In this document: in pieces, positions 1 through 64,000 of the stretch
Layout of the letters: the number at the start of each line of letters is the position of its first letter
Numbering within the stretch: the first letter of the stretch is position 1
IMG/VR virus record: IMGVR_UViG_2558860259_000003
Reading direction: 5' to 3' (one strand)
Length of the DNA stretch: 64,000 nucleotides
DNA from: an uncultured virus (IMG/VR IMGVR_UViG_2558860259_000003)
Lineage: Duplodnaviria; Heunggongvirae; Uroviricota; Caudoviricetes
Program-made: the position numbers and the translations under genes
The notes under the pieces: generated by a model
What the model was told of the DNA's origin: nothing
The model's database searches: none
What the model saw: only the letters and a program-made list of their open reading frames with translations

Positions 1-342
1 ATGAAATCTGTAATTCTTGGTGTCGTGTTGCTGACCATGGCGACGGGTGCAATGGCAGCAGATAAGCTGGTTAATATCACCAAGTTTGAATACGGCAAGC
101 AATGGGCATTCACTAAAGAGGAAGTGACGCTGCAATGCCGTAAAGGCAATGCTTTGTTTGTGCTGAACAACAGCACTCTGATGCAATATCCGTTGAATGA
201 TGCAGCACAGGTACAGGTGAAAACGGGGCAGCAGCGTGCTCAGCCATTAGATGTGATTCTGCTGGACGATATTAATAATCCAGGTCAAAAAATGAGTGTT
301 GAAGTTTTTCGTGCAAGGGCAGAGAAGCTATGTGTTGATTGA
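1..342 (+). CDS. yebY: YebY (DUF2511) family exported protein, host gene
   Basis: Signal peptide followed by KFEYGKQWAFTKEEVTLQCR and LMQYPLND, typical of YebY; lies directly upstream of SdsR as in E. coli. Confidence 0.9.
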   Translation: MKSVILGVVLLTMATGAMAADKLVNITKFEYGKQWAFTKEEVTLQCRKGNALFVLNNSTLMQYPLNDAAQVQVKTGQQRAQPLDVILLDDINNPGQKMSVEVFRARAEKLCVD

Positions 343-472
343 TCGCTTATTTGCCAGAGGGTTACAGAGTGATTTATGGAAAAAGGAAATGGTATTTTAT
401 TAATTTCAGCATGAAACTATCACTTACCGTGCGGTTGGCTGGCAAAAATAGCATGTTAGGCTACTCTTAAAG

Positions 473-578
473 TGCATGGCTGAGTAAGCCCTGCATAAAT
501 GCCAACTTTTAGCGCACGGCTCTCTCCCAAGAGCCATTTCCCTAGACCGAATATAGGAATCGTATTCGGTCTTTTTTT
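473..578 (+). ncRNA. sdsR: SdsR (RyeB) Hfq-dependent small RNA; RyeA/SraC would overlap on the opposite strand
   Basis: Conserved core GCCAACTTTTAGCGCACGGCTCTCTCCCAAGAGCCATTTCC, terminator hairpin GACCGAATA..TATTCGGTC plus T-run, sigma-S-like -10 CTACTCT at 461-467; ends approximate. Confidence 0.88.
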
Positions 579-583
579 ATCTT
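555..583 (+). repeat. attL core (29-bp direct repeat)
   Basis: AGGAATCGTATTCGGTCTTTTTTTATCTT, identical at 59754-59782; adjacent to integrase. Confidence 0.9.
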
Positions 584-612
584 ATTGATTTTTAATGATA
601 AAAAATCGCATC

Positions 613-641
613 CCACGAAAATACACGAAATTTCCACGAAA
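613..641 (+). promoter_or_regulatory. Putative integrase arm-type binding sites (3 x CACGAAA)
   Basis: CACGAAA at 614, 624 and 635; related CACGA copies at 59617-59634 inside the right end and at 59813/59823 in the remnant. Confidence 0.6.
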
Positions 642-658
642 ACCTATATCCGGTCTTT

Positions 659-1744
659 TTAAACAAGCACGTATTCCTTGCCTCTTGGGTCGAGGTATTT
701 CTTGGTCATAACTGCTGATTTATGGCCCAACAGACGCTGCGCAAACTCTTCCCCTTTCTCAATGCTATACAACCTTGACGCAAGGCTGCGGATCTCGTGA
801 AACGTTGGTGGGTTATCACCAAGATCCAGCTTAGTAGCATTCCTGGCTTTCACGAATGCTTTGGTTAAGGTGTCTGGGTGTAGCGATGTATCTCCATTTT
901 TAGAGCGTCGAGTGGTATTGATGATGTAGTCGGAAGCATGCGAAGACCGGCAGCGCTCTATCACTTCGCCAAGGCATAGATTTGCAGCCTCAAGCCTCAG
1001 GTCTAAAGGGATGGCAAGGCGCATTCCTGTTTTACCTTGCTCAATATGTAATCGACCGTCGAAAATGTCCGTAAAGCGCATGAGAACAACATCCTCACGC
1101 CGCTGACCAGTAATAAGATCTATTTCCATTGCAAGCCCTACCCACTGTGGTTGTTCACGCGCAGCTAAATATATTTGCTTGAACTCATCATAATTAAGGC
1201 GCTCGCGCTTAACTTTTAAGCGTGGAGCTTTAGTCGGTTCTACGGGGTTTGTTTTTATTCTCCCTTCAACAATTGCCTCTCTGAATATATCTGACAGTAC
1301 AGATCTCAATGCCGTTGACATAGAACCTTTCCCTTGGGCATTAAACGACTCCAAATACTCAGCTATTTGTCGAGTGTCTATTTCAGATAATAAATACTCA
1401 CCCATGACTGAGCGGATCATTTTTAACTGATTACCTCTTATTTTTATTGTGTTTGGTTTTAAATCACGGCGATCTAATATTACCTCATACCGCTCAAGCC
1501 AAGATCCTAAGGTTAAAACCTCTTCACGGCCTTTAATTCTTTCAATAAGCGTTGAAGGTAAGTAGTTTTGCTCCAGGTAGTTATTTGCCTCAATCGCCTG
1601 CCCAACCGCATCCCTGCGGGCAATCTGCCCTAAAGGTAGCTCTTTTCTGGTGATAGGGTGACGCCAGTAAAAGGATCTGTACTTTCGGCGATAGGTGAGA
1701 TTTTTAGGTAAGTTCGCATCATACCTTGTTGGTCTTTTCGCCAT
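659..1744 (-). CDS. int: Tyrosine integrase (lambda Int-like with N-terminal arm-binding domain)
   Basis: Catalytic motifs TGQRRED, FHEIRSL, LLGHKS..MT..Y; next to att. Confidence 0.95.
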   Translation of the reverse strand: MAKRPTRYDANLPKNLTYRRKYRSFYWRHPITRKELPLGQIARRDAVGQAIEANNYLEQNYLPSTLIERIKGREEVLTLGSWLERYEVILDRRDLKPNTIKIRGNQLKMIRSVMGEYLLSEIDTRQIAEYLESFNAQGKGSMSTALRSVLSDIFREAIVEGRIKTNPVEPTKAPRLKVKRERLNYDEFKQIYLAAREQPQWVGLAMEIDLITGQRREDVVLMRFTDIFDGRLHIEQGKTGMRLAIPLDLRLEAANLCLGEVIERCRSSHASDYIINTTRRSKNGDTSLHPDTLTKAFVKARNATKLDLGDNPPTFHEIRSLASRLYSIEKGEEFAQRLLGHKSAVMTKKYLDPRGKEYVLV

Positions 1745-1988
1745 GGATAATTCTCTCTATCAGCGGGGGTAATGTTATTGCTCCAGCTTTATGCAGATCT
1801 CTGGCAAGTTGGAACGATTTTGGCTTGATATAAATTGCGTTTTCTTGAACGCGGTATTCTCTGCCATGTTTCTCTGGGGCAGGATAGATATTTCCATTCC
1901 TGGCCCAGCGTCGAAGCGTTTTTATAGAGGGTGGCTTACTTTTGTAAGTCTTTGTACCCCACTCTTCTAAAGTCAGTAGTTGCGACAT
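1719..1988 (-). CDS. xis: Excisionase
   Basis: LLTLEEW..PSIKTLRRWARNGNIYPAPEKHGREYRV, lambda Xis-like; overlaps int start. Confidence 0.88.
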   Translation of the reverse strand: MSQLLTLEEWGTKTYKSKPPSIKTLRRWARNGNIYPAPEKHGREYRVQENAIYIKPKSFQLARDLHKAGAITLPPLIERIIHGEKTNKV

Positions 1989-2174
1989 AGTGCTTTCCTC
2001 TGGTGTGAGGGCGCAACGAAGTTACGCCCTGATTATGGTCGTTTGGGGGAAGTTGGTAAGGGGGCAAGATTGTTAACAATAAAATTACATATGGTTGACT
2101 ATCAAAGGTAGAGTTATCTCGTTGTACGTGAGGAGACTATTCTTTTAAGTTTCATGTACTCTAATTTTTTCGCT

Positions 2175-2960
2175 TCATCCATAGTACACTTGGCAACTTT
2201 CTGGCGGAATCACGCCATTCACCTGATCACCCTCAGTTACCAGGCGGATCAGCATTGCCATCAACTGCACAATTTCGCTCTCCACCCGTTCCCAACTCAT
2301 GCGGTTTTCAGCATAGTGGACGGCTGCTTGCACAACTTCTCCGGCTTCCTCAGCCACTTTTAGCAATACATAGTTTGGCTGCGGGAACCTGTTCATAGCC
2401 TTATCAGCAGATAGACGAGCCTTTGCCACCAGTGACGCGAAATAGTCACTTGGTACCACTGGCTGCTGTAGTCGCCGCTCCAGATCTGCTATGCGCTGAT
2501 GATCCAGGTCAATTGAGTGGCGAATTGAGTCGATTGTTTTTTGCAGTCTGTCTGTTTGATGGTATTTATCTTCCAGTGCTGCCAACGCTTCTTGATACGC
2601 TTCAATCACAACCGGCAGCAGTTCAGCATCACAAAACATCTGAATCAGTGATGGCTTATAGGCAACATGGTCAACGGCAGGATCCTGTATGTTGTAAACG
2701 TAGGTATCAAAGGCACCCATGAAGCGACCGAAGCCGCCACTCCCGTCCACCAGAACCTGCCAGGCACGAAGCAGAAACATCTTTTCTTGCCGAGTCAGGC
2801 TAGGGCAGTAAGATAGCTCATTGGCAATAGGGCCAACGGTGTTAGGGCACCAGCGATCTTCAACGCGTTGCGCTGCATGATAAAGTTTATAAAAAAGCCC
2901 CATTTCCTTATCATTTGGACGAGCCGTTGTTACTGTGCACGTTATGGTTTTCCTGCTCAT
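2175..2960 (-). CDS. Ead/Ea22-like protein with C-terminal MazG-like (NTP-PPase) domain
   Basis: Coiled coil followed by LLKVAEEAGEVVQA..ESEIVQLMAM (EExxE helix); RBS GGAGG before ATG 2960. Confidence 0.5.
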   Translation of the reverse strand: MSRKTITCTVTTARPNDKEMGLFYKLYHAAQRVEDRWCPNTVGPIANELSYCPSLTRQEKMFLLRAWQVLVDGSGGFGRFMGAFDTYVYNIQDPAVDHVAYKPSLIQMFCDAELLPVVIEAYQEALAALEDKYHQTDRLQKTIDSIRHSIDLDHQRIADLERRLQQPVVPSDYFASLVAKARLSADKAMNRFPQPNYVLLKVAEEAGEVVQAAVHYAENRMSWERVESEIVQLMAMLIRLVTEGDQVNGVIPPESCQVYYG

Positions 2961-3478
2961 CAGCAACCTCCGCGAAACGTCGCCAACCGAACGCGCTGGT
3001 AAATCTCATGCGCGAAAGTGCGATCCTCACCGATATCACAGGCGCAGAAATAAGCATGCGCGGCCTGCAAACATACCCGATGCGCATTGAGGAATTCAGT
3101 TTTCAGCGCGGCAACATGGCATCTGTTGATGTGATCCTTTAGTGCTCTTGGCTCGCCTTCGACTGGACATAACCAAACACAAAGAGGGCCATCCTCAGTG
3201 TCGTGGATTGAACCGATAAACCATCCATTCCCATCCGGTGGGGTAGGGTTCCACTGACTAATGTCACCGTCGCTGTCTTCAAGTGCCTCTAACTGTTCGC
3301 CCGTGACGTCGCATTCCGCCCACAGCACTCGCGCAATAACACGATTGTTATCCTGCCACGCTTCAAACTCGCCTGGTGCCGCGAACTCCCGACCACCTAC
3401 CGGTTCAAAATAATTTGGGTGAGTCCAGTAGCCGCTATCGTCGCGCTGCGGCTCCATTGCTGTGATTAACTTATGCAT
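2960..3478 (-). CDS. Conserved phage hypothetical protein
   Basis: 172-aa ORF coupled to its neighbour; GYWTHP and WFIGSIHDTEDGP motifs familiar from prophage early proteins. Confidence 0.7.
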   Translation of the reverse strand: MHKLITAMEPQRDDSGYWTHPNYFEPVGGREFAAPGEFEAWQDNNRVIARVLWAECDVTGEQLEALEDSDGDISQWNPTPPDGNGWFIGSIHDTEDGPLCVWLCPVEGEPRALKDHINRCHVAALKTEFLNAHRVCLQAAHAYFCACDIGEDRTFAHEIYQRVRLATFRGGC

Positions 3479-3487
3479 ATTATTTTC

Positions 3488-4318
3488 CTATTTGCTGGCT
3501 GCCATCTTCTGGCAGTTGGGATTGATCCATAGGCATTCGGTGCGTTGCACCGAGCCTGATTTACCGTTTGCTGCTGTGGTTCTGGTTTCTTTGCGCCAGC
3601 CAGTCAGCATGTCGTTGTATAGTGAAGAGTCGTATCCGCAGATGATTACCATCCCCTGTAATTTCTTGACTGCCTCAAGCAGCTGCATATGCTGACCATT
3701 GTCCATCTCATGCCGGTAATAGGCGTTTGCCATTACGCGGGTATCATGGAGGTACGGTGGATCGACAAAGTGCAGGGTGCTTTTGGTATCGTGATCCTGC
3801 ATGCAGGTAACTGCATCCCGATGTTCAACAAGCACGCTGGCGAACCGGTTGGCGACGGCGATCAAGTTATCCGGGGCGCGGCTCCAGATTTTTTGCGCTG
3901 TTGCAGAATTGCGCTTGGTATCCAGACGGAAACCAGTGCGGCCCTTGGTGGCCCCTGCGCTGCCGAATCCCATTGTTGCGCGAACAATCAACCGGCGACC
4001 GCGCTCGACAGGATCATCAGTTGGTTCGTAGGAACTAGCGAACTCAGTTCGGGAATAGGGCGTTAATGCGCAGGCCTGGATAAGCTTTTCACTCTGTTCC
4101 GGATCGCGCAGAACGCGGAACAGGTTAACAACCTCATCATCGAGATCGTTGTAAACCTCCGCGTCGCTACGCTCTTTCTTCAACAAAACAGATGCTGCGC
4201 CACCGAAGGGCTCGACATAGCAGCGATGGGGGGGGAAGTGGCTAATGATCCAGGACGCCAGCCGGAACTTGCCACCGTGGTATCGGATGGCTGGGTGTTT
4301 GATGCCATTTTCAGCCAT
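3488..4318 (-). CDS. DNA adenine methyltransferase (Dam/D12 class)
   Basis: RYHGGKFRLA, YVEPFGGAASV (motif I), FVDPPY (motif IV); start reassigned to ATG 4318. Confidence 0.9.
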   Translation of the reverse strand: MAENGIKHPAIRYHGGKFRLASWIISHFPPHRCYVEPFGGAASVLLKKERSDAEVYNDLDDEVVNLFRVLRDPEQSEKLIQACALTPYSRTEFASSYEPTDDPVERGRRLIVRATMGFGSAGATKGRTGFRLDTKRNSATAQKIWSRAPDNLIAVANRFASVLVEHRDAVTCMQDHDTKSTLHFVDPPYLHDTRVMANAYYRHEMDNGQHMQLLEAVKKLQGMVIICGYDSSLYNDMLTGWRKETRTTAANGKSGSVQRTECLWINPNCQKMAASK

Positions 4319-4881
4319 TACGAATCTCCAAGCATTCTGGAGTGATGACTGCTGTAATTTCCCCCTGCGACCACGACAGCGGGCCACTTTCGCGGATCAC
4401 TTCGTTCAACAAATCGAAGGCTGCTTCAAGGTCACCAGGCAACTCACCATCTTCGGGCAGATCATCAATGAAATGGTCAATGCCATCAATTTGACGAGGG
4501 TGGTTGGGTTTGCAGATGACCAACTGTAAATCGGTAGCGTTCACATCGTTTTCTTCGCAGTAATCAGTGAGAGAATCGATGTCAAAGAAATAGGTGTCGG
4601 TATCGAAAATAACCAACGGCTCATCACCATCCCATTCCCGGCGTTCCATGGCCGCAAAAACTGCCTGGCGCTTCTCTGCGTGGCAGGCTTCACAGTAGCT
4701 GTGAATATCGTAGATAGGATGATTTGGGTTATTTTTGCACTTAGTGTGTGTCGCGCCAGCAAAGCGGGCCAAATCCTCGTTATCACCAAAAAAATTGGCC
4801 GGTTGAAGAAACCCAGCCGGTGACGGTTTTTATGCTGGCTGCCTCGTCAGAGTCGCGCAGGATGATTTTTTTATTGTTCAC
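4311..4881 (-). pseudogene. Conserved phage protein interrupted by +1 frameshift in a 7-base homopolymer
   Basis: GTG 4881 gives MNNKKIILRDSDEAASIKTVTGWVSSTGQFF, which continues GDNEDLARF in the 4311..4772 frame if one base of A7 (4788-4794) is removed; span 571 = 3n+1. Confidence 0.7.
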
Positions 4882-5570
4882 TGTGTTTTCTCCACTAATT
4901 TAAATTCAATAACCCAGCACCACGGATTAGCCTGCCAACTCTCCTCGCCATAGATCGACCACCATAAATTCAAAAATCCGACTCGATAAATGGCTTCTGG
5001 GGGCGTTATTGCGCGGGTTGATGGCGCAGCACCTTCGGCTTTTGCATCTTCTTCACTAATATCTTGAAGTCGTTCGACTCGAACAGCGGTGATTTCCAAC
5101 AGGAGGCGAGATACCCAGCGTGGCATGTGTAGTGATGGCCGCCATGGAAAACCACGCTCCTCTCGACTCTCCCCCTTAAAATCCACCTCATAGATGGGAT
5201 GCCAGTAGTTATCCTGCTGCTTCGGTATTTCCGGCGCATATGTAATTTCATCCTCGTCATATTCGCTATGGATCACCTGCCAGGCTTCCCTCACCCACAG
5301 TCGATCACCAACGGCACCGAGTGGGCACGAATAACCCTCATCTTCATCAGCCACACCAAAAATCTGTTTCTTGGCCGGTTGTAGGTAGCCGTTTTTGTCC
5401 ACTACGCCCGGCGTGTACCAGCGCGCGGTGTAATCAAGTTCAAGGGCCATATTCATGGGGGAAAAATTGGCGGATGGTTGAACCTTCATAACCCGCCGCG
5501 TTTGTGTTTTGCGACCGTCAATGATCGCGCGAACCATATCGCCATTAAACAAAATGGGATGTACTTTCAT
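4878..5570 (-). CDS. ASCH/PUA-like phage protein
   Basis: PILFNGDMVRAIIDGRKTQTRR, GDRLWVREAW, WRPSLHMPRW, ANPWCWVIEF. Confidence 0.8.
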   Translation of the reverse strand: MKVHPILFNGDMVRAIIDGRKTQTRRVMKVQPSANFSPMNMALELDYTARWYTPGVVDKNGYLQPAKKQIFGVADEDEGYSCPLGAVGDRLWVREAWQVIHSEYDEDEITYAPEIPKQQDNYWHPIYEVDFKGESREERGFPWRPSLHMPRWVSRLLLEITAVRVERLQDISEEDAKAEGAAPSTRAITPPEAIYRVGFLNLWWSIYGEESWQANPWCWVIEFKLVEKTQ

Positions 5571-5732
5571 GATCGTCCTTACCCGCCGGGCGGCGGGCTC
5601 AGTAGATGAAATTACCGAGGGAAATAACTTTGATGCCGAGCTTTTCAGCTATGTCGCGGGGCGGTATACCGGCAACATATTTCCGAAGTAATTCTGTTTC
5701 ACAGGGTTGCCAATAAGTAAGCGCCTCCTGTT

Positions 5733-5906
5733 TTAGATCTTTGATGCTGGCAAAATGGCCTCTACTGGTAGGCATTTGTACTGCGGCGGCAATTTCTGCT
5801 CGCGAATGTCTGCCTGGCAGTTCGCTTGATCGGGGTAAACCCAGCCTTGGGGTTCATACTGGCAGGGCTGGTAGGTGAAACAAACGTAGAGGAATAGACC
5901 GAACAC
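5733..5906 (-). CDS. Small DUF1482/YebW-like protein (57 aa; absent from ORF track)
   Basis: AAGGAG RBS, GTG start, MFGLFLYVCFTYQPCQYEPQGWVYPDQANCQADIREQKLPPQYKCLPVE with the 4-Cys pattern of YebW. Confidence 0.65.
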   Translation of the reverse strand: MFGLFLYVCFTYQPCQYEPQGWVYPDQANCQADIREQKLPPQYKCLPVEAILPASKI

Positions 5907-5954
5907 GGTATTCTCCTTTTGAGCTGAATATTTTTATACAATCGGGGGAAGGGG

Positions 5955-6305
5955 TTATTGCTGTTTGTGGCGCCAGCCGAAGTTAACTTTTTCAGGTAGT
6001 ACCCAAAGATGGCGCATGTTCGCGACATTCACGATGTCTGCTTGGGCTGGATAAAGCTCAACAGCATCCTGATCGGAAAAACCAAGAGCATCCTTGATAA
6101 CCTGTAGGGCATCCCAAGAAATGCCGTCTTTCCAGCGCATACCAGCACCCAAAGCAGTGAGGTTAATGGTTAAACGCTTAATGCCGTTTGCTTCCGCAAA
6201 CACCTGAACGAGAAACTCATGGTTGATGTATACCGCTTCACGCGTTGAGTCATGCTGATTGATCGGCCATTTTTCGGCGGGTACTGGCGTAAATTTAATG
6301 TTCAA
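5955..6305 (-). CDS. Phage hypothetical protein
   Basis: AGGAG RBS; ISWDALQVIKD..AVELYP..IVNVANMRHLWV motif. Confidence 0.7.
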   Translation of the reverse strand: MNIKFTPVPAEKWPINQHDSTREAVYINHEFLVQVFAEANGIKRLTINLTALGAGMRWKDGISWDALQVIKDALGFSDQDAVELYPAQADIVNVANMRHLWVLPEKVNFGWRHKQQ

Positions 6306-6313
6306 TGATTCTC

Positions 6314-6526
6314 CTAAGCATCTTCATCAACGATGCGGTCATAGATGTAGGCAATGAGATAAAGAATGCACGTTGCAGGCCACACGATTGCCAGAAGAAG
6401 CAGACCAAGCAGGTTGCAGCGTATGTACGCGTGTTCCTCAGGGATTTCTTTCTCATCAAGCCACAGGAGGTAGAACATATATCCGGCCATGAACAAATAG
6501 AGCACTATCCAGCCAGTTATCATCAT
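6314..6526 (-). CDS. Small membrane protein
   Basis: Two hydrophobic segments; stop/start coupling with neighbour. Confidence 0.6.
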   Translation of the reverse strand: MMITGWIVLYLFMAGYMFYLLWLDEKEIPEEHAYIRCNLLGLLLLAIVWPATCILYLIAYIYDRIVDEDA

Positions 6527-7047
6527 GATTTCTCCTTAGGAGCTTCACTAGATTGTTTTGCAGCCTTGAACTCACTGCCTAGTATCTCAATGGCTCCGAT
6601 CTCTGGTTTTGGCGTTGCTCCAGTTTCAAAATAGATCGTGTTACCACGACGGAACATGCCGAGGCCGGTGAGAAACAGGATGCCCCATTCAAGGCCAATC
6701 GCTGGATAGAACACGGTTTTATCTAACGCAACTATTGGCTCTTGCCCCCTCCATAACTCAATAAGCGCCTTGTGCTCTTCGTTCATACCGCGCGGCGCTT
6801 TTGCTTTCGGCCAGCAGGCATAGCCTTTTCTCTCATTGGGTTGTGTCCAAAGCGCAGCAGATCCGTATGGCGTGCCGTCGAAACGCACGCCGTAGAAGCT
6901 GACTCTGGTCAGATCGTTAATGAAGACTGCTTTACCGCTGAATAGATCCGCGAATGATTGGCCTTCTTTGCGCAGGTCGGCATCTTTTTGCCATAAGCCT
7001 TCCCACGCAGCGATTGCTTCGGGTGTCGAGATTTTGAAGTAACTCAT
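6523..7047 (-). CDS. Phage early hypothetical protein (possibly Eac-like)
   Basis: 174-aa ORF with ATGA coupling on both sides; family call from memory only. Confidence 0.6.
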   Translation of the reverse strand: MSYFKISTPEAIAAWEGLWQKDADLRKEGQSFADLFSGKAVFINDLTRVSFYGVRFDGTPYGSAALWTQPNERKGYACWPKAKAPRGMNEEHKALIELWRGQEPIVALDKTVFYPAIGLEWGILFLTGLGMFRRGNTIYFETGATPKPEIGAIEILGSEFKAAKQSSEAPKEKS

Positions 7048-7553
7048 CGCGCACCAGCCTTGGCAAAAGCCTCTTCCATGGCGGCATCAAGACGATCAAG
7101 ATCGCCTGACTGATACATCGCTACCCAATCGGCCCAATTTGACGTTACCGACATCCAGTGGGCTCCCTTATGCGCCATCTCAGGGATCCGCCCGCCGAAT
7201 CCTGGAACGGCTTCAATAAGGCGGATACATCGGCCAAGGTCATCGACATCTCGCGGATAGGCAGGTCTTGGAGTCTGTAGAGGCCATTCAGGAAAATTAC
7301 TATCAACTTTCGCCAAAGAATAAGCCATATACAGGCTACTGGCTCCGGTATCATCGCCATTGATCCAAGCTGTTAACCCCATGTTTTGCGCAGCCATCAT
7401 CGGCTCGCGGCCGTATTCAGCAACGATGTTGTTTGCAGCGGCGATAACAGTATTTATGCGGTGATCTGCTGGTAGTCCGGGGTGCTGGCGGCTCAGTTCG
7501 TTGGTGATAGCGGTAATAATTGATATCTGGTCAAACTTATAGGATTTCATCAT
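7044..7553 (-). CDS. Phage hypothetical protein
   Basis: 169-aa coupled ORF; DTGASS..YPRDVDDLGRC motif. Confidence 0.7.
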   Translation of the reverse strand: MMKSYKFDQISIITAITNELSRQHPGLPADHRINTVIAAANNIVAEYGREPMMAAQNMGLTAWINGDDTGASSLYMAYSLAKVDSNFPEWPLQTPRPAYPRDVDDLGRCIRLIEAVPGFGGRIPEMAHKGAHWMSVTSNWADWVAMYQSGDLDRLDAAMEEAFAKAGAR

Positions 7554-7783
7554 TCCTTCTTAGCGAGTAATTCGCCAGTTGCTGGATCCAAATAAACATC
7601 CGCCTCGAAAGGGCGAATGCGTTTGTACTTGACGGGCTTGTTCTTGAGGTAGGTCAGCTTGCCGGGGGTGAAAATGGCAATGTCGTCGATATCGAAGATG
7701 GCAGCGATCTTCTTTATTACATCCTGCATATTGGCTTCCGCCGCGTGCTGCCAGACTTCCCGACGGCCATGCTCAATTTTCAT
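7550..7783 (-). CDS. Phage hypothetical protein
   Basis: Likely start MKIEHG at 7783, which avoids a long overlap with the upstream gene. Confidence 0.55.
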   Translation of the reverse strand: MKIEHGRREVWQHAAEANMQDVIKKIAAIFDIDDIAIFTPGKLTYLKNKPVKYKRIRPFEADVYLDPATGELLAKKE

Positions 7784-8045
7784 ATGGGTTGTGTTCTTCC
7801 AATGCTTGTTCAAGCATTGGCTTAGCCTCTTCCCATGAGAGCTTGAAGGTTTCCATGGAATCGTAGTTTTCGCTTGCCTCCTCTTCTGCCTCATATATGC
7901 GGCTTTGAAAATCGTCTTTGATTTCAATTGCTAATTGCACGCGCAAGCGCTCGCGAATGATATCCACAACCTCTTCTGGTGGAAGTATGCTCAGCAACTG
8001 GTCTATGGGTGCCGAGCTAAACTTAAGAGCCAGTTCCTGAGACAT
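7773..8045 (-). CDS. Phage hypothetical protein
   Basis: AAGGGG RBS, acidic 90-aa ORF in the operon. Confidence 0.6.
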   Translation of the reverse strand: MSQELALKFSSAPIDQLLSILPPEEVVDIIRERLRVQLAIEIKDDFQSRIYEAEEEASENYDSMETFKLSWEEAKPMLEQALEEHNPYEN

Positions 8046-8054
8046 ACAATCCCC

Positions 8055-8861
8055 TTAGTCGTCGTAATGGGGGTAGGTCATTTCGTAAGCGTCTGGAATT
8101 TGATCCATCACTAAGAAACTGCCGCCGTAGTAAAGAGCTGCGATCAACTTATCGAAGTGGCTATATGCCTTACTGAGCTTCTTACCCAGTACACCACCAT
8201 CAACATGACCGTGATAAAGATCGTAAACAGGGTGACCTTCGTGGGTAATGGGCTGTTCAGTACGGCCTACACGATCTTTTTTAGGGGAAAAAGCAAGATA
8301 AACGTCGCAGCGATGTGCGCTTTCGACTTTGGAGCGGTAGCCATCTTCCGATGCCGCATGAAGGCCAACGGAAAAATAACCATCGACACAGTCACTATCG
8401 TTATACATAACCTGAGGGCGCTCCCATTGCTCTTCGGCAGCAAGCTCACTGTTTTCCTCAATGAATGCCCTCCACAAATCGGAGGCCATGATGAATTTGG
8501 GAATTGCTTCGTCGGTGGTGAATTCTTTCACCAGATCCAGAACGCGTTGTTGCATATCGCTCTGAATACCGGAGTTGGCCCATTGTTCGCGTACTGAGTT
8601 GATAACCAGTGAGTTATAGCCAGCCAAATCGACAACTTCAGAAATGTTGGTAGGCAGTGCAGCTTTAAACGCTTCATTCAGCAATTTGCCGAAATCGCCA
8701 TATGATCGGAATGCATCACTCACCAGGTCTTTGAACATCTTTTCAATGCCTTGATCGATGATTTCGACGGCCTTATCGCTGGTAGAGAAATTCACGCAAC
8801 GCTGAGTAAGTAGGGCGGAGAGGGTTAATTCTGGCTGTTGGTTATTATTTTGGTCGGTCAT
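8055..8861 (-). CDS. Phage hypothetical protein
   Basis: 268-aa ORF; start embedded in the AGGACTGACCAATGA motif. Confidence 0.75.
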   Translation of the reverse strand: MTDQNNNQQPELTLSALLTQRCVNFSTSDKAVEIIDQGIEKMFKDLVSDAFRSYGDFGKLLNEAFKAALPTNISEVVDLAGYNSLVINSVREQWANSGIQSDMQQRVLDLVKEFTTDEAIPKFIMASDLWRAFIEENSELAAEEQWERPQVMYNDSDCVDGYFSVGLHAASEDGYRSKVESAHRCDVYLAFSPKKDRVGRTEQPITHEGHPVYDLYHGHVDGGVLGKKLSKAYSHFDKLIAALYYGGSFLVMDQIPDAYEMTYPHYDD

Positions 8862-8887
8862 TGGTCAGTCCTTATTGCAGTTTGGTT

Positions 8888-9310
8888 TCAGATTTCCCGC
8901 AGCAGGCGGCTAAAGATTTCCTGATTGGACGGGATCCGCAGTTGGTGGGCCAGCATCCAGGCTTTACGCTGCGTTTGGGTTTTGTGCTCCAGCATTTTTC
9001 GGATGTCGGTTACTGGGATACCGGTATCGCTGGCAATGGTCTGCTCGCTGTGGCCAGCTCGGTGAAACTGGTAAACACACAGCATGATGTTGGATGAATA
9101 GCGCTGCCGGCTGCCGACATTTACCGAATCAACGCGACGCTTGGCTGGTGGCTTGCCGGTACCGGTATAAATCGGCTTCGGCATTGGCCTGTAGGGTTCA
9201 CCGGAGCGGATCGACGCGCGGGTACGCATCGTGTAGATAATTGGCTTGATGTGGCAGCAAAAATCATCTTCCGGCTTGTACGGCTTACCGTAAATCAGTT
9301 CATCGTCCAT
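8888..9310 (-). CDS. Phage protein with possible C-terminal HTH
   Basis: AGHSEQTIASDTGIPVTDIRKML resembles an HTH. Confidence 0.55.
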   Translation of the reverse strand: MDDELIYGKPYKPEDDFCCHIKPIIYTMRTRASIRSGEPYRPMPKPIYTGTGKPPAKRRVDSVNVGSRQRYSSNIMLCVYQFHRAGHSEQTIASDTGIPVTDIRKMLEHKTQTQRKAWMLAHQLRIPSNQEIFSRLLREI

Positions 9311-9311
9311 A

Positions 9312-10466
9312 TCAGGCCGCCTTTTGTTTCTGTTCTGTTTCCCAATCCTTCACCACGTTCATGCATGCGGCATGCACCTGGCGCGCGGTGGCAATGCCGA
9401 AGCCTTTTACTGTGCTGGAGAGTTCTTCAGGGGTGAGGCTAACGACGCCGTAAAGCGAGTGCATGCCGGAGGCATTCAGCAGATCGAGCCATTGCGGTTT
9501 CAACTGCGTCAGGCTACCCAGTGGCGTACTCTCGGCCCATTCAGTGCGCCGGACTAAATGGGGATGGCTACGCTCCAGCAGCTCGTTAATTTTCACGCTG
9601 ATGGCGGAACCTAATTCCTCTGGCCATGCCTGTTTGAACAGATCCAGCGTTGGGTACCGCGGTCGGCACCATTCGGTTACCGAGACAATCACGCCGATCC
9701 CGGTATTTGTGCGAACCTCAATGTGCCAATCAATGTCTTGCAGGATCTGCAGTTGCACATCACGGTCATCGGAACCAAACGATAAGCGCCAGCCGAACGT
9801 ATAAAAGTAAAAATGGATGCCGCTGCCGTCGGCTGCCCGGTACCAGATCGGATCTACGTCACCATCGATGTTCTGCAACCGCGATTGCAGTTCGATAACG
9901 GTATCTTCCAGCACTGAGTTTCGGTGCGCGGCCTGCGCCAGTGATGTTTTGGCATCAGCAGCTTCACTGCGTGCGATACGCATTTCTTTTTTCTGCTGGT
10001 TGAGCAACTGCACTTTGAATTTGAGATCGTCTTTCAGTCTGACGATCTGCTTTTTCATGTCCTCCGGGTTAAGTGACTTCAGGCGGTTTAACTCTTCAGC
10101 CAGTATTCTGTTATCGCTGGATAGCTGCTTGATCCGGGCGCGGCTGATCTCGGTGTTGGCATTGGCCTCTTTGGCGACAACGGTCTGTTCCTCAAGCTGT
10201 TCCTGCAAGTTGGTGATCAGCAGTTTGGTGGTAGTGATTTCCGACTCCAGCGCCTGGCAGCGGTCAACAACAGTATTGAACTCATCAACCTCAGTGTTGT
10301 ACTGCTCAATACAGAGTCCCTGAGCTTGGTCGAGAAGGGCGGTAGCACTCTCAACCGAGCGCTGCGCAGTCCCTGTGGTTTGTTCAATGGCAAGATCGAG
10401 TTGCGCCCGAACGGGGCGCAGGGATAATTCCAACACGCTGGCAACGGTTGAGGGGGTGGTACTCAT
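9312..10466 (-). CDS. Coiled-coil protein with C-terminal helix-hairpin-helix-like domain
   Basis: AGGAG RBS before MSTTPST; long heptad region; LNASGMHSL..TPEELSSTVKGFGIATA resembles HhH. Confidence 0.65.
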   Translation of the reverse strand: MSTTPSTVASVLELSLRPVRAQLDLAIEQTTGTAQRSVESATALLDQAQGLCIEQYNTEVDEFNTVVDRCQALESEITTTKLLITNLQEQLEEQTVVAKEANANTEISRARIKQLSSDNRILAEELNRLKSLNPEDMKKQIVRLKDDLKFKVQLLNQQKKEMRIARSEAADAKTSLAQAAHRNSVLEDTVIELQSRLQNIDGDVDPIWYRAADGSGIHFYFYTFGWRLSFGSDDRDVQLQILQDIDWHIEVRTNTGIGVIVSVTEWCRPRYPTLDLFKQAWPEELGSAISVKINELLERSHPHLVRRTEWAESTPLGSLTQLKPQWLDLLNASGMHSLYGVVSLTPEELSSTVKGFGIATARQVHAACMNVVKDWETEQKQKAA

Positions 10467-10506
10467 AGGAACTCCTTCTACGTACCTACTGGTGCAGGCA
10501 GAGGGG

Positions 10507-12093
10507 TTAAACGTTGGCTGTAATGTGGCGGATGCGACCGGCAATGATTGCCGGGATCAGTTTTTCCAAAGCGGTAGCGCTGATTTTGATACCTTCGGCG
10601 GCAAGGTCGGCTTTTACATCGTTAATGACTTCCTTGATGCTCAAGGTTTTTTCATTCACTACCGGTGGAGTTAGCGTAGAACCGCCCAACTGTTTGGGGT
10701 AACTGAAGGTGTCAGGCGAATGCAACGGTTGATGCTGTTCCGGGGCGGCAACTTTGGGCTGTTCAGTCACATGTTGTTCCGCCGCCAGACGCTCTTTTTC
10801 TTTACGCTCTTCCTCCAACTTTTTCTGTTCACCGATCCGCTGGCCGATCAGCAATTTCAGGTGCTCGTGATCATTGCCAATGATCTGGCTGATGTCGGCA
10901 AACAGGTTTTTGTAGGCCGGTTCGATATCATCAAACAGCTTCAGGTTTGCTTGATACCTCTCACAAAGCTGGTTTGCTTCAATCTTGGCCCGCGCCAGTT
11001 CATCGTTGGCTGAGCCTTGCAGCGAGGTAACTGTTTTCTTGCCCTTAATTGCAGCGGCAAAATCAGCAGCAATTGCAGGAAGCCGCACGCTTCCCAACTG
11101 AACGTTAAGCGCGCTGATATGCTCATTCAGTGCAGTTTTTGCCTTGCTGATAATGTCAGCGCGTATCTCATCCTTGCGAGACTGCACAAGCCTGGTTAAA
11201 TCCAGGCGTTTCCTGCGCATCGCTTCACGTAACGTGTCGATAGTGCGAAAGAGGGTATCAATCTGCTCTGTCTGGGATAATGCCTGCTTCTTGATCAGGT
11301 CGAGTTCACTTTCTGCCTTCTCACAGAACTTCACCGTTTCTTCCGCATCGGCAAAGTCCTGATCAGTTGAGAGGTTGGTATTGATGGACTCAATAAACGC
11401 CAACGCTTGCCCCTGGTATACAGTCAAGTTTGACTGTTTAACCACACCCTCAATTTCCACCATCAGCGCTGGCAGGCGCATGATGCCTTTTGCTGCAGGC
11501 AGTTCTTTGATATCGGGTAGCGTGTAATTTTCCAGATCCTGTGCGAACTGGCTCCATCCGGAAATCAGCGATTCCACTCGACCAGCAACCGGCGTGTATT
11601 CCATCCAGACGAAGTTTTCTTCGGTACCATCTGAGCAGACAAAAATGACACGCCGCGCCCTGCTGACCAGTAACTGCTGTTCAAGTTGCCAGTAATACTC
11701 TGGCGAGAGGTCTTTCTGACGAACAGCTTCCGCCAGCGCAGCGCTCCACATTTTGTGCTCAAAGAGCGTATCTTCAGCCATGGTCATGCCATCGAACGAC
11801 GCCAGCATGTGGCCGGTGTCATCAATAGCAGTAGTAGGGTAGAGGTCATCACCGATCATGCTCTCTACGATAGTACGCGCCATGGACTCTTGCTTGTGGC
11901 CTTTATCGAACAGGTTGGTTTGAACCCAATCGCTGATTTCGCGCTCAGTGCCGATTGCCCTCATCTTGAGCAGGTCGTCACGGCGCATTTTGCTGGAAGC
12001 CGCCATCATGACCGGTGCTTCGCTGGCGGTGAAATGTTTGGCACGTACAGCGTGCCACTCAGGGGTTCCCTGTTGGACATTAATGATTTGCAT
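10507..12093 (-). CDS. YqaJ-like (lambda-exonuclease family) nuclease with long helical C-terminus
   Basis: QGTPEWHAVR..TASEA, LASFDG, FEHK, YYWQLEQQL. Confidence 0.88.
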   Translation of the reverse strand: MQIINVQQGTPEWHAVRAKHFTASEAPVMMAASSKMRRDDLLKMRAIGTEREISDWVQTNLFDKGHKQESMARTIVESMIGDDLYPTTAIDDTGHMLASFDGMTMAEDTLFEHKMWSAALAEAVRQKDLSPEYYWQLEQQLLVSRARRVIFVCSDGTEENFVWMEYTPVAGRVESLISGWSQFAQDLENYTLPDIKELPAAKGIMRLPALMVEIEGVVKQSNLTVYQGQALAFIESINTNLSTDQDFADAEETVKFCEKAESELDLIKKQALSQTEQIDTLFRTIDTLREAMRRKRLDLTRLVQSRKDEIRADIISKAKTALNEHISALNVQLGSVRLPAIAADFAAAIKGKKTVTSLQGSANDELARAKIEANQLCERYQANLKLFDDIEPAYKNLFADISQIIGNDHEHLKLLIGQRIGEQKKLEEERKEKERLAAEQHVTEQPKVAAPEQHQPLHSPDTFSYPKQLGGSTLTPPVVNEKTLSIKEVINDVKADLAAEGIKISATALEKLIPAIIAGRIRHITANV

Positions 12094-12914
12094 CGATAGG
12101 CTCCAATTTGCGGATAATTTCTTTCTGTTCTTCGGAGAGGGTAAACTTGGTGCTGACGGTGGCGATCACTGCTTCGGCTTTTTTGCTGCCAGATGCGATC
12201 ATCTTTTCCCAGCCTTCCAGGTTTGTGTTGAATTTGTCACTTGGGTAATGTGGCGGCGTCAGCGGCGTCTGGGTTTCCTTGGGGGGTGTAACATCCCTGA
12301 CGTCGCTGATATCCAGCGATTTACCTTCCATTTCTTCAGCTGTAGGCTGCTGCCCGACCTCAGGCCAGGCTTTGCGCAATGCCTGAGCTTCTGCGCATTT
12401 CGCTAATTGTCCGTAGGGGCGTTTTCTCCACATCGCGTTAGGTGCCTGGGTGTTTTTTTCCAGCTGTGGCATAGTTTTCTAGCCAGTATTCCTTCGCGTG
12501 ATACTCAGAAATTGAACCGTCAGGCCGTTCTTTTAGTACGGTGTACTGACACCACTCAGGGAAGGTGATTTCTACCTCTCCAAGCGTTTTGGTCACATCA
12601 GGCCCAAACTCAGGCTCTTTATCCCCTGCATGGTTGCCAGAACGGTCTGCTTGAATACGATACAAGCCGATACCTGGCATGACGACATCACGCATTTCAT
12701 AGCTGTTCGTGAGAGCATCCTTAACGCTCATGGGTACCAGGTGAACGGGCTTCATCAGCGGATCCAGTTGACGCGCCTTGCAGTAACTCACGGCCATAAC
12801 AACGGAATCATCGCGAGCGCCGGGGTAGATGCTGTTTTTCAACGCGTTCCAGGTAGGCTCATCAATGCCCATGGAAATGATGGCAGCCGGTAGGGTTGCA
12901 ACTGCATTACTCAT
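12080..12914 (-). pseudogene. bet: Bet/RecT-family ssDNA-annealing recombinase split by +1 frameshift
   Basis: N-half (YCKARQLDPLMKPVHLV, GIGLYRIQA) and C-half (MWRKRPYGQLAKCAEAQALRKAWPE) join if one base of T7 (12453-12459) is removed; span 835 = 3n+1. Confidence 0.85.
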
Positions 12915-13069
12915 TGGTCAGTCCTCAAAGAGTTACGGATAGCGAAACAAGCAACGCCGAAAGCAATGGCGCAGGTTTTGAGTGGATGGCGGCGGCGCTT
13001 GAACTGGTGAATATTGTGGCTGCCGATCCGGTGCAGATACTGGATATGTTGGACGGTGTGAGTAGGCAT
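12911..13069 (-). CDS. Small hypothetical protein
   Basis: GAGGAG RBS before MPTHTVQ; ends RTDQ* overlapping the bet start. Confidence 0.45.
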   Translation of the reverse strand: MPTHTVQHIQYLHRIGSHNIHQFKRRRHPLKTCAIAFGVACFAIRNSLRTDQ

Positions 13070-13213
13070 GATATTCTCCTCAGAGATCGGGGGTGGTTCC
13101 CCGGTCAACTTGCTTATGGCCTTTATTGGTCATTGGCCAGTCCTTAAAGATTCGCGGTTTGGTCGCCGCGTATCGGGATAGCCCCGCTTGCGGGGCTTTT
13201 CTCGTTTATGGGG

Positions 13214-13546
13214 TTAGTGAATTTCGTGCGGTTCTGGATCACGTGCGGCATCCAGCTCCATGGCGCGTTCTGCTTTGGCGATGCGGGTGAGGATTTCGGT
13301 TTTGACCGACTGCAGGTATTCCTCCACATCGGGTGTTTCCATAAGTGCCATGAGATAGCGATTGTCCAGGCCGGGTGTTGAGCAGTGCTTGATGATCAGG
13401 TTTTTGAGGGCAGAAATGCGCAAGTCTTTGCGCCGATTCTCCACACGATCGGCAAGCAATTCCCGCTCGTCAGGATCCGCAGGCAAGGTGCGCTCATACT
13501 CCTCAGTAATTTCCTCAACCATCCGCTGATAGTTGTACTCGTTCAT
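13214..13546 (-). CDS. Phage hypothetical protein
   Basis: GGAGG RBS, MNEYNYQ start; followed by hairpin GCCCCGCTTGCGGGGC. Confidence 0.65.
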   Translation of the reverse strand: MNEYNYQRMVEEITEEYERTLPADPDERELLADRVENRRKDLRISALKNLIIKHCSTPGLDNRYLMALMETPDVEEYLQSVKTEILTRIAKAERAMELDAARDPEPHEIH

Positions 13547-13610
13547 ACATACCTCCAATCAGTGAACTTGCTCATGCGCCAGCAGGCTGACGCATGGTGA
13601 AAGCACGCTG

Positions 13611-13874
13611 TTACTCTTCGGTTTTTTCCTCATTGATGCGCTGGAACGGGAAGCGCTCAGTGTCGGCTTTGAAGCATCTGCCGAAGTGAGAGCCGATCGA
13701 TTCCGCACCTTTGAACGCAGCAAAATCATCAGCGGTGACGTTCTGGTAGTGGTACAGCGCAGCCGGTTCGCCGCGCTGCTTAAAGCGAATTGCCAGGGTG
13801 TTGGTAGCCGCGTCGTGGCCGATGCTGTGGATCTGGGAAGAGTTAACAGCTTCCATAGCGATATTTACGGTCAT
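13611..13874 (-). CDS. KTSC domain protein
   Basis: VNSSQIHSIGHD..TLAIRF..LYHYQNV..AESIGSHF. Confidence 0.85.
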   Translation of the reverse strand: MTVNIAMEAVNSSQIHSIGHDAATNTLAIRFKQRGEPAALYHYQNVTADDFAAFKGAESIGSHFGRCFKADTERFPFQRINEEKTEE

Positions 13875-13951
13875 GGTGTTTTCCTTTCTGTTGGTTTTTG
13901 GATAAAAAAAAGCCCCGATGAACGGGGCAATGAGGGCGGGGCAGGGCTTTC

Positions 13952-14149
13952 TTATCTTCGCAGTGAAGCGTCTTGTTCTCTCACTTTTCGCATGAAGTCG
14001 CTATTTTCATCGGGCGGGGTCAGTTGCTGACCATTACCCAGATAGTCGGGATTCATGTACTGCTCGTGATAGATAAAAGACGCTTCGTGGCAGTTGCTAC
14101 AGCGGCCTGAGTACACCTTGCAGCCACAATCTTCACAGTATTTGCTCAT
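13952..14149 (-). CDS. Small zinc-finger protein
   Basis: CEDC..CSNC; AAGGTG RBS. Confidence 0.6.
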   Translation of the reverse strand: MSKYCEDCGCKVYSGRCSNCHEASFIYHEQYMNPDYLGNGQQLTPPDENSDFMRKVREQDASLRR

Positions 14150-14157
14150 AGGTCACC

Positions 14158-14436
14158 TTATGGAGTTGGCTCCCGTAACTTTTTCACGTAATTCATGCAG
14201 TACGTTGGGCTGCACTCTTTCCAAGCGGTCTTATGCTGCATTTTTTTGCTTGGCGGGTAATAAACCACAGTTCCTTGTGGGGTACGGAAAATAAGGGTGT
14301 TGTTGCCCTCTTCGAACTCAATGCCGTTCTTCTTGAAAAAGGCGCTAATCCTTTCATAAGCACCATTTCTGGCCCGGCGTCGGCCTTCTTTCCGGAATTC
14401 TTTGATATCGCGAAAATAATCGCCTACATCTCCCAT
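14158..14436 (-). CDS. Phage hypothetical protein
   Basis: 92-aa ORF, GGAG RBS. Confidence 0.6.
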   Translation of the reverse strand: MGDVGDYFRDIKEFRKEGRRRARNGAYERISAFFKKNGIEFEEGNNTLIFRTPQGTVVYYPPSKKMQHKTAWKECSPTYCMNYVKKLREPTP

Positions 14437-14439
14437 AAG

Positions 14440-14535
14440 TCAGTACTCCGTTTTAGTTGCGATACATAGAGCGAGTGTTACGATTGCAACACAGCAACCA
14501 ACGACCGCGCCGCATGCAAATCCGGCTATGAACAT
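14440..14535 (-). CDS. 31-aa hydrophobic peptide (absent from ORF track)
   Basis: AAGGAGG RBS; MFIAGFACGAVVGCCVAIVTLALCIATKTEY fills the intergenic gap. Confidence 0.5.
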   Translation of the reverse strand: MFIAGFACGAVVGCCVAIVTLALCIATKTEY

Positions 14536-14544
14536 ACAGCCTCC

Positions 14545-15297
14545 TTAATTGGGTATCACCACAATCACGGTGTTCACCATTGTGCCGGATGGCTTGAAAG
14601 AGCCCTCCGGTAGTTCTTCAATCCAGCCGCCTTTGCTCTTAACCGTTTCGCGGAAATCCTCAGTCAGTTTGTTGCTACGGAACGTGACCGACGAGGACAT
14701 GACAGAAACTAACTTGCCGCCAGGCTTGAGGAACTTCATGGCGTGGTTTACATGCTTGATATCCGCCTGGCGGCTGAACGGCGGGTTCATGACTACACGG
14801 TCATAAATAGGGTTTGGTACCACGGTTAGGAAATCGACAGGGCCTGCAATTCCACTAAGCGAGATGTTTAAAGTATGTAAATAGCCGTTATTTGCTGGCA
14901 TCAGTTCGTACATATCGATAATGACGTTGGCTGCGGCAGCTTTGGCGGCAAGAGCAAGAGCACCACGCCCGGCACTTGGTTCAAGCACCCTCATTCCGTC
15001 TTGAATGTCAGCGAAGTGAATGACGTGGCGGGTCACGTTATCCGGGGTGGGGAAGAACTCGAAATCATCCTTTGGCACCACAACATCACCAGTCAGAATG
15101 ATCTGCTCGATCCGCTCTGCTGCTTCGGCCTCAAAAATATGCGCTTGGGCCTTGCGGTTCCACTTTCCGCCAGCGGCTTCCAGTACCTTGTTGGTTCTGG
15201 TGTAAAGGGAGCGATCAAGCTGCCCGGTAAGTTTCAGTTGATTACCGATGCACTCAGCGGCGCTAAGCACATTTAAAACCTCGTTATCTACTCGCAT
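14545..15297 (-). CDS. SAM-dependent amino-methyltransferase (probable N6-adenine DNA MTase)
   Basis: FFPTP, VLEPSAGRG (motif I), VMNPPF (motif IV). Confidence 0.85.
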   Translation of the reverse strand: MRVDNEVLNVLSAAECIGNQLKLTGQLDRSLYTRTNKVLEAAGGKWNRKAQAHIFEAEAAERIEQIILTGDVVVPKDDFEFFPTPDNVTRHVIHFADIQDGMRVLEPSAGRGALALAAKAAAANVIIDMYELMPANNGYLHTLNISLSGIAGPVDFLTVVPNPIYDRVVMNPPFSRQADIKHVNHAMKFLKPGGKLVSVMSSSVTFRSNKLTEDFRETVKSKGGWIEELPEGSFKPSGTMVNTVIVVIPN

Positions 15298-15314
15298 TCA
15301 GCATTCTCCAGACA

Positions 15315-15340
15315 TAAAAAAAGCCCCGCAAGGCGAGGCT
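15315..15340 (-). terminator. Intrinsic terminator in leftward operon
   Basis: AGCCTCGCCTTGCGGGGCT followed by T-run on the minus strand. Confidence 0.65.
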
Positions 15341-15483
15341 GTGATGGTTTAATCGGCTGCGCACTGGTTCAGGTTGTCGTCTGATTTTTGACCTCGCCAA
15401 AAACGGGCGAGCTCAAATCTTCAACTAGTAAACGAGGTGCATTGCTTACCAATGCGCACAAGATTAAGGCTCAGAAGGATGGC

Positions 15484-16323
15484 TTATGCAGATAATTCCT
15501 TGAGCTTTGCCGCTACTTTTTCAAGGGTGCTCATGCAATCCATCATTTCATCGAATTTTCGCTGAATCGCACCTACTGCTTGTAATACCTCCAATTTCAC
15601 AGGAGCAAGTTTTTTATTGAACAAGTCGCTTTCACTGGCCTGCTTTTCAGCTTTCTCTGCAGCTTTCAGTAACTCTTCGGCTTGCTTACGGAGTAACTCT
15701 GGTGTTGCTTTTATCTCCTGAGCCATAACTTGCTCCTTTGGCTTGGTATCATTGGGGGATGGTTGGTTGTTAAGTGCTATTTTTGGTAATGGACATAGCG
15801 GAAATTCGTACCCAGGAATGGTCTTTGGGTACCCGAAGCGTTTGTGTCGAAGCATTATTATTGGGTGTTTTGCTGAAAGTGGACGACATTCAAGCATTAA
15901 GATGCTTTCTCTCGCTTGAAGGAAGTCCATGAGGGCATATTGCTCTTTTCGGTTGAGAGCCTTATAAGCCTCAACCTTGCTTTTTACATCCGCTAAAATC
16001 ACCCCGTCAGGGAACTTCTCTACGAAACTCTTAACTTCTGATGCTGCCCGCCATAACTTATTAGGCAGTGTTGATGGCGTCATCTCTACCTCACTATCTA
16101 TCGGTTGCTGCTCTAGGTAAAAGCCTCGCTCTGAGAGGTTTTTATTGTTTTGTGATACCCAACGATCAATATCCTCGGCGATCCAGGCTACATAGCGGGG
16201 TCCAATTTTTACCGGCTCAGGGAATTTACCCAAACCTATCATTCGATAAATCCAAGCTTTTTTATAACCAGTAATTTCGAGAACCTCTAAAAGTCTGATT
16301 AACTTCTGTTTTTTCTCTTCCAT
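15484..16323 (-). CDS. AlpA-family regulator fused to a larger unknown C-terminal region
   Basis: LIRLLEVLEITGYKKAWIYRMI..GKFPEPVKIGPRYVAW. Confidence 0.75.
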   Translation of the reverse strand: MEEKKQKLIRLLEVLEITGYKKAWIYRMIGLGKFPEPVKIGPRYVAWIAEDIDRWVSQNNKNLSERGFYLEQQPIDSEVEMTPSTLPNKLWRAASEVKSFVEKFPDGVILADVKSKVEAYKALNRKEQYALMDFLQARESILMLECRPLSAKHPIIMLRHKRFGYPKTIPGYEFPLCPLPKIALNNQPSPNDTKPKEQVMAQEIKATPELLRKQAEELLKAAEKAEKQASESDLFNKKLAPVKLEVLQAVGAIQRKFDEMMDCMSTLEKVAAKLKELSA

Positions 16324-16362
16324 CCTCGATCTCGATTAGCGTCATGCGCTAAAAATTAGACG

Positions 16363-16392
16363 AAAAAAAAGCCACAGCGTCAGCTGCGGCTT
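16363..16392 (-). terminator. Intrinsic terminator after the N-like gene (tL1 position)
   Basis: AAGCCGCAGCTGACGCTGTGGC followed by T8 on the minus strand. Confidence 0.7.
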
Positions 16393-16416
16393 CTTGGTGT
16401 TCAGTTGGGAGGGGGC

Positions 16417-16680
16417 TTAGATTATGCCGCGCGGTATCCGGCTGCATCCGCGCATTTTCTGGCGGGCCGCAGCGCTGAGTTGCCCCGGTGCCAGTAATTC
16501 ATCTTCTTTCACAGCACGCTTGCGCGGTTTCGGCGGTGCTGGCATGTCCGGCATCGCTTTACAGCGGGTGAGCACTAGAATGGATTTTTCAATGCGTTCG
16601 CTGCTGAGCTTGATGCGTTCCAGTTGCTCCTGGGCGCGGCGGCGTTTTGCCGATTTTGCTTTGGCTTTAATCATTGTCAT
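16417..16680 (-). CDS. Probable N-like early antiterminator
   Basis: Arg/Lys-rich N-terminus KAKAKSAKRRRAQE, basic 87 aa, downstream of pL/boxA and upstream of a terminator. Confidence 0.55.
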   Translation of the reverse strand: MTMIKAKAKSAKRRRAQEQLERIKLSSERIEKSILVLTRCKAMPDMPAPPKPRKRAVKEDELLAPGQLSAAARQKMRGCSRIPRGII

Positions 16681-16922
16681 TGGTCAGTCCTTAACTGTTT
16701 AAAGGCTTGGTCAGAGCCCATTGGGTAGATATGGTTTAGATAAACGGAAATGTTTTTCTTGGGTAAAACAGTCTCACCCAGATGCTTGATCACCGAATCT
16801 TTATCTGACTCACTGATCCCCATAGATTTTATGCTTGCCTTGATTAGGGCAATGTGTTGATTCAGCGTATCCATGCGACGAGCATTGTCGCTATAAATCA
16901 ATTGACAAAGGTGTCTTTGCAT
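16677..16922 (-). CDS. Hypothetical protein, first convincing ORF of the pL transcript
   Basis: AAGGA RBS; ends RTDQ* coupled to the N-like gene. Confidence 0.5.
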   Translation of the reverse strand: MQRHLCQLIYSDNARRMDTLNQHIALIKASIKSMGISESDKDSVIKHLGETVLPKKNISVYLNHIYPMGSDQAFKQLRTDQ

Positions 16923-17100
16923 ACTATTTGCATCCTTTTTTAAAGCAACTTACAAGATGGGCACCTTACGGGTGCCAATCGACCAGTTACGCCTTCCGGT
17001 GCCCTTTATGCTTCAGCAGCCTCATCAAAAGGAGGTGCATATAGCAATGGATCGAGCCGTTCCGCTGGTGTTGTATATTGCACCTGCAGCAGGTTTTGGT

Positions 17101-17302
17101 GATGTGGTGGCCGGTGCTGATCTCAGGCTTGTCTATTCAGGTGTTAGTCGCCACCTCCGAAGAGGGATATGCTTATGATTTTCACCTGCTTTATTGGTTA
17201 CTACGGCTTACCGGGTATTTACGCGACTTGTCTTACAGCCTGTCTTCTCCAGTAACCATCAGGGCGCGAACCCCGCGCATCAGCCTGCGCATTCACCACA
17301 TC
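17101..17302 (-). ncRNA. Structured tRNA-like RNA (C4-antisense-like) in the pL leader
   Basis: Closing stem GATGTGGTG/CACCACATC, 5' GCGCAGGCTGATGCGC hairpin, 3' T-arm-like GCCTGAGATCAGCACCGGC-CACCA; family assignment from memory. Confidence 0.55.
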
Positions 17303-17661
17303 TCAAAGCCAACTGCCCTTTGGGCCACACTCTCGCAGTGGCGGCGCCATGCCCTTGGTCGCTGTCGCATATAGCCGCTTATAACCGGTGCAGGTCTGGC
17401 CGTCCTGCTGCTTTACCGGAATCGCTTCATTTTGTAACCCAACCGTAACGGCGATTAATCGGGCTCCTAATAGGATTCGGGGCCTCTGTTAAAAAGGCAT
17501 TGCCATTGCTGGCTGCGGTCTGTCCGCGTTAGTTCTTCATGGGTTGATCCTCAATGTGAAAGGTTGAACAAAACAGGCTTAGTGATCGGCGGTCTATCAT
17601 CCAACCGAGTTGCACCGCGACGCGCGCCTGGTGGCGCTTATGTTGCTGTCGCTATCCTGTT

Positions 17662-17673
17662 TGTTAAAGAGCA
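17662..17673 (-). promoter_or_regulatory. boxA antitermination element (nutL); candidate boxB hairpin at 17624-17637
   Basis: TGCTCTTTAACA, the consensus boxA, about 15 nt downstream of the predicted pL start. Confidence 0.8.
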
Positions 17674-17693
17674 GTCCCAGATGGGATGCTTTG

Positions 17694-17722
17694 AATGTAA
17701 GTTTTTCTACGTAAACCGTCAA
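17694..17722 (-). promoter_or_regulatory. pL promoter with overlapping operator
   Basis: TTGACG-17 bp-TACATT; operator-like ACGTAGAAAAACTTACAT in the spacer, further copies near 17730 and 17771. Confidence 0.75.
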
Positions 17723-17823
17723 GAGAGAAATGTAGGTTTTTCTACAATTTTTAGTATGAGGCTGATTTTAATGTAGAAAAATCAACAAAAAGTTGTGGTG
17801 ATAGGGGGGGAGATGAGTAGGTG

Positions 17824-18180
17824 TTAAAGGTAAGTGAATAGCAGGTTTATTGCGTTGAAAATTGCCATGACACCAGCAACAGCAGATAGGGCAGCGATGA
17901 CCTTAGTAAAAAAACTAAGTATTTCTTGCTTTATTGTTCGAGATGCTCGCCATAAGCCAAGCCCAACATTCGTTATATAAACTCCATAACTAAATACAGC
18001 TATGGCTATTCCTAGGGCATTCCATTGTGCGAATTTTGAAAAAAACGTTACAGCAATACAGAATATAAGTGCAAAAACCAAATGAAAATACGTTCTTGTT
18101 ACACCATACTTTCCGAGAGATAGTTTTACTAAGAAGTTACTATTGTTATCTGTATCAGTTTCTGAGGATCTTAAAAGCAT
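17824..18180 (-). CDS. Membrane protein in immunity region (rex position)
   Basis: Three hydrophobic helices, AT-rich, downstream of cI. Confidence 0.65.
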   Translation of the reverse strand: MLLRSSETDTDNNSNFLVKLSLGKYGVTRTYFHLVFALIFCIAVTFFSKFAQWNALGIAIAVFSYGVYITNVGLGLWRASRTIKQEILSFFTKVIAALSAVAGVMAIFNAINLLFTYL

Positions 18181-18217
18181 ATGTTTTTACCTTGATTATT
18201 AAAACTTTTCAAAGAAA

Positions 18218-18448
18218 TTACTTAAGCCTTGATGCGACGAACCAGCCAACTGTCATACCTATAACACCTGAAATCACAAGCCCAAGTTCGGTTGTCTTTG
18301 CCAACAGGATAGCTGTAAGTATCCAGACTACGCCGAAAACCATTCCAAAATTATTATTCTCGCGGAGAGAGTCTTCCTTATTCCTTTCAATAGCATCAGC
18401 AATTTCTTGTTGCTCTTCTGGTGTGAATTTTCTTCCATTGATGGACAT
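18218..18448 (-). CDS. Small membrane protein in immunity region
   Basis: GAGG RBS right after the cI stop; two TM segments. Confidence 0.65.
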   Translation of the reverse strand: MSINGRKFTPEEQQEIADAIERNKEDSLRENNNFGMVFGVVWILTAILLAKTTELGLVISGVIGMTVGWFVASRLK

Positions 18449-18457
18449 TTTTAACCT

Positions 18458-19138
18458 CTAAACTGGTTTAATTTGATAAAAAACCACCCCTAGAATCTTG
18501 TAACCATCTCCCATTTTCAAAAATCTCATGTCGCTAGGGTGATCTGGATTAATTGATTTAAGGAACTCCTTGTTATCAATCAATTGGTACTGTTTTAATG
18601 AAGCTTCATCTTTTGTTGGTGATAAAGCTATGACAAACAATCCATTGGAAATGTCTGATGCATCAAAATTGAAATTCACGAAAATAATATCGCCTGGTTC
18701 AAATTTCGGCAGCATTGTTTCCCCTGTGATCTTTAATGCAAATGTTAATGGATCACACTTTATTGGGCATGCAAGCATCTCCTTTCCCACCAAAGAGGCA
18801 GCAGGAATATTTGGTGCATTAACAGCATCATCCCAGTTTATAAGCGGCACCATCCTCACTTCTTTTACACTTGCGCTGTGCAAAGCGGCCTGAGCTGAAG
18901 GCTCAACTGGCCCACGGTTATTAATAAGCCACTCAGGGGAGCATTTAAGGACTTGGATCACAGCCAAGAGCACCTTGTCTTTCATGCTTTCCTGGCTACC
19001 GTTTTCAATGTTGCTGATCGTTACGCGCGTAAGCTTTCGCTCGCCCTGGAGCAAGCGATTGATCTCTTTTACAGCATCCTCTTGAGTCAGTCCAAGCTGC
19101 TCACGTCGCCATCTAAAGCGTTCACCTAATGTTTTCAT
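18458..19138 (-). CDS. cI: CI-like repressor (HTH + S24 autopeptidase-like domain)
   Basis: TLGERFRWRREQLGLTQED..ISNIENG HTH; VPLINW, FALKITGETMLP..GDIIFV, SLKQY. Confidence 0.88.
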   Translation of the reverse strand: MKTLGERFRWRREQLGLTQEDAVKEINRLLQGERKLTRVTISNIENGSQESMKDKVLLAVIQVLKCSPEWLINNRGPVEPSAQAALHSASVKEVRMVPLINWDDAVNAPNIPAASLVGKEMLACPIKCDPLTFALKITGETMLPKFEPGDIIFVNFNFDASDISNGLFVIALSPTKDEASLKQYQLIDNKEFLKSINPDHPSDMRFLKMGDGYKILGVVFYQIKPV

Positions 19139-19186
19139 GCAACCACGATACGGAAAACTAACGTTAGTTTCATGACGTCAATTTTC

Positions 19187-19215
19187 TTGCTATAAAATGT
19201 AGAATAACTTACATT
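19187..19215 (+). promoter_or_regulatory. pR promoter with overlapping operator
   Basis: TTGCTA-17 bp-TACATT; operator ATGTAGAATAACTTACAT matches the pL copies. Confidence 0.72.
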
Positions 19216-19233
19216 TCGAGTTTGGAGGTGCCT

Positions 19234-19473
19234 ATGACCAAAACAGGCAGAACGCTGTATCAAATCCTTAAAGACAAGTATGGGAGTGACAGTGAGATCG
19301 CGAAGGCGTTCAGTGTTGAACGGCCAACAGTGTTCACCTGGCGCAAAACTACGCCGGAAAAAATCGCTCTTCTTTGCCATATCTCTCCCGAGATCCCGTA
19401 CACATACAACCCGGCCGAGTATGGCCGTAACCAAGAAAACTTGAGCCTGGTTCTAACCAAGCCAGCTCGTTAG
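19234..19473 (+). CDS. cro: Cro-like repressor
   Basis: Divergent from cI; GSDSEIAKAFSVERPTVFTW HTH; GGAGG RBS. Confidence 0.75.
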   Translation: MTKTGRTLYQILKDKYGSDSEIAKAFSVERPTVFTWRKTTPEKIALLCHISPEIPYTYNPAEYGRNQENLSLVLTKPAR

Positions 19474-19492
19474 CAGTAACAAGGACTGACCA

Positions 19493-19852
19493 ATGACCAC
19501 AATTTATCAACCAGGCGAAGGATCGGCAGGGGCTGCGGTAGCGTCTGGCGTCCGAAAGGATCTGCTATCGCGCAAGAAAGTGGGTAAGCACGGTTTGCCG
19601 TTCCACATCGTGCGTGATGACCAGATAAAAACCCGCTGGACGGAAAGCGAGGCGGTGGCCATCAAGATCACCGCCGATGCCATGGCGTCAAACCCCGCAG
19701 TAGAAACCAACGTGGCTGCGATCCGGGGATTTCTGGCGATGTTTGCCGAAGCCCCTGAAATGCTGGTTCACGTCCACAACGAACTGAAAGTCGCCAAGTT
19801 ACCAGCGCCCGAGTGGCTTCCAGCTCTCCCACACAAGGATCTGCAACCATGA
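19493..19852 (+). CDS. Hypothetical regulator in CII position
   Basis: Position between cro and replication genes; start within the AGGACTGACCAATGA motif; function inferred from synteny only. Confidence 0.55.
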   Translation: MTTIYQPGEGSAGAAVASGVRKDLLSRKKVGKHGLPFHIVRDDQIKTRWTESEAVAIKITADAMASNPAVETNVAAIRGFLAMFAEAPEMLVHVHNELKVAKLPAPEWLPALPHKDLQP

Positions 19853-20034
19853 AGCAACAAGACAGCAAAACGCAATCCGTTGATCTGATATCCAGACTTG
19901 TCGGTAAGAAGTTGGGTATTGCCGGGCATGAGGCCCGGCGTTTGGCAATCACAGGGACTCTGGCAGGGGTAACGCAGGCGTACTTCTCTCGTGATAGTGA
20001 CAAGAATGGGGCGCCTGCTTCGGGGTCGCAGTAA
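19849..20034 (+). CDS. Small hypothetical protein
   Basis: Coupled on both sides (ATGA, TAATG). Confidence 0.5.
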   Translation: MKQQDSKTQSVDLISRLVGKKLGIAGHEARRLAITGTLAGVTQAYFSRDSDKNGAPASGSQ

Positions 20035-21092
20035 TGGCTATTGTGAGAACGAATCGCCAGTTCGGCTTTACGCTGATAGACAACCAGGCGATCGGCAACA
20101 AGGCGCTCAGTTGGGCCGCTGAAGGGCTGCTGCATTACCTGCTATCCAAGCCGGACGGATGGACGGTTAACCCGTCACACCTGTGGCAGGAGAAGAAGGG
20201 CGTTCGTGGCTGCGGGCGTGATGCAGTTTACAAGCTGCTGAACGAACTGATCGAAGTGGGATTTATTCACCGTTTCCAGTTGCGTGATGCCAAAGGTGCG
20301 ACCGAAGGATTCGATTATTACGTTTACGATGCGCCTCAGCCACCTCCTGAAAATCAGGAAATGGAGCAACCGCAGGCACCGCAAGGCGTAGAGCCGAATC
20401 CTGAAAATCAGGATGTGGATGAACAATCGTATCCTGAAAATCCGTATCCTGAAAATCAGGACATTAGTAAATACGGATCTCGATCTAACACTGATCTCTC
20501 TTCTCTGGGCGATGAGCAAAAATTGGACGATGCACCACCGCCTCAAAACCCTCACGGCAATGCCATTTTGGATAACCGACCACCAGCAGCGCAACCATCG
20601 CCACAAGTTGGCATGTTCCCGATGTCACTCGACTGGAAGCCAGGGGAGGATTTCGCTGGTGTTGCCCACCTGTCGGGCCTCATCGATGCCGAGTTTCTTC
20701 CGGAGCAACTGAACGAGTTTCGGATCTACTGGCAACCAACAGGCCGGGTTTACTTCCACAGCCAGTGGCAGCAGAAATTTATCCAGTCACTGAAACATCA
20801 AAAATCACGAGGGCAACGCTATGAGCAACCGGGGCGGGCCGAAGCCAATAACGGCGGCGGTAATGCAACGGATCGCTTCCAGCAGGGACTCGCCGCGATC
20901 CAGGCCGTACAGGAGAAATACGGCTACGGCGGCAGAACAGGAGGCGATTCGGGAGATTGTTTTGACGGTGATTTTGCCCATGTATCCGATCCACTGGCCG
21001 GCATGGGTGAGTCGAATGAATACGGCGGTACTGGCGGAGGTATTTGGGACGGAGCTAACGCGGGTTCTGGTGCAGGAGGCTATCAACCCTGA
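20034..21092 (+). CDS. Replication initiator (N-terminal wHTH, DnaT-like C-terminal domain)
   Basis: FTLIDN..LSWAAEGLLHYLLSKPDGW; FPMSLDWKP..LNEFRIYW..QWQQKF; internal iterons. Confidence 0.8.
   Translation: MAIVRTNRQFGFTLIDNQAIGNKALSWAAEGLLHYLLSKPDGWTVNPSHLWQEKKGVRGCGRDAVYKLLNELIEVGFIHRFQLRDAKGATEGFDYYVYDAPQPPPENQEMEQPQAPQGVEPNPENQDVDEQSYPENPYPENQDISKYGSRSNTDLSSLGDEQKLDDAPPPQNPHGNAILDNRPPAAQPSPQVGMFPMSLDWKPGEDFAGVAHLSGLIDAEFLPEQLNEFRIYWQPTGRVYFHSQWQQKFIQSLKHQKSRGQRYEQPGRAEANNGGGNATDRFQQGLAAIQAVQEKYGYGGRTGGDSGDCFDGDFAHVSDPLAGMGESNEYGGTGGGIWDGANAGSGAGGYQP
20345..20461 (+). repeat. Four iterons, probable phage replication origin
   Basis: TCCTGAAAATCAGGA at 20345, 20399, 20447 and variant TCCTGAAAATCCGTA at 20432. 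Confidence 0.8.
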
Positions 21093-21579
21093 GCAGTTAA
21101 ACCATGCCATCCGTGCGGCGCCAGGGCGAAAGTTTTATCCGTTCCCAGCACCACCAGACTGGTTGGCAATGGCGAAAGAACTTATCGATGCTCGGCTACC
21201 AACGGTCGATGCGGTGATGGCAGAGTTTGAAGGTTACAGCGCCAGGCGGTCAGACTACGCCAGCCCTGAAGAGTACGAATGGCAATTGCCGGTGATGTAC
21301 TGGATTGTAACCGACATGCGCGAGGCGATGCTGCAGTACAACCACGGTACTGCCGAGTTGCGGAAAGTGGCCGATCGGCTGTTGCGGCAATGGGAAAAGA
21401 AACTACATAACGGGGAGGCGATACCTGAACCAGTGATGAGGATCGGATACACAGAAACACCGAAAGACGCTGGAAACGAGCGGGGATTGACCACCCTCGA
21501 ATCAGAAAAAAAAGGCGCTGAATTCCTGCTGAAAATCCGGCAACGAGTCGCGCAAAGCAAAGTAAGGACTGACCAATGA
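20821..21579 (+). CDS. Replication protein P-like helicase loader
   Basis: [32 protein letters not shown] as in lambda P-like proteins; follows the initiator. Confidence 0.7.
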
Positions 21580-22715
21580 TTAATTTCAAAAACGCACTGA
21601 TTTACCGCCTGTCTGGCGGTATTGATCTCAGTAAGTTGGAAGAGCAACTGGCCGTGTTCGCATTCACGCCATGCGGTAGCCAGGATATGGCGAAAGCCGG
21701 TTGGATTCCGCCACTGGGGGAGGTGCTGACGCATACCGCTAACGGGATGACACTGCTGGTGGTACAGCGGGAAGAGAAGATCTTGCCCGCCGCCGTAATC
21801 AAGAAAGAGCTGGACGGCAAAGTCGCCAAACTGGAAGCCGAACAACATCGTAGACTGAAAAAAACTGAGAAGGACTCACTGAAAGACGAGGTGATCCAAA
21901 CACTGATACCGCGTGCCTTCAGTCGGTACCATAAAACACAAATCTGGATTAACGAAGGGGCTGGGTTAATCATCGTTGACACCGCCAGCGCCAAACGTGC
22001 CGAAGATGCGTTGGCATTCCTGCGTAAAACCCTGGGCTCACTGCCTGTGGTACCGCTGGCAATGGAAAGCCCCGTCGAGATGACGCTGACCAATTGGGTA
22101 CGTTCCAGCCATGCTCCTACCTGGTTCAAACTGCAGGATGAGGCGGAACTGAAAGCCGTGCTGGAAGAGGGCGGGATCATTCGTTGCAAACACCAGGATC
22201 TGTGTGGCGATGAGATAGGCATGAATATTAGAGCCGGGAAGCTGGTCACTAAGCTGGCGCTGGAATGGCGCGAGCGGATCAGCTTTGTGCTGACCGATTC
22301 ATGCAGCCTGAAAAAGCTGGAATTCAGCAGCCAGTTACTCGATCAAAACGATGATATCGACCGTGATGATTATGCCGCGCGGTTTGATGCTGACTTTGTG
22401 CTGATGACTGGGGAACTGGCGGCGCTGATCGCATACTTGATCGAGGTACTTGGCGGTGAGATGGAGCATGGTACCGATGCGAAAGAAACTGTTGTTGATA
22501 GTGCCGATGATACCGAGCAGGACGATCTCTATCCTAAGGCGGTTGAGTTTGTTCAGCGGGTAGGGCGCGCCTCCATTTCAGGTGTACAGCGTGAGTTCCG
22601 TATCGGCTACAACCGGGCCGCCCGCATCATTGAGCAAATGGAATATGGCGGCGTTGTCTCCGCTCCTGCCCATGATGGTAGCCGCACAGTTCTGAGCGGC
22701 GGAGGTGCTCAATGA
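21576..22715 (+). CDS. rdgC: RdgC recombination-associated protein with C-terminal FtsK-gamma domain
   Basis: [31 protein letters not shown]-terminal [36 protein letters not shown]. Confidence 0.92.
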
Positions 22716-22957
22716 TCCAGAAGCATCCAGTCACAGAGCAAGAACGGCAATGTATCAACGACGGGATCCACAAACTGCGGCAGGTCGGTAAGTTCGACGG
22801 GGCCAACACGCAAGCGGCAATCAGCGCGCGGCTGCGTGAAGTGTCTGCTGTCCGTCATGGCGTACTCAAGCAGGTCTGCACTGTGCACCACGAAGAAACC
22901 GGGAAAACGACCTGGTTCTATCGGCTGGTGCCTTCTCAGGCGGAGGTGCGGGCATGA
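22712..22957 (+). CDS. Small hypothetical (wHTH-like) protein
   Basis: Coupled ORF with [20 protein letters not shown]. Confidence 0.55.
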
Positions 22958-24348
22958 TCTATCAACTCAATGTTGGTCGCTGCGAGGAAGTGCTACGTGG
23001 TATGGCTGAAAATTCCGTTGATGCCATTGTGACCGATCCGCCGTATGGCTTGAGCTTCATGGGTAAAAAATGGGATTACCAGGTACCAACTGTTGACCAG
23101 TGGGCCGAGTGCCTTCGCGTCTTAAAGCCGGGTGGCCACTTGTTGGCGTTCGGCGGATCACGCACCTATCACCGGCTCGTCGTTAATGTTGAGGATGCTG
23201 GCTTTGAAATCCGGGATCAACTGATGTGGATTTACGGCAGCGGCTTCCCTAAGTCGAAAAACCTTACTGACGAGCATGCTGGGAAAGGTACCGCGTTGAA
23301 ACCTGCGCATGAGCCGATCGTCATGGCCCGAAAGCCACTCATCGGAACCGTAGAGGGGAATGTTTCCCAATTCGGCACTGGTGCCCTGAATATCGATTTG
23401 TGTCGTATACCGACAGGGGAAGCGCTAACTGGCGGTGCTGGTGGCTTGCTTTCCCATGCTCGTGACGGAAAAGCGTCTGACGCTGAGGAATGGCAGCCCG
23501 CTCAACTAGGCCGCTGGCCAGCAAACGTTATGCATGATGGAAGTGAGGAAGTTGTTTCCGAGTTTCCACGAAATGCAGGAGCACAAGCGCCTGTCCGTGG
23601 TACTGAACCCACGCATAACGGGTTCAGTGGCGCGGTTAAATTTGGCGGAATGATTAATCGTATTGCCAGCCATCATCACGGCGACCAGGGCAGCGCAGCC
23701 CGGTTTTTTTACTGTGCAAAGGTCAGCCGTAAAGAGCGCGACGAAGGTATGGAACGCTTTGTCCCTACCTCTGCAAGCGAAATGACCGGGGGCCGAAAAG
23801 AAGGTAGTGCTGGGCTCAATAACCCGCGTGCTGGTGCAGGACGTACCGGGGGAGTCAAAAACAACCATGAAACTGTGAAGCCAGTCGATCTCATGCGCTA
23901 TCTGTGCCGCCTCGTGACACCAGCAGGCGGCGTGGTACTGGATCCATTCATGGGTTCCGGCAGCACGGGTAAAGCGGCGCTGCTCGATGGATTTGGGTTT
24001 ATTGGGATCGAGGAAAACCCGGATCACCTGGTCACCTCAGCAGCACGGATTGGGTATTCGTTGAAAGTGCTCAGTGAATCCCCTGAACCTGATGAGGTTC
24101 ATCAGCTTGTAGAACAACAAACTGAACCACAAATTATTCCTGAAAATATTCCAGACACAACAAATACCGTTTGGCCTCAAGAGGTTCATTTCCTTTTTGA
24201 CCAGGTAAAAGGTGCCAGCGAATTGCCCGTAAACCTGCAACAGAAACTGCGGTTCCACATCAACCGCTTGAAACTCGAATCACAGCCTGAAGCTGCCATC
24301 ATCGAAGCAGCCACAACACTGGCCACAGCAATGGGAGCAACAGCATGA
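22954..24348 (+). CDS. DNA N4/N6 methyltransferase (beta class)
   Basis: VTDPPY near the N-terminus; HETVKP and VLDPFMGSGSTG near the C-terminus. Confidence 0.92.
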   Translation: MIYQLNVGRCEEVLRGMAENSVDAIVTDPPYGLSFMGKKWDYQVPTVDQWAECLRVLKPGGHLLAFGGSRTYHRLVVNVEDAGFEIRDQLMWIYGSGFPKSKNLTDEHAGKGTALKPAHEPIVMARKPLIGTVEGNVSQFGTGALNIDLCRIPTGEALTGGAGGLLSHARDGKASDAEEWQPAQLGRWPANVMHDGSEEVVSEFPRNAGAQAPVRGTEPTHNGFSGAVKFGGMINRIASHHHGDQGSAARFFYCAKVSRKERDEGMERFVPTSASEMTGGRKEGSAGLNNPRAGAGRTGGVKNNHETVKPVDLMRYLCRLVTPAGGVVLDPFMGSGSTGKAALLDGFGFIGIEENPDHLVTSAARIGYSLKVLSESPEPDEVHQLVEQQTEPQIIPENIPDTTNTVWPQEVHFLFDQVKGASELPVNLQQKLRFHINRLKLESQPEAAIIEAATTLATAMGATA

Positions 24349-26327
24349 AGCGCGAGATTATTGTCGATAACTTTGCTGGTGGCGGCGGTGCGAGTACCGG
24401 GATCGAGATGGCGATTGGTCGTAGTGTGGACATTGCCATCAACCACGACGAGCACGCGATCGCGATGCACGAGACGAATCACCCGGACACATTGCATTAT
24501 TGCGAGTCGGTTTTTGACATTGATCCTGAGGTGGCTACCGCCGGGCAGCCAGTGGGCCTGGCGTGGTTTAGCCCTGATTGTCGGCATTTTTCCAAGGCCA
24601 AAGGCAGCAAGCCAGTCAAAAAGGAGATCCGAGGACTTGCCTGGATCGTCATTTGCTGGGCTCTGAAAGTCCGACCGCGTGTGATGATGCTGGAAAACGT
24701 CGAAGAGTTTAAAACCTGGGGGCCGTTGATTGCTGACGCCGAAGGCAATGAACGCCCATGTCCGGCGCGCAGCGGGGAAACATTCGCTGCTTTCGTGGGG
24801 ATGCTGACCAGTGGCGTTGAGGTAGATCACCCTGCGTTGGTTGAATGCTGTGAAGTGCTGGGGATCGGCGCTGGTAGCGATGAGCAGCGCCGCCTGATTG
24901 CCGGGCTGGGGTATGACTTAGACTATCGTGAACTTCGTGCTTGCGACTACGGCGCCCCAACAATTCGCAAAAGGTTCTTCATGGTCATGCGCTGTGATCA
25001 ACAGGCTATCGTCTGGCCGGAACAAACGCACGGCGACCCGAAATCGCTGGATGTGCAGAGTGGTCACCGTAAGCCATGGCGTACAGCTGCTGAATGCATT
25101 GATTGGTCAATTCCGTGCCCGAGTATCTTCGAGCGTAAGCGACCGCTTGCTGAAAATACGATGAAGCGCATTGCGCGGGGGATTGAACGGTTTGTTATCA
25201 ATAGCCCGACGCCATTTATCGTTAAGTGCAATCACACCAGCACTAAGACGACATACGACTGTTTTCGCGGGCAGCCGTTGGACGAACCTTTGCAGACGAT
25301 CACCAAGACCCATGGCTATGCCCTGGTATCACCGCATATCACTAAATTCCGTACCGGGGCCACCGGCCAGGAATGTGATGAGCCGATCTCAACCATAACG
25401 GCGGGCAGTTCCGAACGGCCAGGTGGTAACGGTCATGCTCTGGGCATGGTAGAGGCAACATTAGCACCGTTCATTGCCGGTGCTGGTGGCCCGAAATATT
25501 CAGCTAAGCCGCGGTCTGCTGAGCAACCAATGCATACGTTGTGTATCACAAACCATGCCTGTCTTGTTGCGCCCGTTATTGCACGTATCGGGCAGACAGG
25601 CTTTGGTGGCGATCGCATGGCCTATGAAGCCGGTAAGCCACTGACTACTGTCACAACGAAAGCCGAGCACTTGGTTGTGGCTCCTGTGATAGCGCGTCAG
25701 TTTGGCAATAGCGTCGGGCATGCAGTCGGTGAGCCAAACGGCACAATCACTGCTGGCGGTGGTGGTAAAAGCCAACTGGTATCGGCGTTCCTGGCAAAAC
25801 ATTTCGGTGGCAATTATACCGGCCCCGGCGCGGATCTGGCGGAACCTGCCCACACAGTGACGACTGTCGATCACCATGCTCTGGTTACGTCCAATCTCAT
25901 CAAGATGCGCGGTACCAATACCGGGCAAGAGGTTACCGATCCACTCCAAACCGTTACTGCCGGCGGAAATCACTTCGGTGAGGTGAGAGCGTTTCTGCTG
26001 AAATATTACGGCACAAACATCGGCCACCCTGCTGATGATCCGTTGCAGACAGTCACCACCAAGCATCGTTTTGGCTTGGTTACGGTTGAAGGCATCGATT
26101 ACCAGATAGTTGATATCGGTATGCGCATGCTGCAACCGCATGAACTCTATGCCGCGCAAGGCTTCCCAAGTTGGTACGTGATTGACCAAAACTACCGAGG
26201 AGAAAAGTACGCCAAAGACAAACAAGTGGCCCGCTGCGGCAACGCCGTACCGCCACCATTCGCCGAGGCGTTAGTACGCGCAAATCTGCCAGAAATGTGC
26301 AAAGCGCGCGAGGAGGTGGCCGCATGA
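24345..26327 (+). CDS. DNA cytosine-C5 methyltransferase
   Basis: DNFAGGGG, FSPDCRHFS, LENVEEF, GAPTIRKR, RCGNAVPP. Confidence 0.92.
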   Translation: MKREIIVDNFAGGGGASTGIEMAIGRSVDIAINHDEHAIAMHETNHPDTLHYCESVFDIDPEVATAGQPVGLAWFSPDCRHFSKAKGSKPVKKEIRGLAWIVICWALKVRPRVMMLENVEEFKTWGPLIADAEGNERPCPARSGETFAAFVGMLTSGVEVDHPALVECCEVLGIGAGSDEQRRLIAGLGYDLDYRELRACDYGAPTIRKRFFMVMRCDQQAIVWPEQTHGDPKSLDVQSGHRKPWRTAAECIDWSIPCPSIFERKRPLAENTMKRIARGIERFVINSPTPFIVKCNHTSTKTTYDCFRGQPLDEPLQTITKTHGYALVSPHITKFRTGATGQECDEPISTITAGSSERPGGNGHALGMVEATLAPFIAGAGGPKYSAKPRSAEQPMHTLCITNHACLVAPVIARIGQTGFGGDRMAYEAGKPLTTVTTKAEHLVVAPVIARQFGNSVGHAVGEPNGTITAGGGGKSQLVSAFLAKHFGGNYTGPGADLAEPAHTVTTVDHHALVTSNLIKMRGTNTGQEVTDPLQTVTAGGNHFGEVRAFLLKYYGTNIGHPADDPLQTVTTKHRFGLVTVEGIDYQIVDIGMRMLQPHELYAAQGFPSWYVIDQNYRGEKYAKDKQVARCGNAVPPPFAEALVRANLPEMCKAREEVAA

Positions 26328-26995
26328 CAGCCGCGCCGCGAACTAAGTCCCTGCGTAAACAGAAAACCGAAGCGCTTGGTGTTCTGCTGCCGGGCGGCGG
26401 CATCAAGTACGCGACTGATCATGATAGAAATGTAATGAAGGGGATGCCGGTAGGCACCCCCATCTCAATGAGTCCGATCGGTGATCGTAGGAATCTAAAA
26501 CACCACCGCAAGTTCTGGAAGCTTATAGAACTGGGCATGGATTATTGGGAGCCGGAATGGGCATTTGTCAGCGATTCAGAAAGATGGATCGCAATAGAGG
26601 CAGCAAATAAAACTGCAAAAATGATGGCGGAAATGGCTGGCGATCCGTCCCTGTATGAAAACGTCACAAAGCAGATAGCTGACAGGAGCGCAGAAGAAAC
26701 ACTTAACAGGATGGCTACCAGGCGAAAATCACGCTTTGATGCTGAGTTAATAAAAACCGAAGAAGCATACCTGAACCGCGTGATGATCAAGGCTGGCTTC
26801 TATGACCTGATCCCTAATCCTGATGGCGGCACGCTGAAACAACGTTGGAGCATCGCGTTTGCCAACATGGATCAGGGCAAGTTTGACGCAGTTTACCGAG
26901 GCGTAGCCGGTGTCATCTGGAACGAAACCCTGCAGCAGCATTTTGCCGACGAGCACGAGATGGAACAGGCAGTAAACCGGCTGATGGAATATTGA
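26324..26995 (+). CDS. DUF1367-family protein
   Basis: RNLKHHRKFWKL, SIAFANMDQGKF; nin-region position. Confidence 0.75.
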   Translation: MTAAPRTKSLRKQKTEALGVLLPGGGIKYATDHDRNVMKGMPVGTPISMSPIGDRRNLKHHRKFWKLIELGMDYWEPEWAFVSDSERWIAIEAANKTAKMMAEMAGDPSLYENVTKQIADRSAEETLNRMATRRKSRFDAELIKTEEAYLNRVMIKAGFYDLIPNPDGGTLKQRWSIAFANMDQGKFDAVYRGVAGVIWNETLQQHFADEHEMEQAVNRLMEY

Positions 26996-27005
26996 GGACT
27001 GACCA

Positions 27006-27431
27006 ATGACCGACCAAACCAATGACGAAGGCCAGATCGACAACATTCTGGCGTTTACCAAGCGGTTCGACAGTAATGCCGACATCCGCGAAATGAGGAA
27101 CTTTGTAGAGGATAAGCCTAAGGATGGCCGCCGCTGCCGTCACGACAAAGTATTGGTTTCAGAGCACGAACGTAAAGTGACGTGCCGCGTTTGCGGTGCC
27201 GTGTTGGAGGCGTTCGATCACCTGCTGGCGCTGGCTAAGGGGGAGACAAAGATTGAATGGGAACTTAAAACCCTGCGTATGGAGATCACTGCGCACAGGG
27301 AAGGGCTGGAGAAGCTGAAACGTGAAGAGGTGAACACAAGAGCACGGATCAAAACTGCTCAGTTCAAGCTAAACGACCTGAATATGGCGATCGACGCCGC
27401 AGAAAAGGTGAAGGCAGGCAAGAATGGCTAA
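27006..27431 (+). CDS. Hypothetical zinc-ribbon/coiled-coil protein
   Basis: CRH..CRVCG; start within the shared 15-mer. Confidence 0.7.
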   Translation: MTDQTNDEGQIDNILAFTKRFDSNADIREMRNFVEDKPKDGRRCRHDKVLVSEHERKVTCRVCGAVLEAFDHLLALAKGETKIEWELKTLRMEITAHREGLEKLKREEVNTRARIKTAQFKLNDLNMAIDAAEKVKAGKNG

Positions 27432-27756
27432 ATCACCCGCTTACCGCAGCAAGATTCTGTGCGATTCAGCGCGTGGCCGCTGCTGCACGCTACTGATCCC
27501 CGGCATCTGCAACGGTAACCCGGAAACGACGGTGCTGTGCCACCTGCCGAGCATTACCCATGGCATGAGTTACAAAAGCGATGATTACTTTGCAGTGTTC
27601 GGTTGCTCGAGCTGCCATGACGTTATTGATGGCCGGGTGCCGTATGACTGGCGGCCAGGCGAAAAGGAGGAAACCTATCTGCAGGCGCTGCATGCCACTT
27701 ACCGGCAATGGCTGGAAGATGACGTGATGATGGTCAAAGGAGGGCGCTTTGCTTAA
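27424..27756 (+). CDS. DUF1364-family putative nuclease
   Basis: SARGRCCTLLIPGICNGNPETTVLCH..GCSSCHDVIDGR. Confidence 0.85.
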   Translation: MAKSPAYRSKILCDSARGRCCTLLIPGICNGNPETTVLCHLPSITHGMSYKSDDYFAVFGCSSCHDVIDGRVPYDWRPGEKEETYLQALHATYRQWLEDDVMMVKGGRFA

Positions 27757-28192
27757 TAGCATTGATGCCATCGGCTACGTAGGCACAAAAGCCAAGCTGG
27801 AGGTGCGCGGTGGCAAGGTTAAGAAGATCAGGCACGAGCCGGAGCTGGAAGAGCAGGCCGCGCTGATCAAGTGGGCAGATAAAACCGTTATAGATGGTAT
27901 CAAGATCGGTGAATACCTGATCCACATTCCCAACGAAGGAAGGCGCGGGCCTAAGGCTGCCAGGGATGCAAAACGGCTGGGGTTACGCGCAGGAGTATCA
28001 GATTTGTTCTTGGCATTGCCGCGAGGGGGCTATGCCGGACTTTGGTTAGAGATGAAGGCGATCGATGGGAAGCCAACAGCAGAACAGGTGTCATGGCTGA
28101 ACAAGATGATAGGTTCAGGCTACGCAGCCATTCTGTGCTATGGTTTCGTCCAAGCAAAAGAGCGAATTATGGCTTATGTGAATCAGGACTGA
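27749..28192 (+). CDS. VRR-NUC domain nuclease
   Basis: HIPNEG..GLRAGVSDL..LWLEMKA..GKPTAEQ. Confidence 0.85.
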   Translation: MLNSIDAIGYVGTKAKLEVRGGKVKKIRHEPELEEQAALIKWADKTVIDGIKIGEYLIHIPNEGRRGPKAARDAKRLGLRAGVSDLFLALPRGGYAGLWLEMKAIDGKPTAEQVSWLNKMIGSGYAAILCYGFVQAKERIMAYVNQD

Positions 28193-28195
28193 CCA

Positions 28196-29011
28196 ATGAC
28201 CAATGCAATAGAACAACTCATAAAAATGCACGATCCGCGCTGTGTAAGTGCGGAGGCAATGAACATAGGCCGTGGTCGTGCCTCCTTGACCAGGGAGCAA
28301 ATCCTCGGTGCTTTCGCAGCTGCTCAGCACCAGCATTCGCTGGGCCTTGATATTCTGATGGCTAAATACCGCAGCGATTGCTTGGCAGAACAGCGCGTAC
28401 GGATGGCGATTAACGTATGGGTACACCAGCGACCACACCCGGCACGCGCAGCGGCTGCATGTCAGTTGGCCCTCAGTATCGTGCTAGAGCGCAATGTGCC
28501 TGCGCAGATTGCACATATTGCATCGTTACTGCGACGGTACGGGCCACGGACAGCGCAAACCCGAAAGAAGATTGAAACCCTACAGACGCAGATCAAGTAT
28601 CTGGAGAAGCAGCGTAGCAAAACCAGCATCAGCGATAACACATATCATGAGATCGGTTTTGACATTATTGATATTAACCGCAGCATTGAGCGTGAGCGCA
28701 TATCACTGCGGGCGTGGTCAGAACAGCATGCCACGACAACCAACCTTTGCCCGCGCTGTTCCGGCACTGGCAGAATCGCCAAGCCACACCCAGCAGAATG
28801 TGAAGAGTGCAACGGCAAGGGGAAAATACCGGCCAACATGGAGCACCTGCGTAAATCGATGCGTATCATAGGGGCTGAGGTAGCGCCTGGTGACTGGGCT
28901 GGTAAATATGCCGGTTTGGTTAAGAGGTGCATGGATTGGTTGTATATTGAGGAATCGAATGCGACATTAATTTTGTCTGAACGACTTCAAAATGAGAGAC
29001 AGGCGTTCTAA
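28196..29011 (+). CDS. Probable Q-like late antiterminator with zinc finger
   Basis: Last nin-region gene before lysis; CPRCSGTG..CEECNGKG finger; start within the shared 15-mer. Confidence 0.7.
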   Translation: MTNAIEQLIKMHDPRCVSAEAMNIGRGRASLTREQILGAFAAAQHQHSLGLDILMAKYRSDCLAEQRVRMAINVWVHQRPHPARAAAACQLALSIVLERNVPAQIAHIASLLRRYGPRTAQTRKKIETLQTQIKYLEKQRSKTSISDNTYHEIGFDIIDINRSIERERISLRAWSEQHATTTNLCPRCSGTGRIAKPHPAECEECNGKGKIPANMEHLRKSMRIIGAEVAPGDWAGKYAGLVKRCMDWLYIEESNATLILSERLQNERQAF

Positions 29012-29053
29012 CGGATTATTAGCATGATGTTTTCACATATATGGAGATAAAAA

Positions 29054-29446
29054 ATGAGTACGAGTGCTCGCAAGTATGACATTTTTGAAGCAGCCTCTTT
29101 CGCTAATGAAAATGCAAAATGTGACGTGCATACATCTGATAATGGTATTGAAATACAGTGGGCATGGAAAAATGGGATTTTTGATATGTCAATTACCCCA
29201 GAACAAGCCAATGATGACTTTGCATCTTTGCGGGAAATTTTCAGAAGTGCTAGAGAAATGAGAGGGATGGATTTCCTTCCTGCTTTGGAATCTCAAATTG
29301 AGATCATTACAGCTATGCAGTTGGCTGCTAAAGGGATTAAAGCTGATAAAAATAGTGAGCTAGCATTAGGCGCTTTGCAAAAGGGGATCGAAGCTTTAAC
29401 GGCTAATATCCGTGACTTGATAAAAGATGCATCACCTAAGGATTGA
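29054..29446 (+). CDS. AT-rich hypothetical protein (moron)
   Basis: GGAG RBS, 130 aa, lower GC than flanks. Confidence 0.6.
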   Translation: MSTSARKYDIFEAASFANENAKCDVHTSDNGIEIQWAWKNGIFDMSITPEQANDDFASLREIFRSAREMRGMDFLPALESQIEIITAMQLAAKGIKADKNSELALGALQKGIEALTANIRDLIKDASPKD

Positions 29447-29484
29447 TTCGTCGCTAAAAACGCGCTAAATTTCGGAAAGATGCC
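29443..29484 (+). promoter_or_regulatory. Late promoter 1 (pR'-like)
   Basis: TTGATT-17 bp-TAAATT with shared ACGCGC and CGGAAAGAT; followed by two terminator hairpins. Confidence 0.7.
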
Positions 29485-29560
29485 GAGGTATGCTTAAAAG
29501 CTGCCTCGGTTTTTTATTGGTCAGTCCAAAGCCTGCATGGTTCGCCCAGCAGGCTTTTTT
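29478..29560 (+). ncRNA. Candidate ~80-nt two-hairpin sRNA antisense to the shared early-gene RBS motif
   Basis: Hairpin 29483-29509, linker TTATTGGTCAGTCC (29514-29527), terminator hairpin 29528-29560; expression not shown. Confidence 0.5.
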
Positions 29561-29586
29561 ATTTCCCCGAACCGGGGAGGTGGAGT

Positions 29587-29826
29587 ATGAAAATGCAGGA
29601 GAAATCAAGCCTAGCGGCCTACATCTCTTCGGGATCCTTGGTTGTCATAGGGAAAATAGGTGCGTGGTTTAACGATCTTACACTCAATGAATGGGCGATC
29701 GTCATCGGCATTATTATGGCTACCGTGACATGTGCCGCCAATATCTACTTCCAGCGCAGACAAACACGTGCAATTGAAAAAGCCTCTCAAGTTGACACGA
29801 TAATCATTACTGGACGTGTGAAATGA
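29587..29826 (+). CDS. Holin
   Basis: Small TM protein with dual-start-like MKM, LNEWAIVIGI..NIYFQRR; precedes endolysin. Confidence 0.8.
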   Translation: MKMQEKSSLAAYISSGSLVVIGKIGAWFNDLTLNEWAIVIGIIMATVTCAANIYFQRRQTRAIEKASQVDTIIITGRVK

Positions 29827-30365
29827 CGATTAAGAATAAAATCGTTACCGCCATCTGTTCGGTGTCTGCAATTATTGGGCTTATAGAGGCAGAGGAATAT
29901 ATTTCTGCAAACGATAACCATCTCCGATTTTCAAAAGCTGCAATGGAGGTTATGGGGAATGCCGAAGGGTGCCGGCGCGAACCATATCTTTGCCCAGCGA
30001 ATATTATGACGCAGGGTATCGGACATACAGGAAAAGGGGTGGCTGTTGTCAACAAAGCCAGCGACAAGCAGATAGCCCGTTGGTTTGCTGAGGATCAATT
30101 GGGTGCTCAGAATTGCATTGAAATTAATGTTGAGCGAAAGCTGGGAAAAAAAATCCCTCAAGGTGCATTCGATGGGATCGGGAGCTTTATTTTTAACGTG
30201 GGGTGTCCTCAGTTTACATCGTCCACGATGTACCGCTATCTGCTGAACGGCAAAATCGTAGCCGCTTGTGAACAATTACCACGCTGGATTTATGCCGGAA
30301 AAACTATTCTCCCAGGGCTAGTAGCCCGAAGAGAGAAAGAGAAAGCACTCTGTCTATCTCGCTGA
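29823..30365 (+). CDS. Endolysin (GH24 lysozyme, possible SAR type)
   Basis: EGCRREPYLCPANIMTQGIGHT, FIFNVG, ACEQLPRW, LPGLVARREKE; hydrophobic N-terminus. Confidence 0.9.
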   Translation: MTIKNKIVTAICSVSAIIGLIEAEEYISANDNHLRFSKAAMEVMGNAEGCRREPYLCPANIMTQGIGHTGKGVAVVNKASDKQIARWFAEDQLGAQNCIEINVERKLGKKIPQGAFDGIGSFIFNVGCPQFTSSTMYRYLLNGKIVAACEQLPRWIYAGKTILPGLVARREKEKALCLSR

Positions 30366-30497
30366 GAACAGACCATTTTCGGTCGAATTAAGCCCAAATA
30401 TATGCAAATCGGTAATGCTACGTGAAATCTGTAATCACTGTGGTTGTCATTGCCCGTACTTTTTTCATAGCAAACGGCTTTTAGCCCGGATCCTGAT

Positions 30498-31040
30498 ATG
30501 ACCAACAAAATCACTCTCGCGATTACCGGCGTGTTGGCGGTGGTGATCCTTGCGCTCGGCGCTGCTGCTTTCTACTTCCATGGTGAATCAGTTGACCGGG
30601 CGAGAGAACTGCGGCAGGCGAAAATCGATGTGGATATCGCCAACGCAAACAACGCAATGCAAGCCCTCCAGTTCCAGCGCGCCAACGAGATATCGGCAGC
30701 CGCTGGCCAGTACGTCGTAACCATTCAAGCCAAAAGTGAGGAACGTCAAAATGAAAACCGTAAGGCGCTCAAGAATGAGGAATGCGCTGATCGCTACATC
30801 CCTGACTCTACTGCTCAGCGCCTGCTCCAATACGCGGACGGTCTACGTGCCGTCGCAATGCGTGATTCCGGCCAACCTGACAGTGCCGCTGCTGGTGCCC
30901 GTACCACTGGCAGACTGACATACCGCCAGGCGGTGCTCTGGATTGACCCTCTGCTCACTGTACTGGATAGGGCAAACAACGACCGTGCCGCTATCCGCCA
31001 GCTCCCGCACCAACAACCAACTCAGCAGGAAAAGCCATGA
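30498..31040 (+). CDS. Rz-like inner-membrane spanin (C-terminus appears frameshifted into Rz1 sequence)
   Basis: N-terminal TM, coiled coil, ECADRYIP. Confidence 0.75.
   Translation: MTNKITLAITGVLAVVILALGAAAFYFHGESVDRARELRQAKIDVDIANANNAMQALQFQRANEISAAAGQYVVTIQAKSEERQNENRKALKNEECADRYIPDSTAQRLLQYADGLRAVAMRDSGQPDSAAAGARTTGRLTYRQAVLWIDPLLTVLDRANNDRAAIRQLPHQQPTQQEKP
30751..31040 (+). pseudogene. Rz1-like outer-membrane lipoprotein spanin with 1-nt deletion near 30904
   Basis: Lipobox LLLSAC and Pro-rich segment stop at 30918; the expected C-terminus (LTYRQAVLW..LDRANNDRAAIRQ) is in the other frame; span 290 = 3n+2. Confidence 0.7.
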
Positions 31041-31594
31041 ACGAACAAGACATCGAAAAGGAATTACAGAGTAAGGGGCTGAACGCTCCACGCATCACCC
31101 CGGATCATATTCAGCGCGTGCAGAAGTGCGGTCAGTATTACCGATTCCCTGGTACCACTGTGATCGTCTGCTGCATCACGTTGGAGAATGGGTATACCGT
31201 TACCGGTGAAAGCGCATGCGCCAGTCCTGAGAACTTTGACGAGGAAATTGGCCGTAAAATCGCGCAACAGAATGCGGTAAACAAAATCTGGGGGCTTGAG
31301 GGGTACTTACTCCGCCAGAAATTGCATGAGCAAACACCACCAGCCGTGGGAACCACTGAATCCTGTGGTGCAATGCCAATCTCTGACTTGCAGCCACACC
31401 AACAGCGTGTTGTTGACGAACGCAACGAGTTAGAAGATCGCCTGTATAGGTTGTCTAGCTTTATTGCTGGTACGGTATTCCCAAGACTGCCTGAGCAAGA
31501 CCGCCAACTGCTAGAAGCTCAGCAACACACTATGTCGGCCTACGTCGAAGTATTGACCCAGCGCATTGAACTATTTACTCAGACACTCAACTGA
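31037..31594 (+). CDS. Gp49/Sf6-gp66-family domain fused to crAss001_48-like domain (candidate nucleotide-signal sponge)
   Basis: APRITPDHI..CCITLENGYTVTGESACASPENFDEEIGRKIA..IWGLEGYLL, then PHQQRVVDERNEL..LLEAQQHTMSAYVEVLTQRI. Confidence 0.75.
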   Translation: MNEQDIEKELQSKGLNAPRITPDHIQRVQKCGQYYRFPGTTVIVCCITLENGYTVTGESACASPENFDEEIGRKIAQQNAVNKIWGLEGYLLRQKLHEQTPPAVGTTESCGAMPISDLQPHQQRVVDERNELEDRLYRLSSFIAGTVFPRLPEQDRQLLEAQQHTMSAYVEVLTQRIELFTQTLN

Positions 31595-31667
31595 TTACTC
31601 ATTACAGAGGTCATTCCCTGAGTGGCCTCAATAATGGCGGCAAACAGAGAATAATAAAAAACATCAC

Positions 31668-32531
31668 ATGGCAAAGCATGACTGGAAAGCGCTGCAGGCT
31701 GAGTTTCTAGCGGAGAACGCGGCTACAGGGATAACTGCTCAGCAGTGGTGTGAGAACCGTGGGTTGAACTATCAGTCAGCCAGGCGTTACATCAAACCTC
31801 GTGCTGCGCAATCTGCGCAAAACAAACAGCGCAATACTGCGCACAATGCGCAGCGCAATAAGAATGCGCAAAACTGCGCAAAGCCTGATGATTCAAACGA
31901 TGAAGAAGATGATGGTTCGATGGACGCAAACGCAGAGCCAGAAATCGATCCGGATCCAGGCGTGAAACCAAACTCCGGCAGGGATGGCGGCGGCAGATTC
32001 ACTGCTGGCAACAAGAACTCTGCTGGCAACCGTGGCAATCCAGCGCCAGTGACGATGTTTACTCATCGCAACCAGACTGCGCGAAAGCATTCAGCGTATG
32101 CCAAATATTTGGATGCTGATGACCTGTTCGAAGCGGTCGCTGATTCAGACCTGCATGATGAGCTGGTATTCACTCGGGCGCGGGCGCTTTCGGTCACCAA
32201 AACGATGAAGCAGATCATGCAGGATTTGCAAAATTCTGAGAGTGTCGATCAGCGCATTGAGCTTTACGACAAACTACTGCGGGCCGAGCAGGGACTGGAT
32301 AAGAACATTGCGCGCATTGAGTCAATCGAGCGCACGCTCAGTGCGTTAGCATTGGATGCTGTTAATCGCCCGCGCCTCAGCGAAGATACGCTGCGCATCA
32401 AAGCGGCCACGTCCAAGCTGAAAGCCGAAACACAGAAGCTTACTGCTGAGAGTAAGGATGTCACAACACCGCTTTCCGGCATCGTGTCAGATATTCAGGG
32501 CATGTCTGATAACGGACTGATGTCCAAATGA
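31668..32531 (+). CDS. Terminase small subunit
   Basis: N-terminal HTH (DWKALQAEF..WCENRGLNYQSARRYI), GRFTAGN, ARKHSAY; upstream of TerL. Confidence 0.8.
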   Translation: MAKHDWKALQAEFLAENAATGITAQQWCENRGLNYQSARRYIKPRAAQSAQNKQRNTAHNAQRNKNAQNCAKPDDSNDEEDDGSMDANAEPEIDPDPGVKPNSGRDGGGRFTAGNKNSAGNRGNPAPVTMFTHRNQTARKHSAYAKYLDADDLFEAVADSDLHDELVFTRARALSVTKTMKQIMQDLQNSESVDQRIELYDKLLRAEQGLDKNIARIESIERTLSALALDAVNRPRLSEDTLRIKAATSKLKAETQKLTAESKDVTTPLSGIVSDIQGMSDNGLMSK

Positions 32532-34243
32532 CAACGCCGCAATACGACGCATGGCTCGTTGATGATGAGCTCAGCGGGATGACCGAAGCACAGCAGCGCC
32601 TGTTCATCATCACGAAACTGGCTAACCCATGGTGGCGGTTAAACAACCTCTACAAGATCGAGAACGAAAAGGGGGAGGTGGTAACGTTCCGGTTGCGTGC
32701 GGCACAGCGTGCGCTGCTCGAATCGATGCATTATCGCAATATCATCCTGAAGGCTCGCCAATTGGGCTTTTCCACGGCTATTGATATTTACCTGCTTGAT
32801 CAAGCGCTGTTCAACAACAACCTCAAGTGCGGGATCGTGGCGCAAGATAAGCAGGCAGCTGGTGAAATCTTCCGTACCAAGATTGCGTTTCCGTTCGACA
32901 ACCTTCCGGGCTGGCTGAAAGCCAACTTCAAAATTGCCGAGCGGCGTAGTGGGGCTAATGGTGGCTCAATTTTGTTTGCCCACGGCAGCAGTATCCAAGT
33001 GGCTACGTCATTCCGCTCTGGTACTGTCCAACGCCTGCATATTTCAGAGCACGGCAAGATCTGCGCGAAATACCCGGCGAAGGCTAAAGAGGTGCGAACC
33101 GGTACGCTGAACGCGATCCACGATGGCTGCATCGCTTTCATCGAGTCTACGGCAGAAGGTGTGGGCGGCGATTTCCATGAGATGAGCACTCAAGCAATGG
33201 AACTTGAACAGTCTGGCGTTGATCTGACTCTGCAAGACTGGAAGTTCCATTTCTTTGCCTGGTGGCAAGACCCGAAATACACCGCGTTGGTACCGGCTGG
33301 CGGGCTGATCCTGAGCAAATACCATCGGGAGTATTTTGCTGCCGTTGAAAAATCGATGCATATCACGCTCAGCGATGAACAGCGGCAGTGGTATGTGGCC
33401 AAGGAAATCAATCAGCGCGATGAGATGAAGCAGGAGTTTCCGAGCACACCACTCGAAGCATTCTTGACGTCTGGCCGCCGGGTATTCGACTCAATCAGCA
33501 CAATGAGCGCACAGGCATTCTGTAAACCGCCGCTATTGGTCTACGACACCGACCCTGTTACCGGCAAAAGAACCAAGGTGCAGGCACTGCGCAGCGGCAA
33601 GAATGAGGATTTGGTTCGCACGTTGCATAACTTGCTCCTTGTCTGGGAGCTACCAGATCCAGACGAGGATTACGCCATCGGCGCTGACGTAGCGGAAGGC
33701 TTGGAAAATGGCGACCGATCATCATTTGATGTGATCAAGAAAAGCAGCGGCGAGCAGGTAGCGCATTGGTTCGGTCATCTTGATGCCGAACTGTTCGCAC
33801 AACTGCTGGCGCACGTTGGCAAGTGGTACGGCACCGCATACATCGGGCCAGAGCGTAACAACCACGGCCATGCTGTTTTGCAGAAGTTGCGCGATATCTA
33901 CCCGCTGCGCGCCATCTACGCCGAGCAATACCTCGATCGGCAGGATGACGACGAAACGCCAAAGCTTGGCTGGCTCACAACGAAGCAGAGCAAGCCAATC
34001 GTTACTGAAGGGTTGAAAACGCTGCTGCGTAACGGTGTCAGCGGTATCCGCTGGATCGGCACCCTCAACGAATTGAACACCTACGTTTACGATAAGAAGG
34101 GCAGCATGGGTGCGCAAACCGGTTGTTTCGATGACCAGGTGATGAGTTATGCCATTGCCCAAGAGATGCGCGCCCGTATGCCAGCCCGTCCGAAAGTTAC
34201 CCCTATCGACAGATCTAAACCTACTAACTGGATGTCTCACTGA
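32528..34243 (+). CDS. Terminase large subunit
   Basis: ILKARQLGFST (Walker A), LHISE (Walker B), IESTAEG, IGADVAEG, FDDQVMS. Confidence 0.93.
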   Translation: MTTPQYDAWLVDDELSGMTEAQQRLFIITKLANPWWRLNNLYKIENEKGEVVTFRLRAAQRALLESMHYRNIILKARQLGFSTAIDIYLLDQALFNNNLKCGIVAQDKQAAGEIFRTKIAFPFDNLPGWLKANFKIAERRSGANGGSILFAHGSSIQVATSFRSGTVQRLHISEHGKICAKYPAKAKEVRTGTLNAIHDGCIAFIESTAEGVGGDFHEMSTQAMELEQSGVDLTLQDWKFHFFAWWQDPKYTALVPAGGLILSKYHREYFAAVEKSMHITLSDEQRQWYVAKEINQRDEMKQEFPSTPLEAFLTSGRRVFDSISTMSAQAFCKPPLLVYDTDPVTGKRTKVQALRSGKNEDLVRTLHNLLLVWELPDPDEDYAIGADVAEGLENGDRSSFDVIKKSSGEQVAHWFGHLDAELFAQLLAHVGKWYGTAYIGPERNNHGHAVLQKLRDIYPLRAIYAEQYLDRQDDDETPKLGWLTTKQSKPIVTEGLKTLLRNGVSGIRWIGTLNELNTYVYDKKGSMGAQTGCFDDQVMSYAIAQEMRARMPARPKVTPIDRSKPTNWMSH

Positions 34244-36366
34244 TGAATACAGCCATGAATACCACTGCCGATGTTTCTCAGCAGGACAATCGCGACCGCT
34301 TTACTCAGCAACAACTGTTGGATATTTCGGCTGATATCGACGCACAGCCGGAATGGCGCACGACGGCAAACACGGCCTGCGCCTATTACGATGGTGATCA
34401 GCTTGCGCCGGAACTGGTGGCAACGCTCCGTAAGCGCGGACAGCCGTTGACCATGCACAACTTGATAGCACCAACGATCGACGGCGTGCTGGGTATGGAG
34501 GCAAAGACACGTACCGACCTGATGGTCATTGCCGACGACCCAAGCCCGGAAATGGAGCAAATGGCCGAAGCCGTTAACGCTGAGTATTCAGACGCTTGTA
34601 GGTTGAGTAATTTGAACAAGGCACGCTCTGATGCATACGCAGAGCAGATCAAGGCTGGGCTTAGCTGGGTTGAAGTGCGCCGTAATTCAGATCCTTTCGG
34701 GCCAAAGTACAAAGCCGGTACTGTACATCGGAACGAAGTGTTCTGGGATTGGTTCAGCCGTGAAGCCGATCTCAGTGATTGCCGCTGGTTGATGCGAAAG
34801 CGCTGGACGGACGTGGATGAAGTGAAAGCCATGTGCCCAGATAAGGCAGAAATCATTGATTACTCAGTGCGGGAATGGCAAGGCTTTGTTCAAACCGATC
34901 TGGCCGAGGGCCAAGAATCCAATCTGATTAGTGGGTATGAGGAATACACATCGTATAGCCGCCAGGAATCTGAGTGGATCACGACAAACCGCAAGCGTGT
35001 CTTGATGCAGGTGATCTACTACCGCACCTACCAGCAGTTGCCGGTGATGGAGCTGTCGAATGGCCGGGTGATCCAGTACGACAAAAACAACGTGATGCAT
35101 GCGGTAGCGCTGGCCACTGGCCGAGTATCGGTAACCATGGCGCGCGTCAGTCGGATCCGTGAAGCTTGGTTTGCCGGGCCGCACTTCCTCGTTGACCGGC
35201 CATGCAGTGCGCCGCAGGGCATGTTCCCGCTGATACCGTTCTGGGGTTACCGCAAGGATAAGACAGGCTCACCTTATGGACTGGCGTGCCGCGCTATCCC
35301 GGCGCAGGATGAAGTCAACTTCCGCCGCATCAAGTTAACCTGGTTGCTGCAGGCCAAGCGAGTGATCAAGGATGCCGATGCCACAAACATGACTGACAAG
35401 CAACTCATGGAGGAGATGGAACGTCCGGATGGCGTGGTCAACCTTAACCCCGATCGGAAAAACAAAAAAACTATCGCCGAAGCCCTGACGATTCAACAGG
35501 ATTTCCAAGTCGCACAGCAGCAGTTTTCTGTCATGCAGGAATCGATGAAGCTGATTCAGGATGGCATGGGAGTGTACTCAGCGTTCCTCGGGCAGGATTC
35601 AAAGGCAACTTCAGGCATCGCTATCAGCAATCTGGTAGAACAAGGGGCCACGACGCTCGCAGAAATCAACGACAACTACCAATTTGCCTGCCAACAGGTC
35701 GGCCAACTGCTTTTATCATATCTTCTGGAGGATTTGAGCCGTCGCAAAAATTACCCGGTGGTGATTAACCGTGATGATCCTCGCCGCCGCAAAGAGATTG
35801 TGCTCAACGTTCAGGCAGAAGAAGGCGGGATGACAAACGACGTTTCCCGCTTGCGTGCTCATATTGCCTTGGCACCAATCCAGCAGACTCCAGCCTATAA
35901 GTCACAACTTGCTGAACGTATGTCGCAGGTGATCAGCGGATTGCCGCCACAAGCGCAAGCTATCGTCCTCGATATGTGGCTTGAGTTGCTGGATATCCCG
36001 AATAAGAATGAGTTCATCGAGCGGATCCGTACCGCGCTGGGAACGCCGAAAACGCCGGATGAAATGACGCCAGAAGAACAGCAGGCACAGCAACAAGAAC
36101 AACAGGTGCAACAGGCGCAGCAAGAACTGGCAATGCGCGAGATCCAGGCCAAGGTCGCCAGGTTAGAGGCAGAAGCCAAACGAATTAATGAGCAGGCGAA
36201 CCGTGAAGCAGCGCTGGCAAACAGTCAGCGGTTTGATGATGCCAAGACGCAGGCGCAAACGGGGCAAATTCTGCAGGAGATGGAACACTACACGAACGAA
36301 GTAAATATGTTGGTTGATAACATAGATAGAACAATCCAGAGTGAAATTAACTCAATACCACTATAA
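34243..36366 (+). CDS. Portal protein (podovirus type)
   Basis: 707 aa after TerL; YYDGDQ, NLIAPTIDGVLG, C-terminal Q-rich coiled barrel. Confidence 0.88.
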   Translation: MNTAMNTTADVSQQDNRDRFTQQQLLDISADIDAQPEWRTTANTACAYYDGDQLAPELVATLRKRGQPLTMHNLIAPTIDGVLGMEAKTRTDLMVIADDPSPEMEQMAEAVNAEYSDACRLSNLNKARSDAYAEQIKAGLSWVEVRRNSDPFGPKYKAGTVHRNEVFWDWFSREADLSDCRWLMRKRWTDVDEVKAMCPDKAEIIDYSVREWQGFVQTDLAEGQESNLISGYEEYTSYSRQESEWITTNRKRVLMQVIYYRTYQQLPVMELSNGRVIQYDKNNVMHAVALATGRVSVTMARVSRIREAWFAGPHFLVDRPCSAPQGMFPLIPFWGYRKDKTGSPYGLACRAIPAQDEVNFRRIKLTWLLQAKRVIKDADATNMTDKQLMEEMERPDGVVNLNPDRKNKKTIAEALTIQQDFQVAQQQFSVMQESMKLIQDGMGVYSAFLGQDSKATSGIAISNLVEQGATTLAEINDNYQFACQQVGQLLLSYLLEDLSRRKNYPVVINRDDPRRRKEIVLNVQAEEGGMTNDVSRLRAHIALAPIQQTPAYKSQLAERMSQVISGLPPQAQAIVLDMWLELLDIPNKNEFIERIRTALGTPKTPDEMTPEEQQAQQQEQQVQQAQQELAMREIQAKVARLEAEAKRINEQANREAALANSQRFDDAKTQAQTGQILQEMEHYTNEVNMLVDNIDRTIQSEINSIPL

Positions 36367-36371
36367 GCCTA

Positions 36372-36410
36372 TTGCATCAAAAATAAATACGCGCTAGATT
36401 TCGGAATGAT
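36372..36410 (+). promoter_or_regulatory. Late promoter 2 (upstream of scaffold/capsid)
   Basis: TTGCAT-17 bp-TAGATT with ACGCGC and CGGAATGAT; followed by terminator hairpins at 36414-36445 and 36493-36517. Confidence 0.7.
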
Positions 36411-36626
36411 ATCAAGCCTCGCCTTTAAAAAAGCGGGGCTTTTTTATTTCCATCGGTCAGGTCAGTCTTTGTTGTTGGTATTTTTGCGTATTTGCCCGCC
36501 ATTGTGCGGGCATTTTTGTTTGTGCCGATAAGCACTTTGTCATTCAGAGCGCTTATTCGCACGGGCAGCGAAACGCCTATATCCATTTCGGATCTATCCG
36601 ACAAATAGACATGCAGGAGTTGTATC

Positions 36627-37703
36627 GTGAGCGAAGTGAATCTTGATTTAACAGGTAATGAAACTGCGGAAGAACTTGAGGCTATGCTTGAGCGCCTCGG
36701 TGATGTGGAGATTTCTGATATGCCGCCGGTACCAGCAGCACCAGGAACAACCACGACCACCGCGCCAGCGGTAGTAACAACCACTGTTGAACAGACTAAA
36801 ACGGGCGATAAAGAAGCTTCACCGACGCCGGGTGAAACTGTTGAACAGACAACTGCACCGGTAACGACAACCGTTGAGGTTGATGATAAGCCTCTGGGTA
36901 TCCTTGGGAAAGATGGCAAGCACGTTATTCCCTATGCTGTTCTCGAAGCCGCGCGCGCCGAAAGTCGCCGTATTGCTGAGAATAGCCAGCAGACAGTAAG
37001 TGAACTGGAACAGACCAAGCGCCAGTTACAACTGCTGACGCAGCAGGTTAACCAGGCAGGTCTTACCCCCGCAGAATTACCAGAAAAATCACAAATCACT
37101 CCCGAGCAGTTAGCCGCGATTCGCCGCGACTTCCCGGATCTGGCTGGTGTATTTGAAACCATGGCGCAGAAAATCGAGTATCTGCAACAAGTGGCACCAA
37201 GTAATCAGCCAGTACCGGCAGGGCAACAGGATAATCCGGTTGCCGTCGCGTTGAAAGCAACACCAGATCTTGATCAATGGCAGACTGCTGATCCTGATCG
37301 GTTTGAACTAGCTGTACATATTGATGACAAGCTCAAGAACGATCCTGCGTGGAAAGATAAACCCTTAACTGAGCGATTCAGCGAAGTGGTGAAGCGCACT
37401 AAGGCCGCTTACGGTGAGAAGGTTGAAGATTCACAACCTCAACCTGCAACCACTGCACAAACGGCGCAGCCTCCTGCGGTGCAACTCACGGCTGAACAGC
37501 TTCAGAAAATTGCGGATGACAAACTGGCGGCGGCCAAGGCTGCCACTGCTGTTCCCGCTTCTCCGTCGGATATCGGTTCGACAACGGTGCATCAGCCTAC
37601 GTTACTGGAGCAGGCCGTTAGTGCTGATGATCAGCAACTGGCAGCAATGTTTGCAAACATGACTGAGGCGCAGATTGATGCGCTGTTAGACCAAACGATT
37701 TAA
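36627..37703 (+). CDS. Probable scaffolding protein
   Basis: Acidic, low-complexity, coiled; GKDGKHVIPYAVLE; between portal and capsid. Confidence 0.7.
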   Translation: MSEVNLDLTGNETAEELEAMLERLGDVEISDMPPVPAAPGTTTTTAPAVVTTTVEQTKTGDKEASPTPGETVEQTTAPVTTTVEVDDKPLGILGKDGKHVIPYAVLEAARAESRRIAENSQQTVSELEQTKRQLQLLTQQVNQAGLTPAELPEKSQITPEQLAAIRRDFPDLAGVFETMAQKIEYLQQVAPSNQPVPAGQQDNPVAVALKATPDLDQWQTADPDRFELAVHIDDKLKNDPAWKDKPLTERFSEVVKRTKAAYGEKVEDSQPQPATTAQTAQPPAVQLTAEQLQKIADDKLAAAKAATAVPASPSDIGSTTVHQPTLLEQAVSADDQQLAAMFANMTEAQIDALLDQTI

Positions 37704-37767
37704 TCCGACTGGAAACATCACTTACCTATAGCCCGCCGCGTGCGGGCTTTTCTTTTGGGAGTTACCC

Positions 37768-38991
37768 ATGACTACTATTACCTCCGCCCAAGCGAATAAG
37801 TTGATGCAGGTTGCGCTGTTCACATCAGCCAACCGCCACCGCTCGTTCACTAACGTGCTGACTGAGCAACAGGAAGCGCCGAAGGCAGTTAACCCAGATA
37901 AAAAGGGCACCATGCAAACCAGCTTTACAGCACCGGTTGTGCGTATCACGGATTTGCAAAAAACCAAAGGTGATGAAGTGGACTTCCAGATCGTCCACAA
38001 ACTTAGCAAGCGCCCAACCATGGGCGATGAGAAACTGGCAGGCCGTGGTGAAAACCTCGCGTTCGCTGATTTCTCTCTGAAGATCAATCAGGGCCGTCAC
38101 TTGGTCGATGCTGGTGGCAAAATGTCACAGCAGCGTTTCAAGCACAATCTGAACAAGACAGCACGCGTCTTGCTCGGTACTTATTTCAATGATCTGCAAG
38201 ACCAGTGTGCCACCGTTCACTTAGCCGGGGCGCGTGGTGACTTTTTGGCAGATGACACCATTCTGCCACTGGCCAGCCACAGTGAGTTCGGCAAGATCAT
38301 GATCAACGATGTTATGCCGCCGACCTACCAGCGTCACTTTTATGCTGGTGATGCAACCAGCTTTGAGCAATTAGATGCAGCCGATCTGTTCAGTCTCGGC
38401 ACCGTGGATAACATCGCTCTGTTCCTAGACGAGATGGCTCACCCGCTTCAGCCGGTTAAAATGTCAAAGGACGAACTGAAAGACGAAGATCCTTTCTTTG
38501 TTCTGTATGTAACACCACGGCAGTGGAACGACTGGTATACATCGACAGATGGTAAAGACTGGCAGGCTATGATGGTTCGTGCGGTTAACCGTTCTAAGGG
38601 CTTTGATCACCCGCTGTTTAAAGGTGAGTGCGCGATGTGGCGTAACATCCTGGTGCGCAAGTATGGTGGCACGCCAATCCGATTCAATCCTGGATCCACT
38701 GTTGCTGTTTCAAATAACGATTTGACAGCGAGCGTTTCCAATAAGACGGCAGGTACAACCATTGACCGCGCTATGCTGTTGGGCGGCCAAGCACTGGCGA
38801 ACGCTTACGGGTCTGGTGAAGGTGGTGGCCACTTCGGTTATAACGAGGAAAAGGTTGACCACGGCAACGGTACCGAAGTCTCAATCTCTTGGATTAACGG
38901 TCTGCGTAAGATCCGTTTCAAGCAGAAAGATGGCCGCGTGAACGATCATGGCGTGATGGTGGTGGACTCAGCGGTAACTCTGGGCCGTTAA
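37768..38991 (+). CDS. Major capsid protein (N4-gp56/DUF4043-like)
   Basis: PVVRITDLQKTKGDEV, LKINQGRH, HPLFKGECAMWRNILV; followed by terminator at ~39005-39028. Confidence 0.88.
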   Translation: MTTITSAQANKLMQVALFTSANRHRSFTNVLTEQQEAPKAVNPDKKGTMQTSFTAPVVRITDLQKTKGDEVDFQIVHKLSKRPTMGDEKLAGRGENLAFADFSLKINQGRHLVDAGGKMSQQRFKHNLNKTARVLLGTYFNDLQDQCATVHLAGARGDFLADDTILPLASHSEFGKIMINDVMPPTYQRHFYAGDATSFEQLDAADLFSLGTVDNIALFLDEMAHPLQPVKMSKDELKDEDPFFVLYVTPRQWNDWYTSTDGKDWQAMMVRAVNRSKGFDHPLFKGECAMWRNILVRKYGGTPIRFNPGSTVAVSNNDLTASVSNKTAGTTIDRAMLLGGQALANAYGSGEGGGHFGYNEEKVDHGNGTEVSISWINGLRKIRFKQKDGRVNDHGVMVVDSAVTLGR

Positions 38992-39050
38992 TCGTGAATT
39001 TAACAAGCAGGCTTCGGTCTGCTTTTTCTATTTTTGTGGAGTAAACAATT

Positions 39051-39434
39051 ATGGCAACGATTCAAGCGCCATCAATGCGTGAGGCTGTTTATCAGGGGCC
39101 GCAGGGCAACCTATCCATTGCCAATGGGCAGGTCACTCTCGCTGCCGCGGCTGCAGGTGATGTTGTTGAACTGCTGGAAATGCCTATCGGCATGGTCATT
39201 CACTCAATCGAGATTGTCAGTGATGCACTGGGCGCGGGCGTTACTGTCGCGGTGAAATCCGGTGCGACCACGTTAGTTGCGGCGGCCAGCCATGCCACTG
39301 TTGTAGCGAAGGTTGTCCCTATCATGCCTTACAGCACGATCGCCCAAGGCGAGAAGATCACCGCTACGATTGCGGGCGGCAGTGCTACTGGCCGCCTGGT
39401 GGTGAACATCAAGTACGTCGCAACTGGCTACTAA
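39051..39434 (+). CDS. Virion structural protein (decoration-like)
   Basis: Ala/Val/Thr-rich beta-type protein directly after the capsid gene. Confidence 0.65.
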   Translation: MATIQAPSMREAVYQGPQGNLSIANGQVTLAAAAAGDVVELLEMPIGMVIHSIEIVSDALGAGVTVAVKSGATTLVAAASHATVVAKVVPIMPYSTIAQGEKITATIAGGSATGRLVVNIKYVATGY

Positions 39435-39496
39435 TCCGCTTAATACCAACCTCAGTAGGCTCGCCATGTGCGGGCCTATTTTTTGGAGCAAACCTC

Positions 39497-39979
39497 ATGT
39501 CCATTACTATTCCTGTGGTCTACATTGGCCCGAAAGATAAAAAGCGCGATACGATCACCGGCAGTCGCCTGGTATTCCCCCGTAATGAGCCCGTTGATGT
39601 AGAATCAGCGATAGCACATCGCCTGCTTGAGTTCCCCACTGTATTTATCAAGGCAGAGTTACTGGAGTCCGCACTTGAGCAAAAAGACAATGAAGCTGCA
39701 CAGCGTGAAGAAGCGGAACGACTGGAGCAGATTCGATTAGCTCAGAAAGCTGCGATGAACAGCTTTGTGGTCAAGATTGGTAACGATGACATCGATCTGG
39801 CAAAACTGTCAGCGGTGCAACTGGCGACACTTGTAGAAGCGGAAGAGTTACCTGATCTGGTGAAGGGGGCGCAGGAGAAGGTTGATGCGTTCCGCACTCG
39901 CGTTCGCGATGCTATCAACGCCAAACAGGCAGCCGCCGCCACGAAACAGGACGGCGGTACTGAAGGTGGTGCTGAGTAA
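39497..39979 (+). CDS. Conserved phage hypothetical protein
   Basis: VYIGPKDKKRDTITGSRLVFPR; structural-region synteny. Confidence 0.7.
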   Translation: MSITIPVVYIGPKDKKRDTITGSRLVFPRNEPVDVESAIAHRLLEFPTVFIKAELLESALEQKDNEAAQREEAERLEQIRLAQKAAMNSFVVKIGNDDIDLAKLSAVQLATLVEAEELPDLVKGAQEKVDAFRTRVRDAINAKQAAAATKQDGGTEGGAE

Positions 39980-40575
39980 TGGCCTCGCTTGACGTATTTC
40001 TGCCAGCACTCCGGCGGCACATCAACGGGCCGCTGGAGATTATGATGCGGCAGTCTTTGCTGGAGTCGGCCATAACGTTCTGCCGAGAGTCCTTGATAGT
40101 CCGTGACAGCTTGCAAGTTGAAGATGCGATCCCTGGCGCCACGATTGCGTTAACAGAAAGCACGCTAGTGAAATGCGTCAAGCGCCTGAGAGTAATCGAT
40201 CTGACTGGTCAACTCAGTAACCCCGATATCACACCTCTGGTACTGGACGCGGGCGTTGATTTTACCGTCATTTCCGCCAACCATATCGCGTTTACCAAGC
40301 CGCTTGGCCGCGTACATATCGACGTTGCTGTTGAGCCACGGCGGAGCGTATCGGAAGTGCCGGATGTATTGGCTGATGACTATCTTGATGTGGTTGCCGC
40401 TGGCGCACTGAACGATTTGTTCATGATGCCCGGCAAGCCATGGTCAGATCCGCAGCGTGCTGCCTTCTTTAACGCGCAGTTTGTTGAGGGGTATCGCCGG
40501 GCCTACAGGGATGCTCTCGATAACTCTCCTGTCACTTCCTTCCATAATCCAGTCAGAAAGCACGAGTTCTTCTAA
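39979..40575 (+). CDS. Putative head-tail adaptor
   Basis: FLPALRRHI, AITFCRES, MMPGKPWSDP; synteny. Confidence 0.6.
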   Translation: MASLDVFLPALRRHINGPLEIMMRQSLLESAITFCRESLIVRDSLQVEDAIPGATIALTESTLVKCVKRLRVIDLTGQLSNPDITPLVLDAGVDFTVISANHIAFTKPLGRVHIDVAVEPRRSVSEVPDVLADDYLDVVAAGALNDLFMMPGKPWSDPQRAAFFNAQFVEGYRRAYRDALDNSPVTSFHNPVRKHEFF

Positions 40576-41235
40576 ATGCAAAAAATTGCCGAGGTTATCG
40601 GGCGCGTTAACACGCAGCTCGTTGATGTTGCGTGGATGCGCTGGACAAAGGCCGAGTTGCTTGATTACTACAACGACGCGATCCGGGCCGTAATCATTGT
40701 GCGGCCAGATGCTGGTGAGACATCCGAAATACTGACATGTATTGCGGGTACAAAGCAGCAGTTACCGGATGGATCCAACCGGTTACTGGATGTCAGTCGC
40801 GTTGTCGGTGGCCGCGTAGTGCGCCCAGCCCCTCGTGATGTACTGGACTCGCAGTTTCCTGACTGGCATTTCAGTAGTGGAATGATTGAAAACTATTGCT
40901 ACGACGAGCAAACGCCAAAGACATTCTATGTATTCCCTGGTGCGGTGGAGGGCGCGCAGCTTGATGCCGTTATTTCTCGCGTTCCTGTTCCGGCCACCAT
41001 CAGCCAGGTGGAAAGTGGCGAATTGGTCCCTCTGGACGAGCTCTATACCAACCCGATCATTGAGTGGATGCTGTATCGCTGTTTCAGCAAAGACTCGCAA
41101 AACGGTGCTGTAAACAACCAACTGGCGCAGCAACACTACCAAGCATTTAACGATCAGCTCGGCATAAAAACGCAGGCAGATATGGCTTTAGGAAACAGAA
41201 AGCGCGAGCAATATAATGGGAGTAACCAAGTATGA
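40576..41235 (+). CDS. Putative head-tail adaptor/tail tubular protein (DUF6682-like)
   Basis: RWTKAELLDYYNDA..RPDA, GTKQQLP, WMLYRCFSKD. Confidence 0.65.
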   Translation: MQKIAEVIGRVNTQLVDVAWMRWTKAELLDYYNDAIRAVIIVRPDAGETSEILTCIAGTKQQLPDGSNRLLDVSRVVGGRVVRPAPRDVLDSQFPDWHFSSGMIENYCYDEQTPKTFYVFPGAVEGAQLDAVISRVPVPATISQVESGELVPLDELYTNPIIEWMLYRCFSKDSQNGAVNNQLAQQHYQAFNDQLGIKTQADMALGNRKREQYNGSNQV

Positions 41236-44200
41236 GCATTCTCGTTGATGGCATTTTAAAATCGTCAGCTGGAAATGTGATCGGTAATGCTGACATTGTG
41301 CTCACTGCGATTTCTACAAGCCTGGTTGTATTGGGCGGAACGCCATTATCAATTAAAACAGACGCAGACGGGCATTACTCGTTTACGTTGCATAATGGCA
41401 ACTATGCCGTATCCGTGTCAAAGGAGGGTAACAACTGGTTCTCTGGCATGATCGGGGTCACGGACTTGACGATACCAAAGTCAATCAACGCTCTCCTACT
41501 GCAAGACGCCATGATGGCAGAGATACCTGCTGATTACTGGAGTTATTTTCAAGCACAGGCGGGGATACTATTTACCAGCTTCAGTAAAATTGATGATGCA
41601 GTGCAATCGACCGAACTTGCGAAAGAATCAACCGCTAATGATGCCGAAATAGCATCTTTGGCAAAAGCTGATGCCGCCATTAATGCTGGCATTGCATTGA
41701 CAGCAGCACAGAATGCCGCAATTACAGCCAACATTTATCCTACACTTGCTGATGCGCAGACCGCTATCACGTCAGGTAATATCCCAAGCGGTAGATTTTT
41801 CTTTATTCGCTCAATATCTGACAATTCGATCGCAGATGAGTACCAAAATGCATCCGGTATTGCAGTGGCGACGGGGAGGGTATTTCCGGCTGAGAGCTAT
41901 TTCAGAGACGCAATAGCTCCAGTTAGATTGCAGAATCAATACCCCGATTCTGGTTTTGCCGCTGGTGTTGTTCCGAGTTCGCGCTATTCCGCCACGCTGA
42001 CACCGATATCAAATGAATATTTAAACGAACTTGGTGTTATTAACGGTATTTACAGTTCGGGCCGTACATCTACTCATGTTCTAGTGCCAATTCCGGCGAG
42101 CTGGCTCGGACGTTACGTTATTATGAGTTGTTTTTTTTACAACTCTGAATTAATCACGCCAGTTGTCGGCACATATCATCAATACATAACGACCGGAACA
42201 AATATAATTAGCGATGGGTTAGTCAATAGTGTTGAGCGATTATCTGACAATATTTTGCGCGTAGTGTCGTCAGGGAGAATACCGACAGGCAGCGGAGTGA
42301 CAGCACTAGCAATAGGGGCGGGTGGGTTTGGGACTGGCGGCGAAACTAAATTAATTTGTGCACCAACGTTTGCATTATCTGATGCGCCGATTTTACTCGA
42401 AACATTTGAGTGGGATGTTTTAGATTCTATTCGAGCCGAAAGAATGAATACTATATCAGCAGATGTTTTGAGTGGCAGTGAGCGCATAAATACGCTCGAA
42501 ACAAAAACTGAGGGGTTGCCGACAAGTTTTATCCGCAACTTTGAAACTAACGGCGCGATGGAAATGCAAACAGCATGGACATATTACGGCTCCGGCGTTT
42601 TCGAATCCGTGTCTCATATACATGAGTTGTCTGATATCGGCATTGCAGGCGGATTTAGAGTCACGCCGCCCTCGGGCGGAAATACAGCATCACGATTTGA
42701 CAGCAACGCAGCAACAATATCAGTTGTCGCAAATGCCGCGCCGGGTGAAAAGTTGCTCGTCGGCACAGTTGTTTATGCCAGCGACGGCGCTACATTCCCA
42801 AATCTAACCAGTTCTGCGGGATTTACAATAACGCAGGACGGAATATTAACGGGCGCAAATAGCTGGGGGCATGTTCAAATCAACGCAAAAACTCGTTTCT
42901 ATTTTGCCGTTTTTAATGCAATAGCGGCGGAAATTACGAGGTTAACAATCGGGTTTACTGCGAGCAATTCATATTTCCCTGATTCGCCAGCCGTTAGATA
43001 TCACACCGGCATTTTTGTGCATCATGCTACTGATATTCGCCTACCGACAGAGTCAACTATTCAGTCATATTTGGGTTGGGATGGTCAGGGTTCAAACGCT
43101 GAGTTTTTCCAGCAGCTACAGGATTTATTAGACGCCAGCACTGATGCAATATCCCCTGTTTTACGTCTCGGTGGGGATGGGTTAGCGGAAAGCTACGTCG
43201 AAGTATTTCGTGAGGGCAGAAAAGTCCGTCGCTCATTTACTCCGTTCCCCGCTGAGTCATTAACAACGCCAAACGTTTTCAATTTCCGCAGCGACTATAT
43301 CGATAATGTGCAAATTCGGCAGATGACAGATGATGTTGCGCCGTACCGTGCGTTGGGTACGACAATCGGCGCAAACCATGGGTTTTCAATGACAAAAATA
43401 ACAGCGACGGCGCATGGGAAAACAACAGCAGATATCGGGAGTATTTATTCTAACGGCGGCATGCAATATGTGCTTGTCGGTATTGACACTGTTAATGCTG
43501 TATATCTGACGAGTCGCACTGATAATTCAGCGGTTCCCGTTGGGGTATTAACTCGCGTATCTGGCGGCGTGTCTACAGCAAATATTGTCGGCACGGCTGC
43601 AACGACTACGCAAATGTATCCGCCGATTAAAAATCGGGAAATATCATGCCAAATTGACGGCGTAACCGTTACAGATAAAACCGGATTTTTTTCATATCGC
43701 GACTCCGTTGTTTTTTCGGAGTCGTATGAAATCATGGATAAAGCCAGCATTGTGGCGTGGTATGAAAATTACGGCGCGAGTGGCGTAATCACGCCGGATG
43801 GCGATGCCGCAATTCACGTATCAATTTCATACGCGTTCGACCGTGACGCTCACTGCACTATTTACACAGATTTTCTGACGCTCAAAGACGGTGTGCCGCT
43901 ACAGGACATAATGTTTCTGCAAGCTGTTCGCGGCTCAGCTAATGATGGCGCTGTGAAGTATTACATTCCAAAAGCATTGCCATTCACCCAGTTTGGCCTG
44001 AATTTTGATTTTGCGAATATCGGCTCATCTAGCACAGTGGGATGGACTGATAGAGTTAATCTAACGCCAGCACGTTGTGAGCCGACAGGCATCCTTGCCG
44101 ATAGACTGATTCAATTGTCAGACCGATTTGGGTTTGCGATGGGGTATTTACCGGTGGGCTCAACATCGCTCAGTGTGCGCAGGACGAATGCAACAGTAAA

Positions 44201-44561
44201 AGCGATGCAGATTAGCAACAACGGTACAAAAGTGTACCTCTCCGCTATCGATAACGGCACTCGGGCGCTAGCAGCCGGGCAGTATTACAGCACTGTTGGA
44301 TACCGCAATCTGCTGATTAACTCGTCTGCACGGACAGCTCATTACGCAGTGCGAACTAACGGAGCTGATTATCTCTATGTAGACTGGCACGCGCATGGAA
44401 TAGATAGGGTTCCGGTTCCGCCGGATTATGCAGGGCGCTCGTTCGAAATCGTCGAAAAATCAGATAACGTTGCAGTGCTGTCAGAGTCGTTGACGAACAC
44501 AATTGTCGTCAATGTGAGTGACTCAAAAAGTTACGGTTATTTAATTCTCAGGATAAATTGA
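41232..44561 (+). CDS. Tail fibre/tailspike receptor-binding protein
   Basis: Prophage tail-fibre N-terminal domain (MSILVDGILK..TDADGHYSFTL..G.YAV), Ala-rich coil, long beta-rich body. Confidence 0.78.
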   Translation: MSILVDGILKSSAGNVIGNADIVLTAISTSLVVLGGTPLSIKTDADGHYSFTLHNGNYAVSVSKEGNNWFSGMIGVTDLTIPKSINALLLQDAMMAEIPADYWSYFQAQAGILFTSFSKIDDAVQSTELAKESTANDAEIASLAKADAAINAGIALTAAQNAAITANIYPTLADAQTAITSGNIPSGRFFFIRSISDNSIADEYQNASGIAVATGRVFPAESYFRDAIAPVRLQNQYPDSGFAAGVVPSSRYSATLTPISNEYLNELGVINGIYSSGRTSTHVLVPIPASWLGRYVIMSCFFYNSELITPVVGTYHQYITTGTNIISDGLVNSVERLSDNILRVVSSGRIPTGSGVTALAIGAGGFGTGGETKLICAPTFALSDAPILLETFEWDVLDSIRAERMNTISADVLSGSERINTLETKTEGLPTSFIRNFETNGAMEMQTAWTYYGSGVFESVSHIHELSDIGIAGGFRVTPPSGGNTASRFDSNAATISVVANAAPGEKLLVGTVVYASDGATFPNLTSSAGFTITQDGILTGANSWGHVQINAKTRFYFAVFNAIAAEITRLTIGFTASNSYFPDSPAVRYHTGIFVHHATDIRLPTESTIQSYLGWDGQGSNAEFFQQLQDLLDASTDAISPVLRLGGDGLAESYVEVFREGRKVRRSFTPFPAESLTTPNVFNFRSDYIDNVQIRQMTDDVAPYRALGTTIGANHGFSMTKITATAHGKTTADIGSIYSNGGMQYVLVGIDTVNAVYLTSRTDNSAVPVGVLTRVSGGVSTANIVGTAATTTQMYPPIKNREISCQIDGVTVTDKTGFFSYRDSVVFSESYEIMDKASIVAWYENYGASGVITPDGDAAIHVSISYAFDRDAHCTIYTDFLTLKDGVPLQDIMFLQAVRGSANDGAVKYYIPKALPFTQFGLNFDFANIGSSSTVGWTDRVNLTPARCEPTGILADRLIQLSDRFGFAMGYLPVGSTSLSVRRTNATVKAMQISNNGTKVYLSAIDNGTRALAAGQYYSTVGYRNLLINSSARTAHYAVRTNGADYLYVDWHAHGIDRVPVPPDYAGRSFEIVEKSDNVAVLSESLTNTIVVNVSDSKSYGYLILRIN

Positions 44562-44568
44562 GCTAACA

Positions 44569-46194
44569 ATGCCAAGCATCGATATCACAACTATGAGCGG
44601 TGAGATACAGCGCATGGTAGCGCATCTGCTGCCTGAGTCTGCTGCAACCCTCGCTCGCGACTGTCATTTTCGCCATGGCGTTATCACACCGAACACGACA
44701 GATGCAAAGCAGGCGAAAGCATTCTCTTTCACACCAGGAACTATCTTCAATTATCACGATGATGTGTGGTTCGCATGGAACGGCATTGTTGATGCCATAC
44801 GTAGCCCGGTGGCGAATGATGACTATGAGCGCGTTTACTTCACCGACGGCTCTTACCCAAAGGTCACAAGCAACCGCATAGCGACGCAAGATAACGGCAA
44901 TTTTCCTGCCGCATATTTTCGCCTAGGCGTGCCAGCGCCGGAGAATCCAATAGTCATAGGTGGCGTAACACCGCCTGCCGATCCGGGTGAAGATGATCCA
45001 ACGGATGACGAAACCCGTTTCTATGTGGAAACTTATGTTACGGCATATGGCGAAGAGGGGCCGCCCGGCCCCGCATCAGCAGAGATCACCATTGTTTACC
45101 CTGGCAGCACGGTAACACTCCACCTTCAGCCGCCCGGCACCCAGAACAGCAATATCAACCGTCGGCGGATTTATCGATCTGCAACCAGTGATAGCACTGC
45201 TGATTTTCTGCTGGTGGCTGAGTTAGGCATCGCCATCGGTATTTTTGAGGACAATCTGGCCGGATCGCAACTTAGCGCCGTACTGGAAACCTATGATTTT
45301 ATGATGCCGCCTGATGGCATGATCGGGTTATGTACTATGTCTAACGGTATCTGCGCCGGCTTTGAAGGCGATGAGGTTATGTTCTCTGAAGCCTATCTCC
45401 CGTATGCCTGGAAGCCCGCGAACCGGCAGACGACGAAAAACAAGATTGTGGCCATAGCCCCGATCGGTACATCCCTTATTGTGGGAACCGAGGGCGATCC
45501 GTATCTGTTCAGCGGCATCACACCGTCGAATATCAGTAACTCAGAGCCAAATATCACGCTGGCATGCGTATCCAGGCAGTCAATGGTCGCGATGGACGGC
45601 TTTGCTATCTACGCCTCGCCAAACGGGATTGTTACGATCGATGCATCAGGCAATGCGATGGTGGCCACGGAAAAAATCATTGAACAACGGCAGTGGCGAA
45701 GGCTGTATAACCCGACAACAATCCGCGCCTGGCGCGTGGAAAACGAATATCTGGCACTGTATGACACGCCAGCCGGTACCGAAGGCTTTATCTTCAATCC
45801 GCAGGCTATGGATATCCGCCACCTGTCGAATCACTTTGATGCGGGCTACAACGATAAAAAGAGCGATACGCTTTATATCGTCAAAGGCAAGCAACTGTAT
45901 ACGCTCTATGGCGGTGAAATGCCGATCAGTATGCGCTGGCGCTCCAAACAATTCCTTGCGCCATACGACACCTCATTTTCTTGCCTGCGTGTGATGAGCG
46001 ATCAACTGTTCTTCGTTGGGATCAACATCATTGTTGACGGTAGAGTGGCAATTACTTTGGCTCCTGGTTCAATGCGGGATAGCATGATCAAGTTACCGGC
46101 CATCACTGGCAGAAAATGGATGTTGGAAACGTGGGGGCGCGGCCAAGTTGACCGTATAACACTATCGACATCAATGCAGGAGATGCCAGCATGA
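44569..46194 (+). CDS. Tail (nozzle/stabilisation-like) protein
   Basis: 541 aa; TRFYVETYVTAYGEEGPPGP, FSEAYLPYAW; synteny. Confidence 0.7.
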   Translation: MPSIDITTMSGEIQRMVAHLLPESAATLARDCHFRHGVITPNTTDAKQAKAFSFTPGTIFNYHDDVWFAWNGIVDAIRSPVANDDYERVYFTDGSYPKVTSNRIATQDNGNFPAAYFRLGVPAPENPIVIGGVTPPADPGEDDPTDDETRFYVETYVTAYGEEGPPGPASAEITIVYPGSTVTLHLQPPGTQNSNINRRRIYRSATSDSTADFLLVAELGIAIGIFEDNLAGSQLSAVLETYDFMMPPDGMIGLCTMSNGICAGFEGDEVMFSEAYLPYAWKPANRQTTKNKIVAIAPIGTSLIVGTEGDPYLFSGITPSNISNSEPNITLACVSRQSMVAMDGFAIYASPNGIVTIDASGNAMVATEKIIEQRQWRRLYNPTTIRAWRVENEYLALYDTPAGTEGFIFNPQAMDIRHLSNHFDAGYNDKKSDTLYIVKGKQLYTLYGGEMPISMRWRSKQFLAPYDTSFSCLRVMSDQLFFVGINIIVDGRVAITLAPGSMRDSMIKLPAITGRKWMLETWGRGQVDRITLSTSMQEMPA

Positions 46195-47461
46195 GTAAAG
46201 GACGGTATCGCTCAGGCACTGATTTATCTACGGTCGCTGAAAACATCCAAACCCTGACCGGCCAGCGCGGTAATGGGCTTGATCGTGCTGTTACTGTTCG
46301 TGAACTCGCTGATCTGGGGTTGGCATCAAAGCGCGTGGTCAGCAATGGTCAGGTGTCATTAGTGCCGGGGATCACTCCACCGACTGGATGGGGTGGGTCG
46401 GGGGCCAATAAGCCAGCGCAATTTCCTATCAGGCCAACCGGCTTCACTGCCTATGGTGCGTTCTCATTCATTGCGCTGGTATGGGACATGCCAAAGTATA
46501 GCGGCCATTCACTCACTGAGATTTATCGCAGTAGCGACGATAATCTGGCTAATGCGGTGCTTGTGGGTACTGAGGCGGCTGGGTTTATAGCGATCCTCAG
46601 AATACTGGACAGCCAGGGGTGTATTATTGGATCCGTCATATCAATGCAAACGGCGTTCCAGGGCCATTTAATGATACGAATGGCACATTTGCGCAGACTG
46701 ATCCAAATGCAGCGCAAAACCTGATAGCTGATCGAGTAGTTACTGGGATCGAAATTATCACACCATTGCTCCGCTCCGCACGGATTGAAAATGGGCTCTT
46801 CACGGTTGATGAAAACGGCAACATGGTGGCGACCAATGCCAGCATGAACTTTATGACTGCTAATGGTGGATGGTTTTACGATATCTATGCTGAGAGAGCG
46901 ACGTTCCGGAATGTCCTGATCACTGAGGACAGTGATGTTCGCGGTACCATCTATGCAAATAAGTTGGTAGGTGATGTATATAACGCACAAAGTGGCGGAT
47001 TAAGCTTGCCACCCGTTCCGGATCTAGCAGGATATGGAGGGTATTCATGGAGCAGTATCGCCGGGGATCATGTACTACTTTATATTGTTGGCGAAGATTT
47101 TGATCGCGTAATGGACAGTAATTTATTTGTGAATGCGATGAGTTTTAATAGGAATCACTTCAGAATTATTCTTCGCAGCCCTGGTGTGGAGGATATTCAG
47201 CTGGCATACCATGATACGGGTAACGGTGGTGGGAATGGGCCGATGAATAAAAAGCTACAAGGTATTTTTTTACCGGCGATAGGAAGAGATAAAACACACC
47301 AGTTGATCATGAATATTGAAATTGGTTGGCAAAGTAGTGTCTATATGCATCCAGAAATATTGAATAATCTTCAAAACTCAACTGGTGGAATAGAATATGC
47401 TATTCCATTTATTGGGATTTATAAATCAGGTCGGGTGCTGGCAACAAGTGGGCCGCTATAA
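46191..47461 (+). pseudogene. Tail/host-specificity protein split by a 1-nt deletion near 46584
   Basis: VGTEAAGF joins YSDPQNTGQPGVYYWIRHINANG..GPFN if one base is added; span 1271 = 3n+2. Confidence 0.7.
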
Positions 47462-47832
47462 TGATTAAGACTCTTGATAAAATGATTATCAGAACTGCGG
47501 CAATCTCAAAAGACAAACAGCTATTAGAGAAAATCCAAAACGCCTGCCGGGAAAAGCAGGCGTTTTGCTTTGGCTCAGATGATGCTCGAATTGTGTTGAA
47601 ACCGCGATCACGTGACGGCATTCCCTACGTAGTTGTCTGGCTTGGGGTGAGTATCAGTAGGGATGGACTGGAGCGCTACACGCCTAAGGTGCAAGAGCTA
47701 ACGCGGATGATTGGTGGCCGCTGGGCAGAGTTCTATACAGTGAGGAAAGGTTTTATCAGGAAAGCGAGGCAGCTAGGCTTTGAGCGGTTGCCTGATGAAG
47801 ATGGTTTAATGAAGTTCCGGATCCCGGTGTGA
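47461..47832 (+). CDS. Hypothetical protein (possible GNAT-like fold)
   Basis: 123 aa preceding ejection proteins; ARQLGFE. Confidence 0.55.
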   Translation: MIKTLDKMIIRTAAISKDKQLLEKIQNACREKQAFCFGSDDARIVLKPRSRDGIPYVVVWLGVSISRDGLERYTPKVQELTRMIGGRWAEFYTVRKGFIRKARQLGFERLPDEDGLMKFRIPV

Positions 47833-47839
47833 GGTGAAT

Positions 47840-48520
47840 ATGGGGAAGGGCGGCGGAAGTACCGAAGTCAAAGAAACAGCGAACGAAAAAGCAGCAGCGC
47901 AAGTTGCGGCGAGACAGTGGGATCTTTATTCCAATGAATTAAAGCCATTTGAAAATCTGTTTATTTCTAAGGTTGATAAGCTGAATAATGAACAAAAATA
48001 CGCCGATATTGCTGCTGATACCAATCTTGGCTATCAGTCTGAATTCAGCAAAGCCAGGGGGCAGGCAGCGACCAATCTTGCTGCCAGCGGTGTTGATCCC
48101 AGTAGTGGCAAATTTCAGGAGGCGTTGAACGATATTACCTCTGATCAAGTTGTTGGACAGATCGATACAACTAACCGCGCGCAGAGTTCCCAGGCTGATA
48201 AGTATGTCGCTGGCTTGCAAGATGTTGTTGCTATGGGTTCTGGACAGAAAGCAGATGCGTTGTCTGGCTATAGCAACATAGCGAACACCAGTTTACAGAA
48301 GGCGCAGAACGATGCTCAGCGGTCGCTCAGTGATCGGCAGGCTGTAGCTGGTGTGATTGGTGCGGTAGGTGGAGCAGCAGCACGTACTTACGGCATCGGC
48401 GGGGTCACGACCATGCCAACAGCATCGGCAAGCTCAAGCGGTGTTTTTGGTAGTGCTAACGGGGGTACGGGCAGCACTGGTGGTATGGGGTTATCAACCA
48501 ACTGGAAAAGCTATACATGA
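47840..48520 (+). CDS. Putative internal virion/ejection protein
   Basis: MGKGGGST start, Ala/Gln-rich, Gly-rich hydrophobic C-terminus. Confidence 0.65.
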   Translation: MGKGGGSTEVKETANEKAAAQVAARQWDLYSNELKPFENLFISKVDKLNNEQKYADIAADTNLGYQSEFSKARGQAATNLAASGVDPSSGKFQEALNDITSDQVVGQIDTTNRAQSSQADKYVAGLQDVVAMGSGQKADALSGYSNIANTSLQKAQNDAQRSLSDRQAVAGVIGAVGGAAARTYGIGGVTTMPTASASSSGVFGSANGGTGSTGGMGLSTNWKSYT

Positions 48521-48528
48521 GGTGAGTT

Positions 48529-48915
48529 ATGGGACAAGCAGCAGACACCTATGCTCGCCTCATCCGCGAGCAATATGACGACTGGTACAACCGTTTCTAT
48601 CCAAAACAGAAGGAATTGATGGAACTATCGACCAGCGGCCAGTTGATGAATAACCAACTGGCGCGTGCTGATGCGAATACTCAGCAAGCGCTCAATACCG
48701 CGCAGGTAGGACAGCAGAATCAAATGGCGCGGTATGGCGTGAACCAAGATCAGAAGGTTGGTGACAACAGCCTGGGTTTACGCTCCGCGCTGGCGACAGC
48801 GGGCGCGAAGAACGGCATCCGCGAAGGTGAGCAAGATCGACAAATGAACATTCTGACTGGCGGCAGTGCTAGTCTCAGACAGCAAATGAACATCGGCGGT
48901 GGGAGTAACAGCTAA
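48529..48915 (+). CDS. Putative internal virion protein
   Basis: GAGG RBS; Gln/Ala-rich. Confidence 0.65.
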   Translation: MGQAADTYARLIREQYDDWYNRFYPKQKELMELSTSGQLMNNQLARADANTQQALNTAQVGQQNQMARYGVNQDQKVGDNSLGLRSALATAGAKNGIREGEQDRQMNILTGGSASLRQQMNIGGGSNS

Positions 48916-49175
48916 TGGGATACGGCTTAATTGATATTGCGAGCCAAACTAGACAGCAGGCGTTGCAAGGGCTGAGTGATGTAGCAAGCCGAGAAACTCA
49001 GCGTGAACAGGCCAATGAGCAATTGAAAGCCCAGCAGAAGCAAGGGCAGATGAGCATGGCGGGCATGGGGGCCGGGATGGGGGCAGCGGTTGGTGCTACT
49101 TATGGAGCCATGGGAGGCCCGATCGGTATGGGGATCGGTGCCGCTGCTGGTCTATTGATGAGTGCGTTGTTTTAA
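48915..49175 (+). CDS. Glycine-zipper membrane/ejection protein
   Basis: GMGAGMGAAVG..GPIGMGIGAAAG. Confidence 0.65.
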   Translation: MGYGLIDIASQTRQQALQGLSDVASRETQREQANEQLKAQQKQGQMSMAGMGAGMGAAVGATYGAMGGPIGMGIGAAAGLLMSALF

Positions 49176-49184
49176 GGAGACGAT

Positions 49185-50516
49185 ATGGGCGTTCAAGGTC
49201 TGGCAGATGGTTTCTTGGCAGGGTTCAATACCGCAGATGCGGCCATTAGCCGTAACAAAGAGATGGGGCTCCGTGATGCTGCTTTCCAGCACCAGGTTAA
49301 AGACTCTGATCGAAATTTCAGTCTGCGCCAAGCTGATTTCGATTACGGCAAGGAAAGGGATCAGCGGGAATTTGGCTATAAGCAGGAACGCGACAAAGTT
49401 AGCGATCAGCAGTTTGGGCAAAAGCTTGCACTTGACCAGCAGCAGGTAGGTATCAGCCGCGCCGGACTCGGTTTGCGTGCGCAAGAGCTGGGCATGCGCC
49501 AGAAGGAGTATAACTACAAAATGATGCAGGAAGATCGCAACCAGAGGTTGCAGAACGAAATGCCCATTGTGCAGACGTTTTATAAGCAACTGGAAGAAAC
49601 AGGAAAGGTAGATCCAGAACTTTACTCCCAGATTTCGAAAGATAACCCACTTAATCCCAGTCGCTTCTTCGGGCAGGATGCCATCAATAACGTGATGGAA
49701 ATTAACCATGTGATGCCAAAAGTGTTGTCAGGCGACGTGAACTATAACGAGCCGAAGGTTATTAAATTGATGGACTCAGTTTTATCGACAGACATTAGAC
49801 GCGGCATCGGTGAAGTTGACCCTCAAACCGGTAAGAAGATTGTTGGCAAAGAGTTGCGACACATTGGTGTCAGCGAAGATGGGCAATTCATTATCCCGAG
49901 CCTCACCGTCAAGTATGATGATGGAACAAGTGCACGTAAACCAATGACGCATTACGGCTCTGCTGATCTGCGTGATGACCAAGTTGCTCAAATTCCTGTT
50001 GCCAACATCATGGACAAGATCCGTGGTTATAGTCAAATGGTCGGGCAGCTCAACCAACCAGCACGTGTAGAGTTTCTCAACAACATGATTAATCCGCCAG
50101 ATAAAGCAGCTGTGCGCGAAGAGTCCAAGGGATTTCGTCGTGACATGCTTGAAGTGGGCAAGGCGCGAGCTAAGGCTTTGGCGGGAGCAGAACCTGAAAA
50201 TATCCCGGCAATTAATGCGCAGTATGACCAGTTACAAAATCAAGTGTTACAATCCTATGGACAAGATGCTAAATCTTTACCAACAGATGATCCTGCTTAT
50301 CAGGCATTCTCTGCTGAATATCAGCAGACTTTCAAAGAAGCGCCAGATATGACAAAGCAGGAAGATATACAAGCATTTCAGTCTTGGAAAAATCAGAAAG
50401 GATCTGCGGCTCCCTCGGGTGCTGGAGAAACACCTCAACAATTACCAGAGTCAAAAGAAAATTCACATACAGCTCAACAATTAAGAGAGTTCCGTCGTTT
50501 ATCTCAGGGTGATTAA
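49185..50516 (+). CDS. Putative DNA-ejection (pilot) protein
   Basis: GLADGFLAGF N-terminus, charged coiled region. Confidence 0.65.
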   Translation: MGVQGLADGFLAGFNTADAAISRNKEMGLRDAAFQHQVKDSDRNFSLRQADFDYGKERDQREFGYKQERDKVSDQQFGQKLALDQQQVGISRAGLGLRAQELGMRQKEYNYKMMQEDRNQRLQNEMPIVQTFYKQLEETGKVDPELYSQISKDNPLNPSRFFGQDAINNVMEINHVMPKVLSGDVNYNEPKVIKLMDSVLSTDIRRGIGEVDPQTGKKIVGKELRHIGVSEDGQFIIPSLTVKYDDGTSARKPMTHYGSADLRDDQVAQIPVANIMDKIRGYSQMVGQLNQPARVEFLNNMINPPDKAAVREESKGFRRDMLEVGKARAKALAGAEPENIPAINAQYDQLQNQVLQSYGQDAKSLPTDDPAYQAFSAEYQQTFKEAPDMTKQEDIQAFQSWKNQKGSAAPSGAGETPQQLPESKENSHTAQQLREFRRLSQGD

Positions 50517-50601
50517 TGAACAAATATTTTTTCATTCTTCCCGTCACTCCTGAAAATGACAGGGATATAATCAATAGCTTTAAGTATTTATTTTTCTAAA
50601 G

Positions 50602-50865
50602 CTATTTAGAATTTTTTGTTAATTCATCAATAGCATAAAGTGCAATGATATCCTGTAAATTACTCCCTAGTAGTCTAAGCATATGATCAGCAACAGTGAG
50701 TGATAATTGCTGATCATGTTTTTCATTTAAAATACGTTTAATTTTGCCGTAATCCATGTTTAGATTGCAAGCAAGCCATTTTTTACTAAGTTTACATGTT
50801 TGTAATCTAAGTTTTATTTCTTTAACTACGATTATTTCTATGTGTGCTTTTTCTGGTGTTATCAT
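50602..50865 (-). CDS. Small HTH (XRE-like) regulator in AT-rich moron
   Basis: KLSKKWLACNLNMDYGKIKRILN; opposite strand to the late operon. Confidence 0.6.
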   Translation of the reverse strand: MITPEKAHIEIIVVKEIKLRLQTCKLSKKWLACNLNMDYGKIKRILNEKHDQQLSLTVADHMLRLLGSNLQDIIALYAIDELTKNSK

Positions 50866-51227
50866 AATTCTCTAACAACTAAGTGGCCGAAAATAGGCCA
50901 TAAAATTTTTTACTATATATTTCATTTGGATGGCCTATAATAGGCCACTGGTTTTGTTGTGTTTTTGTGATATTAATCACGTAAAAAATGAAAAGGAAAT
51001 TATATATTCATAAAGTGAGATGTGAAATGAATTTTCATTTTTTTACATTAGCTGATATTTTGCTGGTCAATATACTGATTGATAAGTACATCTAAACAAA
51101 ACAATAATTATCATCATAAATAAAAATTACAAATTTAAGCCTCACTTTATATTTAACACCAAGGAGATACAGTATATTATCTGCGATTGTAGATAGTATT
51201 CATTAGCGTATAGCCGAGGTGATTACT

Positions 51228-51323
51228 ATGGATGGAATTCAATACATTGAATTTGATTATCAATACACAATTTACACTGAAGCCATCGCCGCGTCGTTGT
51301 CGTTTAGGTTGGTGTGCTTATGA
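51228..51323 (+). CDS. 31-aa peptide (absent from ORF track)
   Basis: GAGGTG RBS; MDGIQYIEFDYQYTIYTEAIAASLSFRLVCL; ATGA-coupled to the next ORF. Confidence 0.4.
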   Translation: MDGIQYIEFDYQYTIYTEAIAASLSFRLVCL

Positions 51324-51493
51324 TGTTCGGGGGAGAGGATAGGATTGCAAGTGTGTTGGCGTTGCTTGAGCTACTTTCGCATTGTGACGATGACACAAAG
51401 ATAGAGACAGTGCAAACAACAGCGCTACTCGGATGGAGCTTACTCAAGGGAGTAAAATCACAGCAAACACTTAAACCGCTTAACAGGGAATAA
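51320..51493 (+). CDS. 57-aa hypothetical protein (absent from ORF track)
   Basis: MMFGGEDRIASVLALLELLSHCDDDTKIETVQTTALLGWSLL...; coupled to the previous ORF. Confidence 0.4.
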   Translation: MMFGGEDRIASVLALLELLSHCDDDTKIETVQTTALLGWSLLKGVKSQQTLKPLNRE

Positions 51494-51520
51494 ATAACGC
51501 GCTAGATTACAGAAAGATGC
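51480..51520 (+). promoter_or_regulatory. Late promoter 3 (upstream of giant gene)
   Basis: TTAACA-17 bp-TAGATT with ACGCGC and CAGAAAGATGCC; two terminator hairpins follow (51520-51553, 51566-51598). Confidence 0.7.
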
Positions 51521-51632
51521 CAGAGTGTGCTTAGAAGCAACTCTGGTTTTTTTATGCCTCAAATTGGCCCTGCCAGGTTTTCCTGGTGGGGCTTTTTTGT
51601 AACGACAAAACTCATAAACTCTGGAGCCAAAC

Positions 51633-54600
51633 ATGGCCAATGACCCTCAACAACAGCGACCTGAAGAACAAATACAAAATGCAAATCGCGAATCCCTAAA
51701 CATCCGGCAACCAGGTGAAACTACCCATACCGGGTTTGATTGGGAACAAGTGCGCAAAGCTCGCGAGGCCGCTGGACGTAAAACAGTGGTTAATGATCCG
51801 AGTATTGGTGCTGGAGATGTTATGCGTGCAGTGAGTTCCGCGCCGTTTGAAATGATCAAATCAAGTGCGCAACTCTTTGAGGCCGGTAATGAATTCCTTG
51901 ACAGAAAAGCTGCTGATTATCGCTCAGGAGAGAAAAAGCCACTGATAGATATCAAAGTGGATCCAGCGATGCTTCAAGTGATGCGTGATAATTCAGGTAA
52001 CGTATTATCAGAGGCTGGATCGGCAACAATAAACCATGCGGGGAAACTTGCAGGCGCAGCTACTGAGGCTATCCAGAGTGGCTACAGCGAGGGGGCAAAG
52101 CAGGCGGCAGCCATGCCATTTGTTGTGGAGGATAAAGAGAAAAACTTCCATTTAGGCTCTGGCTTCTTTGATAAAGACGCCTGGCTGATGAATGCGATTC
52201 CCACCGTCACGCAGATACTTGTCGCTGGAGGAACATCTAAGCTTGGCTCTGCTGCGACCCGCAATGTTGTTGAAAAAGCAATGTTCAACAGGTTGAGCCA
52301 AAAGTTACCGGAGGAGGCTGCGCGCCAAATGGCCAAGGAAACTGCTGAATTGGCAGCCGCCAGGGCAGGTAAAACAGCATTCGTCGGTGCCATGACGGCC
52401 AGCGCGCAGGGTAGTGGCGGTAATGATATGCGCGAACAGATCAATATCCTACCGTTTCACGATCTGATTGAGAGCCCAACATTTCAAAAGGCTTTTAACA
52501 GCATCGATACTAACCCCGCGAACGCCAACCTCAGCGACACACAAAAGTTAACGTTGGCACGCAGCCAGGTTGCGGATCAAGCCGCGAGTGCAGTTACTGC
52601 TGATCCGAAAATGTTGATGTTAAATTTAGCGGCGTCCACTTTAGGTGACCACACGTTATTCCGCATGATGACACAAAGAGGTGTTGCATCTGGATTATTG
52701 CCTAGAGCTACAGGAATGGGGACTCGTGGGGTTTTAGGTGCCGCTGCAGAAGGCATCACGGAGTATGGTCAAGGTTCTGGGCTACGTTATACCCAGAACC
52801 AAGAACTCATTGGTAAGGCTGCGCAAAAAATTGATCCCATGAAAGATGTTCTATTGACGGGTTTCAACCAGGCAGTAGTGGGCATGGGGATCGGTGGTGC
52901 CATAGGGGCTGGTAGCGGTGTCCGAGGTCGTCGATCAGCACCAGAACAACAGCCGCCGGTCACCACCCCGGACATCAACGCACAACAAGACGCTTCACCG
53001 CAGCCAACGCCAGGGCAGTTTGCCAACGAAGAGGCCGCAGGCGCAGCAGCGACACGCGTTGATAATTTCCGTGATATCCCTGCATACCTGCGCCAAGATC
53101 CGCGTATCCAAGGTTTTGCCGAAGATAACGAAGTTCAGCAGGCATTGGCAGAACAACAGGTATCTCCAACAGCAGAAGAGTTGATTCAGCAGCAAATTGA
53201 AGCTGGTGATCAAGGTTTCACGCCAGAAGAGTTGGCAGCACAAGAGCGTGCAGATCAAGCTCGTGAAGAGCTCATCCCGCGACTGCCAGCACCCGGTCAA
53301 ACCTCGGTGATCGCCATGCCTGGCGAAATAGCTAATGTGAATGTTGATGAGGTGCAGGCTGGTACTGGGCCGCAGTTCAGCGGAGGTGAACGAGTGCGGG
53401 GGCAGGAGTTTATTCCGCGTGAAAATCAACCAAGTAGTGAAGTGGGACGCGCAAACCAAACCTATGATGGCGAAGTGGTACCAACAAACGCTATTGAGGA
53501 CAGGAACATCATTTTTACCGATGGCCCAACACATAATACTGATGAGATACAGTCAGGAGAACCACCTGCATTTACGAGAGGGGAAACTCGTAATCAGCGT
53601 AATTTACGTGAGTATGCTAATGCCGTTGGTGCGAATAACCAATCTGGCACATTACCGGATGGTCGGCATCATGTTAATGGCACACCTGTTGATGCACAAA
53701 CGGAAGCCTATGCTAAGGGGCAATTGCCTGGGGAGTTGATGTTTATGTCCAGCGGTAGGCCGTTTCCGAGTGAACATTACGCCAACGTTTCGCGTTGGGG
53801 AAAAACTCCAGGTTCATCTATTGAGCCAGTCGAAGGAGGTTTTGCTGTTCGTATGCCGCCAAAAGAAGTAACAGCCACACCCCAGGTTGACAATAGTGCT
53901 GGTGAACTGATCGTTTCTGCCAGCGGAAAGCCATTTGCCTCGGAACGAGCCGCTGGCGCATCCCGCTGGGGGAAAACGCCTGGAGCTGCTGTAGAGCCTG
54001 TTGAGGGTGGCTTTGGTGTCAGGATGCCAATTGATAAATCTGGTCAAACTGAAGCAACTCAACTGACGGTAAATCCCCGGCAGCCTGAGGTTCAGAACCG
54101 GCAGATGACCACTCCAGAAGAAACAAACCGGATTGATGACTTTGGTGAAGAGATTAAAGGTGCAGCGAAACACAAATGGGGTAAGTTCTCTGAAGCCATG
54201 GAACAGCAAACTACGGATGAACAGTATCGTACTGAACCGCTTTCTAAACTGTTTCCGCAGCCAGACTACAGCAAGATGTCTACAGATGGCGTAAGCCATG
54301 ACAAACTTGCGATGATCGCTATTCTTCGAGCACAGATCCCTGCAACTAAACCGAAACATCTCCTGCAACGTTGGGTAGACTCCACTCACGCAATGAAAAC
54401 GCTGTCATCTCAGGTGCTGAATGGGCAAGTCACCATTGATGAGTTACGTCAACGAATGAGCAGCGGGGCGCTGGCGGGTATGAAAAATACTCACGATCTC
54501 ATTGCTTCGCTGCCACCCGAGCAGATGGCCAGCGCATCAAAGTACCGCGTTAGCCATTCAAGCTATTCTGTTTATGATGGCAAGAGATATCCAAACGGTC

Positions 54601-57600
54601 ATGCGGTCTATGAGCTGGAAACGGCCAAAGGTGCCAGCGTTCGCGGGGTGGCTGACACGGACAAGGCTACCTTCATGGAAAAGGCCCGCGCGTATATCGA
54701 GCAGGAGAGTGGCCGTGCACCTGCTCCAAAACAGACCGATCTTGGTATCTATGCCAATCGCCTGACGCGAGATGTGTATATTGGCTACAAAGGGGCCAGC
54801 GGCGTAACAAACGTCAAAGGTGGCTTTAAGGATCCGCGTGCTGCTCGCGATTATCTGAAAGAAAACCGCGCGGAATTGGAGGCTCAGATTGCAAAGCAGC
54901 GTGAGCAGGCAAGAGCAGAACAACGCCGAGAAAGTAACGAGCGAAGAATAGGTGAGTTAAGGCGCACCTCTGATGTGACGCCAGAAAAATTTGACAATGA
55001 GTTTGGATTTCGTGGCGTTCAATTTGGCAACTATGTTGAACCTGGACGCCGCCAAGCAGAACTGAATGACGCTTACGATAGCCTAATGGATATGGCTGAT
55101 ATTATCGGTGTCCCGGCAAGGGCAATCTCATTGAATGGAGAGCTCGGGTTAGCATTTGGTGCGCGTGGCCGTGGTGGCCCCAATTCTGTGAAAGCCCACT
55201 ATGAGCCCGGTGAAGCAGTGATCAATCTGACCAAATCAAAAGGGGCTGGTTCACTGGCGCATGAGTGGTTCCATGCACTTGATAACTACTTTGGACAGGC
55301 AGATGTCGGAGGCGGTCGTGGGAATACTTTCGCAACCAGCCGCCACCGGCAGCGGATGCAGGTCAAAAATGGAAAGGTAGTGGTCGCTGAGCATCCGGTT
55401 CGCAAAGAAGTTTGGGATGCGTTTCAAGGGGTGAAGAAAGCCATCAATGAAAGCGGGATGGTGGCGCGAGCCCAGAGGTTGGATGAACTACGTAGCAAAC
55501 CTTACTGGTCAACGGATCTGGAAATGGCAGCTCGAGCTTATGAGCGTTATATCCTTGAGCGCGCCGAAGCCAAAGGCATCAGCAATGATTATCTTGTTAA
55601 CCTAAAGAAGTCGTATGAACATGCCAATCCTGAAACGTATGCTTATCCCACTGAGGCAGAACTGAACAGTGGTGTTCGTGCTGCATTTGATACGCTGTTT
55701 AAGACGCTGAAAACCAAGCCAACAGAAAAGGGGATCGCGTTGTATTCTCGCGACGGGGCTGACATTGGCGATGGCAATATTATCACAGAAGGAAGCTTTG
55801 ACGTCGAAGGTGGCAAGCCAGAAAAAGGGATGACGAAAGTATATGCTCAGCGAGTTGCAGATTACTGGGTTCGCCGGTTGAATGGTGCGGCCAAGATTAA
55901 GGTTGAAGTTGTTCAGACGCAAACGGAAGCGGCTGACATGATGCCTAACGGCATACCGAAAGAGTTCGGTACTGTACACGCGATTTATCAACCTGAGCTT
56001 AGTCGGGTGATTGTTGTGGCCGATAACATTGCCGACGGCACCCAACTGCGTGCTAAGTTGCGACATGAGATTTTAGCGCACCATGGGTTGGCATCCGTGA
56101 TCGGTGATGTGGAGTACGACCGCATCATTCGGGTGCTGCATCAGACGCGCGATAGCAAGAATGCTGACATTCAGAATGTCTGGAAGCAAGTGAAGAAATC
56201 CTATGGCAATGAATCCGCAGAAGTGCAAGCCAATGAGTTCCTGGCTCATATGGCCGAACGATCAGAGCTGACCGGGTTGGGGGCGGTGTGGGATCGCGTT
56301 GTTTCTACTATCACCAATGCATTCCGCAAAATGGGTTTCTTCAATCCAGGCGATATCACGCCAGCGGAGATCCGTAATATCTTGCGTTCCATAGCTGGCC
56401 GATTCAAGCGTACTGCGATGTATGAAGGAGAGCAGCCTGGCACGCGTGAGTTTGATAATACGTTTAGCCGTACTGATGCTCTGTATTCTCGTGCACCAAC
56501 AATGGACGAGATCACCAACCACAAGATGGGATTTAACGTTGAAAGGGGGAAGGTCGATAAAGCGAAAGACTTCTTTGGCCAGATGCGGAGCAAGAATAAG
56601 GACGAACTCAAGAGCTGGCTCCATGAGATTGGACGCAGGCTGAATACTAAAACCTTCGACGGCATGGCACCATTGAAATACGCCGAAGATGCTGCTGGTA
56701 AATCCGATGCTCGATCATCTGCATATGTTGGCGCGCGTATGGCGGCGGGTGCTGGTTCTGTAACGGCGGCCACGCTTGAGCATGGTTTGCCCAAATACAA
56801 CAAGGCCGAAGGTGTTATTGAGCGCCAGGCTAATACCGGCAAAGAAGATTCACTGATCGGTATTCTTGATGGCCTTGGCAATCATCGCGAAAACTTCTTA
56901 AAGTGGATTGCTGGCCATCGTTCTGAGCGGTTAATGGCCGAGGGCAAAGAGAATAACTTCACTGCTGATGAAATCGTCTACATGAAAGAGCTAAACAAAG
57001 GCAATGAAGTGCTGTTTGATGCCCAGAAGAAAAAATACGACGCATTCATCAAGTCAATTTTGGATCTACAACAGGATATGGGGTTGATTGATCCGACGAG
57101 CCGCGCAAATTGGGAAAGTGCATGGTATCTACCTTACTACCGTGAAGCTGAAAACGGTGAGGTTAGGGGGCCGTGGACTTCACGTGGTATTGCTAATCAA
57201 AGCAGTACCGTTCGTCGGTTAAAAGGCAGTGAACTTACTATCAAAGATCCGATTGAGAACCTTTTCAACTATGTAGCAAAGTCGATTGATGCTTCGATGA
57301 AGAATGAAGCGATGCGTCGTGCCGTAGTTAATCTTGCAGATACCGGCGTGCTGGAGGTGATCGACTCGCCAAATAAGCTGGATTTTGAGCGCATTGGCAA
57401 GGATGTGGTGAAGGTGTTTACCAATGGTAATGAACAACTGGTCAAAGTTGTGGATCCGGAATTATATAGGGCATTCACAATGATCGATTTGGAACGTAGT
57501 AATTCGGCATTCATGAAGGCGGCTCGCCAGGCCAAGAGAGTGCTGACAATCGGCACAACCAGTATGCCAGACTTCATTGTTCGTAACTTTATTCGTGACT

Positions 57601-59078
57601 CACTGCATTCCTGGTCGATAAACCAAGATGGTTTTAAAGCGGTTACTGACTCTTTTAAAGGACTCAACAAGGCACTAAAAAAGGATGGTTCTTTGATTGA
57701 TATGATGTTCGCTGGCGCAACATTTGGTGGTGGATATTCCAATGTTTACGATCCAGGTGGAACAGCAAGTTCAATTCGTGGTGTGTTGCGGCGCAAAGGG
57801 TATACGGATAGTCAAATTAGAGAACACGAATCCTCTATTGTGCGTAACAGCAAAGAGGCAATGGATAAAATTGGCGCTGCGCTACAAAAATATCGGGGTG
57901 TTAGTGAGGCAGTTGAGAACGCCAACCGTGTTGCAACCTATAATGCTGCTATTGAGGCAGGGAAAGGCAAGGCACAAGCGGCCTTTGAATCTCGTGATCT
58001 GATGGACTTCAACATGATGGGAGCCAGCAAGATCATGATTAATCTCTCTGACATGCTGCCGTTCTTCAATGCTCGCATGCAAGGGTTGAGCAAGTTGGGG
58101 CGTGCGATTAAGGACGATCCTGTGGGGGTAATGAAGCGCGGTGGCATGATTACAGCTGCATCCCTGGCACTGCTGGCCATGAACTGGGATGATAAGCGTT
58201 ACGAAGAGTTGCCGGACTGGGATAAGGACACCTACTGGCATTTCTTCTTGGGAGATCTGCATGTTCGGCTGCCTAAACCATTTGAGATCGGCTTGATATA
58301 CGGCACGATGCCGGAACGCTTTGCCCGCGCACTAGGAGGGCAGGATACACCGGGAAAATTTGGCAAACTGATGGCGCACAACTTCATGGCAACAATGGCG
58401 TTTAACCCCATCCCGCAGGTGGCGTTACCGATTGCTGAAGCCTATGTGAATTATGATTTCTTCAAAGGTGGCCCGATTGAGAACATGGCCGATAGCAACC
58501 TTATCGCCAGTGCCAGATTCAACGAGCAAACCAGTTTGCTAATGCGTGAGATCGGCCAAACTACAGGTTTATCTCCGAAGATGCTGGATCACATTGTGCA
58601 GGGATACACTGGCAGCCTAGGGGCGTATGTCATGGGGGCGTCCAACATCCTTGTGCTAGGGATGCAGGATAATGGTGAAACGCCAAGTATGCGTTTGGAT
58701 GAAATGCCGGTAATTAAGGCTCTGGTGCGTGGGTATGGTGATGATCCGGCTAAATCCACTCAGTTCTCAGAGGATTTCTATCGGCTGATGGAACAGGTCA
58801 ACCAGATTAACAGCACCATTAACTCTTACAAGAAGCAGGGCCGCACAGAAGAGGCCCAGCAGTTGAAGGAGGAACACAAGGATAAGCTGGCACAGCGGAA
58901 GAGAATGACAGCGACGCAGACGCAGTTGCGGCAGTTGAATAACCAGATCGAATTGGTGCGACTTGATCGTACTCTAACAGCAGAGCAGAAGAGAGAAAGG
59001 ATTGACCGCTTCATGGCTAAGCGAAATACGCTTACTCAGCAAGCAGTTGAAAGGATTAATCCGTATTTTAATAAATAA
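51633..59078 (+). CDS. Giant polyvalent virion/ejected protein (LPD-type domains, zincin-like motifs, LPD38-like C-terminus)
   Basis: 2481 aa; FRGVQFGNYV, LGLAFGARG, GSLAHEWFHALDNY, RHEILAHHGL, YEELPDWDKDTYWHF..RLPKPFEIG. Confidence 0.8.
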   Translation: MANDPQQQRPEEQIQNANRESLNIRQPGETTHTGFDWEQVRKAREAAGRKTVVNDPSIGAGDVMRAVSSAPFEMIKSSAQLFEAGNEFLDRKAADYRSGEKKPLIDIKVDPAMLQVMRDNSGNVLSEAGSATINHAGKLAGAATEAIQSGYSEGAKQAAAMPFVVEDKEKNFHLGSGFFDKDAWLMNAIPTVTQILVAGGTSKLGSAATRNVVEKAMFNRLSQKLPEEAARQMAKETAELAAARAGKTAFVGAMTASAQGSGGNDMREQINILPFHDLIESPTFQKAFNSIDTNPANANLSDTQKLTLARSQVADQAASAVTADPKMLMLNLAASTLGDHTLFRMMTQRGVASGLLPRATGMGTRGVLGAAAEGITEYGQGSGLRYTQNQELIGKAAQKIDPMKDVLLTGFNQAVVGMGIGGAIGAGSGVRGRRSAPEQQPPVTTPDINAQQDASPQPTPGQFANEEAAGAAATRVDNFRDIPAYLRQDPRIQGFAEDNEVQQALAEQQVSPTAEELIQQQIEAGDQGFTPEELAAQERADQAREELIPRLPAPGQTSVIAMPGEIANVNVDEVQAGTGPQFSGGERVRGQEFIPRENQPSSEVGRANQTYDGEVVPTNAIEDRNIIFTDGPTHNTDEIQSGEPPAFTRGETRNQRNLREYANAVGANNQSGTLPDGRHHVNGTPVDAQTEAYAKGQLPGELMFMSSGRPFPSEHYANVSRWGKTPGSSIEPVEGGFAVRMPPKEVTATPQVDNSAGELIVSASGKPFASERAAGASRWGKTPGAAVEPVEGGFGVRMPIDKSGQTEATQLTVNPRQPEVQNRQMTTPEETNRIDDFGEEIKGAAKHKWGKFSEAMEQQTTDEQYRTEPLSKLFPQPDYSKMSTDGVSHDKLAMIAILRAQIPATKPKHLLQRWVDSTHAMKTLSSQVLNGQVTIDELRQRMSSGALAGMKNTHDLIASLPPEQMASASKYRVSHSSYSVYDGKRYPNGHAVYELETAKGASVRGVADTDKATFMEKARAYIEQESGRAPAPKQTDLGIYANRLTRDVYIGYKGASGVTNVKGGFKDPRAARDYLKENRAELEAQIAKQREQARAEQRRESNERRIGELRRTSDVTPEKFDNEFGFRGVQFGNYVEPGRRQAELNDAYDSLMDMADIIGVPARAISLNGELGLAFGARGRGGPNSVKAHYEPGEAVINLTKSKGAGSLAHEWFHALDNYFGQADVGGGRGNTFATSRHRQRMQVKNGKVVVAEHPVRKEVWDAFQGVKKAINESGMVARAQRLDELRSKPYWSTDLEMAARAYERYILERAEAKGISNDYLVNLKKSYEHANPETYAYPTEAELNSGVRAAFDTLFKTLKTKPTEKGIALYSRDGADIGDGNIITEGSFDVEGGKPEKGMTKVYAQRVADYWVRRLNGAAKIKVEVVQTQTEAADMMPNGIPKEFGTVHAIYQPELSRVIVVADNIADGTQLRAKLRHEILAHHGLASVIGDVEYDRIIRVLHQTRDSKNADIQNVWKQVKKSYGNESAEVQANEFLAHMAERSELTGLGAVWDRVVSTITNAFRKMGFFNPGDITPAEIRNILRSIAGRFKRTAMYEGEQPGTREFDNTFSRTDALYSRAPTMDEITNHKMGFNVERGKVDKAKDFFGQMRSKNKDELKSWLHEIGRRLNTKTFDGMAPLKYAEDAAGKSDARSSAYVGARMAAGAGSVTAATLEHGLPKYNKAEGVIERQANTGKEDSLIGILDGLGNHRENFLKWIAGHRSERLMAEGKENNFTADEIVYMKELNKGNEVLFDAQKKKYDAFIKSILDLQQDMGLIDPTSRANWESAWYLPYYREAENGEVRGPWTSRGIANQSSTVRRLKGSELTIKDPIENLFNYVAKSIDASMKNEAMRRAVVNLADTGVLEVIDSPNKLDFERIGKDVVKVFTNGNEQLVKVVDPELYRAFTMIDLERSNSAFMKAARQAKRVLTIGTTSMPDFIVRNFIRDSLHSWSINQDGFKAVTDSFKGLNKALKKDGSLIDMMFAGATFGGGYSNVYDPGGTASSIRGVLRRKGYTDSQIREHESSIVRNSKEAMDKIGAALQKYRGVSEAVENANRVATYNAAIEAGKGKAQAAFESRDLMDFNMMGASKIMINLSDMLPFFNARMQGLSKLGRAIKDDPVGVMKRGGMITAASLALLAMNWDDKRYEELPDWDKDTYWHFFLGDLHVRLPKPFEIGLIYGTMPERFARALGGQDTPGKFGKLMAHNFMATMAFNPIPQVALPIAEAYVNYDFFKGGPIENMADSNLIASARFNEQTSLLMREIGQTTGLSPKMLDHIVQGYTGSLGAYVMGASNILVLGMQDNGETPSMRLDEMPVIKALVRGYGDDPAKSTQFSEDFYRLMEQVNQINSTINSYKKQGRTEEAQQLKEEHKDKLAQRKRMTATQTQLRQLNNQIELVRLDRTLTAEQKRERIDRFMAKRNTLTQQAVERINPYFNK

Positions 59079-59085
59079 AAAACAC

Positions 59086-59316
59086 CTATTTATTTCCGAT
59101 ATGAGATTGCACCTCTTTAATAGCAAGTGACAAGATAAGGGATTTTTTCTTGTCGTCTTTAATTTCGGAAAATGTTAGATCATCAACCAAACACTCAATA
59201 ATTGTGTAGGTATTCACTTCCACACCTTTATTAAAGATACGGCGGGCTGCATCGGCAACTAAATCAGCAGCGGCATCATGAATGATGTCCTTAATAACTT
59301 TTTCTGACATGTCCAT
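59086..59316 (-). CDS. Small hypothetical protein (moron)
   Basis: 76-aa ORF with AGGG RBS, convergent on the giant gene. Confidence 0.55.
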   Translation of the reverse strand: MDMSEKVIKDIIHDAAADLVADAARRIFNKGVEVNTYTIIECLVDDLTFSEIKDDKKKSLILSLAIKEVQSHIGNK

Positions 59317-59386
59317 TGTATATTTCCCTATGGCTGAGTTTTAGCCACCTTATCCCTATGCCATTAATGTGGCAAGTGTGGCACTC

Positions 59387-59599
59387 CTATTTTAACCACT
59401 GACGGATCATGACAAACACCGTCAAAGCGGCGATGAAACAGACTATGCCCAGGGCGATGCTGGTGCCGCTATCCAGAGCCATGCGGCCCTTCTTTGCAAG
59501 CAGATAGGCCACAATGATGAAGGGGATGCAAAGTGCCGGATGGATCAGCACCATGACGGCGGCTAGGATGAGGCAGGTGATGAAGATTGTTGATGTCAT
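59387..59599 (-). CDS. Small membrane protein
   Basis: GGAAGG RBS, strongly hydrophobic. Confidence 0.55.
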   Translation of the reverse strand: MTSTIFITCLILAAVMVLIHPALCIPFIIVAYLLAKKGRMALDSGTSIALGIVCFIAALTVFVMIRQWLK

Positions 59600-59753
59600 T
59601 TTCCCTTCCGAAATTTCCACGAGGTTTCACGAATAAAGCAGGTAACTATATGATCTTAAAGGGCCGTAATGCGGCGCTTTGTGGCGTGTTTTATAGCCAA
59701 AAAATCACATAACTACTTGATTTAAAATAATAAAATTGAAATTTCACGGCTAA

Positions 59754-59782
59754 AGGAATCGTATTCGGTCTTTTTTTATCTT
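59754..59782 (+). repeat. attR core (also the left boundary of the second remnant)
   Basis: Identical to 555-583. Confidence 0.9.
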
Positions 59783-59846
59783 GTTGTTTTATAAGCATAA
59801 AAAATCGCACTCCACGAAAATACACGAAAACCTATATCCGGTCTTT

Positions 59847-60272
59847 TTAAACAAGCACGTATTCCTTCCCTCTTGGGTCGAGGTATTTCTTGGTCATGAC
59901 TGCTGATTTATGCCCCAGCAGACGCTGTGCAAACTCCTCTCCTTTCTCAACGCTATATAACCTCGATGCAAGGCTACGGATCTCGTGAAACGTTGGTGGG
60001 TTTTCTTCAAACTCCAATCCCGAAGCTTTTCGTGCTGCAACAAATTTTTTCGTCAACCCATCTGGGTGCAAAGAGCCATCTGGGCTATTTTTCCTGATAC
60101 CGGCACTAATCATGAAATTTGTTGTACTGGCCAACCGGCAGCGATCAATAACCGTTCCCAGTCTTAGCTTTACTGCATGTAATTCCAGGTTCAATGGTAC
60201 CGCAATCATCGCCCCAGTTTTCCCCTGATTTATTTGCAAACGTCCATCTACGATATGATCGAAACGAATAAC
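59847..60272 (-). pseudogene. Truncated integrase (C-terminal third)
   Basis: IRFDHIVDGRLQINQGKTG..FHEIRSLASRLY..LLGHKS; N-terminus deleted. Confidence 0.9.
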
Positions 60273-60670
60273 GTTTCAGTGCTGCTGGATAACTACCCGC
60301 GTGCGTTTGATGCAATTGCGATGGCATATACCCGTGAACTGATGGCGTTACGCGAAAAAAACTGACAGCGGTTGCCTCGGCATTCTATACGCCTGATCCC
60401 TCCGAAGAAGAACTCGCCACATTCGAGTTAACGCTTGAGGATGTGGAGCCAGATCCAGTGGAGGTCTGGCCCTGTGTCTGGCCCACTTTTCAGGTTTTCC
60501 GATCTCTGGCGACCCAGTGGCGTACCGGCATGAGCGGGGTAACCGGGTTGGATTACAACTGCCTGCCCTGGCTGATGAAGTTGCACGGCGTAGAGGATGA
60601 GGCAACCGCGTTATTGGATATCAGAATTATGGAATCAGTCGCACTGACTTTAATTCACCATAATCAATAA
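60267..60670 (+). pseudogene. Tail assembly chaperone G/GT fragments with slippery site
   Basis: VLLDNYPRAFDAIAMAYTRELMALREKN* with GAAAAAAAC at 60354-60362, then DUF1799-like VEVWPCVWPTF..TQWRTGMSG.TGLDY. Confidence 0.78.
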
Positions 60671-60757
60671 GAAATGCGCTTCACTTATTTTGTATAATAG
60701 GCATGGCTTATGGTTATGCTATGCCTATTATAAATTAATTATAGATAGTAGATGCTA

Positions 60758-61024
60758 TTAGGCTGTCCAAGTACCGTATCTGCATCCTTGACTTAGTAAA
60801 CCACTCTCGTAAATCGTTTCGGAGGATTTAAGTACACCGTTCTGATATGTGTCTTTTCGATAAACACATCTCACGGAAATATAGGCTGGGCTTGGTATTG
60901 CTGTGATGAATGTATATTTTATTATGTTATTTGAAACTCCAAATTTCACCGCTTTTACCGGTGTAGATACTGAAGCCAAAACAAGTAAAGCCGCAACTAA
61001 TGATGGTATTTTTTTTATGGTCAT
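60758..61024 (-). CDS. Small secreted protein (moron)
   Basis: GAGG RBS, signal peptide MTIKKIPSLVAALLVLASVSTPVKA, two Cys, AT-rich. Confidence 0.6.
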   Translation of the reverse strand: MTIKKIPSLVAALLVLASVSTPVKAVKFGVSNNIIKYTFITAIPSPAYISVRCVYRKDTYQNGVLKSSETIYESGLLSQGCRYGTWTA

Positions 61025-61256
61025 AGACGCCTCAGAGGTTAGGTTGTTTATTGCACTGCAAATAATGCCTATTGGCGACGCAGCACTACTTAATATCATT
61101 GAGTTAAAAACAAGGAGTCAACGGAATGCTTCATAAATGGAGTTATCTTAATATATTAAGGTTTAATTCTTAGTGATGCTTCATTGGTCTGCTCAGTAAA
61201 TTACCTTATGAAATGTCTCACATTTTTGATAAATGCACACTTTTCTGGAGCAAGGC

Positions 61257-61622
61257 ATGGCAGATATTGCATCGATCTCCCTGCGCGTCGATACCGACGA
61301 ACTACAGCGGGGTAATAACGAGCTGGATAGATTCCAGCAAAAGGCCACAGGCGCGGCTGGTGCGGCGGATGGTTTTAACGCATCGGGAAGGGCGACAATA
61401 AAGGTTTCCCAAGAGATAGTCCAAGCGGTGGCGGATACACACCGTCGAGTTTCGGAATACACTGCTGGGTTAAATAAAACGCAGTCTGAGGCAAAGAGCA
61501 ATGCTCAGGCCACTGCGCAACAGAGACGAGAATTACGTGATTTACTGACGCAGATAAACCCGGTTGCTGCTGCGTTTGAAAGACTCGATAACCCAGTGTG
61601 GGTGTTCTACGGTACCCGCTGA
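61257..61622 (+). pseudogene. Tape measure protein N-terminal fragment
   Basis: MADIASISLRVDTDELQRG..LDRF; LLTQINPVAAAFERLD, then abruptly truncated. Confidence 0.75.
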
Positions 61623-62540
61623 CTAAAGTCGGTATCTTGGTTGTTTATAAAAGTGGCATTGATCCCGATGGGTACACACAACTCTATTACCCATCAGCAA
61701 CGAGTAGTAACGAGCTATACCGCCGCAATTTCTACGCAGGTAACTGGTACACGTGGAATTTTTATGGCGATGCATCACAAGCTGGGTCAAACAACTTTAC
61801 TGGCGTAAACGCATTCACGCTACAACCATATGCCCGCGCAGGATACCGAGCAAACAGCTTTGGTGTAACGACAAGTGCTGGCTACGGCTGATGGAAATTC
61901 CACTACAGCGACAGCAAAAATACTGCGGCACAGCGATAGATTGGAAGTCAACGCGATGACAAAACCGTTGGTGCTGATGGGCGACTCGAATGTGTCCGGG
62001 GGCGTGAGCGGTGTAAAAGTTCGCGTCGGCACGACAAACCACTCTGTTTATCACGCTGGGAATACCGCTGTTGACGCGAACGGATTTATCAAAATCGCGA
62101 GTCCGATAGTCCGGCTGTTTGGTAACGCCACTAGTGTGCTGAATGCAGAAAGTGAGGGGGTGACAACCGAGCGCATCACGACTGCCGTTTACCGGGTTTC
62201 CGGCCTTCTGGGCTTCAATGGCGACGGCGCGTGGGGTGGTGCCGGAAACGGCATAGAAATCCCGCTTGATGAGAACAAACGCGGCCTTGTGTGGGTGGTG
62301 CCTAAAGTCTTGCCAGATGGCGGCATTGAAATCCGCACGTATCACCGAACATACGATACTGGCCCATACTCAACGCGAAACATCGAGTGCATGGATAGCG
62401 GTGCCGTTGATAAAAATGGCAACGCCGTGTTTGTACCGATACCAGACAGTACACCGGTTGATATCCCTGTTGGCCGGAGGGTTGATTTGCGTGTTGAAAT
62501 GCCAGTAGCTGATAAACCCGATAATGCGGTAGAGGAGTAA
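61598..62540 (+). pseudogene. Tail fibre C-terminal fragments
   Basis: GILVV..TQLYYP..YRRNFYAGNWYTW, then VDANGFIKIASPIVRLF..PVDIPVGRRVDLRVEMP in a second frame. Confidence 0.75.
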
Positions 62541-62580
62541 GAGGGCCGGGATTTTGAACTGACCCCATAAAGTTGGACGA

Positions 62581-63471
62581 CTAACTCTGAGTCCGATATT
62601 GTACCGGGCTCAGAGCGCCAAGTTTCATCTTTATCCTGTCATGATTGTAGTAATGAATATAGCTGTGTATTTCCCTTGTTAAATCAGTTATATCAACAAA
62701 CTGTTTTCCATGAAAGCACTCTGTTTTCAGTATCCCAAAGAAATTTTCAATTACCGCGTTGTCCAGACAATTTCCTTTTCGGGACATACTTTGAGTAATT
62801 CCATTTTTTTTAAGATTTTCTTGAAATGGTATCATCTGATACTGCCAGCCTTGATCTGAGTGAAGGATCGGCTTTTCGCAAGTATTTAGTTTTTCAATGG
62901 CTTTGCCAAGCATCTTATCAACCATTTTCAAATTTGGGATATCACCCAATTCATAGGAGATTATTTCACTGTTATATAGGTCAAGAATGGGAGATAAATA
63001 TAGTTTTTTCCCATTGATATTGAATTCTGTGACATCAGTTACCCATTTCTGGTTGGGAGCTGAAGCCTGGAAACAGCGCTGGATATGGTTCGGAACACCT
63101 TTTCCATGTACTCCTTTGTAGGACTGGTATTTTTTCCTTCTAACAAATGAAGCGATATTGAGCTCGTGCATCAATCGTTGGATCGTCTTATGATTTATCC
63201 AATAGCCTAATTTACGGGCTGTTGCGGTAATTCTACGATACCCGTACCTACCTTTATGTTTATGAAATATATCTAAAATAATCTTCTTTTCTTCCGTGTA
63301 AGGCTGAGGCCTTTCACTAATTTGTAGTTGATAATAGAACGTACTTCTCGGTAACCCAACCACCAGAAGTAATAAGCGTAGTGCATGATATGGCCTTAAT
63401 TCATTTACGATTTTTGCTTTTTCTTTTGCATCAATTCGTTTTCTTGCTGAATTAAGGCCTGTAATTTTTTT
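62581..63471 (-). CDS. IS3 transposase OrfB (DDE), reached by -1 frameshift
   Basis: YGYRRI, KWVTDVTE, HSDQGWQY, SRKGNCLDNAVIENFFG; frame is open back to the A7 slippery run at 63465-63471. Confidence 0.9.
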   Translation of the reverse strand, partial: KKITGLNSARKRIDAKEKAKIVNELRPYHALRLLLLVVGLPRSTFYYQLQISERPQPYTEEKKIILDIFHKHKGRYGYRRITATARKLGYWINHKTIQRLMHELNIASFVRRKKYQSYKGVHGKGVPNHIQRCFQASAPNQKWVTDVTEFNINGKKLYLSPILDLYNSEIISYELGDIPNLKMVDKMLGKAIEKLNTCEKPILHSDQGWQYQMIPFQENLKKNGITQSMSRKGNCLDNAVIENFFGILKTECFHGKQFVDITDLTREIHSYIHYYNHDRIKMKLGALSPVQYRTQS

Positions 63472-63929
63472 AGGTAAGCATTCTCTGCGCGAAGATATTC
63501 CAGTTCTTCCTGTTCGGAACTGAAGGATGACGATTGTGTGCTTGGCAGTTTGGGTGTGATTTTGATGGTTTTTATCATCGGCGGTCGCTCCTTTCGGTTT
63601 CCTTGCAATGCATCTATCCCGCCACTGTTATACAACTTTTCCCACTTTGAAGCAGTAGGTGGAGCAATTTTATACTTGGCAGCAACCTGTCGCGATGATA
63701 GATGATTCTCCCACATATCAAGAACAATAGCCTCCTTCGAGGCGGCAGAAAAACGATGATACGACGTCTCAAAACCATCATGGCCATGAGCCTTATAAAC
63801 CTCAGCCCACTTACGGACAGTACCATGATCGATCTTGAATCTCTTTGCCGTCAAGTCTGCTCCCTCGATTCGTGAAAGGTAGTGCTTAGCGACTTGCACC
63901 TTGAATTTTACGGAATATTTTCTTCGCAT
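63405..63929 (-). CDS. IS3 transposase OrfA (HTH)
   Basis: RKYSVKFKVQV, ELEYLRAENAYLKKL. Confidence 0.9.
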   Translation of the reverse strand: MRRKYSVKFKVQVAKHYLSRIEGADLTAKRFKIDHGTVRKWAEVYKAHGHDGFETSYHRFSAASKEAIVLDMWENHLSSRQVAAKYKIAPPTASKWEKLYNSGGIDALQGNRKERPPMIKTIKITPKLPSTQSSSFSSEQEELEYLRAENAYLKKLQALIQQENELMQKKKQKS

Positions 63930-64000
63930 GAAAATCTGCACCCTGTGGATTTATTGTCCAACTTTAAGGGTGCAGTTCAATTTCTCCCGGCCATTTGTCA

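What the first reader, a model, noticed from the sequence alone, without database searches (positions are those of the whole stretch)
8858..28199. Identical 15-mer AGGACTGACCAATGA at the start of seven dispersed early genes on both strands
Seen: perfect copies of the 14-nt core ending in ATG, each followed by A, at 8859-8872(-), 12912-12925(-), 16678-16691(-), 19482-19495(+), 21565-21578(+), 26995-27008(+) and 28185-28198(+). A 1-mismatch copy at 13131-13144(-) precedes a 17-codon ORF. Each supplies AGGA plus ATG; I saw none at late/structural gene starts. Three upstream ORFs end in RTDQ* because the motif also provides their stop codon. Two copies extend to 24 identical nt (AGGACTGACCAATGACCGACCAAA). 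SD spacers are normally unconstrained, so this identity implies selection. Inference: a common translational operator (RNA- or protein-bound), or a linker for modular gene exchange.
Basis: seen in the sequence. Interest (0 to 1): 0.8.

Follow-up and report, generated by a model that had tools for sequence, protein, structure and literature searches.

The report
Late-leader RNA complementing tagged phage starts
A dormant virus in this bacterium puts the same short tag on the ribosome-binding sites of eight early genes and carries the tag's complement in the short RNA at the front of its late operon, so that RNA probably silences those genes together by base pairing, though no experiment shows this yet.

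Summary
Observation confirmed: 7 exact and 1 one-mismatch copies at early-gene starts of a 59-kb lambdoid prophage; no exact copy elsewhere in the nearest genome held. It lies on the coding strand between two terminator hairpins just behind a lambda-pR'-like promoter. That 85-nt leader pairs 14 bp across Shine-Dalgarno and AUG of all eight genes, including Q. A seed-like leader is present in 58 of 77 Q-homolog regions. Tag fidelity follows seed integrity: 160/161 starts within one mismatch with an intact seed, 1/6 with a degenerate seed, 5/22 without. One lineage shows a matching seed/tag change. Best reading (0.68): late-leader antisense RNA blocking translation of a tagged early regulon, probably Q-boosted feedback. 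Main rival (0.14): DNA sites for the conserved 119-aa protein at 19493. No expression data; the wobble test on targets was null. The scan noted the same system in another genome (e1-5965918). Added here: cluster K mycobacteriophage SAS tags, of unknown function, also have an antisense copy in a late-leader loop (intact in 5 of 11 leaders), a partial parallel.

The parts
8858..8872 (-). Tag (SD+spacer+ATG+A) on gene 8055-8861 (phrog_2600, unknown function)
12911..12925 (-). Tag on RecT-family annealing gene 12438-12914 (frame shifts near 12440-12470)
13130..13144 (-). Tag with one A>G change (G-U with the seed) on a 17-codon ORF
16677..16691 (-). Tag on gene 16417-16680 (87 aa, Arg-rich N-terminus, followed by a terminator-like hairpin; N-like by position only, BLASTP to lambda N not significant)
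19482..19496 (+). Tag on gene 19493-19852 (119 aa, cII position, strand-helix-helix core, weakly RHH-like; candidate binder in the rival model)
21565..21579 (+). Tag on RdgC/FtsK-gamma gene 21576-22715
26995..27009 (+). Tag on gene 27006-27431 (phrog_1621, unknown function)
28185..28199 (+). Tag on Q-like antiterminator gene 28196-29011
   Evidence: phrog_127, E 1.3e-13
29443..29471 (+). pR'-like late promoter, TTGATT-17-TAAATT (lambda: TTGACT-17-TAAATT); in relatives the -35 TTG start and the -10 box are conserved while spacer and upstream DNA vary
   Evidence: below the threshold of the consensus scan
29478..29562 (+). Predicted 85-nt late leader RNA: hairpin 1 + U6, seed, hairpin 2 + U6; fold z -5.6
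29482..29515 (+). Terminator-like hairpin 1 and U-tract; 209 of 209 cells paired over 19 variants, 2 pairs with double changes (both in the window's own row)
29514..29527 (+). Seed, complementary to GGACUGACCAAUGA (14 bp, one G-U)
29529..29560 (+). Terminator-like hairpin 2 and U-tract, before the holin start at 29587
36372..36515 (+). Second late promoter and two-hairpin leader; partial second seed at 36453-36467 (GGUCA twice)
51503..51598 (+). Third late promoter and two-hairpin leader without seed (internal control)
555..59783 (.). Prophage, from attL in SdsR/RyeB (~555-583) to attR (~59754-59783); 933W-like head genes

Best explanation
The tag is the shared target of a phage antisense RNA. 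The late promoter makes a leader whose seed, set between two terminator hairpins, pairs over the Shine-Dalgarno, spacer and AUG of eight early mRNAs and blocks ribosome loading. Shown: the complementarity, its position and strand, and its conservation. Inferred: transcription, pairing in vivo and repression. The seed begins in the U-tract of terminator 1, so it is made only on read-through. That gives a low level in the lysogen (85-nt RNA ending at terminator 2, damping leaky early expression) and much more once Q antiterminates. Most likely circuit: Q raises the seed, the seed shuts off Q and other early genes (about 60:40 over a mainly lysogenic role; my estimate).
For: Of 680 ATG contexts in the window, the top 8 rows for seed pairing are the 7 long tagged starts (one listed twice), at -24.0 to -24.5 kcal/mol against -17.0 for the next. 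Cofolding with the whole leader gives -15.8 to -22.5 for 8 targets and -0.8 to -8.5 for 6 controls. Promoter, hairpins and seed are present in 43 of 46 Q-homolog loci, with named relatives in Serratia, Yersinia, Pectobacterium and Brenneria. 58 of 77 regions have a seed-like leader. Census of 268 near-matches: 208 sense at SD+ATG, 54 antisense in leaders, 6 other. Orthologous starts within 1 mismatch of the core: 160 of 161 with intact seed, 7 of 7 with the C>U seed, 1 of 6 with degenerate seed, 5 of 22 without seed. The putative recognition strand of the rival protein is unchanged in all 12 regions checked, across these classes. G103 keeps the seed although hairpin 1 is replaced; its seed has C>U and 3 of 6 listed tags have the matching G>A, against 6 of 173 sites in intact-seed regions. 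Both hairpins have U-tracts on the plus strand only. Precedent: StxS, made from pR'-tR', represses stx1B at its RBS (PMC7547250, passages).
Against: No RNA evidence. Wobble test on targets null: 9 wobble-keeping to 3 breaking transitions, the same as the 6:2 expected. The G>A tag also occurs under the unchanged seed in 5 regions. Covariation rests on one lineage, and kin are not independent. A DNA-binding model also predicts that leader copy and tags change together. Edwardsiella-type regions lack the seed but keep a one-mismatch tag on the 119-aa gene. Four regions have a tagged Q and no leader in the DNA held: L178, L308, L480, L484; only L484 is simply cut short. Leader 1 does not explain ACC as second codon (95 of 130 distinct starts against 15 of 256 controls) or extra sense TGACC upstream (11 of 62 against 1.6 shuffled). 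Part of the seed is predicted in a 3-bp hairpin, and in tandem-seed relatives seed 1 is folded away. In cluster K phages the tag persists where the antisense loop is degenerate or absent.
Confidence: 0.68

Rival explanations
1. DNA-level sites (stoperator- or CII-like) for the phage's own 119-aa protein (19493-19852), a probable ribbon-helix-helix factor that binds TGACC-containing heptads at early gene starts and in the late leader, blocking elongation or driving antisense transcription.
For: The protein is 61-82% conserved in motif-bearing lineages and not found in the 3 motif-less distant elements. IKTRWTE is invariant in 23 homologs; the model shows strand-helix-helix; nearest named Atlas clusters are RHH at 0.90 (a lead only); a distant homolog hits NikA-like at E 0.053, below cutoff. 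TGACC-N2-TGACC is exact at 4 tags. The one Edwardsiella-type tag is on this gene.
Against: Sites occur almost only as sense-at-SD or antisense-in-leader (262 of 268). None near int/xis or in the pL/pR regions. Tag number falls from 6-8 to 3 to 1 per region while the strand sequence stays the same (regions differ in length). TGACC spacing in leaders is 5, 6 or 10, not 7. CI cannot be the binder: 26-86% identity under an unchanged tag, and the likely operators are a different palindrome.
Confidence: 0.14
2. Protein-bound translational operator: a phage or host RNA-binding protein recognises repeated UGACC(A) around the start codon.
For: Strand-specific extra TGACC upstream (11 of 62 sense, 2 of 62 antisense) and ACC at codon 2 give several UGACC per site.
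Against: Does not explain the conserved antisense copy: the minus strand of the leader has no terminator-like U-tract, and the only minus-strand promoter-like site nearby is at chance level. No candidate RNA-binding protein was identified.
Confidence: 0.09
3. Recombination linker: the 14-mer is microhomology for module exchange.
For: Block ends at the 28185 copy (11 of 11 relatives) and the 26995 copy (9 of 11). The regions before 16678 and 19482 share a further short similarity, which suggests copying as the way tags spread.
Against: Ends coincide with gene ends; 19482 and 21565 mostly lie inside blocks; many ends lack the motif. No reason for an inverted copy fixed in a late leader, or for tag decay with seed decay.
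Confidence: 0.06
4. Merely a strong or translationally coupled initiation site.
For: Three tags supply an ATGA stop-start overlap.
Against: Spacer identity on unrelated genes; no late start has the tag; no host start in G001 has it; an exact 12-nt complement in an 85-nt leader has a chance of about 4e-6.
Confidence: 0.03

Closest known systems
StxS (Stx-phage pR'-tR' sRNA) and lambda 6S RNA
   Same: Short RNA from the antitermination-controlled late promoter behind Q; StxS represses stx1B at its RBS (PMC7547250, passages). Promoter hexamers match lambda pR'.
   Different: StxS acts on host rpoS and a toxin mRNA and is not needed for phage propagation. Lambda 6S has no assigned role, and its longest complement to 23 lambda gene starts is 9 nt. 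Here 8 phage genes, Q among them, carry one tag, and the seed lies behind a first terminator.
C4 antisense RNA of phages P1/P7
   Same: Phage RNA that partly occludes ribosome-binding sites by pairing (as described in PMC5320573, passages).
   Different: No Rfam C4 match; two hairpins with a linker seed, not three stem-loops; made from a late promoter; dispersed targets on both early arms.
Start Associated Sequences (SAS) of cluster K mycobacteriophages
   Same: Asymmetric 13-mer over the RBS of 11-19 non-structural genes, function unknown, with one opposite-orientation copy in K1 phages (PMC3203893, passages). In Adephagia that copy lies at 58682-58694 in the 92-93 gap where late transcription starts (PMC11373665, passages), in a hairpin loop on the late strand.
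   Different: Unrelated sequence and host phylum; SAS stops short of the start codon; the loop is intact in only 5 of 11 leaders, degenerate in 3, absent in 3, while SAS is unchanged in the 4 non-intact cases checked and in TM4.
Cluster A mycobacteriophage stoperators
   Same: Asymmetric repeats oriented with transcription (PMC4351075, one passage).
   Different: Repressor-bound DNA sites (recalled); here the repressor varies under a fixed tag, and the tag is fixed in register on the SD.

Membership tests
pR'-tR' late-leader sRNA (StxS / lambda 6S kind) | pR'-like promoter downstream of Q, before lysis genes | tested here: met
pR'-tR' late-leader sRNA (StxS / lambda 6S kind) | Intrinsic terminator closing a short transcript | tested here: met
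   Two hairpins with U6, by sequence and folding only
pR'-tR' late-leader sRNA (StxS / lambda 6S kind) | Accumulates as a stable RNA in lysogens; Hfq-bound, RNase E-processed | not testable with these tools
   needs RNA data
pR'-tR' late-leader sRNA (StxS / lambda 6S kind) | Sequence homology to StxS or lambda 6S | not tested
   No direct alignment made; no Rfam match over the leader; no BLAST hit over the seed among annotated phages
C4 antisense RNA | Match to the Rfam C4 model | tested here: not met
   only SraC/RyeA and SdsR/RyeB reach gathering score in the window
C4 antisense RNA | Three stem-loops with a' and b' loops | tested here: not met
   two hairpins and a linker seed
C4 antisense RNA | RBS occlusion by pairing | tested here: inconclusive
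   predicted only
Cluster K SAS | SAS consensus sequence | tested here: not met
   different sequence
Cluster K SAS | Asymmetric repeat over the RBS of non-structural genes, one copy in opposite orientation | tested here: met
   works-like only
Cluster K SAS | Extended SAS inverted repeats upstream of about half of the sites | not tested
   none seen by eye in 40-nt flanks
Stoperator | Bound by the immunity repressor, changes with immunity type | tested here: not met
   CI 26-86% identical under an unchanged tag
Ribbon-helix-helix protein (gene 19493-19852) | Strand-helix-helix fold matching solved RHH proteins | tested here: inconclusive
   secondary structure fits (pTM 0.37); weak profile leads

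The most novel reading that the evidence does not exclude
Unrelated temperate phages have converged on one design: give a whole early regulon a private RBS tag and put its complement in the late-promoter leader, so that the onset of late transcription switches early translation off. This would explain this tag and, in part, the SAS repeats of cluster K mycobacteriophages, open since 2011.
Probability: 0.25. Interest if true: 0.9.

Novelty: new variant of a known kind. Interest (0 to 1): 0.74.

Why it matters
Known phage antisense RNAs named here control one or two phage messages, and the known late-leader RNAs act on host genes or have no assigned role. Here the targets seem to have converged on one seed, which would add an RNA feedback loop on Q and on the early-to-late switch to the lambdoid circuit in prophages of several enterobacterial genera. 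One reporter experiment with compensatory mutations decides it, and the same test applies to cluster K SAS.

Tried and rejected
No RNA holder listed for 27400-30400, so no reads were laid; this is no evidence either way. The promoter/terminator scan missed the promoter and both hairpins. BLASTN of the leader against annotated phages gave only short terminator-type hits; the 87-aa protein had no match there, and BLASTP to lambda N gave E 5.1, so 'N-like' is positional. No further copy of the G103-type leader, and its genus holds one genome. Wobble asymmetry among tag variants: null. Seedless leaders with the same hairpins (G128:C13, G332) show no tagged set of starts; they lie upstream of a distant Q, so they are scaffold controls, not orthologs. 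Fold searches for the 119-aa protein gave nothing clear; RHH is neither shown nor excluded. Dimer formation was not tested. CI as binder rejected. The first estimate of upstream TGACC enrichment (18 of 75) was inflated by the cro 3' end; redone without most such sites, 11 of 62. Covariation of the bases flanking GGAC with the seed's 3' extension was looked at by eye only and is not claimed. Paper searches that found no description of this tag or leader: (open-licence library only).
Full report
Setting. The window holds a prophage from about 555 to 59783, inserted in SdsR/RyeB, with lambdoid early arms, a Q-like gene, a lysis cassette and 933W-like head genes (terminase 73% to 933W). Named relatives come from Serratia, Yersinia, Pectobacterium, Brenneria and Edwardsiella.

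Observation. Of 53 probable starts that I tabulated, only the 8 carry the tag. In G001 all 7 exact copies are in the prophage and the 3 one-mismatch copies outside lie within reading frames. In 301 genomes of the family, 6 have an exact 15-mer. Tagged genes: the Q-like gene, RdgC, RecT, the gene in the cII position, an 87-aa Arg-rich gene in an N-like position (inferred, not significant), two unknown genes and a 17-codon ORF.

The missed copy. The ninth match is on the opposite strand. On the plus strand it reads as the complement of the tag and lies between two hairpins with U-tracts, 43 nt behind a promoter whose hexamers match lambda pR'. The 85-nt leader folds at z -5.6 and is not in Rfam. 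Its seed pairs 14 bp over SD, spacer and AUG. Among 680 ATG contexts the tagged starts rank on top by 7 kcal/mol, and whole-leader cofolding separates 8 targets from 6 controls. Two paralogous late leaders exist, at 36372 and 51503. The third has no seed.

Relatives. Promoter, hairpins and seed are kept in 43 of 46 viral loci with a Q homolog, while the DNA just upstream of the -35 box changes freely. For counts I pooled 90 regions (the window, loci, and 10 longer regions) and dropped 13 duplicates, leaving 77; most reach only 10 kb on each side of Q. Of these, 58 have a seed-like leader: 53 intact (28 with a tandem second seed), 2 with C>U, 3 degenerate. Of 19 without, 12 are Edwardsiella-type, 3 have distant Q genes and 4 have a tagged Q but no leader in the DNA held. 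Orthologous starts lie within one mismatch of the core in 160 of 161, 7 of 7, 1 of 6 and 5 of 22 cases for intact, C>U, degenerate and seedless regions, and in 6 of 6 for the 4 leaderless ones. Of 268 near-matches, 208 are sense at SD+ATG, 54 antisense in leaders and 6 other. G103 keeps the seed under a different first hairpin, and its C>U goes with G>A in 3 of 6 listed tags (4 of 7 by the pattern) against 6 of 173 in intact-seed regions. It is one lineage. An RNA model found the leader scaffold in 6 of 151 family genomes, one hit being weak and one (G036) a remnant with seed but no tags nearby.

Results against. Tag variants show no excess of wobble-keeping changes (9:3, expected 6:2). The G>A tag occurs under an unchanged seed in 5 regions. 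ACC at codon 2 (95 of 130) and extra sense TGACC upstream (11 of 62) are not explained by leader 1. The 119-aa protein tracks the tag across lineages and may be an RHH factor, though fold searches were blank; its putative recognition strand stays fixed while tags dwindle, which favours the seed. No expression data could be had.

Mechanism. Shown: complementarity, placement, conservation, joint decay. Inferred: the seed is transcribed only past terminator 1, at a low level in the lysogen and strongly with Q, and it blocks 30S loading on tagged mRNAs, giving negative feedback on Q and shut-off of early genes. A seed with many targets cannot change easily, which would explain the scarce covariation.

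Known systems. It works like StxS in origin and like C4 in action but is a member of neither by the tests run. The lone reversed SAS of Adephagia lies in a hairpin loop of the late leader. In 11 cluster K leaders, chosen along a BLAST ranking of 186 records, the loop is intact in 5, degenerate in 3 and absent in 3; SAS is unchanged in PhelpsODU, Amgine, Yuna, Pixie and TM4. So the parallel is partial and SAS must have another or an added role. Papers: I saw passages only of PMC3203893, PMC7547250, PMC11373665, PMC4351075, PMC5320573 and 10.1101/2024.10.31.621285; no supplements were read, and the lambda 6S target table of the preprint could bear on the comparison. Ten searches found no description of this tag or leader. 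I formed the antisense reading before seeing note e1-5965918, which reports the same system in another genome; it and three notes on other phages are unchecked leads, not support.

Verdict. Real feature; probable late-leader antisense RNA with a tagged early regulon (0.68); new variant of a known kind; interest 0.74.

Noticed in passing
window 36372-36515 and 51503-51598: The phage has three paralogous late promoters, each followed by two terminator-like hairpins, instead of a single pR'; relatives show the same.
   Followed up: partly
window 12080-12914: RecT-family gene is split by a frameshift near an A-run at about 12440-12470; real or a sequence error is not known.
   Followed up: no
window 59754-60239: attR is followed by a second, partial copy of the integrase 3' end, then tail-fibre and IS remnants: an older prophage at the same site.
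   Followed up: partly
window 16922-17640: About 700-nt leader without long ORF behind pL, with a boxA-like site near 17662-17673 and several possible hairpins (boxA consensus recalled).
   Followed up: no
window 29054-29446: Low-GC 130-aa gene with no family match between Q and the late promoter; relatives carry different inserts there.
   Followed up: no
window 29563-29589: Hairpin that covers the holin Shine-Dalgarno, conserved in many relatives.
   Followed up: no
window 3488-4387, 14545-15297, 22954-26327, 51633-59078: Four DNA methyltransferase-like genes and a 2481-aa late protein with a methyltransferase-family match in its C-terminal third.
   Followed up: no
G103 region (L467+L468, 26151-26748): A second repeated RBS in front of four short tandem ORFs spaced about 200 nt apart.
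   Followed up: no
L148, L157, L178, L179, L513: A tag followed by ATA rather than ATG in several relatives: lost start or ATA initiation.
   Followed up: no
L485:29682-29694 (Adephagia 58682-58694): Lone reversed SAS lies in a hairpin loop of the late leader.
   Followed up: partly
L499:6733 (Yuna): A two-mismatch SAS on the minus strand just before the leftward repressor gene.
   Followed up: no

Follow-up and report, generated by a model that had tools for sequence, protein, structure and literature searches.

A candidate anti-RBS leader RNA, complementary to a start-codon tag of early genes, in a lambdoid prophage family

Introduction

In phage lambda, the 6S RNA is a short transcript running from the Q-dependent late promoter to a terminator. 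Lytic regulators of lambdoid phages are also subject to antisense control, as exemplified by lambda anti-Q (paQ), OOP and P22 sar (acting on Q, cII and ant, respectively), and the CI RNA of P4 is an antisense immunity RNA acting on the P4 alpha operon. In T4, a protein repressor, RegA, acts at the initiation regions of many early mRNAs and shuts off their translation as infection advances.

Three described systems come close to the locus reported here. StxS, an Hfq-binding regulatory sRNA, arises when the late transcript from pR' of Stx phages terminates early (Sy, Lan and Tree 2020, PMC7547250). The c4 RNA of P1 and P7 is an antisense immunity RNA (reviewed in PMC12197685). Finally, Cluster K mycobacteriophages possess SAS, a 13-bp asymmetric motif placed at the translation starts of many non-structural genes; as that report presents it, the motif is conserved beyond Shine-Dalgarno (SD) needs and absent from the host, and whether its reader is an RNA or a protein is left open (Pope et al. 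2011, PMC3203893).

The present locus lies in a 64,000-nt stretch of DNA from an uncultured virus, hereafter the window. Its late leader 1 contains a 12-nt sequence, the anti-tag or seed, complementary to a tag that covers the SD, spacer and start codon of early genes. A preliminary description of this DNA knew of no described equivalent, a statement that has to be softened, as StxS from pR', P1 c4 and the Cluster K SAS motifs are relatives of the idea. In the published account of StxS (PMC7547250), as in leader 1, a short RNA lies between a Q-dependent late promoter and a terminator, directly 5' of the lysis or late genes, and both can be seen as antitermination by-products with an acquired base-pairing seed, which for leader 1 is a prediction. 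StxS is however described there as targeting host rpoS and stx1, whereas here the tag is on the phage's own early genes; moreover, leader 1 has no sequence or Rfam match, and its seed lies behind a first terminator and is gated by read-through.

The tag resembles SAS, as the latter is described, in being an asymmetric 13-base start-codon repeat of non-structural genes, in one orientation and rare in the host. The SAS consensus, GGGATAGGAGCCC, belongs to another host phylum and another phage type, so that the tag is an analogue and not a member. For the reverse SAS copy, the description of the motif gives neither a proposed function nor an anti-tag RNA, whereas the reverse copy here sits in a defined late-leader context. 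With c4, as reviewed, and P4 CI the likeness is that an exposed phage RNA sequence pairs with the ribosome-binding region of a phage mRNA and blocks its translation, again a prediction in our case. Those two RNAs arise by processing of immunity-operon transcripts, and each has a single operon as its target (ant; the P4 alpha operon); here the source is a late leader, with about eight dispersed targets on both early operons, and the element is located 10 kb from the CI-like repressor gene (18458-19138), outside the immunity operon. As with RegA, one phage-made factor would act on many early mRNA starts, the differences being that RegA is a protein, whose AU-rich target starts are only loosely alike, and that the reader proposed here is an RNA, facing an identical tag. 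Lastly, paQ, OOP and sar are cis-encoded, fully complementary and single-target, whereas the leader seed is trans-encoded, 12 nt long and has many predicted targets. A text search of the literature found the motif absent in a phage context: the five matches to GGACTGACCAAT were unrelated eukaryotic, viral or primer sequences, and the complement and RNA spellings gave 0 matches.

Results

Anatomy of late leader 1

The features of the region, all on the plus strand, are the following.

28196..29011, plus strand: Q-like antiterminator gene (PHROG 127 'anti-termination protein Q-like', E 1.3e-13); homologues in relatives directly precede the same promoter module
29054..29446, plus strand: 130-aa ORF, inserted between the Q-like gene and late promoter 1; no homologue in the relatives compared
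29443..29471, plus strand: late promoter 1, with -35 TTGATT (29443-48), a 17-bp spacer ending in ACGCGC and -10 TAAATT (29466-71); read from the sequence and from relatives
29476..29481, plus strand: AAAGAT, which resembles a -10 element and lies in the initial transcribed region; 25 unique modules show it unchanged or almost so, and all module types have it
29482..29515, plus strand: terminator 1, made of hairpin 1 (29482-29510) and a T-run (29510-15); from the fold
29516..29527, plus strand: ATTGGTCAGTCC, the unpaired anti-tag, which complements the early-gene RBS tag exactly; from motif count, fold and duplex scan, conserved in relatives
29528..29564, plus strand: terminator 2, made of hairpin 2 (29528-29557, UUCG-type apical loop) and a T-run (29555-60); from the fold, conserved in relatives
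29587..29826, plus strand: holin, the first late gene after leader 1 (PHROG 20 holin, 2.1e-15)

This resembles a pR'-tR' layout in having a Q-family gene upstream and two hairpin plus T-run units between promoter and holin. In relatives, promoter 1 has the form TTGACC-17-(ATACGCGC)TAAATT, and the (AT)ACGCGC preceding the -10 is conserved in the 25 unique modules. A consensus scan did not call promoter 1, TTGATT-17-TAAATT scoring 8/12, under the cut-off, and it called neither terminator, their loops being longer than 8; the promoter and both terminators were drawn from folding and from conservation in relatives rather than from the scan. Transcription probably starts at about 29476-29479, and AAAGAT, judging from the Q mechanism, is a candidate sigma-dependent pause element.

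Terminator 1 has a stem of 9+3 bp followed by six U, and in the 25 unique modules three pairs of hairpin 1 were changed on both sides with pairing retained. RNAalifold on these modules recovered hairpin 1 and mis-drew hairpin 2 because of alignment gaps, so hairpin 2 is taken from single-sequence folds. The fold of 29478-29572 has an MFE of -36.5 kcal/mol (z -4.3), with the anti-tag linker unpaired in the centroid, and the predicted leader RNA would end at terminator 2, with a length of about 86 nt. Such a predicted layout, a single-stranded seed between structures and then a Rho-independent terminator with a U-tail, is like that of a trans-acting base-pairing sRNA. The arrangement of promoter, terminator 1, unpaired 12-nt anti-tag and terminator 2 put forward in the preliminary description is thus supported both by the fold and by relatives.

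Two small ORFs run across the element (29490-29672, plus strand; 29465-29608, minus strand). They were rejected, because a duplicated variant of the element found in relatives has 20 additional nt, which breaks the frame. Database searches around the element were negative: the 130-aa ORF gave 0 PHROG or Pfam matches; no Rfam family other than SraC/SdsR reached its gathering score in the window, the best E-value within 29300-29700 being 2.1; blastn of 28900-29900 against an isolated-phage collection gave 0 matches; and tblastn of the Q-like protein against isolated phages found merely a 26%-identical Pasteurella phage protein.

A tag at early-gene starts

At most one mismatch to GGACTGACCAAT was found at 9 places in the window, for 0.24 expected, and none of 100 shuffles reached 9. 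Eight of these are sense copies, seven of them exact and one with a single mismatch (13132); the ninth is the exact opposite-sense copy of leader 1 (29516-29527). The sense copies are listed below.

8860..8871, minus strand: start tag of a 268-aa gene (8055-8861); motif count and ORF start
12913..12924, minus strand: start tag of the gene (12438-12914) for a RecT-family annealing protein; motif count, PHROG and Pfam scans
13132..13143, minus strand: tag with one mismatch (GGACTGGCCAAT) at the start of merely a 17-codon ORF; motif count
16679..16690, minus strand: start tag of an 87-aa gene whose product is arginine-rich at its N-terminus; motif count
19483..19494, plus strand: start tag of the CII-position gene (119 aa); motif count, the orthologue keeping the tag in 4 relatives
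21566..21577, plus strand: tag at the start of an RdgC-FtsK-gamma gene (21576-22715; Pfam RdgC, 3.5e-112); motif count
26996..27007, plus strand: start tag of a 141-aa gene (27006-27431); motif count
28186..28197, plus strand: tag at the start of the Q-like gene; motif count and relatives

ORFs of 87-379 aa begin at the seven exact tags. All 8 sense tags follow the pattern stop codon + GGACTGACCAATG, in fixed register with the start codon, and at early-gene starts the tag extends to 13 bases, as GGACTGACCAAT(G). The SD, spacer and start codon said earlier to be shared by 7-8 early genes were accordingly counted as seven exact gene starts and one with a mismatch. The gene names proposed then for RdgC and Q were confirmed by the scans, 'Bet' proved to be the RecT-family annealing protein, and the CII-position gene is also tagged. 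For the 87-aa protein, previously called 'N-like', the arginine-rich N-terminus is the sole N-like trait, and neither this protein nor the 119-aa CII-position protein matched a PHROG or Pfam family.

Tags are confined to one orientation relative to genes, the late region of the window contains 0 sense copies, and the motif is rare in the host. In the closest genome compared (5.5 Mb), where by our own arithmetic about 0.7 copies are expected by chance, 9 exact tags were found, 8 of them within the prophage. The one copy outside the prophage was considered as a host target; it is inside an apparent coding sequence, on the other strand, and was for this reason taken as chance.

Pairing and accessibility of the seed

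The window was scanned for RNA duplexes with the tag (63,342 scan windows, both strands, sense copies masked). The top two partners were the linkers of late leaders 2 and 1, at -24.3 and -24.0 kcal/mol, the next best being at -19.2, for a background of -6.05 (sd 2.56; z about -7). Accessibility of the linker, a check proposed with the preliminary description, was favourable: 29516-29527 is unpaired in the centroid, and its opening cost is 1.9 kcal/mol. Net interaction energies computed between the leader seed and all 8 targets range from -14 to -23 kcal/mol. The extension of the complementarity to 14 nt, by a G.U and then an A-U pair, was also correct as first described.

The same description had leader 1 as the sole antisense copy outside a gene start. 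This does not hold, since a partial second copy is found in the leader of late promoter 2.

36389..36530, plus strand: late promoter 2 module, with ACGCGCTAGATT, a hairpin and T-run, a linker and a second terminator; from sequence and fold
36455..36471, plus strand: GGTCAGGTCAGTCTTTG, a partial anti-tag and the second of the window, located in the linker of late leader 2, which is unpaired; from duplex scan and fold
51497..51600, plus strand: late promoter 3 module, without anti-tag (best duplex -12.4); from sequence, fold and duplex scan

The leader-2 copy pairs with UAAGGACUGACC..UGACC, i.e. with the extended junction, and its duplex of -24.3 kcal/mol makes it the best non-self partner in the window. 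Double terminators are general to all three late leaders.

Conservation and co-variation in relatives

Among IMG/VR loci, the anti-tag was present in 28/28 unique regions downstream of Q homologues (51-77% identity), 11 in single and 17 in duplicated form, and it was also seen in 7 named genomes from Serratia, Pectobacterium, Brenneria and Symbiopectobacterium. The seed is exposed in two ways: the single form has it as a free linker, the duplicated form in a hairpin loop of 12 nt. The distance from the Q stop to the promoter varied from 30 to 740 nt (30-37 nt in some relatives). Early proteins of relatives are merely 38-77% identical and the flanks of orthologous starts differ, and the tag is still present. 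These loci were retrieved via the promoter pattern or the tag itself, so that co-occurrence counts are biased by ascertainment.

Duplexes between leaders and the tag were computed for 79 unique late-promoter modules. Values of -21 or lower were reached by 21 P1-type leaders and one P2-type leader, and another P2-type leader reached -17.4. The remaining 56 were no lower than -13.0, which falls within the null obtained with 300 random segments (minimum -16.6).

As first suggested, motif and anti-motif were compared in related prophages: tag and anti-tag are retained together, and one relative co-varies. In this relative (G103) tags are mostly GGACTAACCAATG and the linker is ATTGGTTAGTCG, a two-sided change (tag G>A, linker C>U); co-variation rests on this one lineage, and relatives are not independent of each other. 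Further linker changes in intact phages were C>U, with G.U pairs retained (L343; duplicated form), and the sole central disruptive change, ATTGGGCAGTCC, belongs to a remnant that lacks early genes. In a second phage group, whose Q is 28% identical and whose promoter and linker differ, 5-9 genes bear the tag; of the anti-tag only GUCAGUCC is retained, again unpaired, immediately behind the first terminator of the lysis leader.

When loci with at least 3 tags were considered, the anti-tag was seen in 22 of 44, each locus reaching only ±10 kb; most of those with none map by contig name to contigs where the anti-tag is at other loci, L263, L275 and L297 being not mapped. No valid counter-example, that is, an intact relative with tags and without anti-tag, was found among the relatives compared. 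Several candidates were discarded. G036, G244 and G400 have the anti-tag (a variant in G400) and 0 tags in 40 kb upstream; tblastn showed that their early genes are absent, and as remnants they are uninformative. G404 (CheckV 100%) has tags and no anti-tag; PHROG scans revealed a lambdoid early-region fragment beside a Mu-like prophage, and since the lambdoid late region is absent from the record it does not count as a counter-example. Another candidate, G407, is a fragment of 15 kb. In four relatives with other linkers (G328, G128b, G205, G179), no common start motif and no complementarity to their own linkers were found, which is consistent and adds nothing.

Discussion

We propose that the late leader RNA acts as an anti-RBS regulator of the early regulon, Q included, in this lambdoid prophage family, a proposal built on sequence and modelling to which we give an even chance. 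Transcripts that pass terminator 1 would carry the seed. Unmodified polymerase would stop at terminator 2 and yield the leader RNA of about 86 nt, and when Q acts the seed would sit in the 5' leader of the long late mRNA. Pairing of the seed with the SD, spacer and AUG of tagged early mRNAs may then block ribosome entry and perhaps lead to decay, the outcome being a Q-gated shut-off of early functions together with a negative feedback on Q. In the lysogen, leak RNA could dampen stray early expression.

The position of terminator 1 upstream of the seed implies that the seed is transcribed only by read-through, either as lysogen leak or late, by Q-modified polymerase, and that most unmodified transcripts should be without it. 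For this reason we place late shut-off and Q feedback slightly above a role in lysogen immunity. The preliminary description had offered both roles, a second immunity layer and an early-to-late shut-off; the two are kept, with the gating favouring the latter at least as much.

Another reading, which we find unlikely, is that the leader copy is a passenger: the tag would be an optimised translation-start and module-boundary cassette spread by recombination, and the leader copy an inverted junction fragment, inert as RNA, within a highly conserved, horizontally mobile promoter-terminator module. The whole module of about 100 nt is 86-89% identical across genera, hairpin-2 loop included, so that the invariance of the 12-nt seed does not stand out from its neighbours, which also counts against our own proposal. 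Likewise against it, the seed is unchanged in 2 of 3 prophage remnants devoid of early genes, meaning that its persistence needs no targets, at least in the short term. In further favour of a passenger, the P2 copy resembles, apart from a 2-nt deletion, the reverse complement of an entire junction (stop, tag, ATGACC), and the Q-P1 interval is a hot spot for insertions. A mere passenger would not, however, be expected in every one of the 28 Q-downstream regions, nor again in the second phage group, where the leader surroundings differ, nor always unpaired or in a loop. Among all transcribed DNA, the enrichment is in leaders only, and an inverted repeat of a recombination cassette would presumably invite inversions and be lost.

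A role in cis, or another RNA role, may be envisaged, with a still lower probability. The tag would be read mainly by the ribosome or by a phage or host RNA-binding protein, and its complement would work in cis only, for instance by pairing with the Q start some 0.9-1.3 kb upstream on pR read-through transcripts, or by shaping leader processing or terminator efficiency. The Q start is indeed tagged, with 0-2 extra A, in every intact relative examined, with the seed downstream on the same strand, and the double terminators are generic to the three late leaders. Sense-tag variation, in addition, peaks at central position 6 (G/A/C), where a mismatch hurts the 12-bp duplex most; this is not predicted by a dominant pairing constraint, and suggests that the two halves (SD; ACCAATG) are conserved for non-duplex reasons. 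Yet the tags of the leftward operon, 4 of the 8, can never be cis to the seed, 8 kb separate the P2 leader copy from Q, and no protein candidate was identified.

Finally, that a protein binds the 12-bp sequence as double-stranded DNA in either orientation, the leader copy being an extra site, is highly improbable: co-occurrence and the G103 change would fit too, a complement being by definition the same duplex DNA, but sense copies are all in start-codon register directly after a stop codon, which a DNA site does not need, leader variants preserve RNA pairing (C>U wobble) and not DNA identity, the 2-nt deletion of the P2 copy preserves a bulged RNA duplex and breaks a DNA site, and the duplicated form puts the seed in a hairpin loop.

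The anti-RBS regulator, if it exists, would be a portable circuit, in which one 12-nt, antiterminator-gated seed acts on about 8 dispersed genes with feedback on the antiterminator built in. The principle illustrated by StxS, pR' leaders becoming regulators, would be extended beyond host targets to the temporal programme of the phage itself. Such a regulator would also provide a testable answer to what reads the 'start-associated' motifs of phages, an open question since 2011, and the tag/anti-tag pair would serve as a ready orthogonal translational switch for engineering.

A wider version of the proposal is doubtful, and we offer it as speculation. The phage family would mark its early regulon, Q included, with the tag, and the late-leader anti-tag would turn off early translation as late transcription starts; the same logic could apply to the lone reverse SAS copies of Cluster K. 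Since heteroimmune relatives share the tag, leak RNA from a resident prophage would act on superinfecting relatives too, damping their early genes, which suggests, if true, a repressor-independent route of cross-exclusion among related prophages of Serratia, Pectobacterium and Brenneria.

An early start tag and its inverted copy

The sequence GGACTGACCAAT occurs nine times in the window at up to one mismatch, against 0.24 expected, and nine occurrences were reached in 0 of 100 shuffles. Eight copies, seven exact and one with one mismatch, are in the sense of transcription, and every one of these has a stop codon immediately before it and ends with the ATG of the next gene. The ORFs started by the seven exact copies of this tag are 87-379 aa long. 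The one-mismatch tag, GGACTGGCCAATG (in 13080-13143, minus strand), starts 17 codons only; perhaps it marks a gene start in decay, or a gene for a very small peptide. The ninth copy, an exact inverted RBS tag at 29516-29527 (the anti-tag, or seed), was found as the preliminary description had it, and its like was then recovered, in partial form, in leader 2 and also in relatives. In the nearest available genome (5.5 Mb), eight of nine exact tag copies fall within the prophage, the ninth being inside an apparent coding region of the opposite strand.

A lambdoid prophage lies in the window beside the ryeA/ryeB (SraC/SdsR) sRNA genes. Its anti-tag module, on the plus strand, comes after a 130-aa ORF located downstream of Q and before the holin gene.

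Features of the prophage and of its late leaders
436-582, left edge: SraC/RyeA and SdsR/RyeB sRNA genes (Rfam, 153 and 106 bits), prophage integrated nearby
18458-19138, minus: CI-like repressor gene
Leftward operon: RecE-like, RecT-family and other genes
Rightward operon: replication genes, RdgC, methyltransferases, NinB/Orf, HNH nuclease, then the Q-like antiterminator Q (28196-29011)
Late region after Q: holin, endolysin, spanin, terminase and structural genes
29443-29471, plus: candidate late promoter 1 (TTGATT, 17 bp, TAAATT)
29476-29481, plus: AAAGAT, after the promoter
29482-29510, plus: hairpin 1 and six T (sequence and fold)
29516-29527, plus: anti-tag ATTGGTCAGTCC, exact inverted tag between the hairpins
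29528-29557, plus: hairpin 2 and six T (sequence and fold)
36389-36530 and 51497-51600: late-promoter modules 2 and 3

The RecT-family annealing protein is encoded by two overlapping ORFs (12438-12914 and 12080-12472, within 12080-12914, minus strand), the first matching the N-terminal and the second the C-terminal half of PHROG 2449. Both halves were matched by tblastn in three relatives (G128a, G193 and G103). Instead of a pseudogene, the pair may represent two genes, or a frameshift, kept by conservation. The 130-aa ORF (29054-29446), between Q and late promoter 1, could be assigned to no family, and none of the compared relatives has a homologue of it. Since the distance from the Q stop to the promoter varies between 30 and 740 nt among relatives, this junction is an insertion hot spot (moron-like). 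Late promoter 3 is followed by a single ORF of 2481 aa (51633-59078).

Structure of the late leaders

Leader 1 RNA was predicted to form both hairpins, with the 12 nt of the anti-tag unpaired in the centroid (-36.5 kcal/mol, z -4.3). Opening the seed would cost 1.9 kcal/mol, which bears out the accessibility of the linker, and pairing it with the eight starts gave predicted net energies of -14 to -23 kcal/mol. A consensus scan called neither promoter 1 (8/12 matches) nor the terminators (loops >8 nt); these assignments rest on folding and conservation. No Rfam family matches the leader element. The terminator 2 loop region, GCATGGTTCGCC (29536-29549), is a GG-UUCG-CC apical stem-loop; it is kept even in a second phage group whose leader is otherwise different, a degree of conservation beyond the needs of a plain terminator.

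Three modules of this type are present in the window (29460, 36389 and 51497), all with a conserved ACGCGCTA(A/G)ATT, a -10-like (A/T)GAT element and a tandem pair of hairpin/T-run units. Q is loaded through a binding element together with a sigma-dependent pause element, and by this analogy we infer that the three modules are Q-dependent late promoters. Several such promoters in one lambdoid phage are unusual; relatives have 2-5 of these modules per phage genome.

Within the window, the 8-mer GACTGACC is confined to the seven exact tags, the leader 1 linker and the leader 2 linker (36460). The 19-nt junction UAAGGACUGACCAAUGACC was scanned for duplex formation against all 63,342 24-nt windows, on both strands and with sense copies masked. 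Leader 2 (36449) ranked first with -24.3 kcal/mol and leader 1 (29505) second with -24.0, both at z about -7 (background -6.05, sd 2.56); the next match was at -19.2, and leader 3 offered no partner (-12.4). The leader 2 sequence, GGTCAGGTCAGTCTTTG, is the reverse complement of the entire junction, minus 2 nt and plus two transitions, both of which preserve G.U pairs.

Tag and anti-tag in relatives

A 241-nt query around the element had matches in 14 of the 401 genomes that made up a sample of the family (10 of 178 genera), and in the alignment promoter, hairpin 1, linker and hairpin 2 are conserved as one unit. Early regions are intact in four relatives (G336, G128a, G193 and G103), each with the tag at 7-8 gene starts, mostly of orthologous genes, and with the anti-tag in the leader that comes after Q. 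Identity between their proteins and the window's is 38-77%; as the tag is kept beyond the Shine-Dalgarno sequence despite this divergence, something probably reads the whole 13-mer. Co-variation of motif and anti-motif was seen in one relative, G103, where most tags read GGACTAACCAATG and the linker reads ATTGGTTAGTCG, a two-sided change plus a terminal mismatch. In the same genome, four small genes lie in tandem at intervals of about 200 nt, each starting with another shared cassette, GGGAGGCGACCATG or a close variant, which forms a second start tag (19544-20141 of a joined 40-kb stretch, L063 plus reverse-complemented L066).

Three genomes (G036, G244 and G400) have the anti-tag and no tags. 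Early genes were absent from them by tblastn, and they are therefore remnants; the only central disruptive linker change, ATTGGGCAGTCC, is in G400. None of the relatives examined was a valid example of an intact phage having tags and lacking the anti-tag, and such phages may exist elsewhere. G404 was considered as a complete phage of that kind and rejected, the relevant late region lying outside the record. This IMG/VR provirus (L301-L303), rated 100% complete, is a composite of a tag-bearing lambdoid early-region fragment and a Mu-like transposable prophage (transposase A/B, 16875-19990).

Scanning IMG/VR by promoter pattern recovered 102 loci, with 79 unique modules, counts which, like the other comparative ones, are not independent tests, since loci were fetched by promoter pattern or tag and the phages are related. 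Predicted tag pairing reached -21 kcal/mol or below in 21 P1-type leaders and one P2-type leader, and -17.4 in one further P2 leader; none of the remaining 56 modules was lower than -13.0 (minimum of 300 random segments, -16.6). Downstream of Q homologues (51-77% identical), the anti-tag was present in 28 of 28 unique regions, 11 with a single form and 17 with a duplicated form, ATTGGTCAGTTCCGGTCAGTCC. In the latter, the first copy has a C>U change keeping a G.U pair, and the second is predicted to lie in a hairpin loop of 12 nt; the same seed is thereby exposed through another fold. Metagenomic phage L343 combines ATTGGTTAGTCC with G-type tags, again with a G.U pair. Scanning species genomes by pattern returned seven records with the exact anti-tag (Serratia, 2; Pectobacterium, 2; Brenneria, 2; Symbiopectobacterium, 1), and nine further, unrelated matches due to chance. 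No relative was found among the isolated phages of the collection searched. In all intact relatives examined, the tag, with 0-2 extra A, is present at the start of Q.

In the second phage group (G403 and G405), Q is only 28% identical, and promoter and linker differ. The tag is used at 5-9 genes, and GUCAGUCC is unpaired immediately after terminator 1 of the lysis leader, twice in G405.

Possible role of the leader

In these genomes, other sequence matching the tag is found only in presumably transcribed, unpaired parts of late leaders, in antisense, and RNA-RNA pairing occluding SD and AUG is the simplest reading. We give about even chances to the leader acting at the RNA level as an anti-RBS. 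Against this, the whole module is 86-89% identical across genera, so that invariance of the seed is not distinct from that of its neighbours, and sense tags are most variable at central position 6, which a pairing constraint alone does not predict. That the leader copy is a passenger is doubtful. A role in cis or another RNA role seems quite unlikely. A DNA-binding site is most improbable, as the tag always keeps one register with stop and start codons, which places its function at the mRNA level. A small share of the probability goes to none of these readings.

Shut-off of multiple early genes is known in a protein-based form, T4 RegA. The proposed leader control belongs within known antisense/sRNA control and is not a new kind of system. 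StxS illustrates that pR' leaders can become Hfq-binding regulators (PMC7547250), and P1 c4 that a phage RNA can exert anti-RBS control (PMC12197685). The tag has its nearest parallel in Cluster K mycobacteriophages, whose start-associated sequence, a 13-bp motif, occurs where non-structural genes begin; four phages have a single reverse copy away from gene starts, and the authors left the reader of the motif as "RNA or protein" (PMC3203893). A text search of one literature library did not find the tag motif in a phage or leader context.

The preliminary description proposed an ~80-nt antisense sRNA silencing the early regulon through its shared RBS. This is partly supported, in so far as an unpaired anti-tag is kept with the tag in relatives, but it has to be qualified: terminator 1 precedes the seed, which would be made only through read-through. 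We infer transcription of the leader and all later steps, for which two routes may be envisaged. In the lysogen, a minor, ~86-nt leader RNA that stops at terminator 2 would have the shape of a classical sRNA, with a structured hairpin at its 5' end, a single-stranded seed rich in U and a terminator bearing a U-tail, and would damp stray early expression, possibly also that of tag-sharing, superinfecting related phages. After Q acts, the seed would be part of the abundant 5' leader of late mRNA, and would bring about an early-to-late translational shut-off together with negative feedback on Q.
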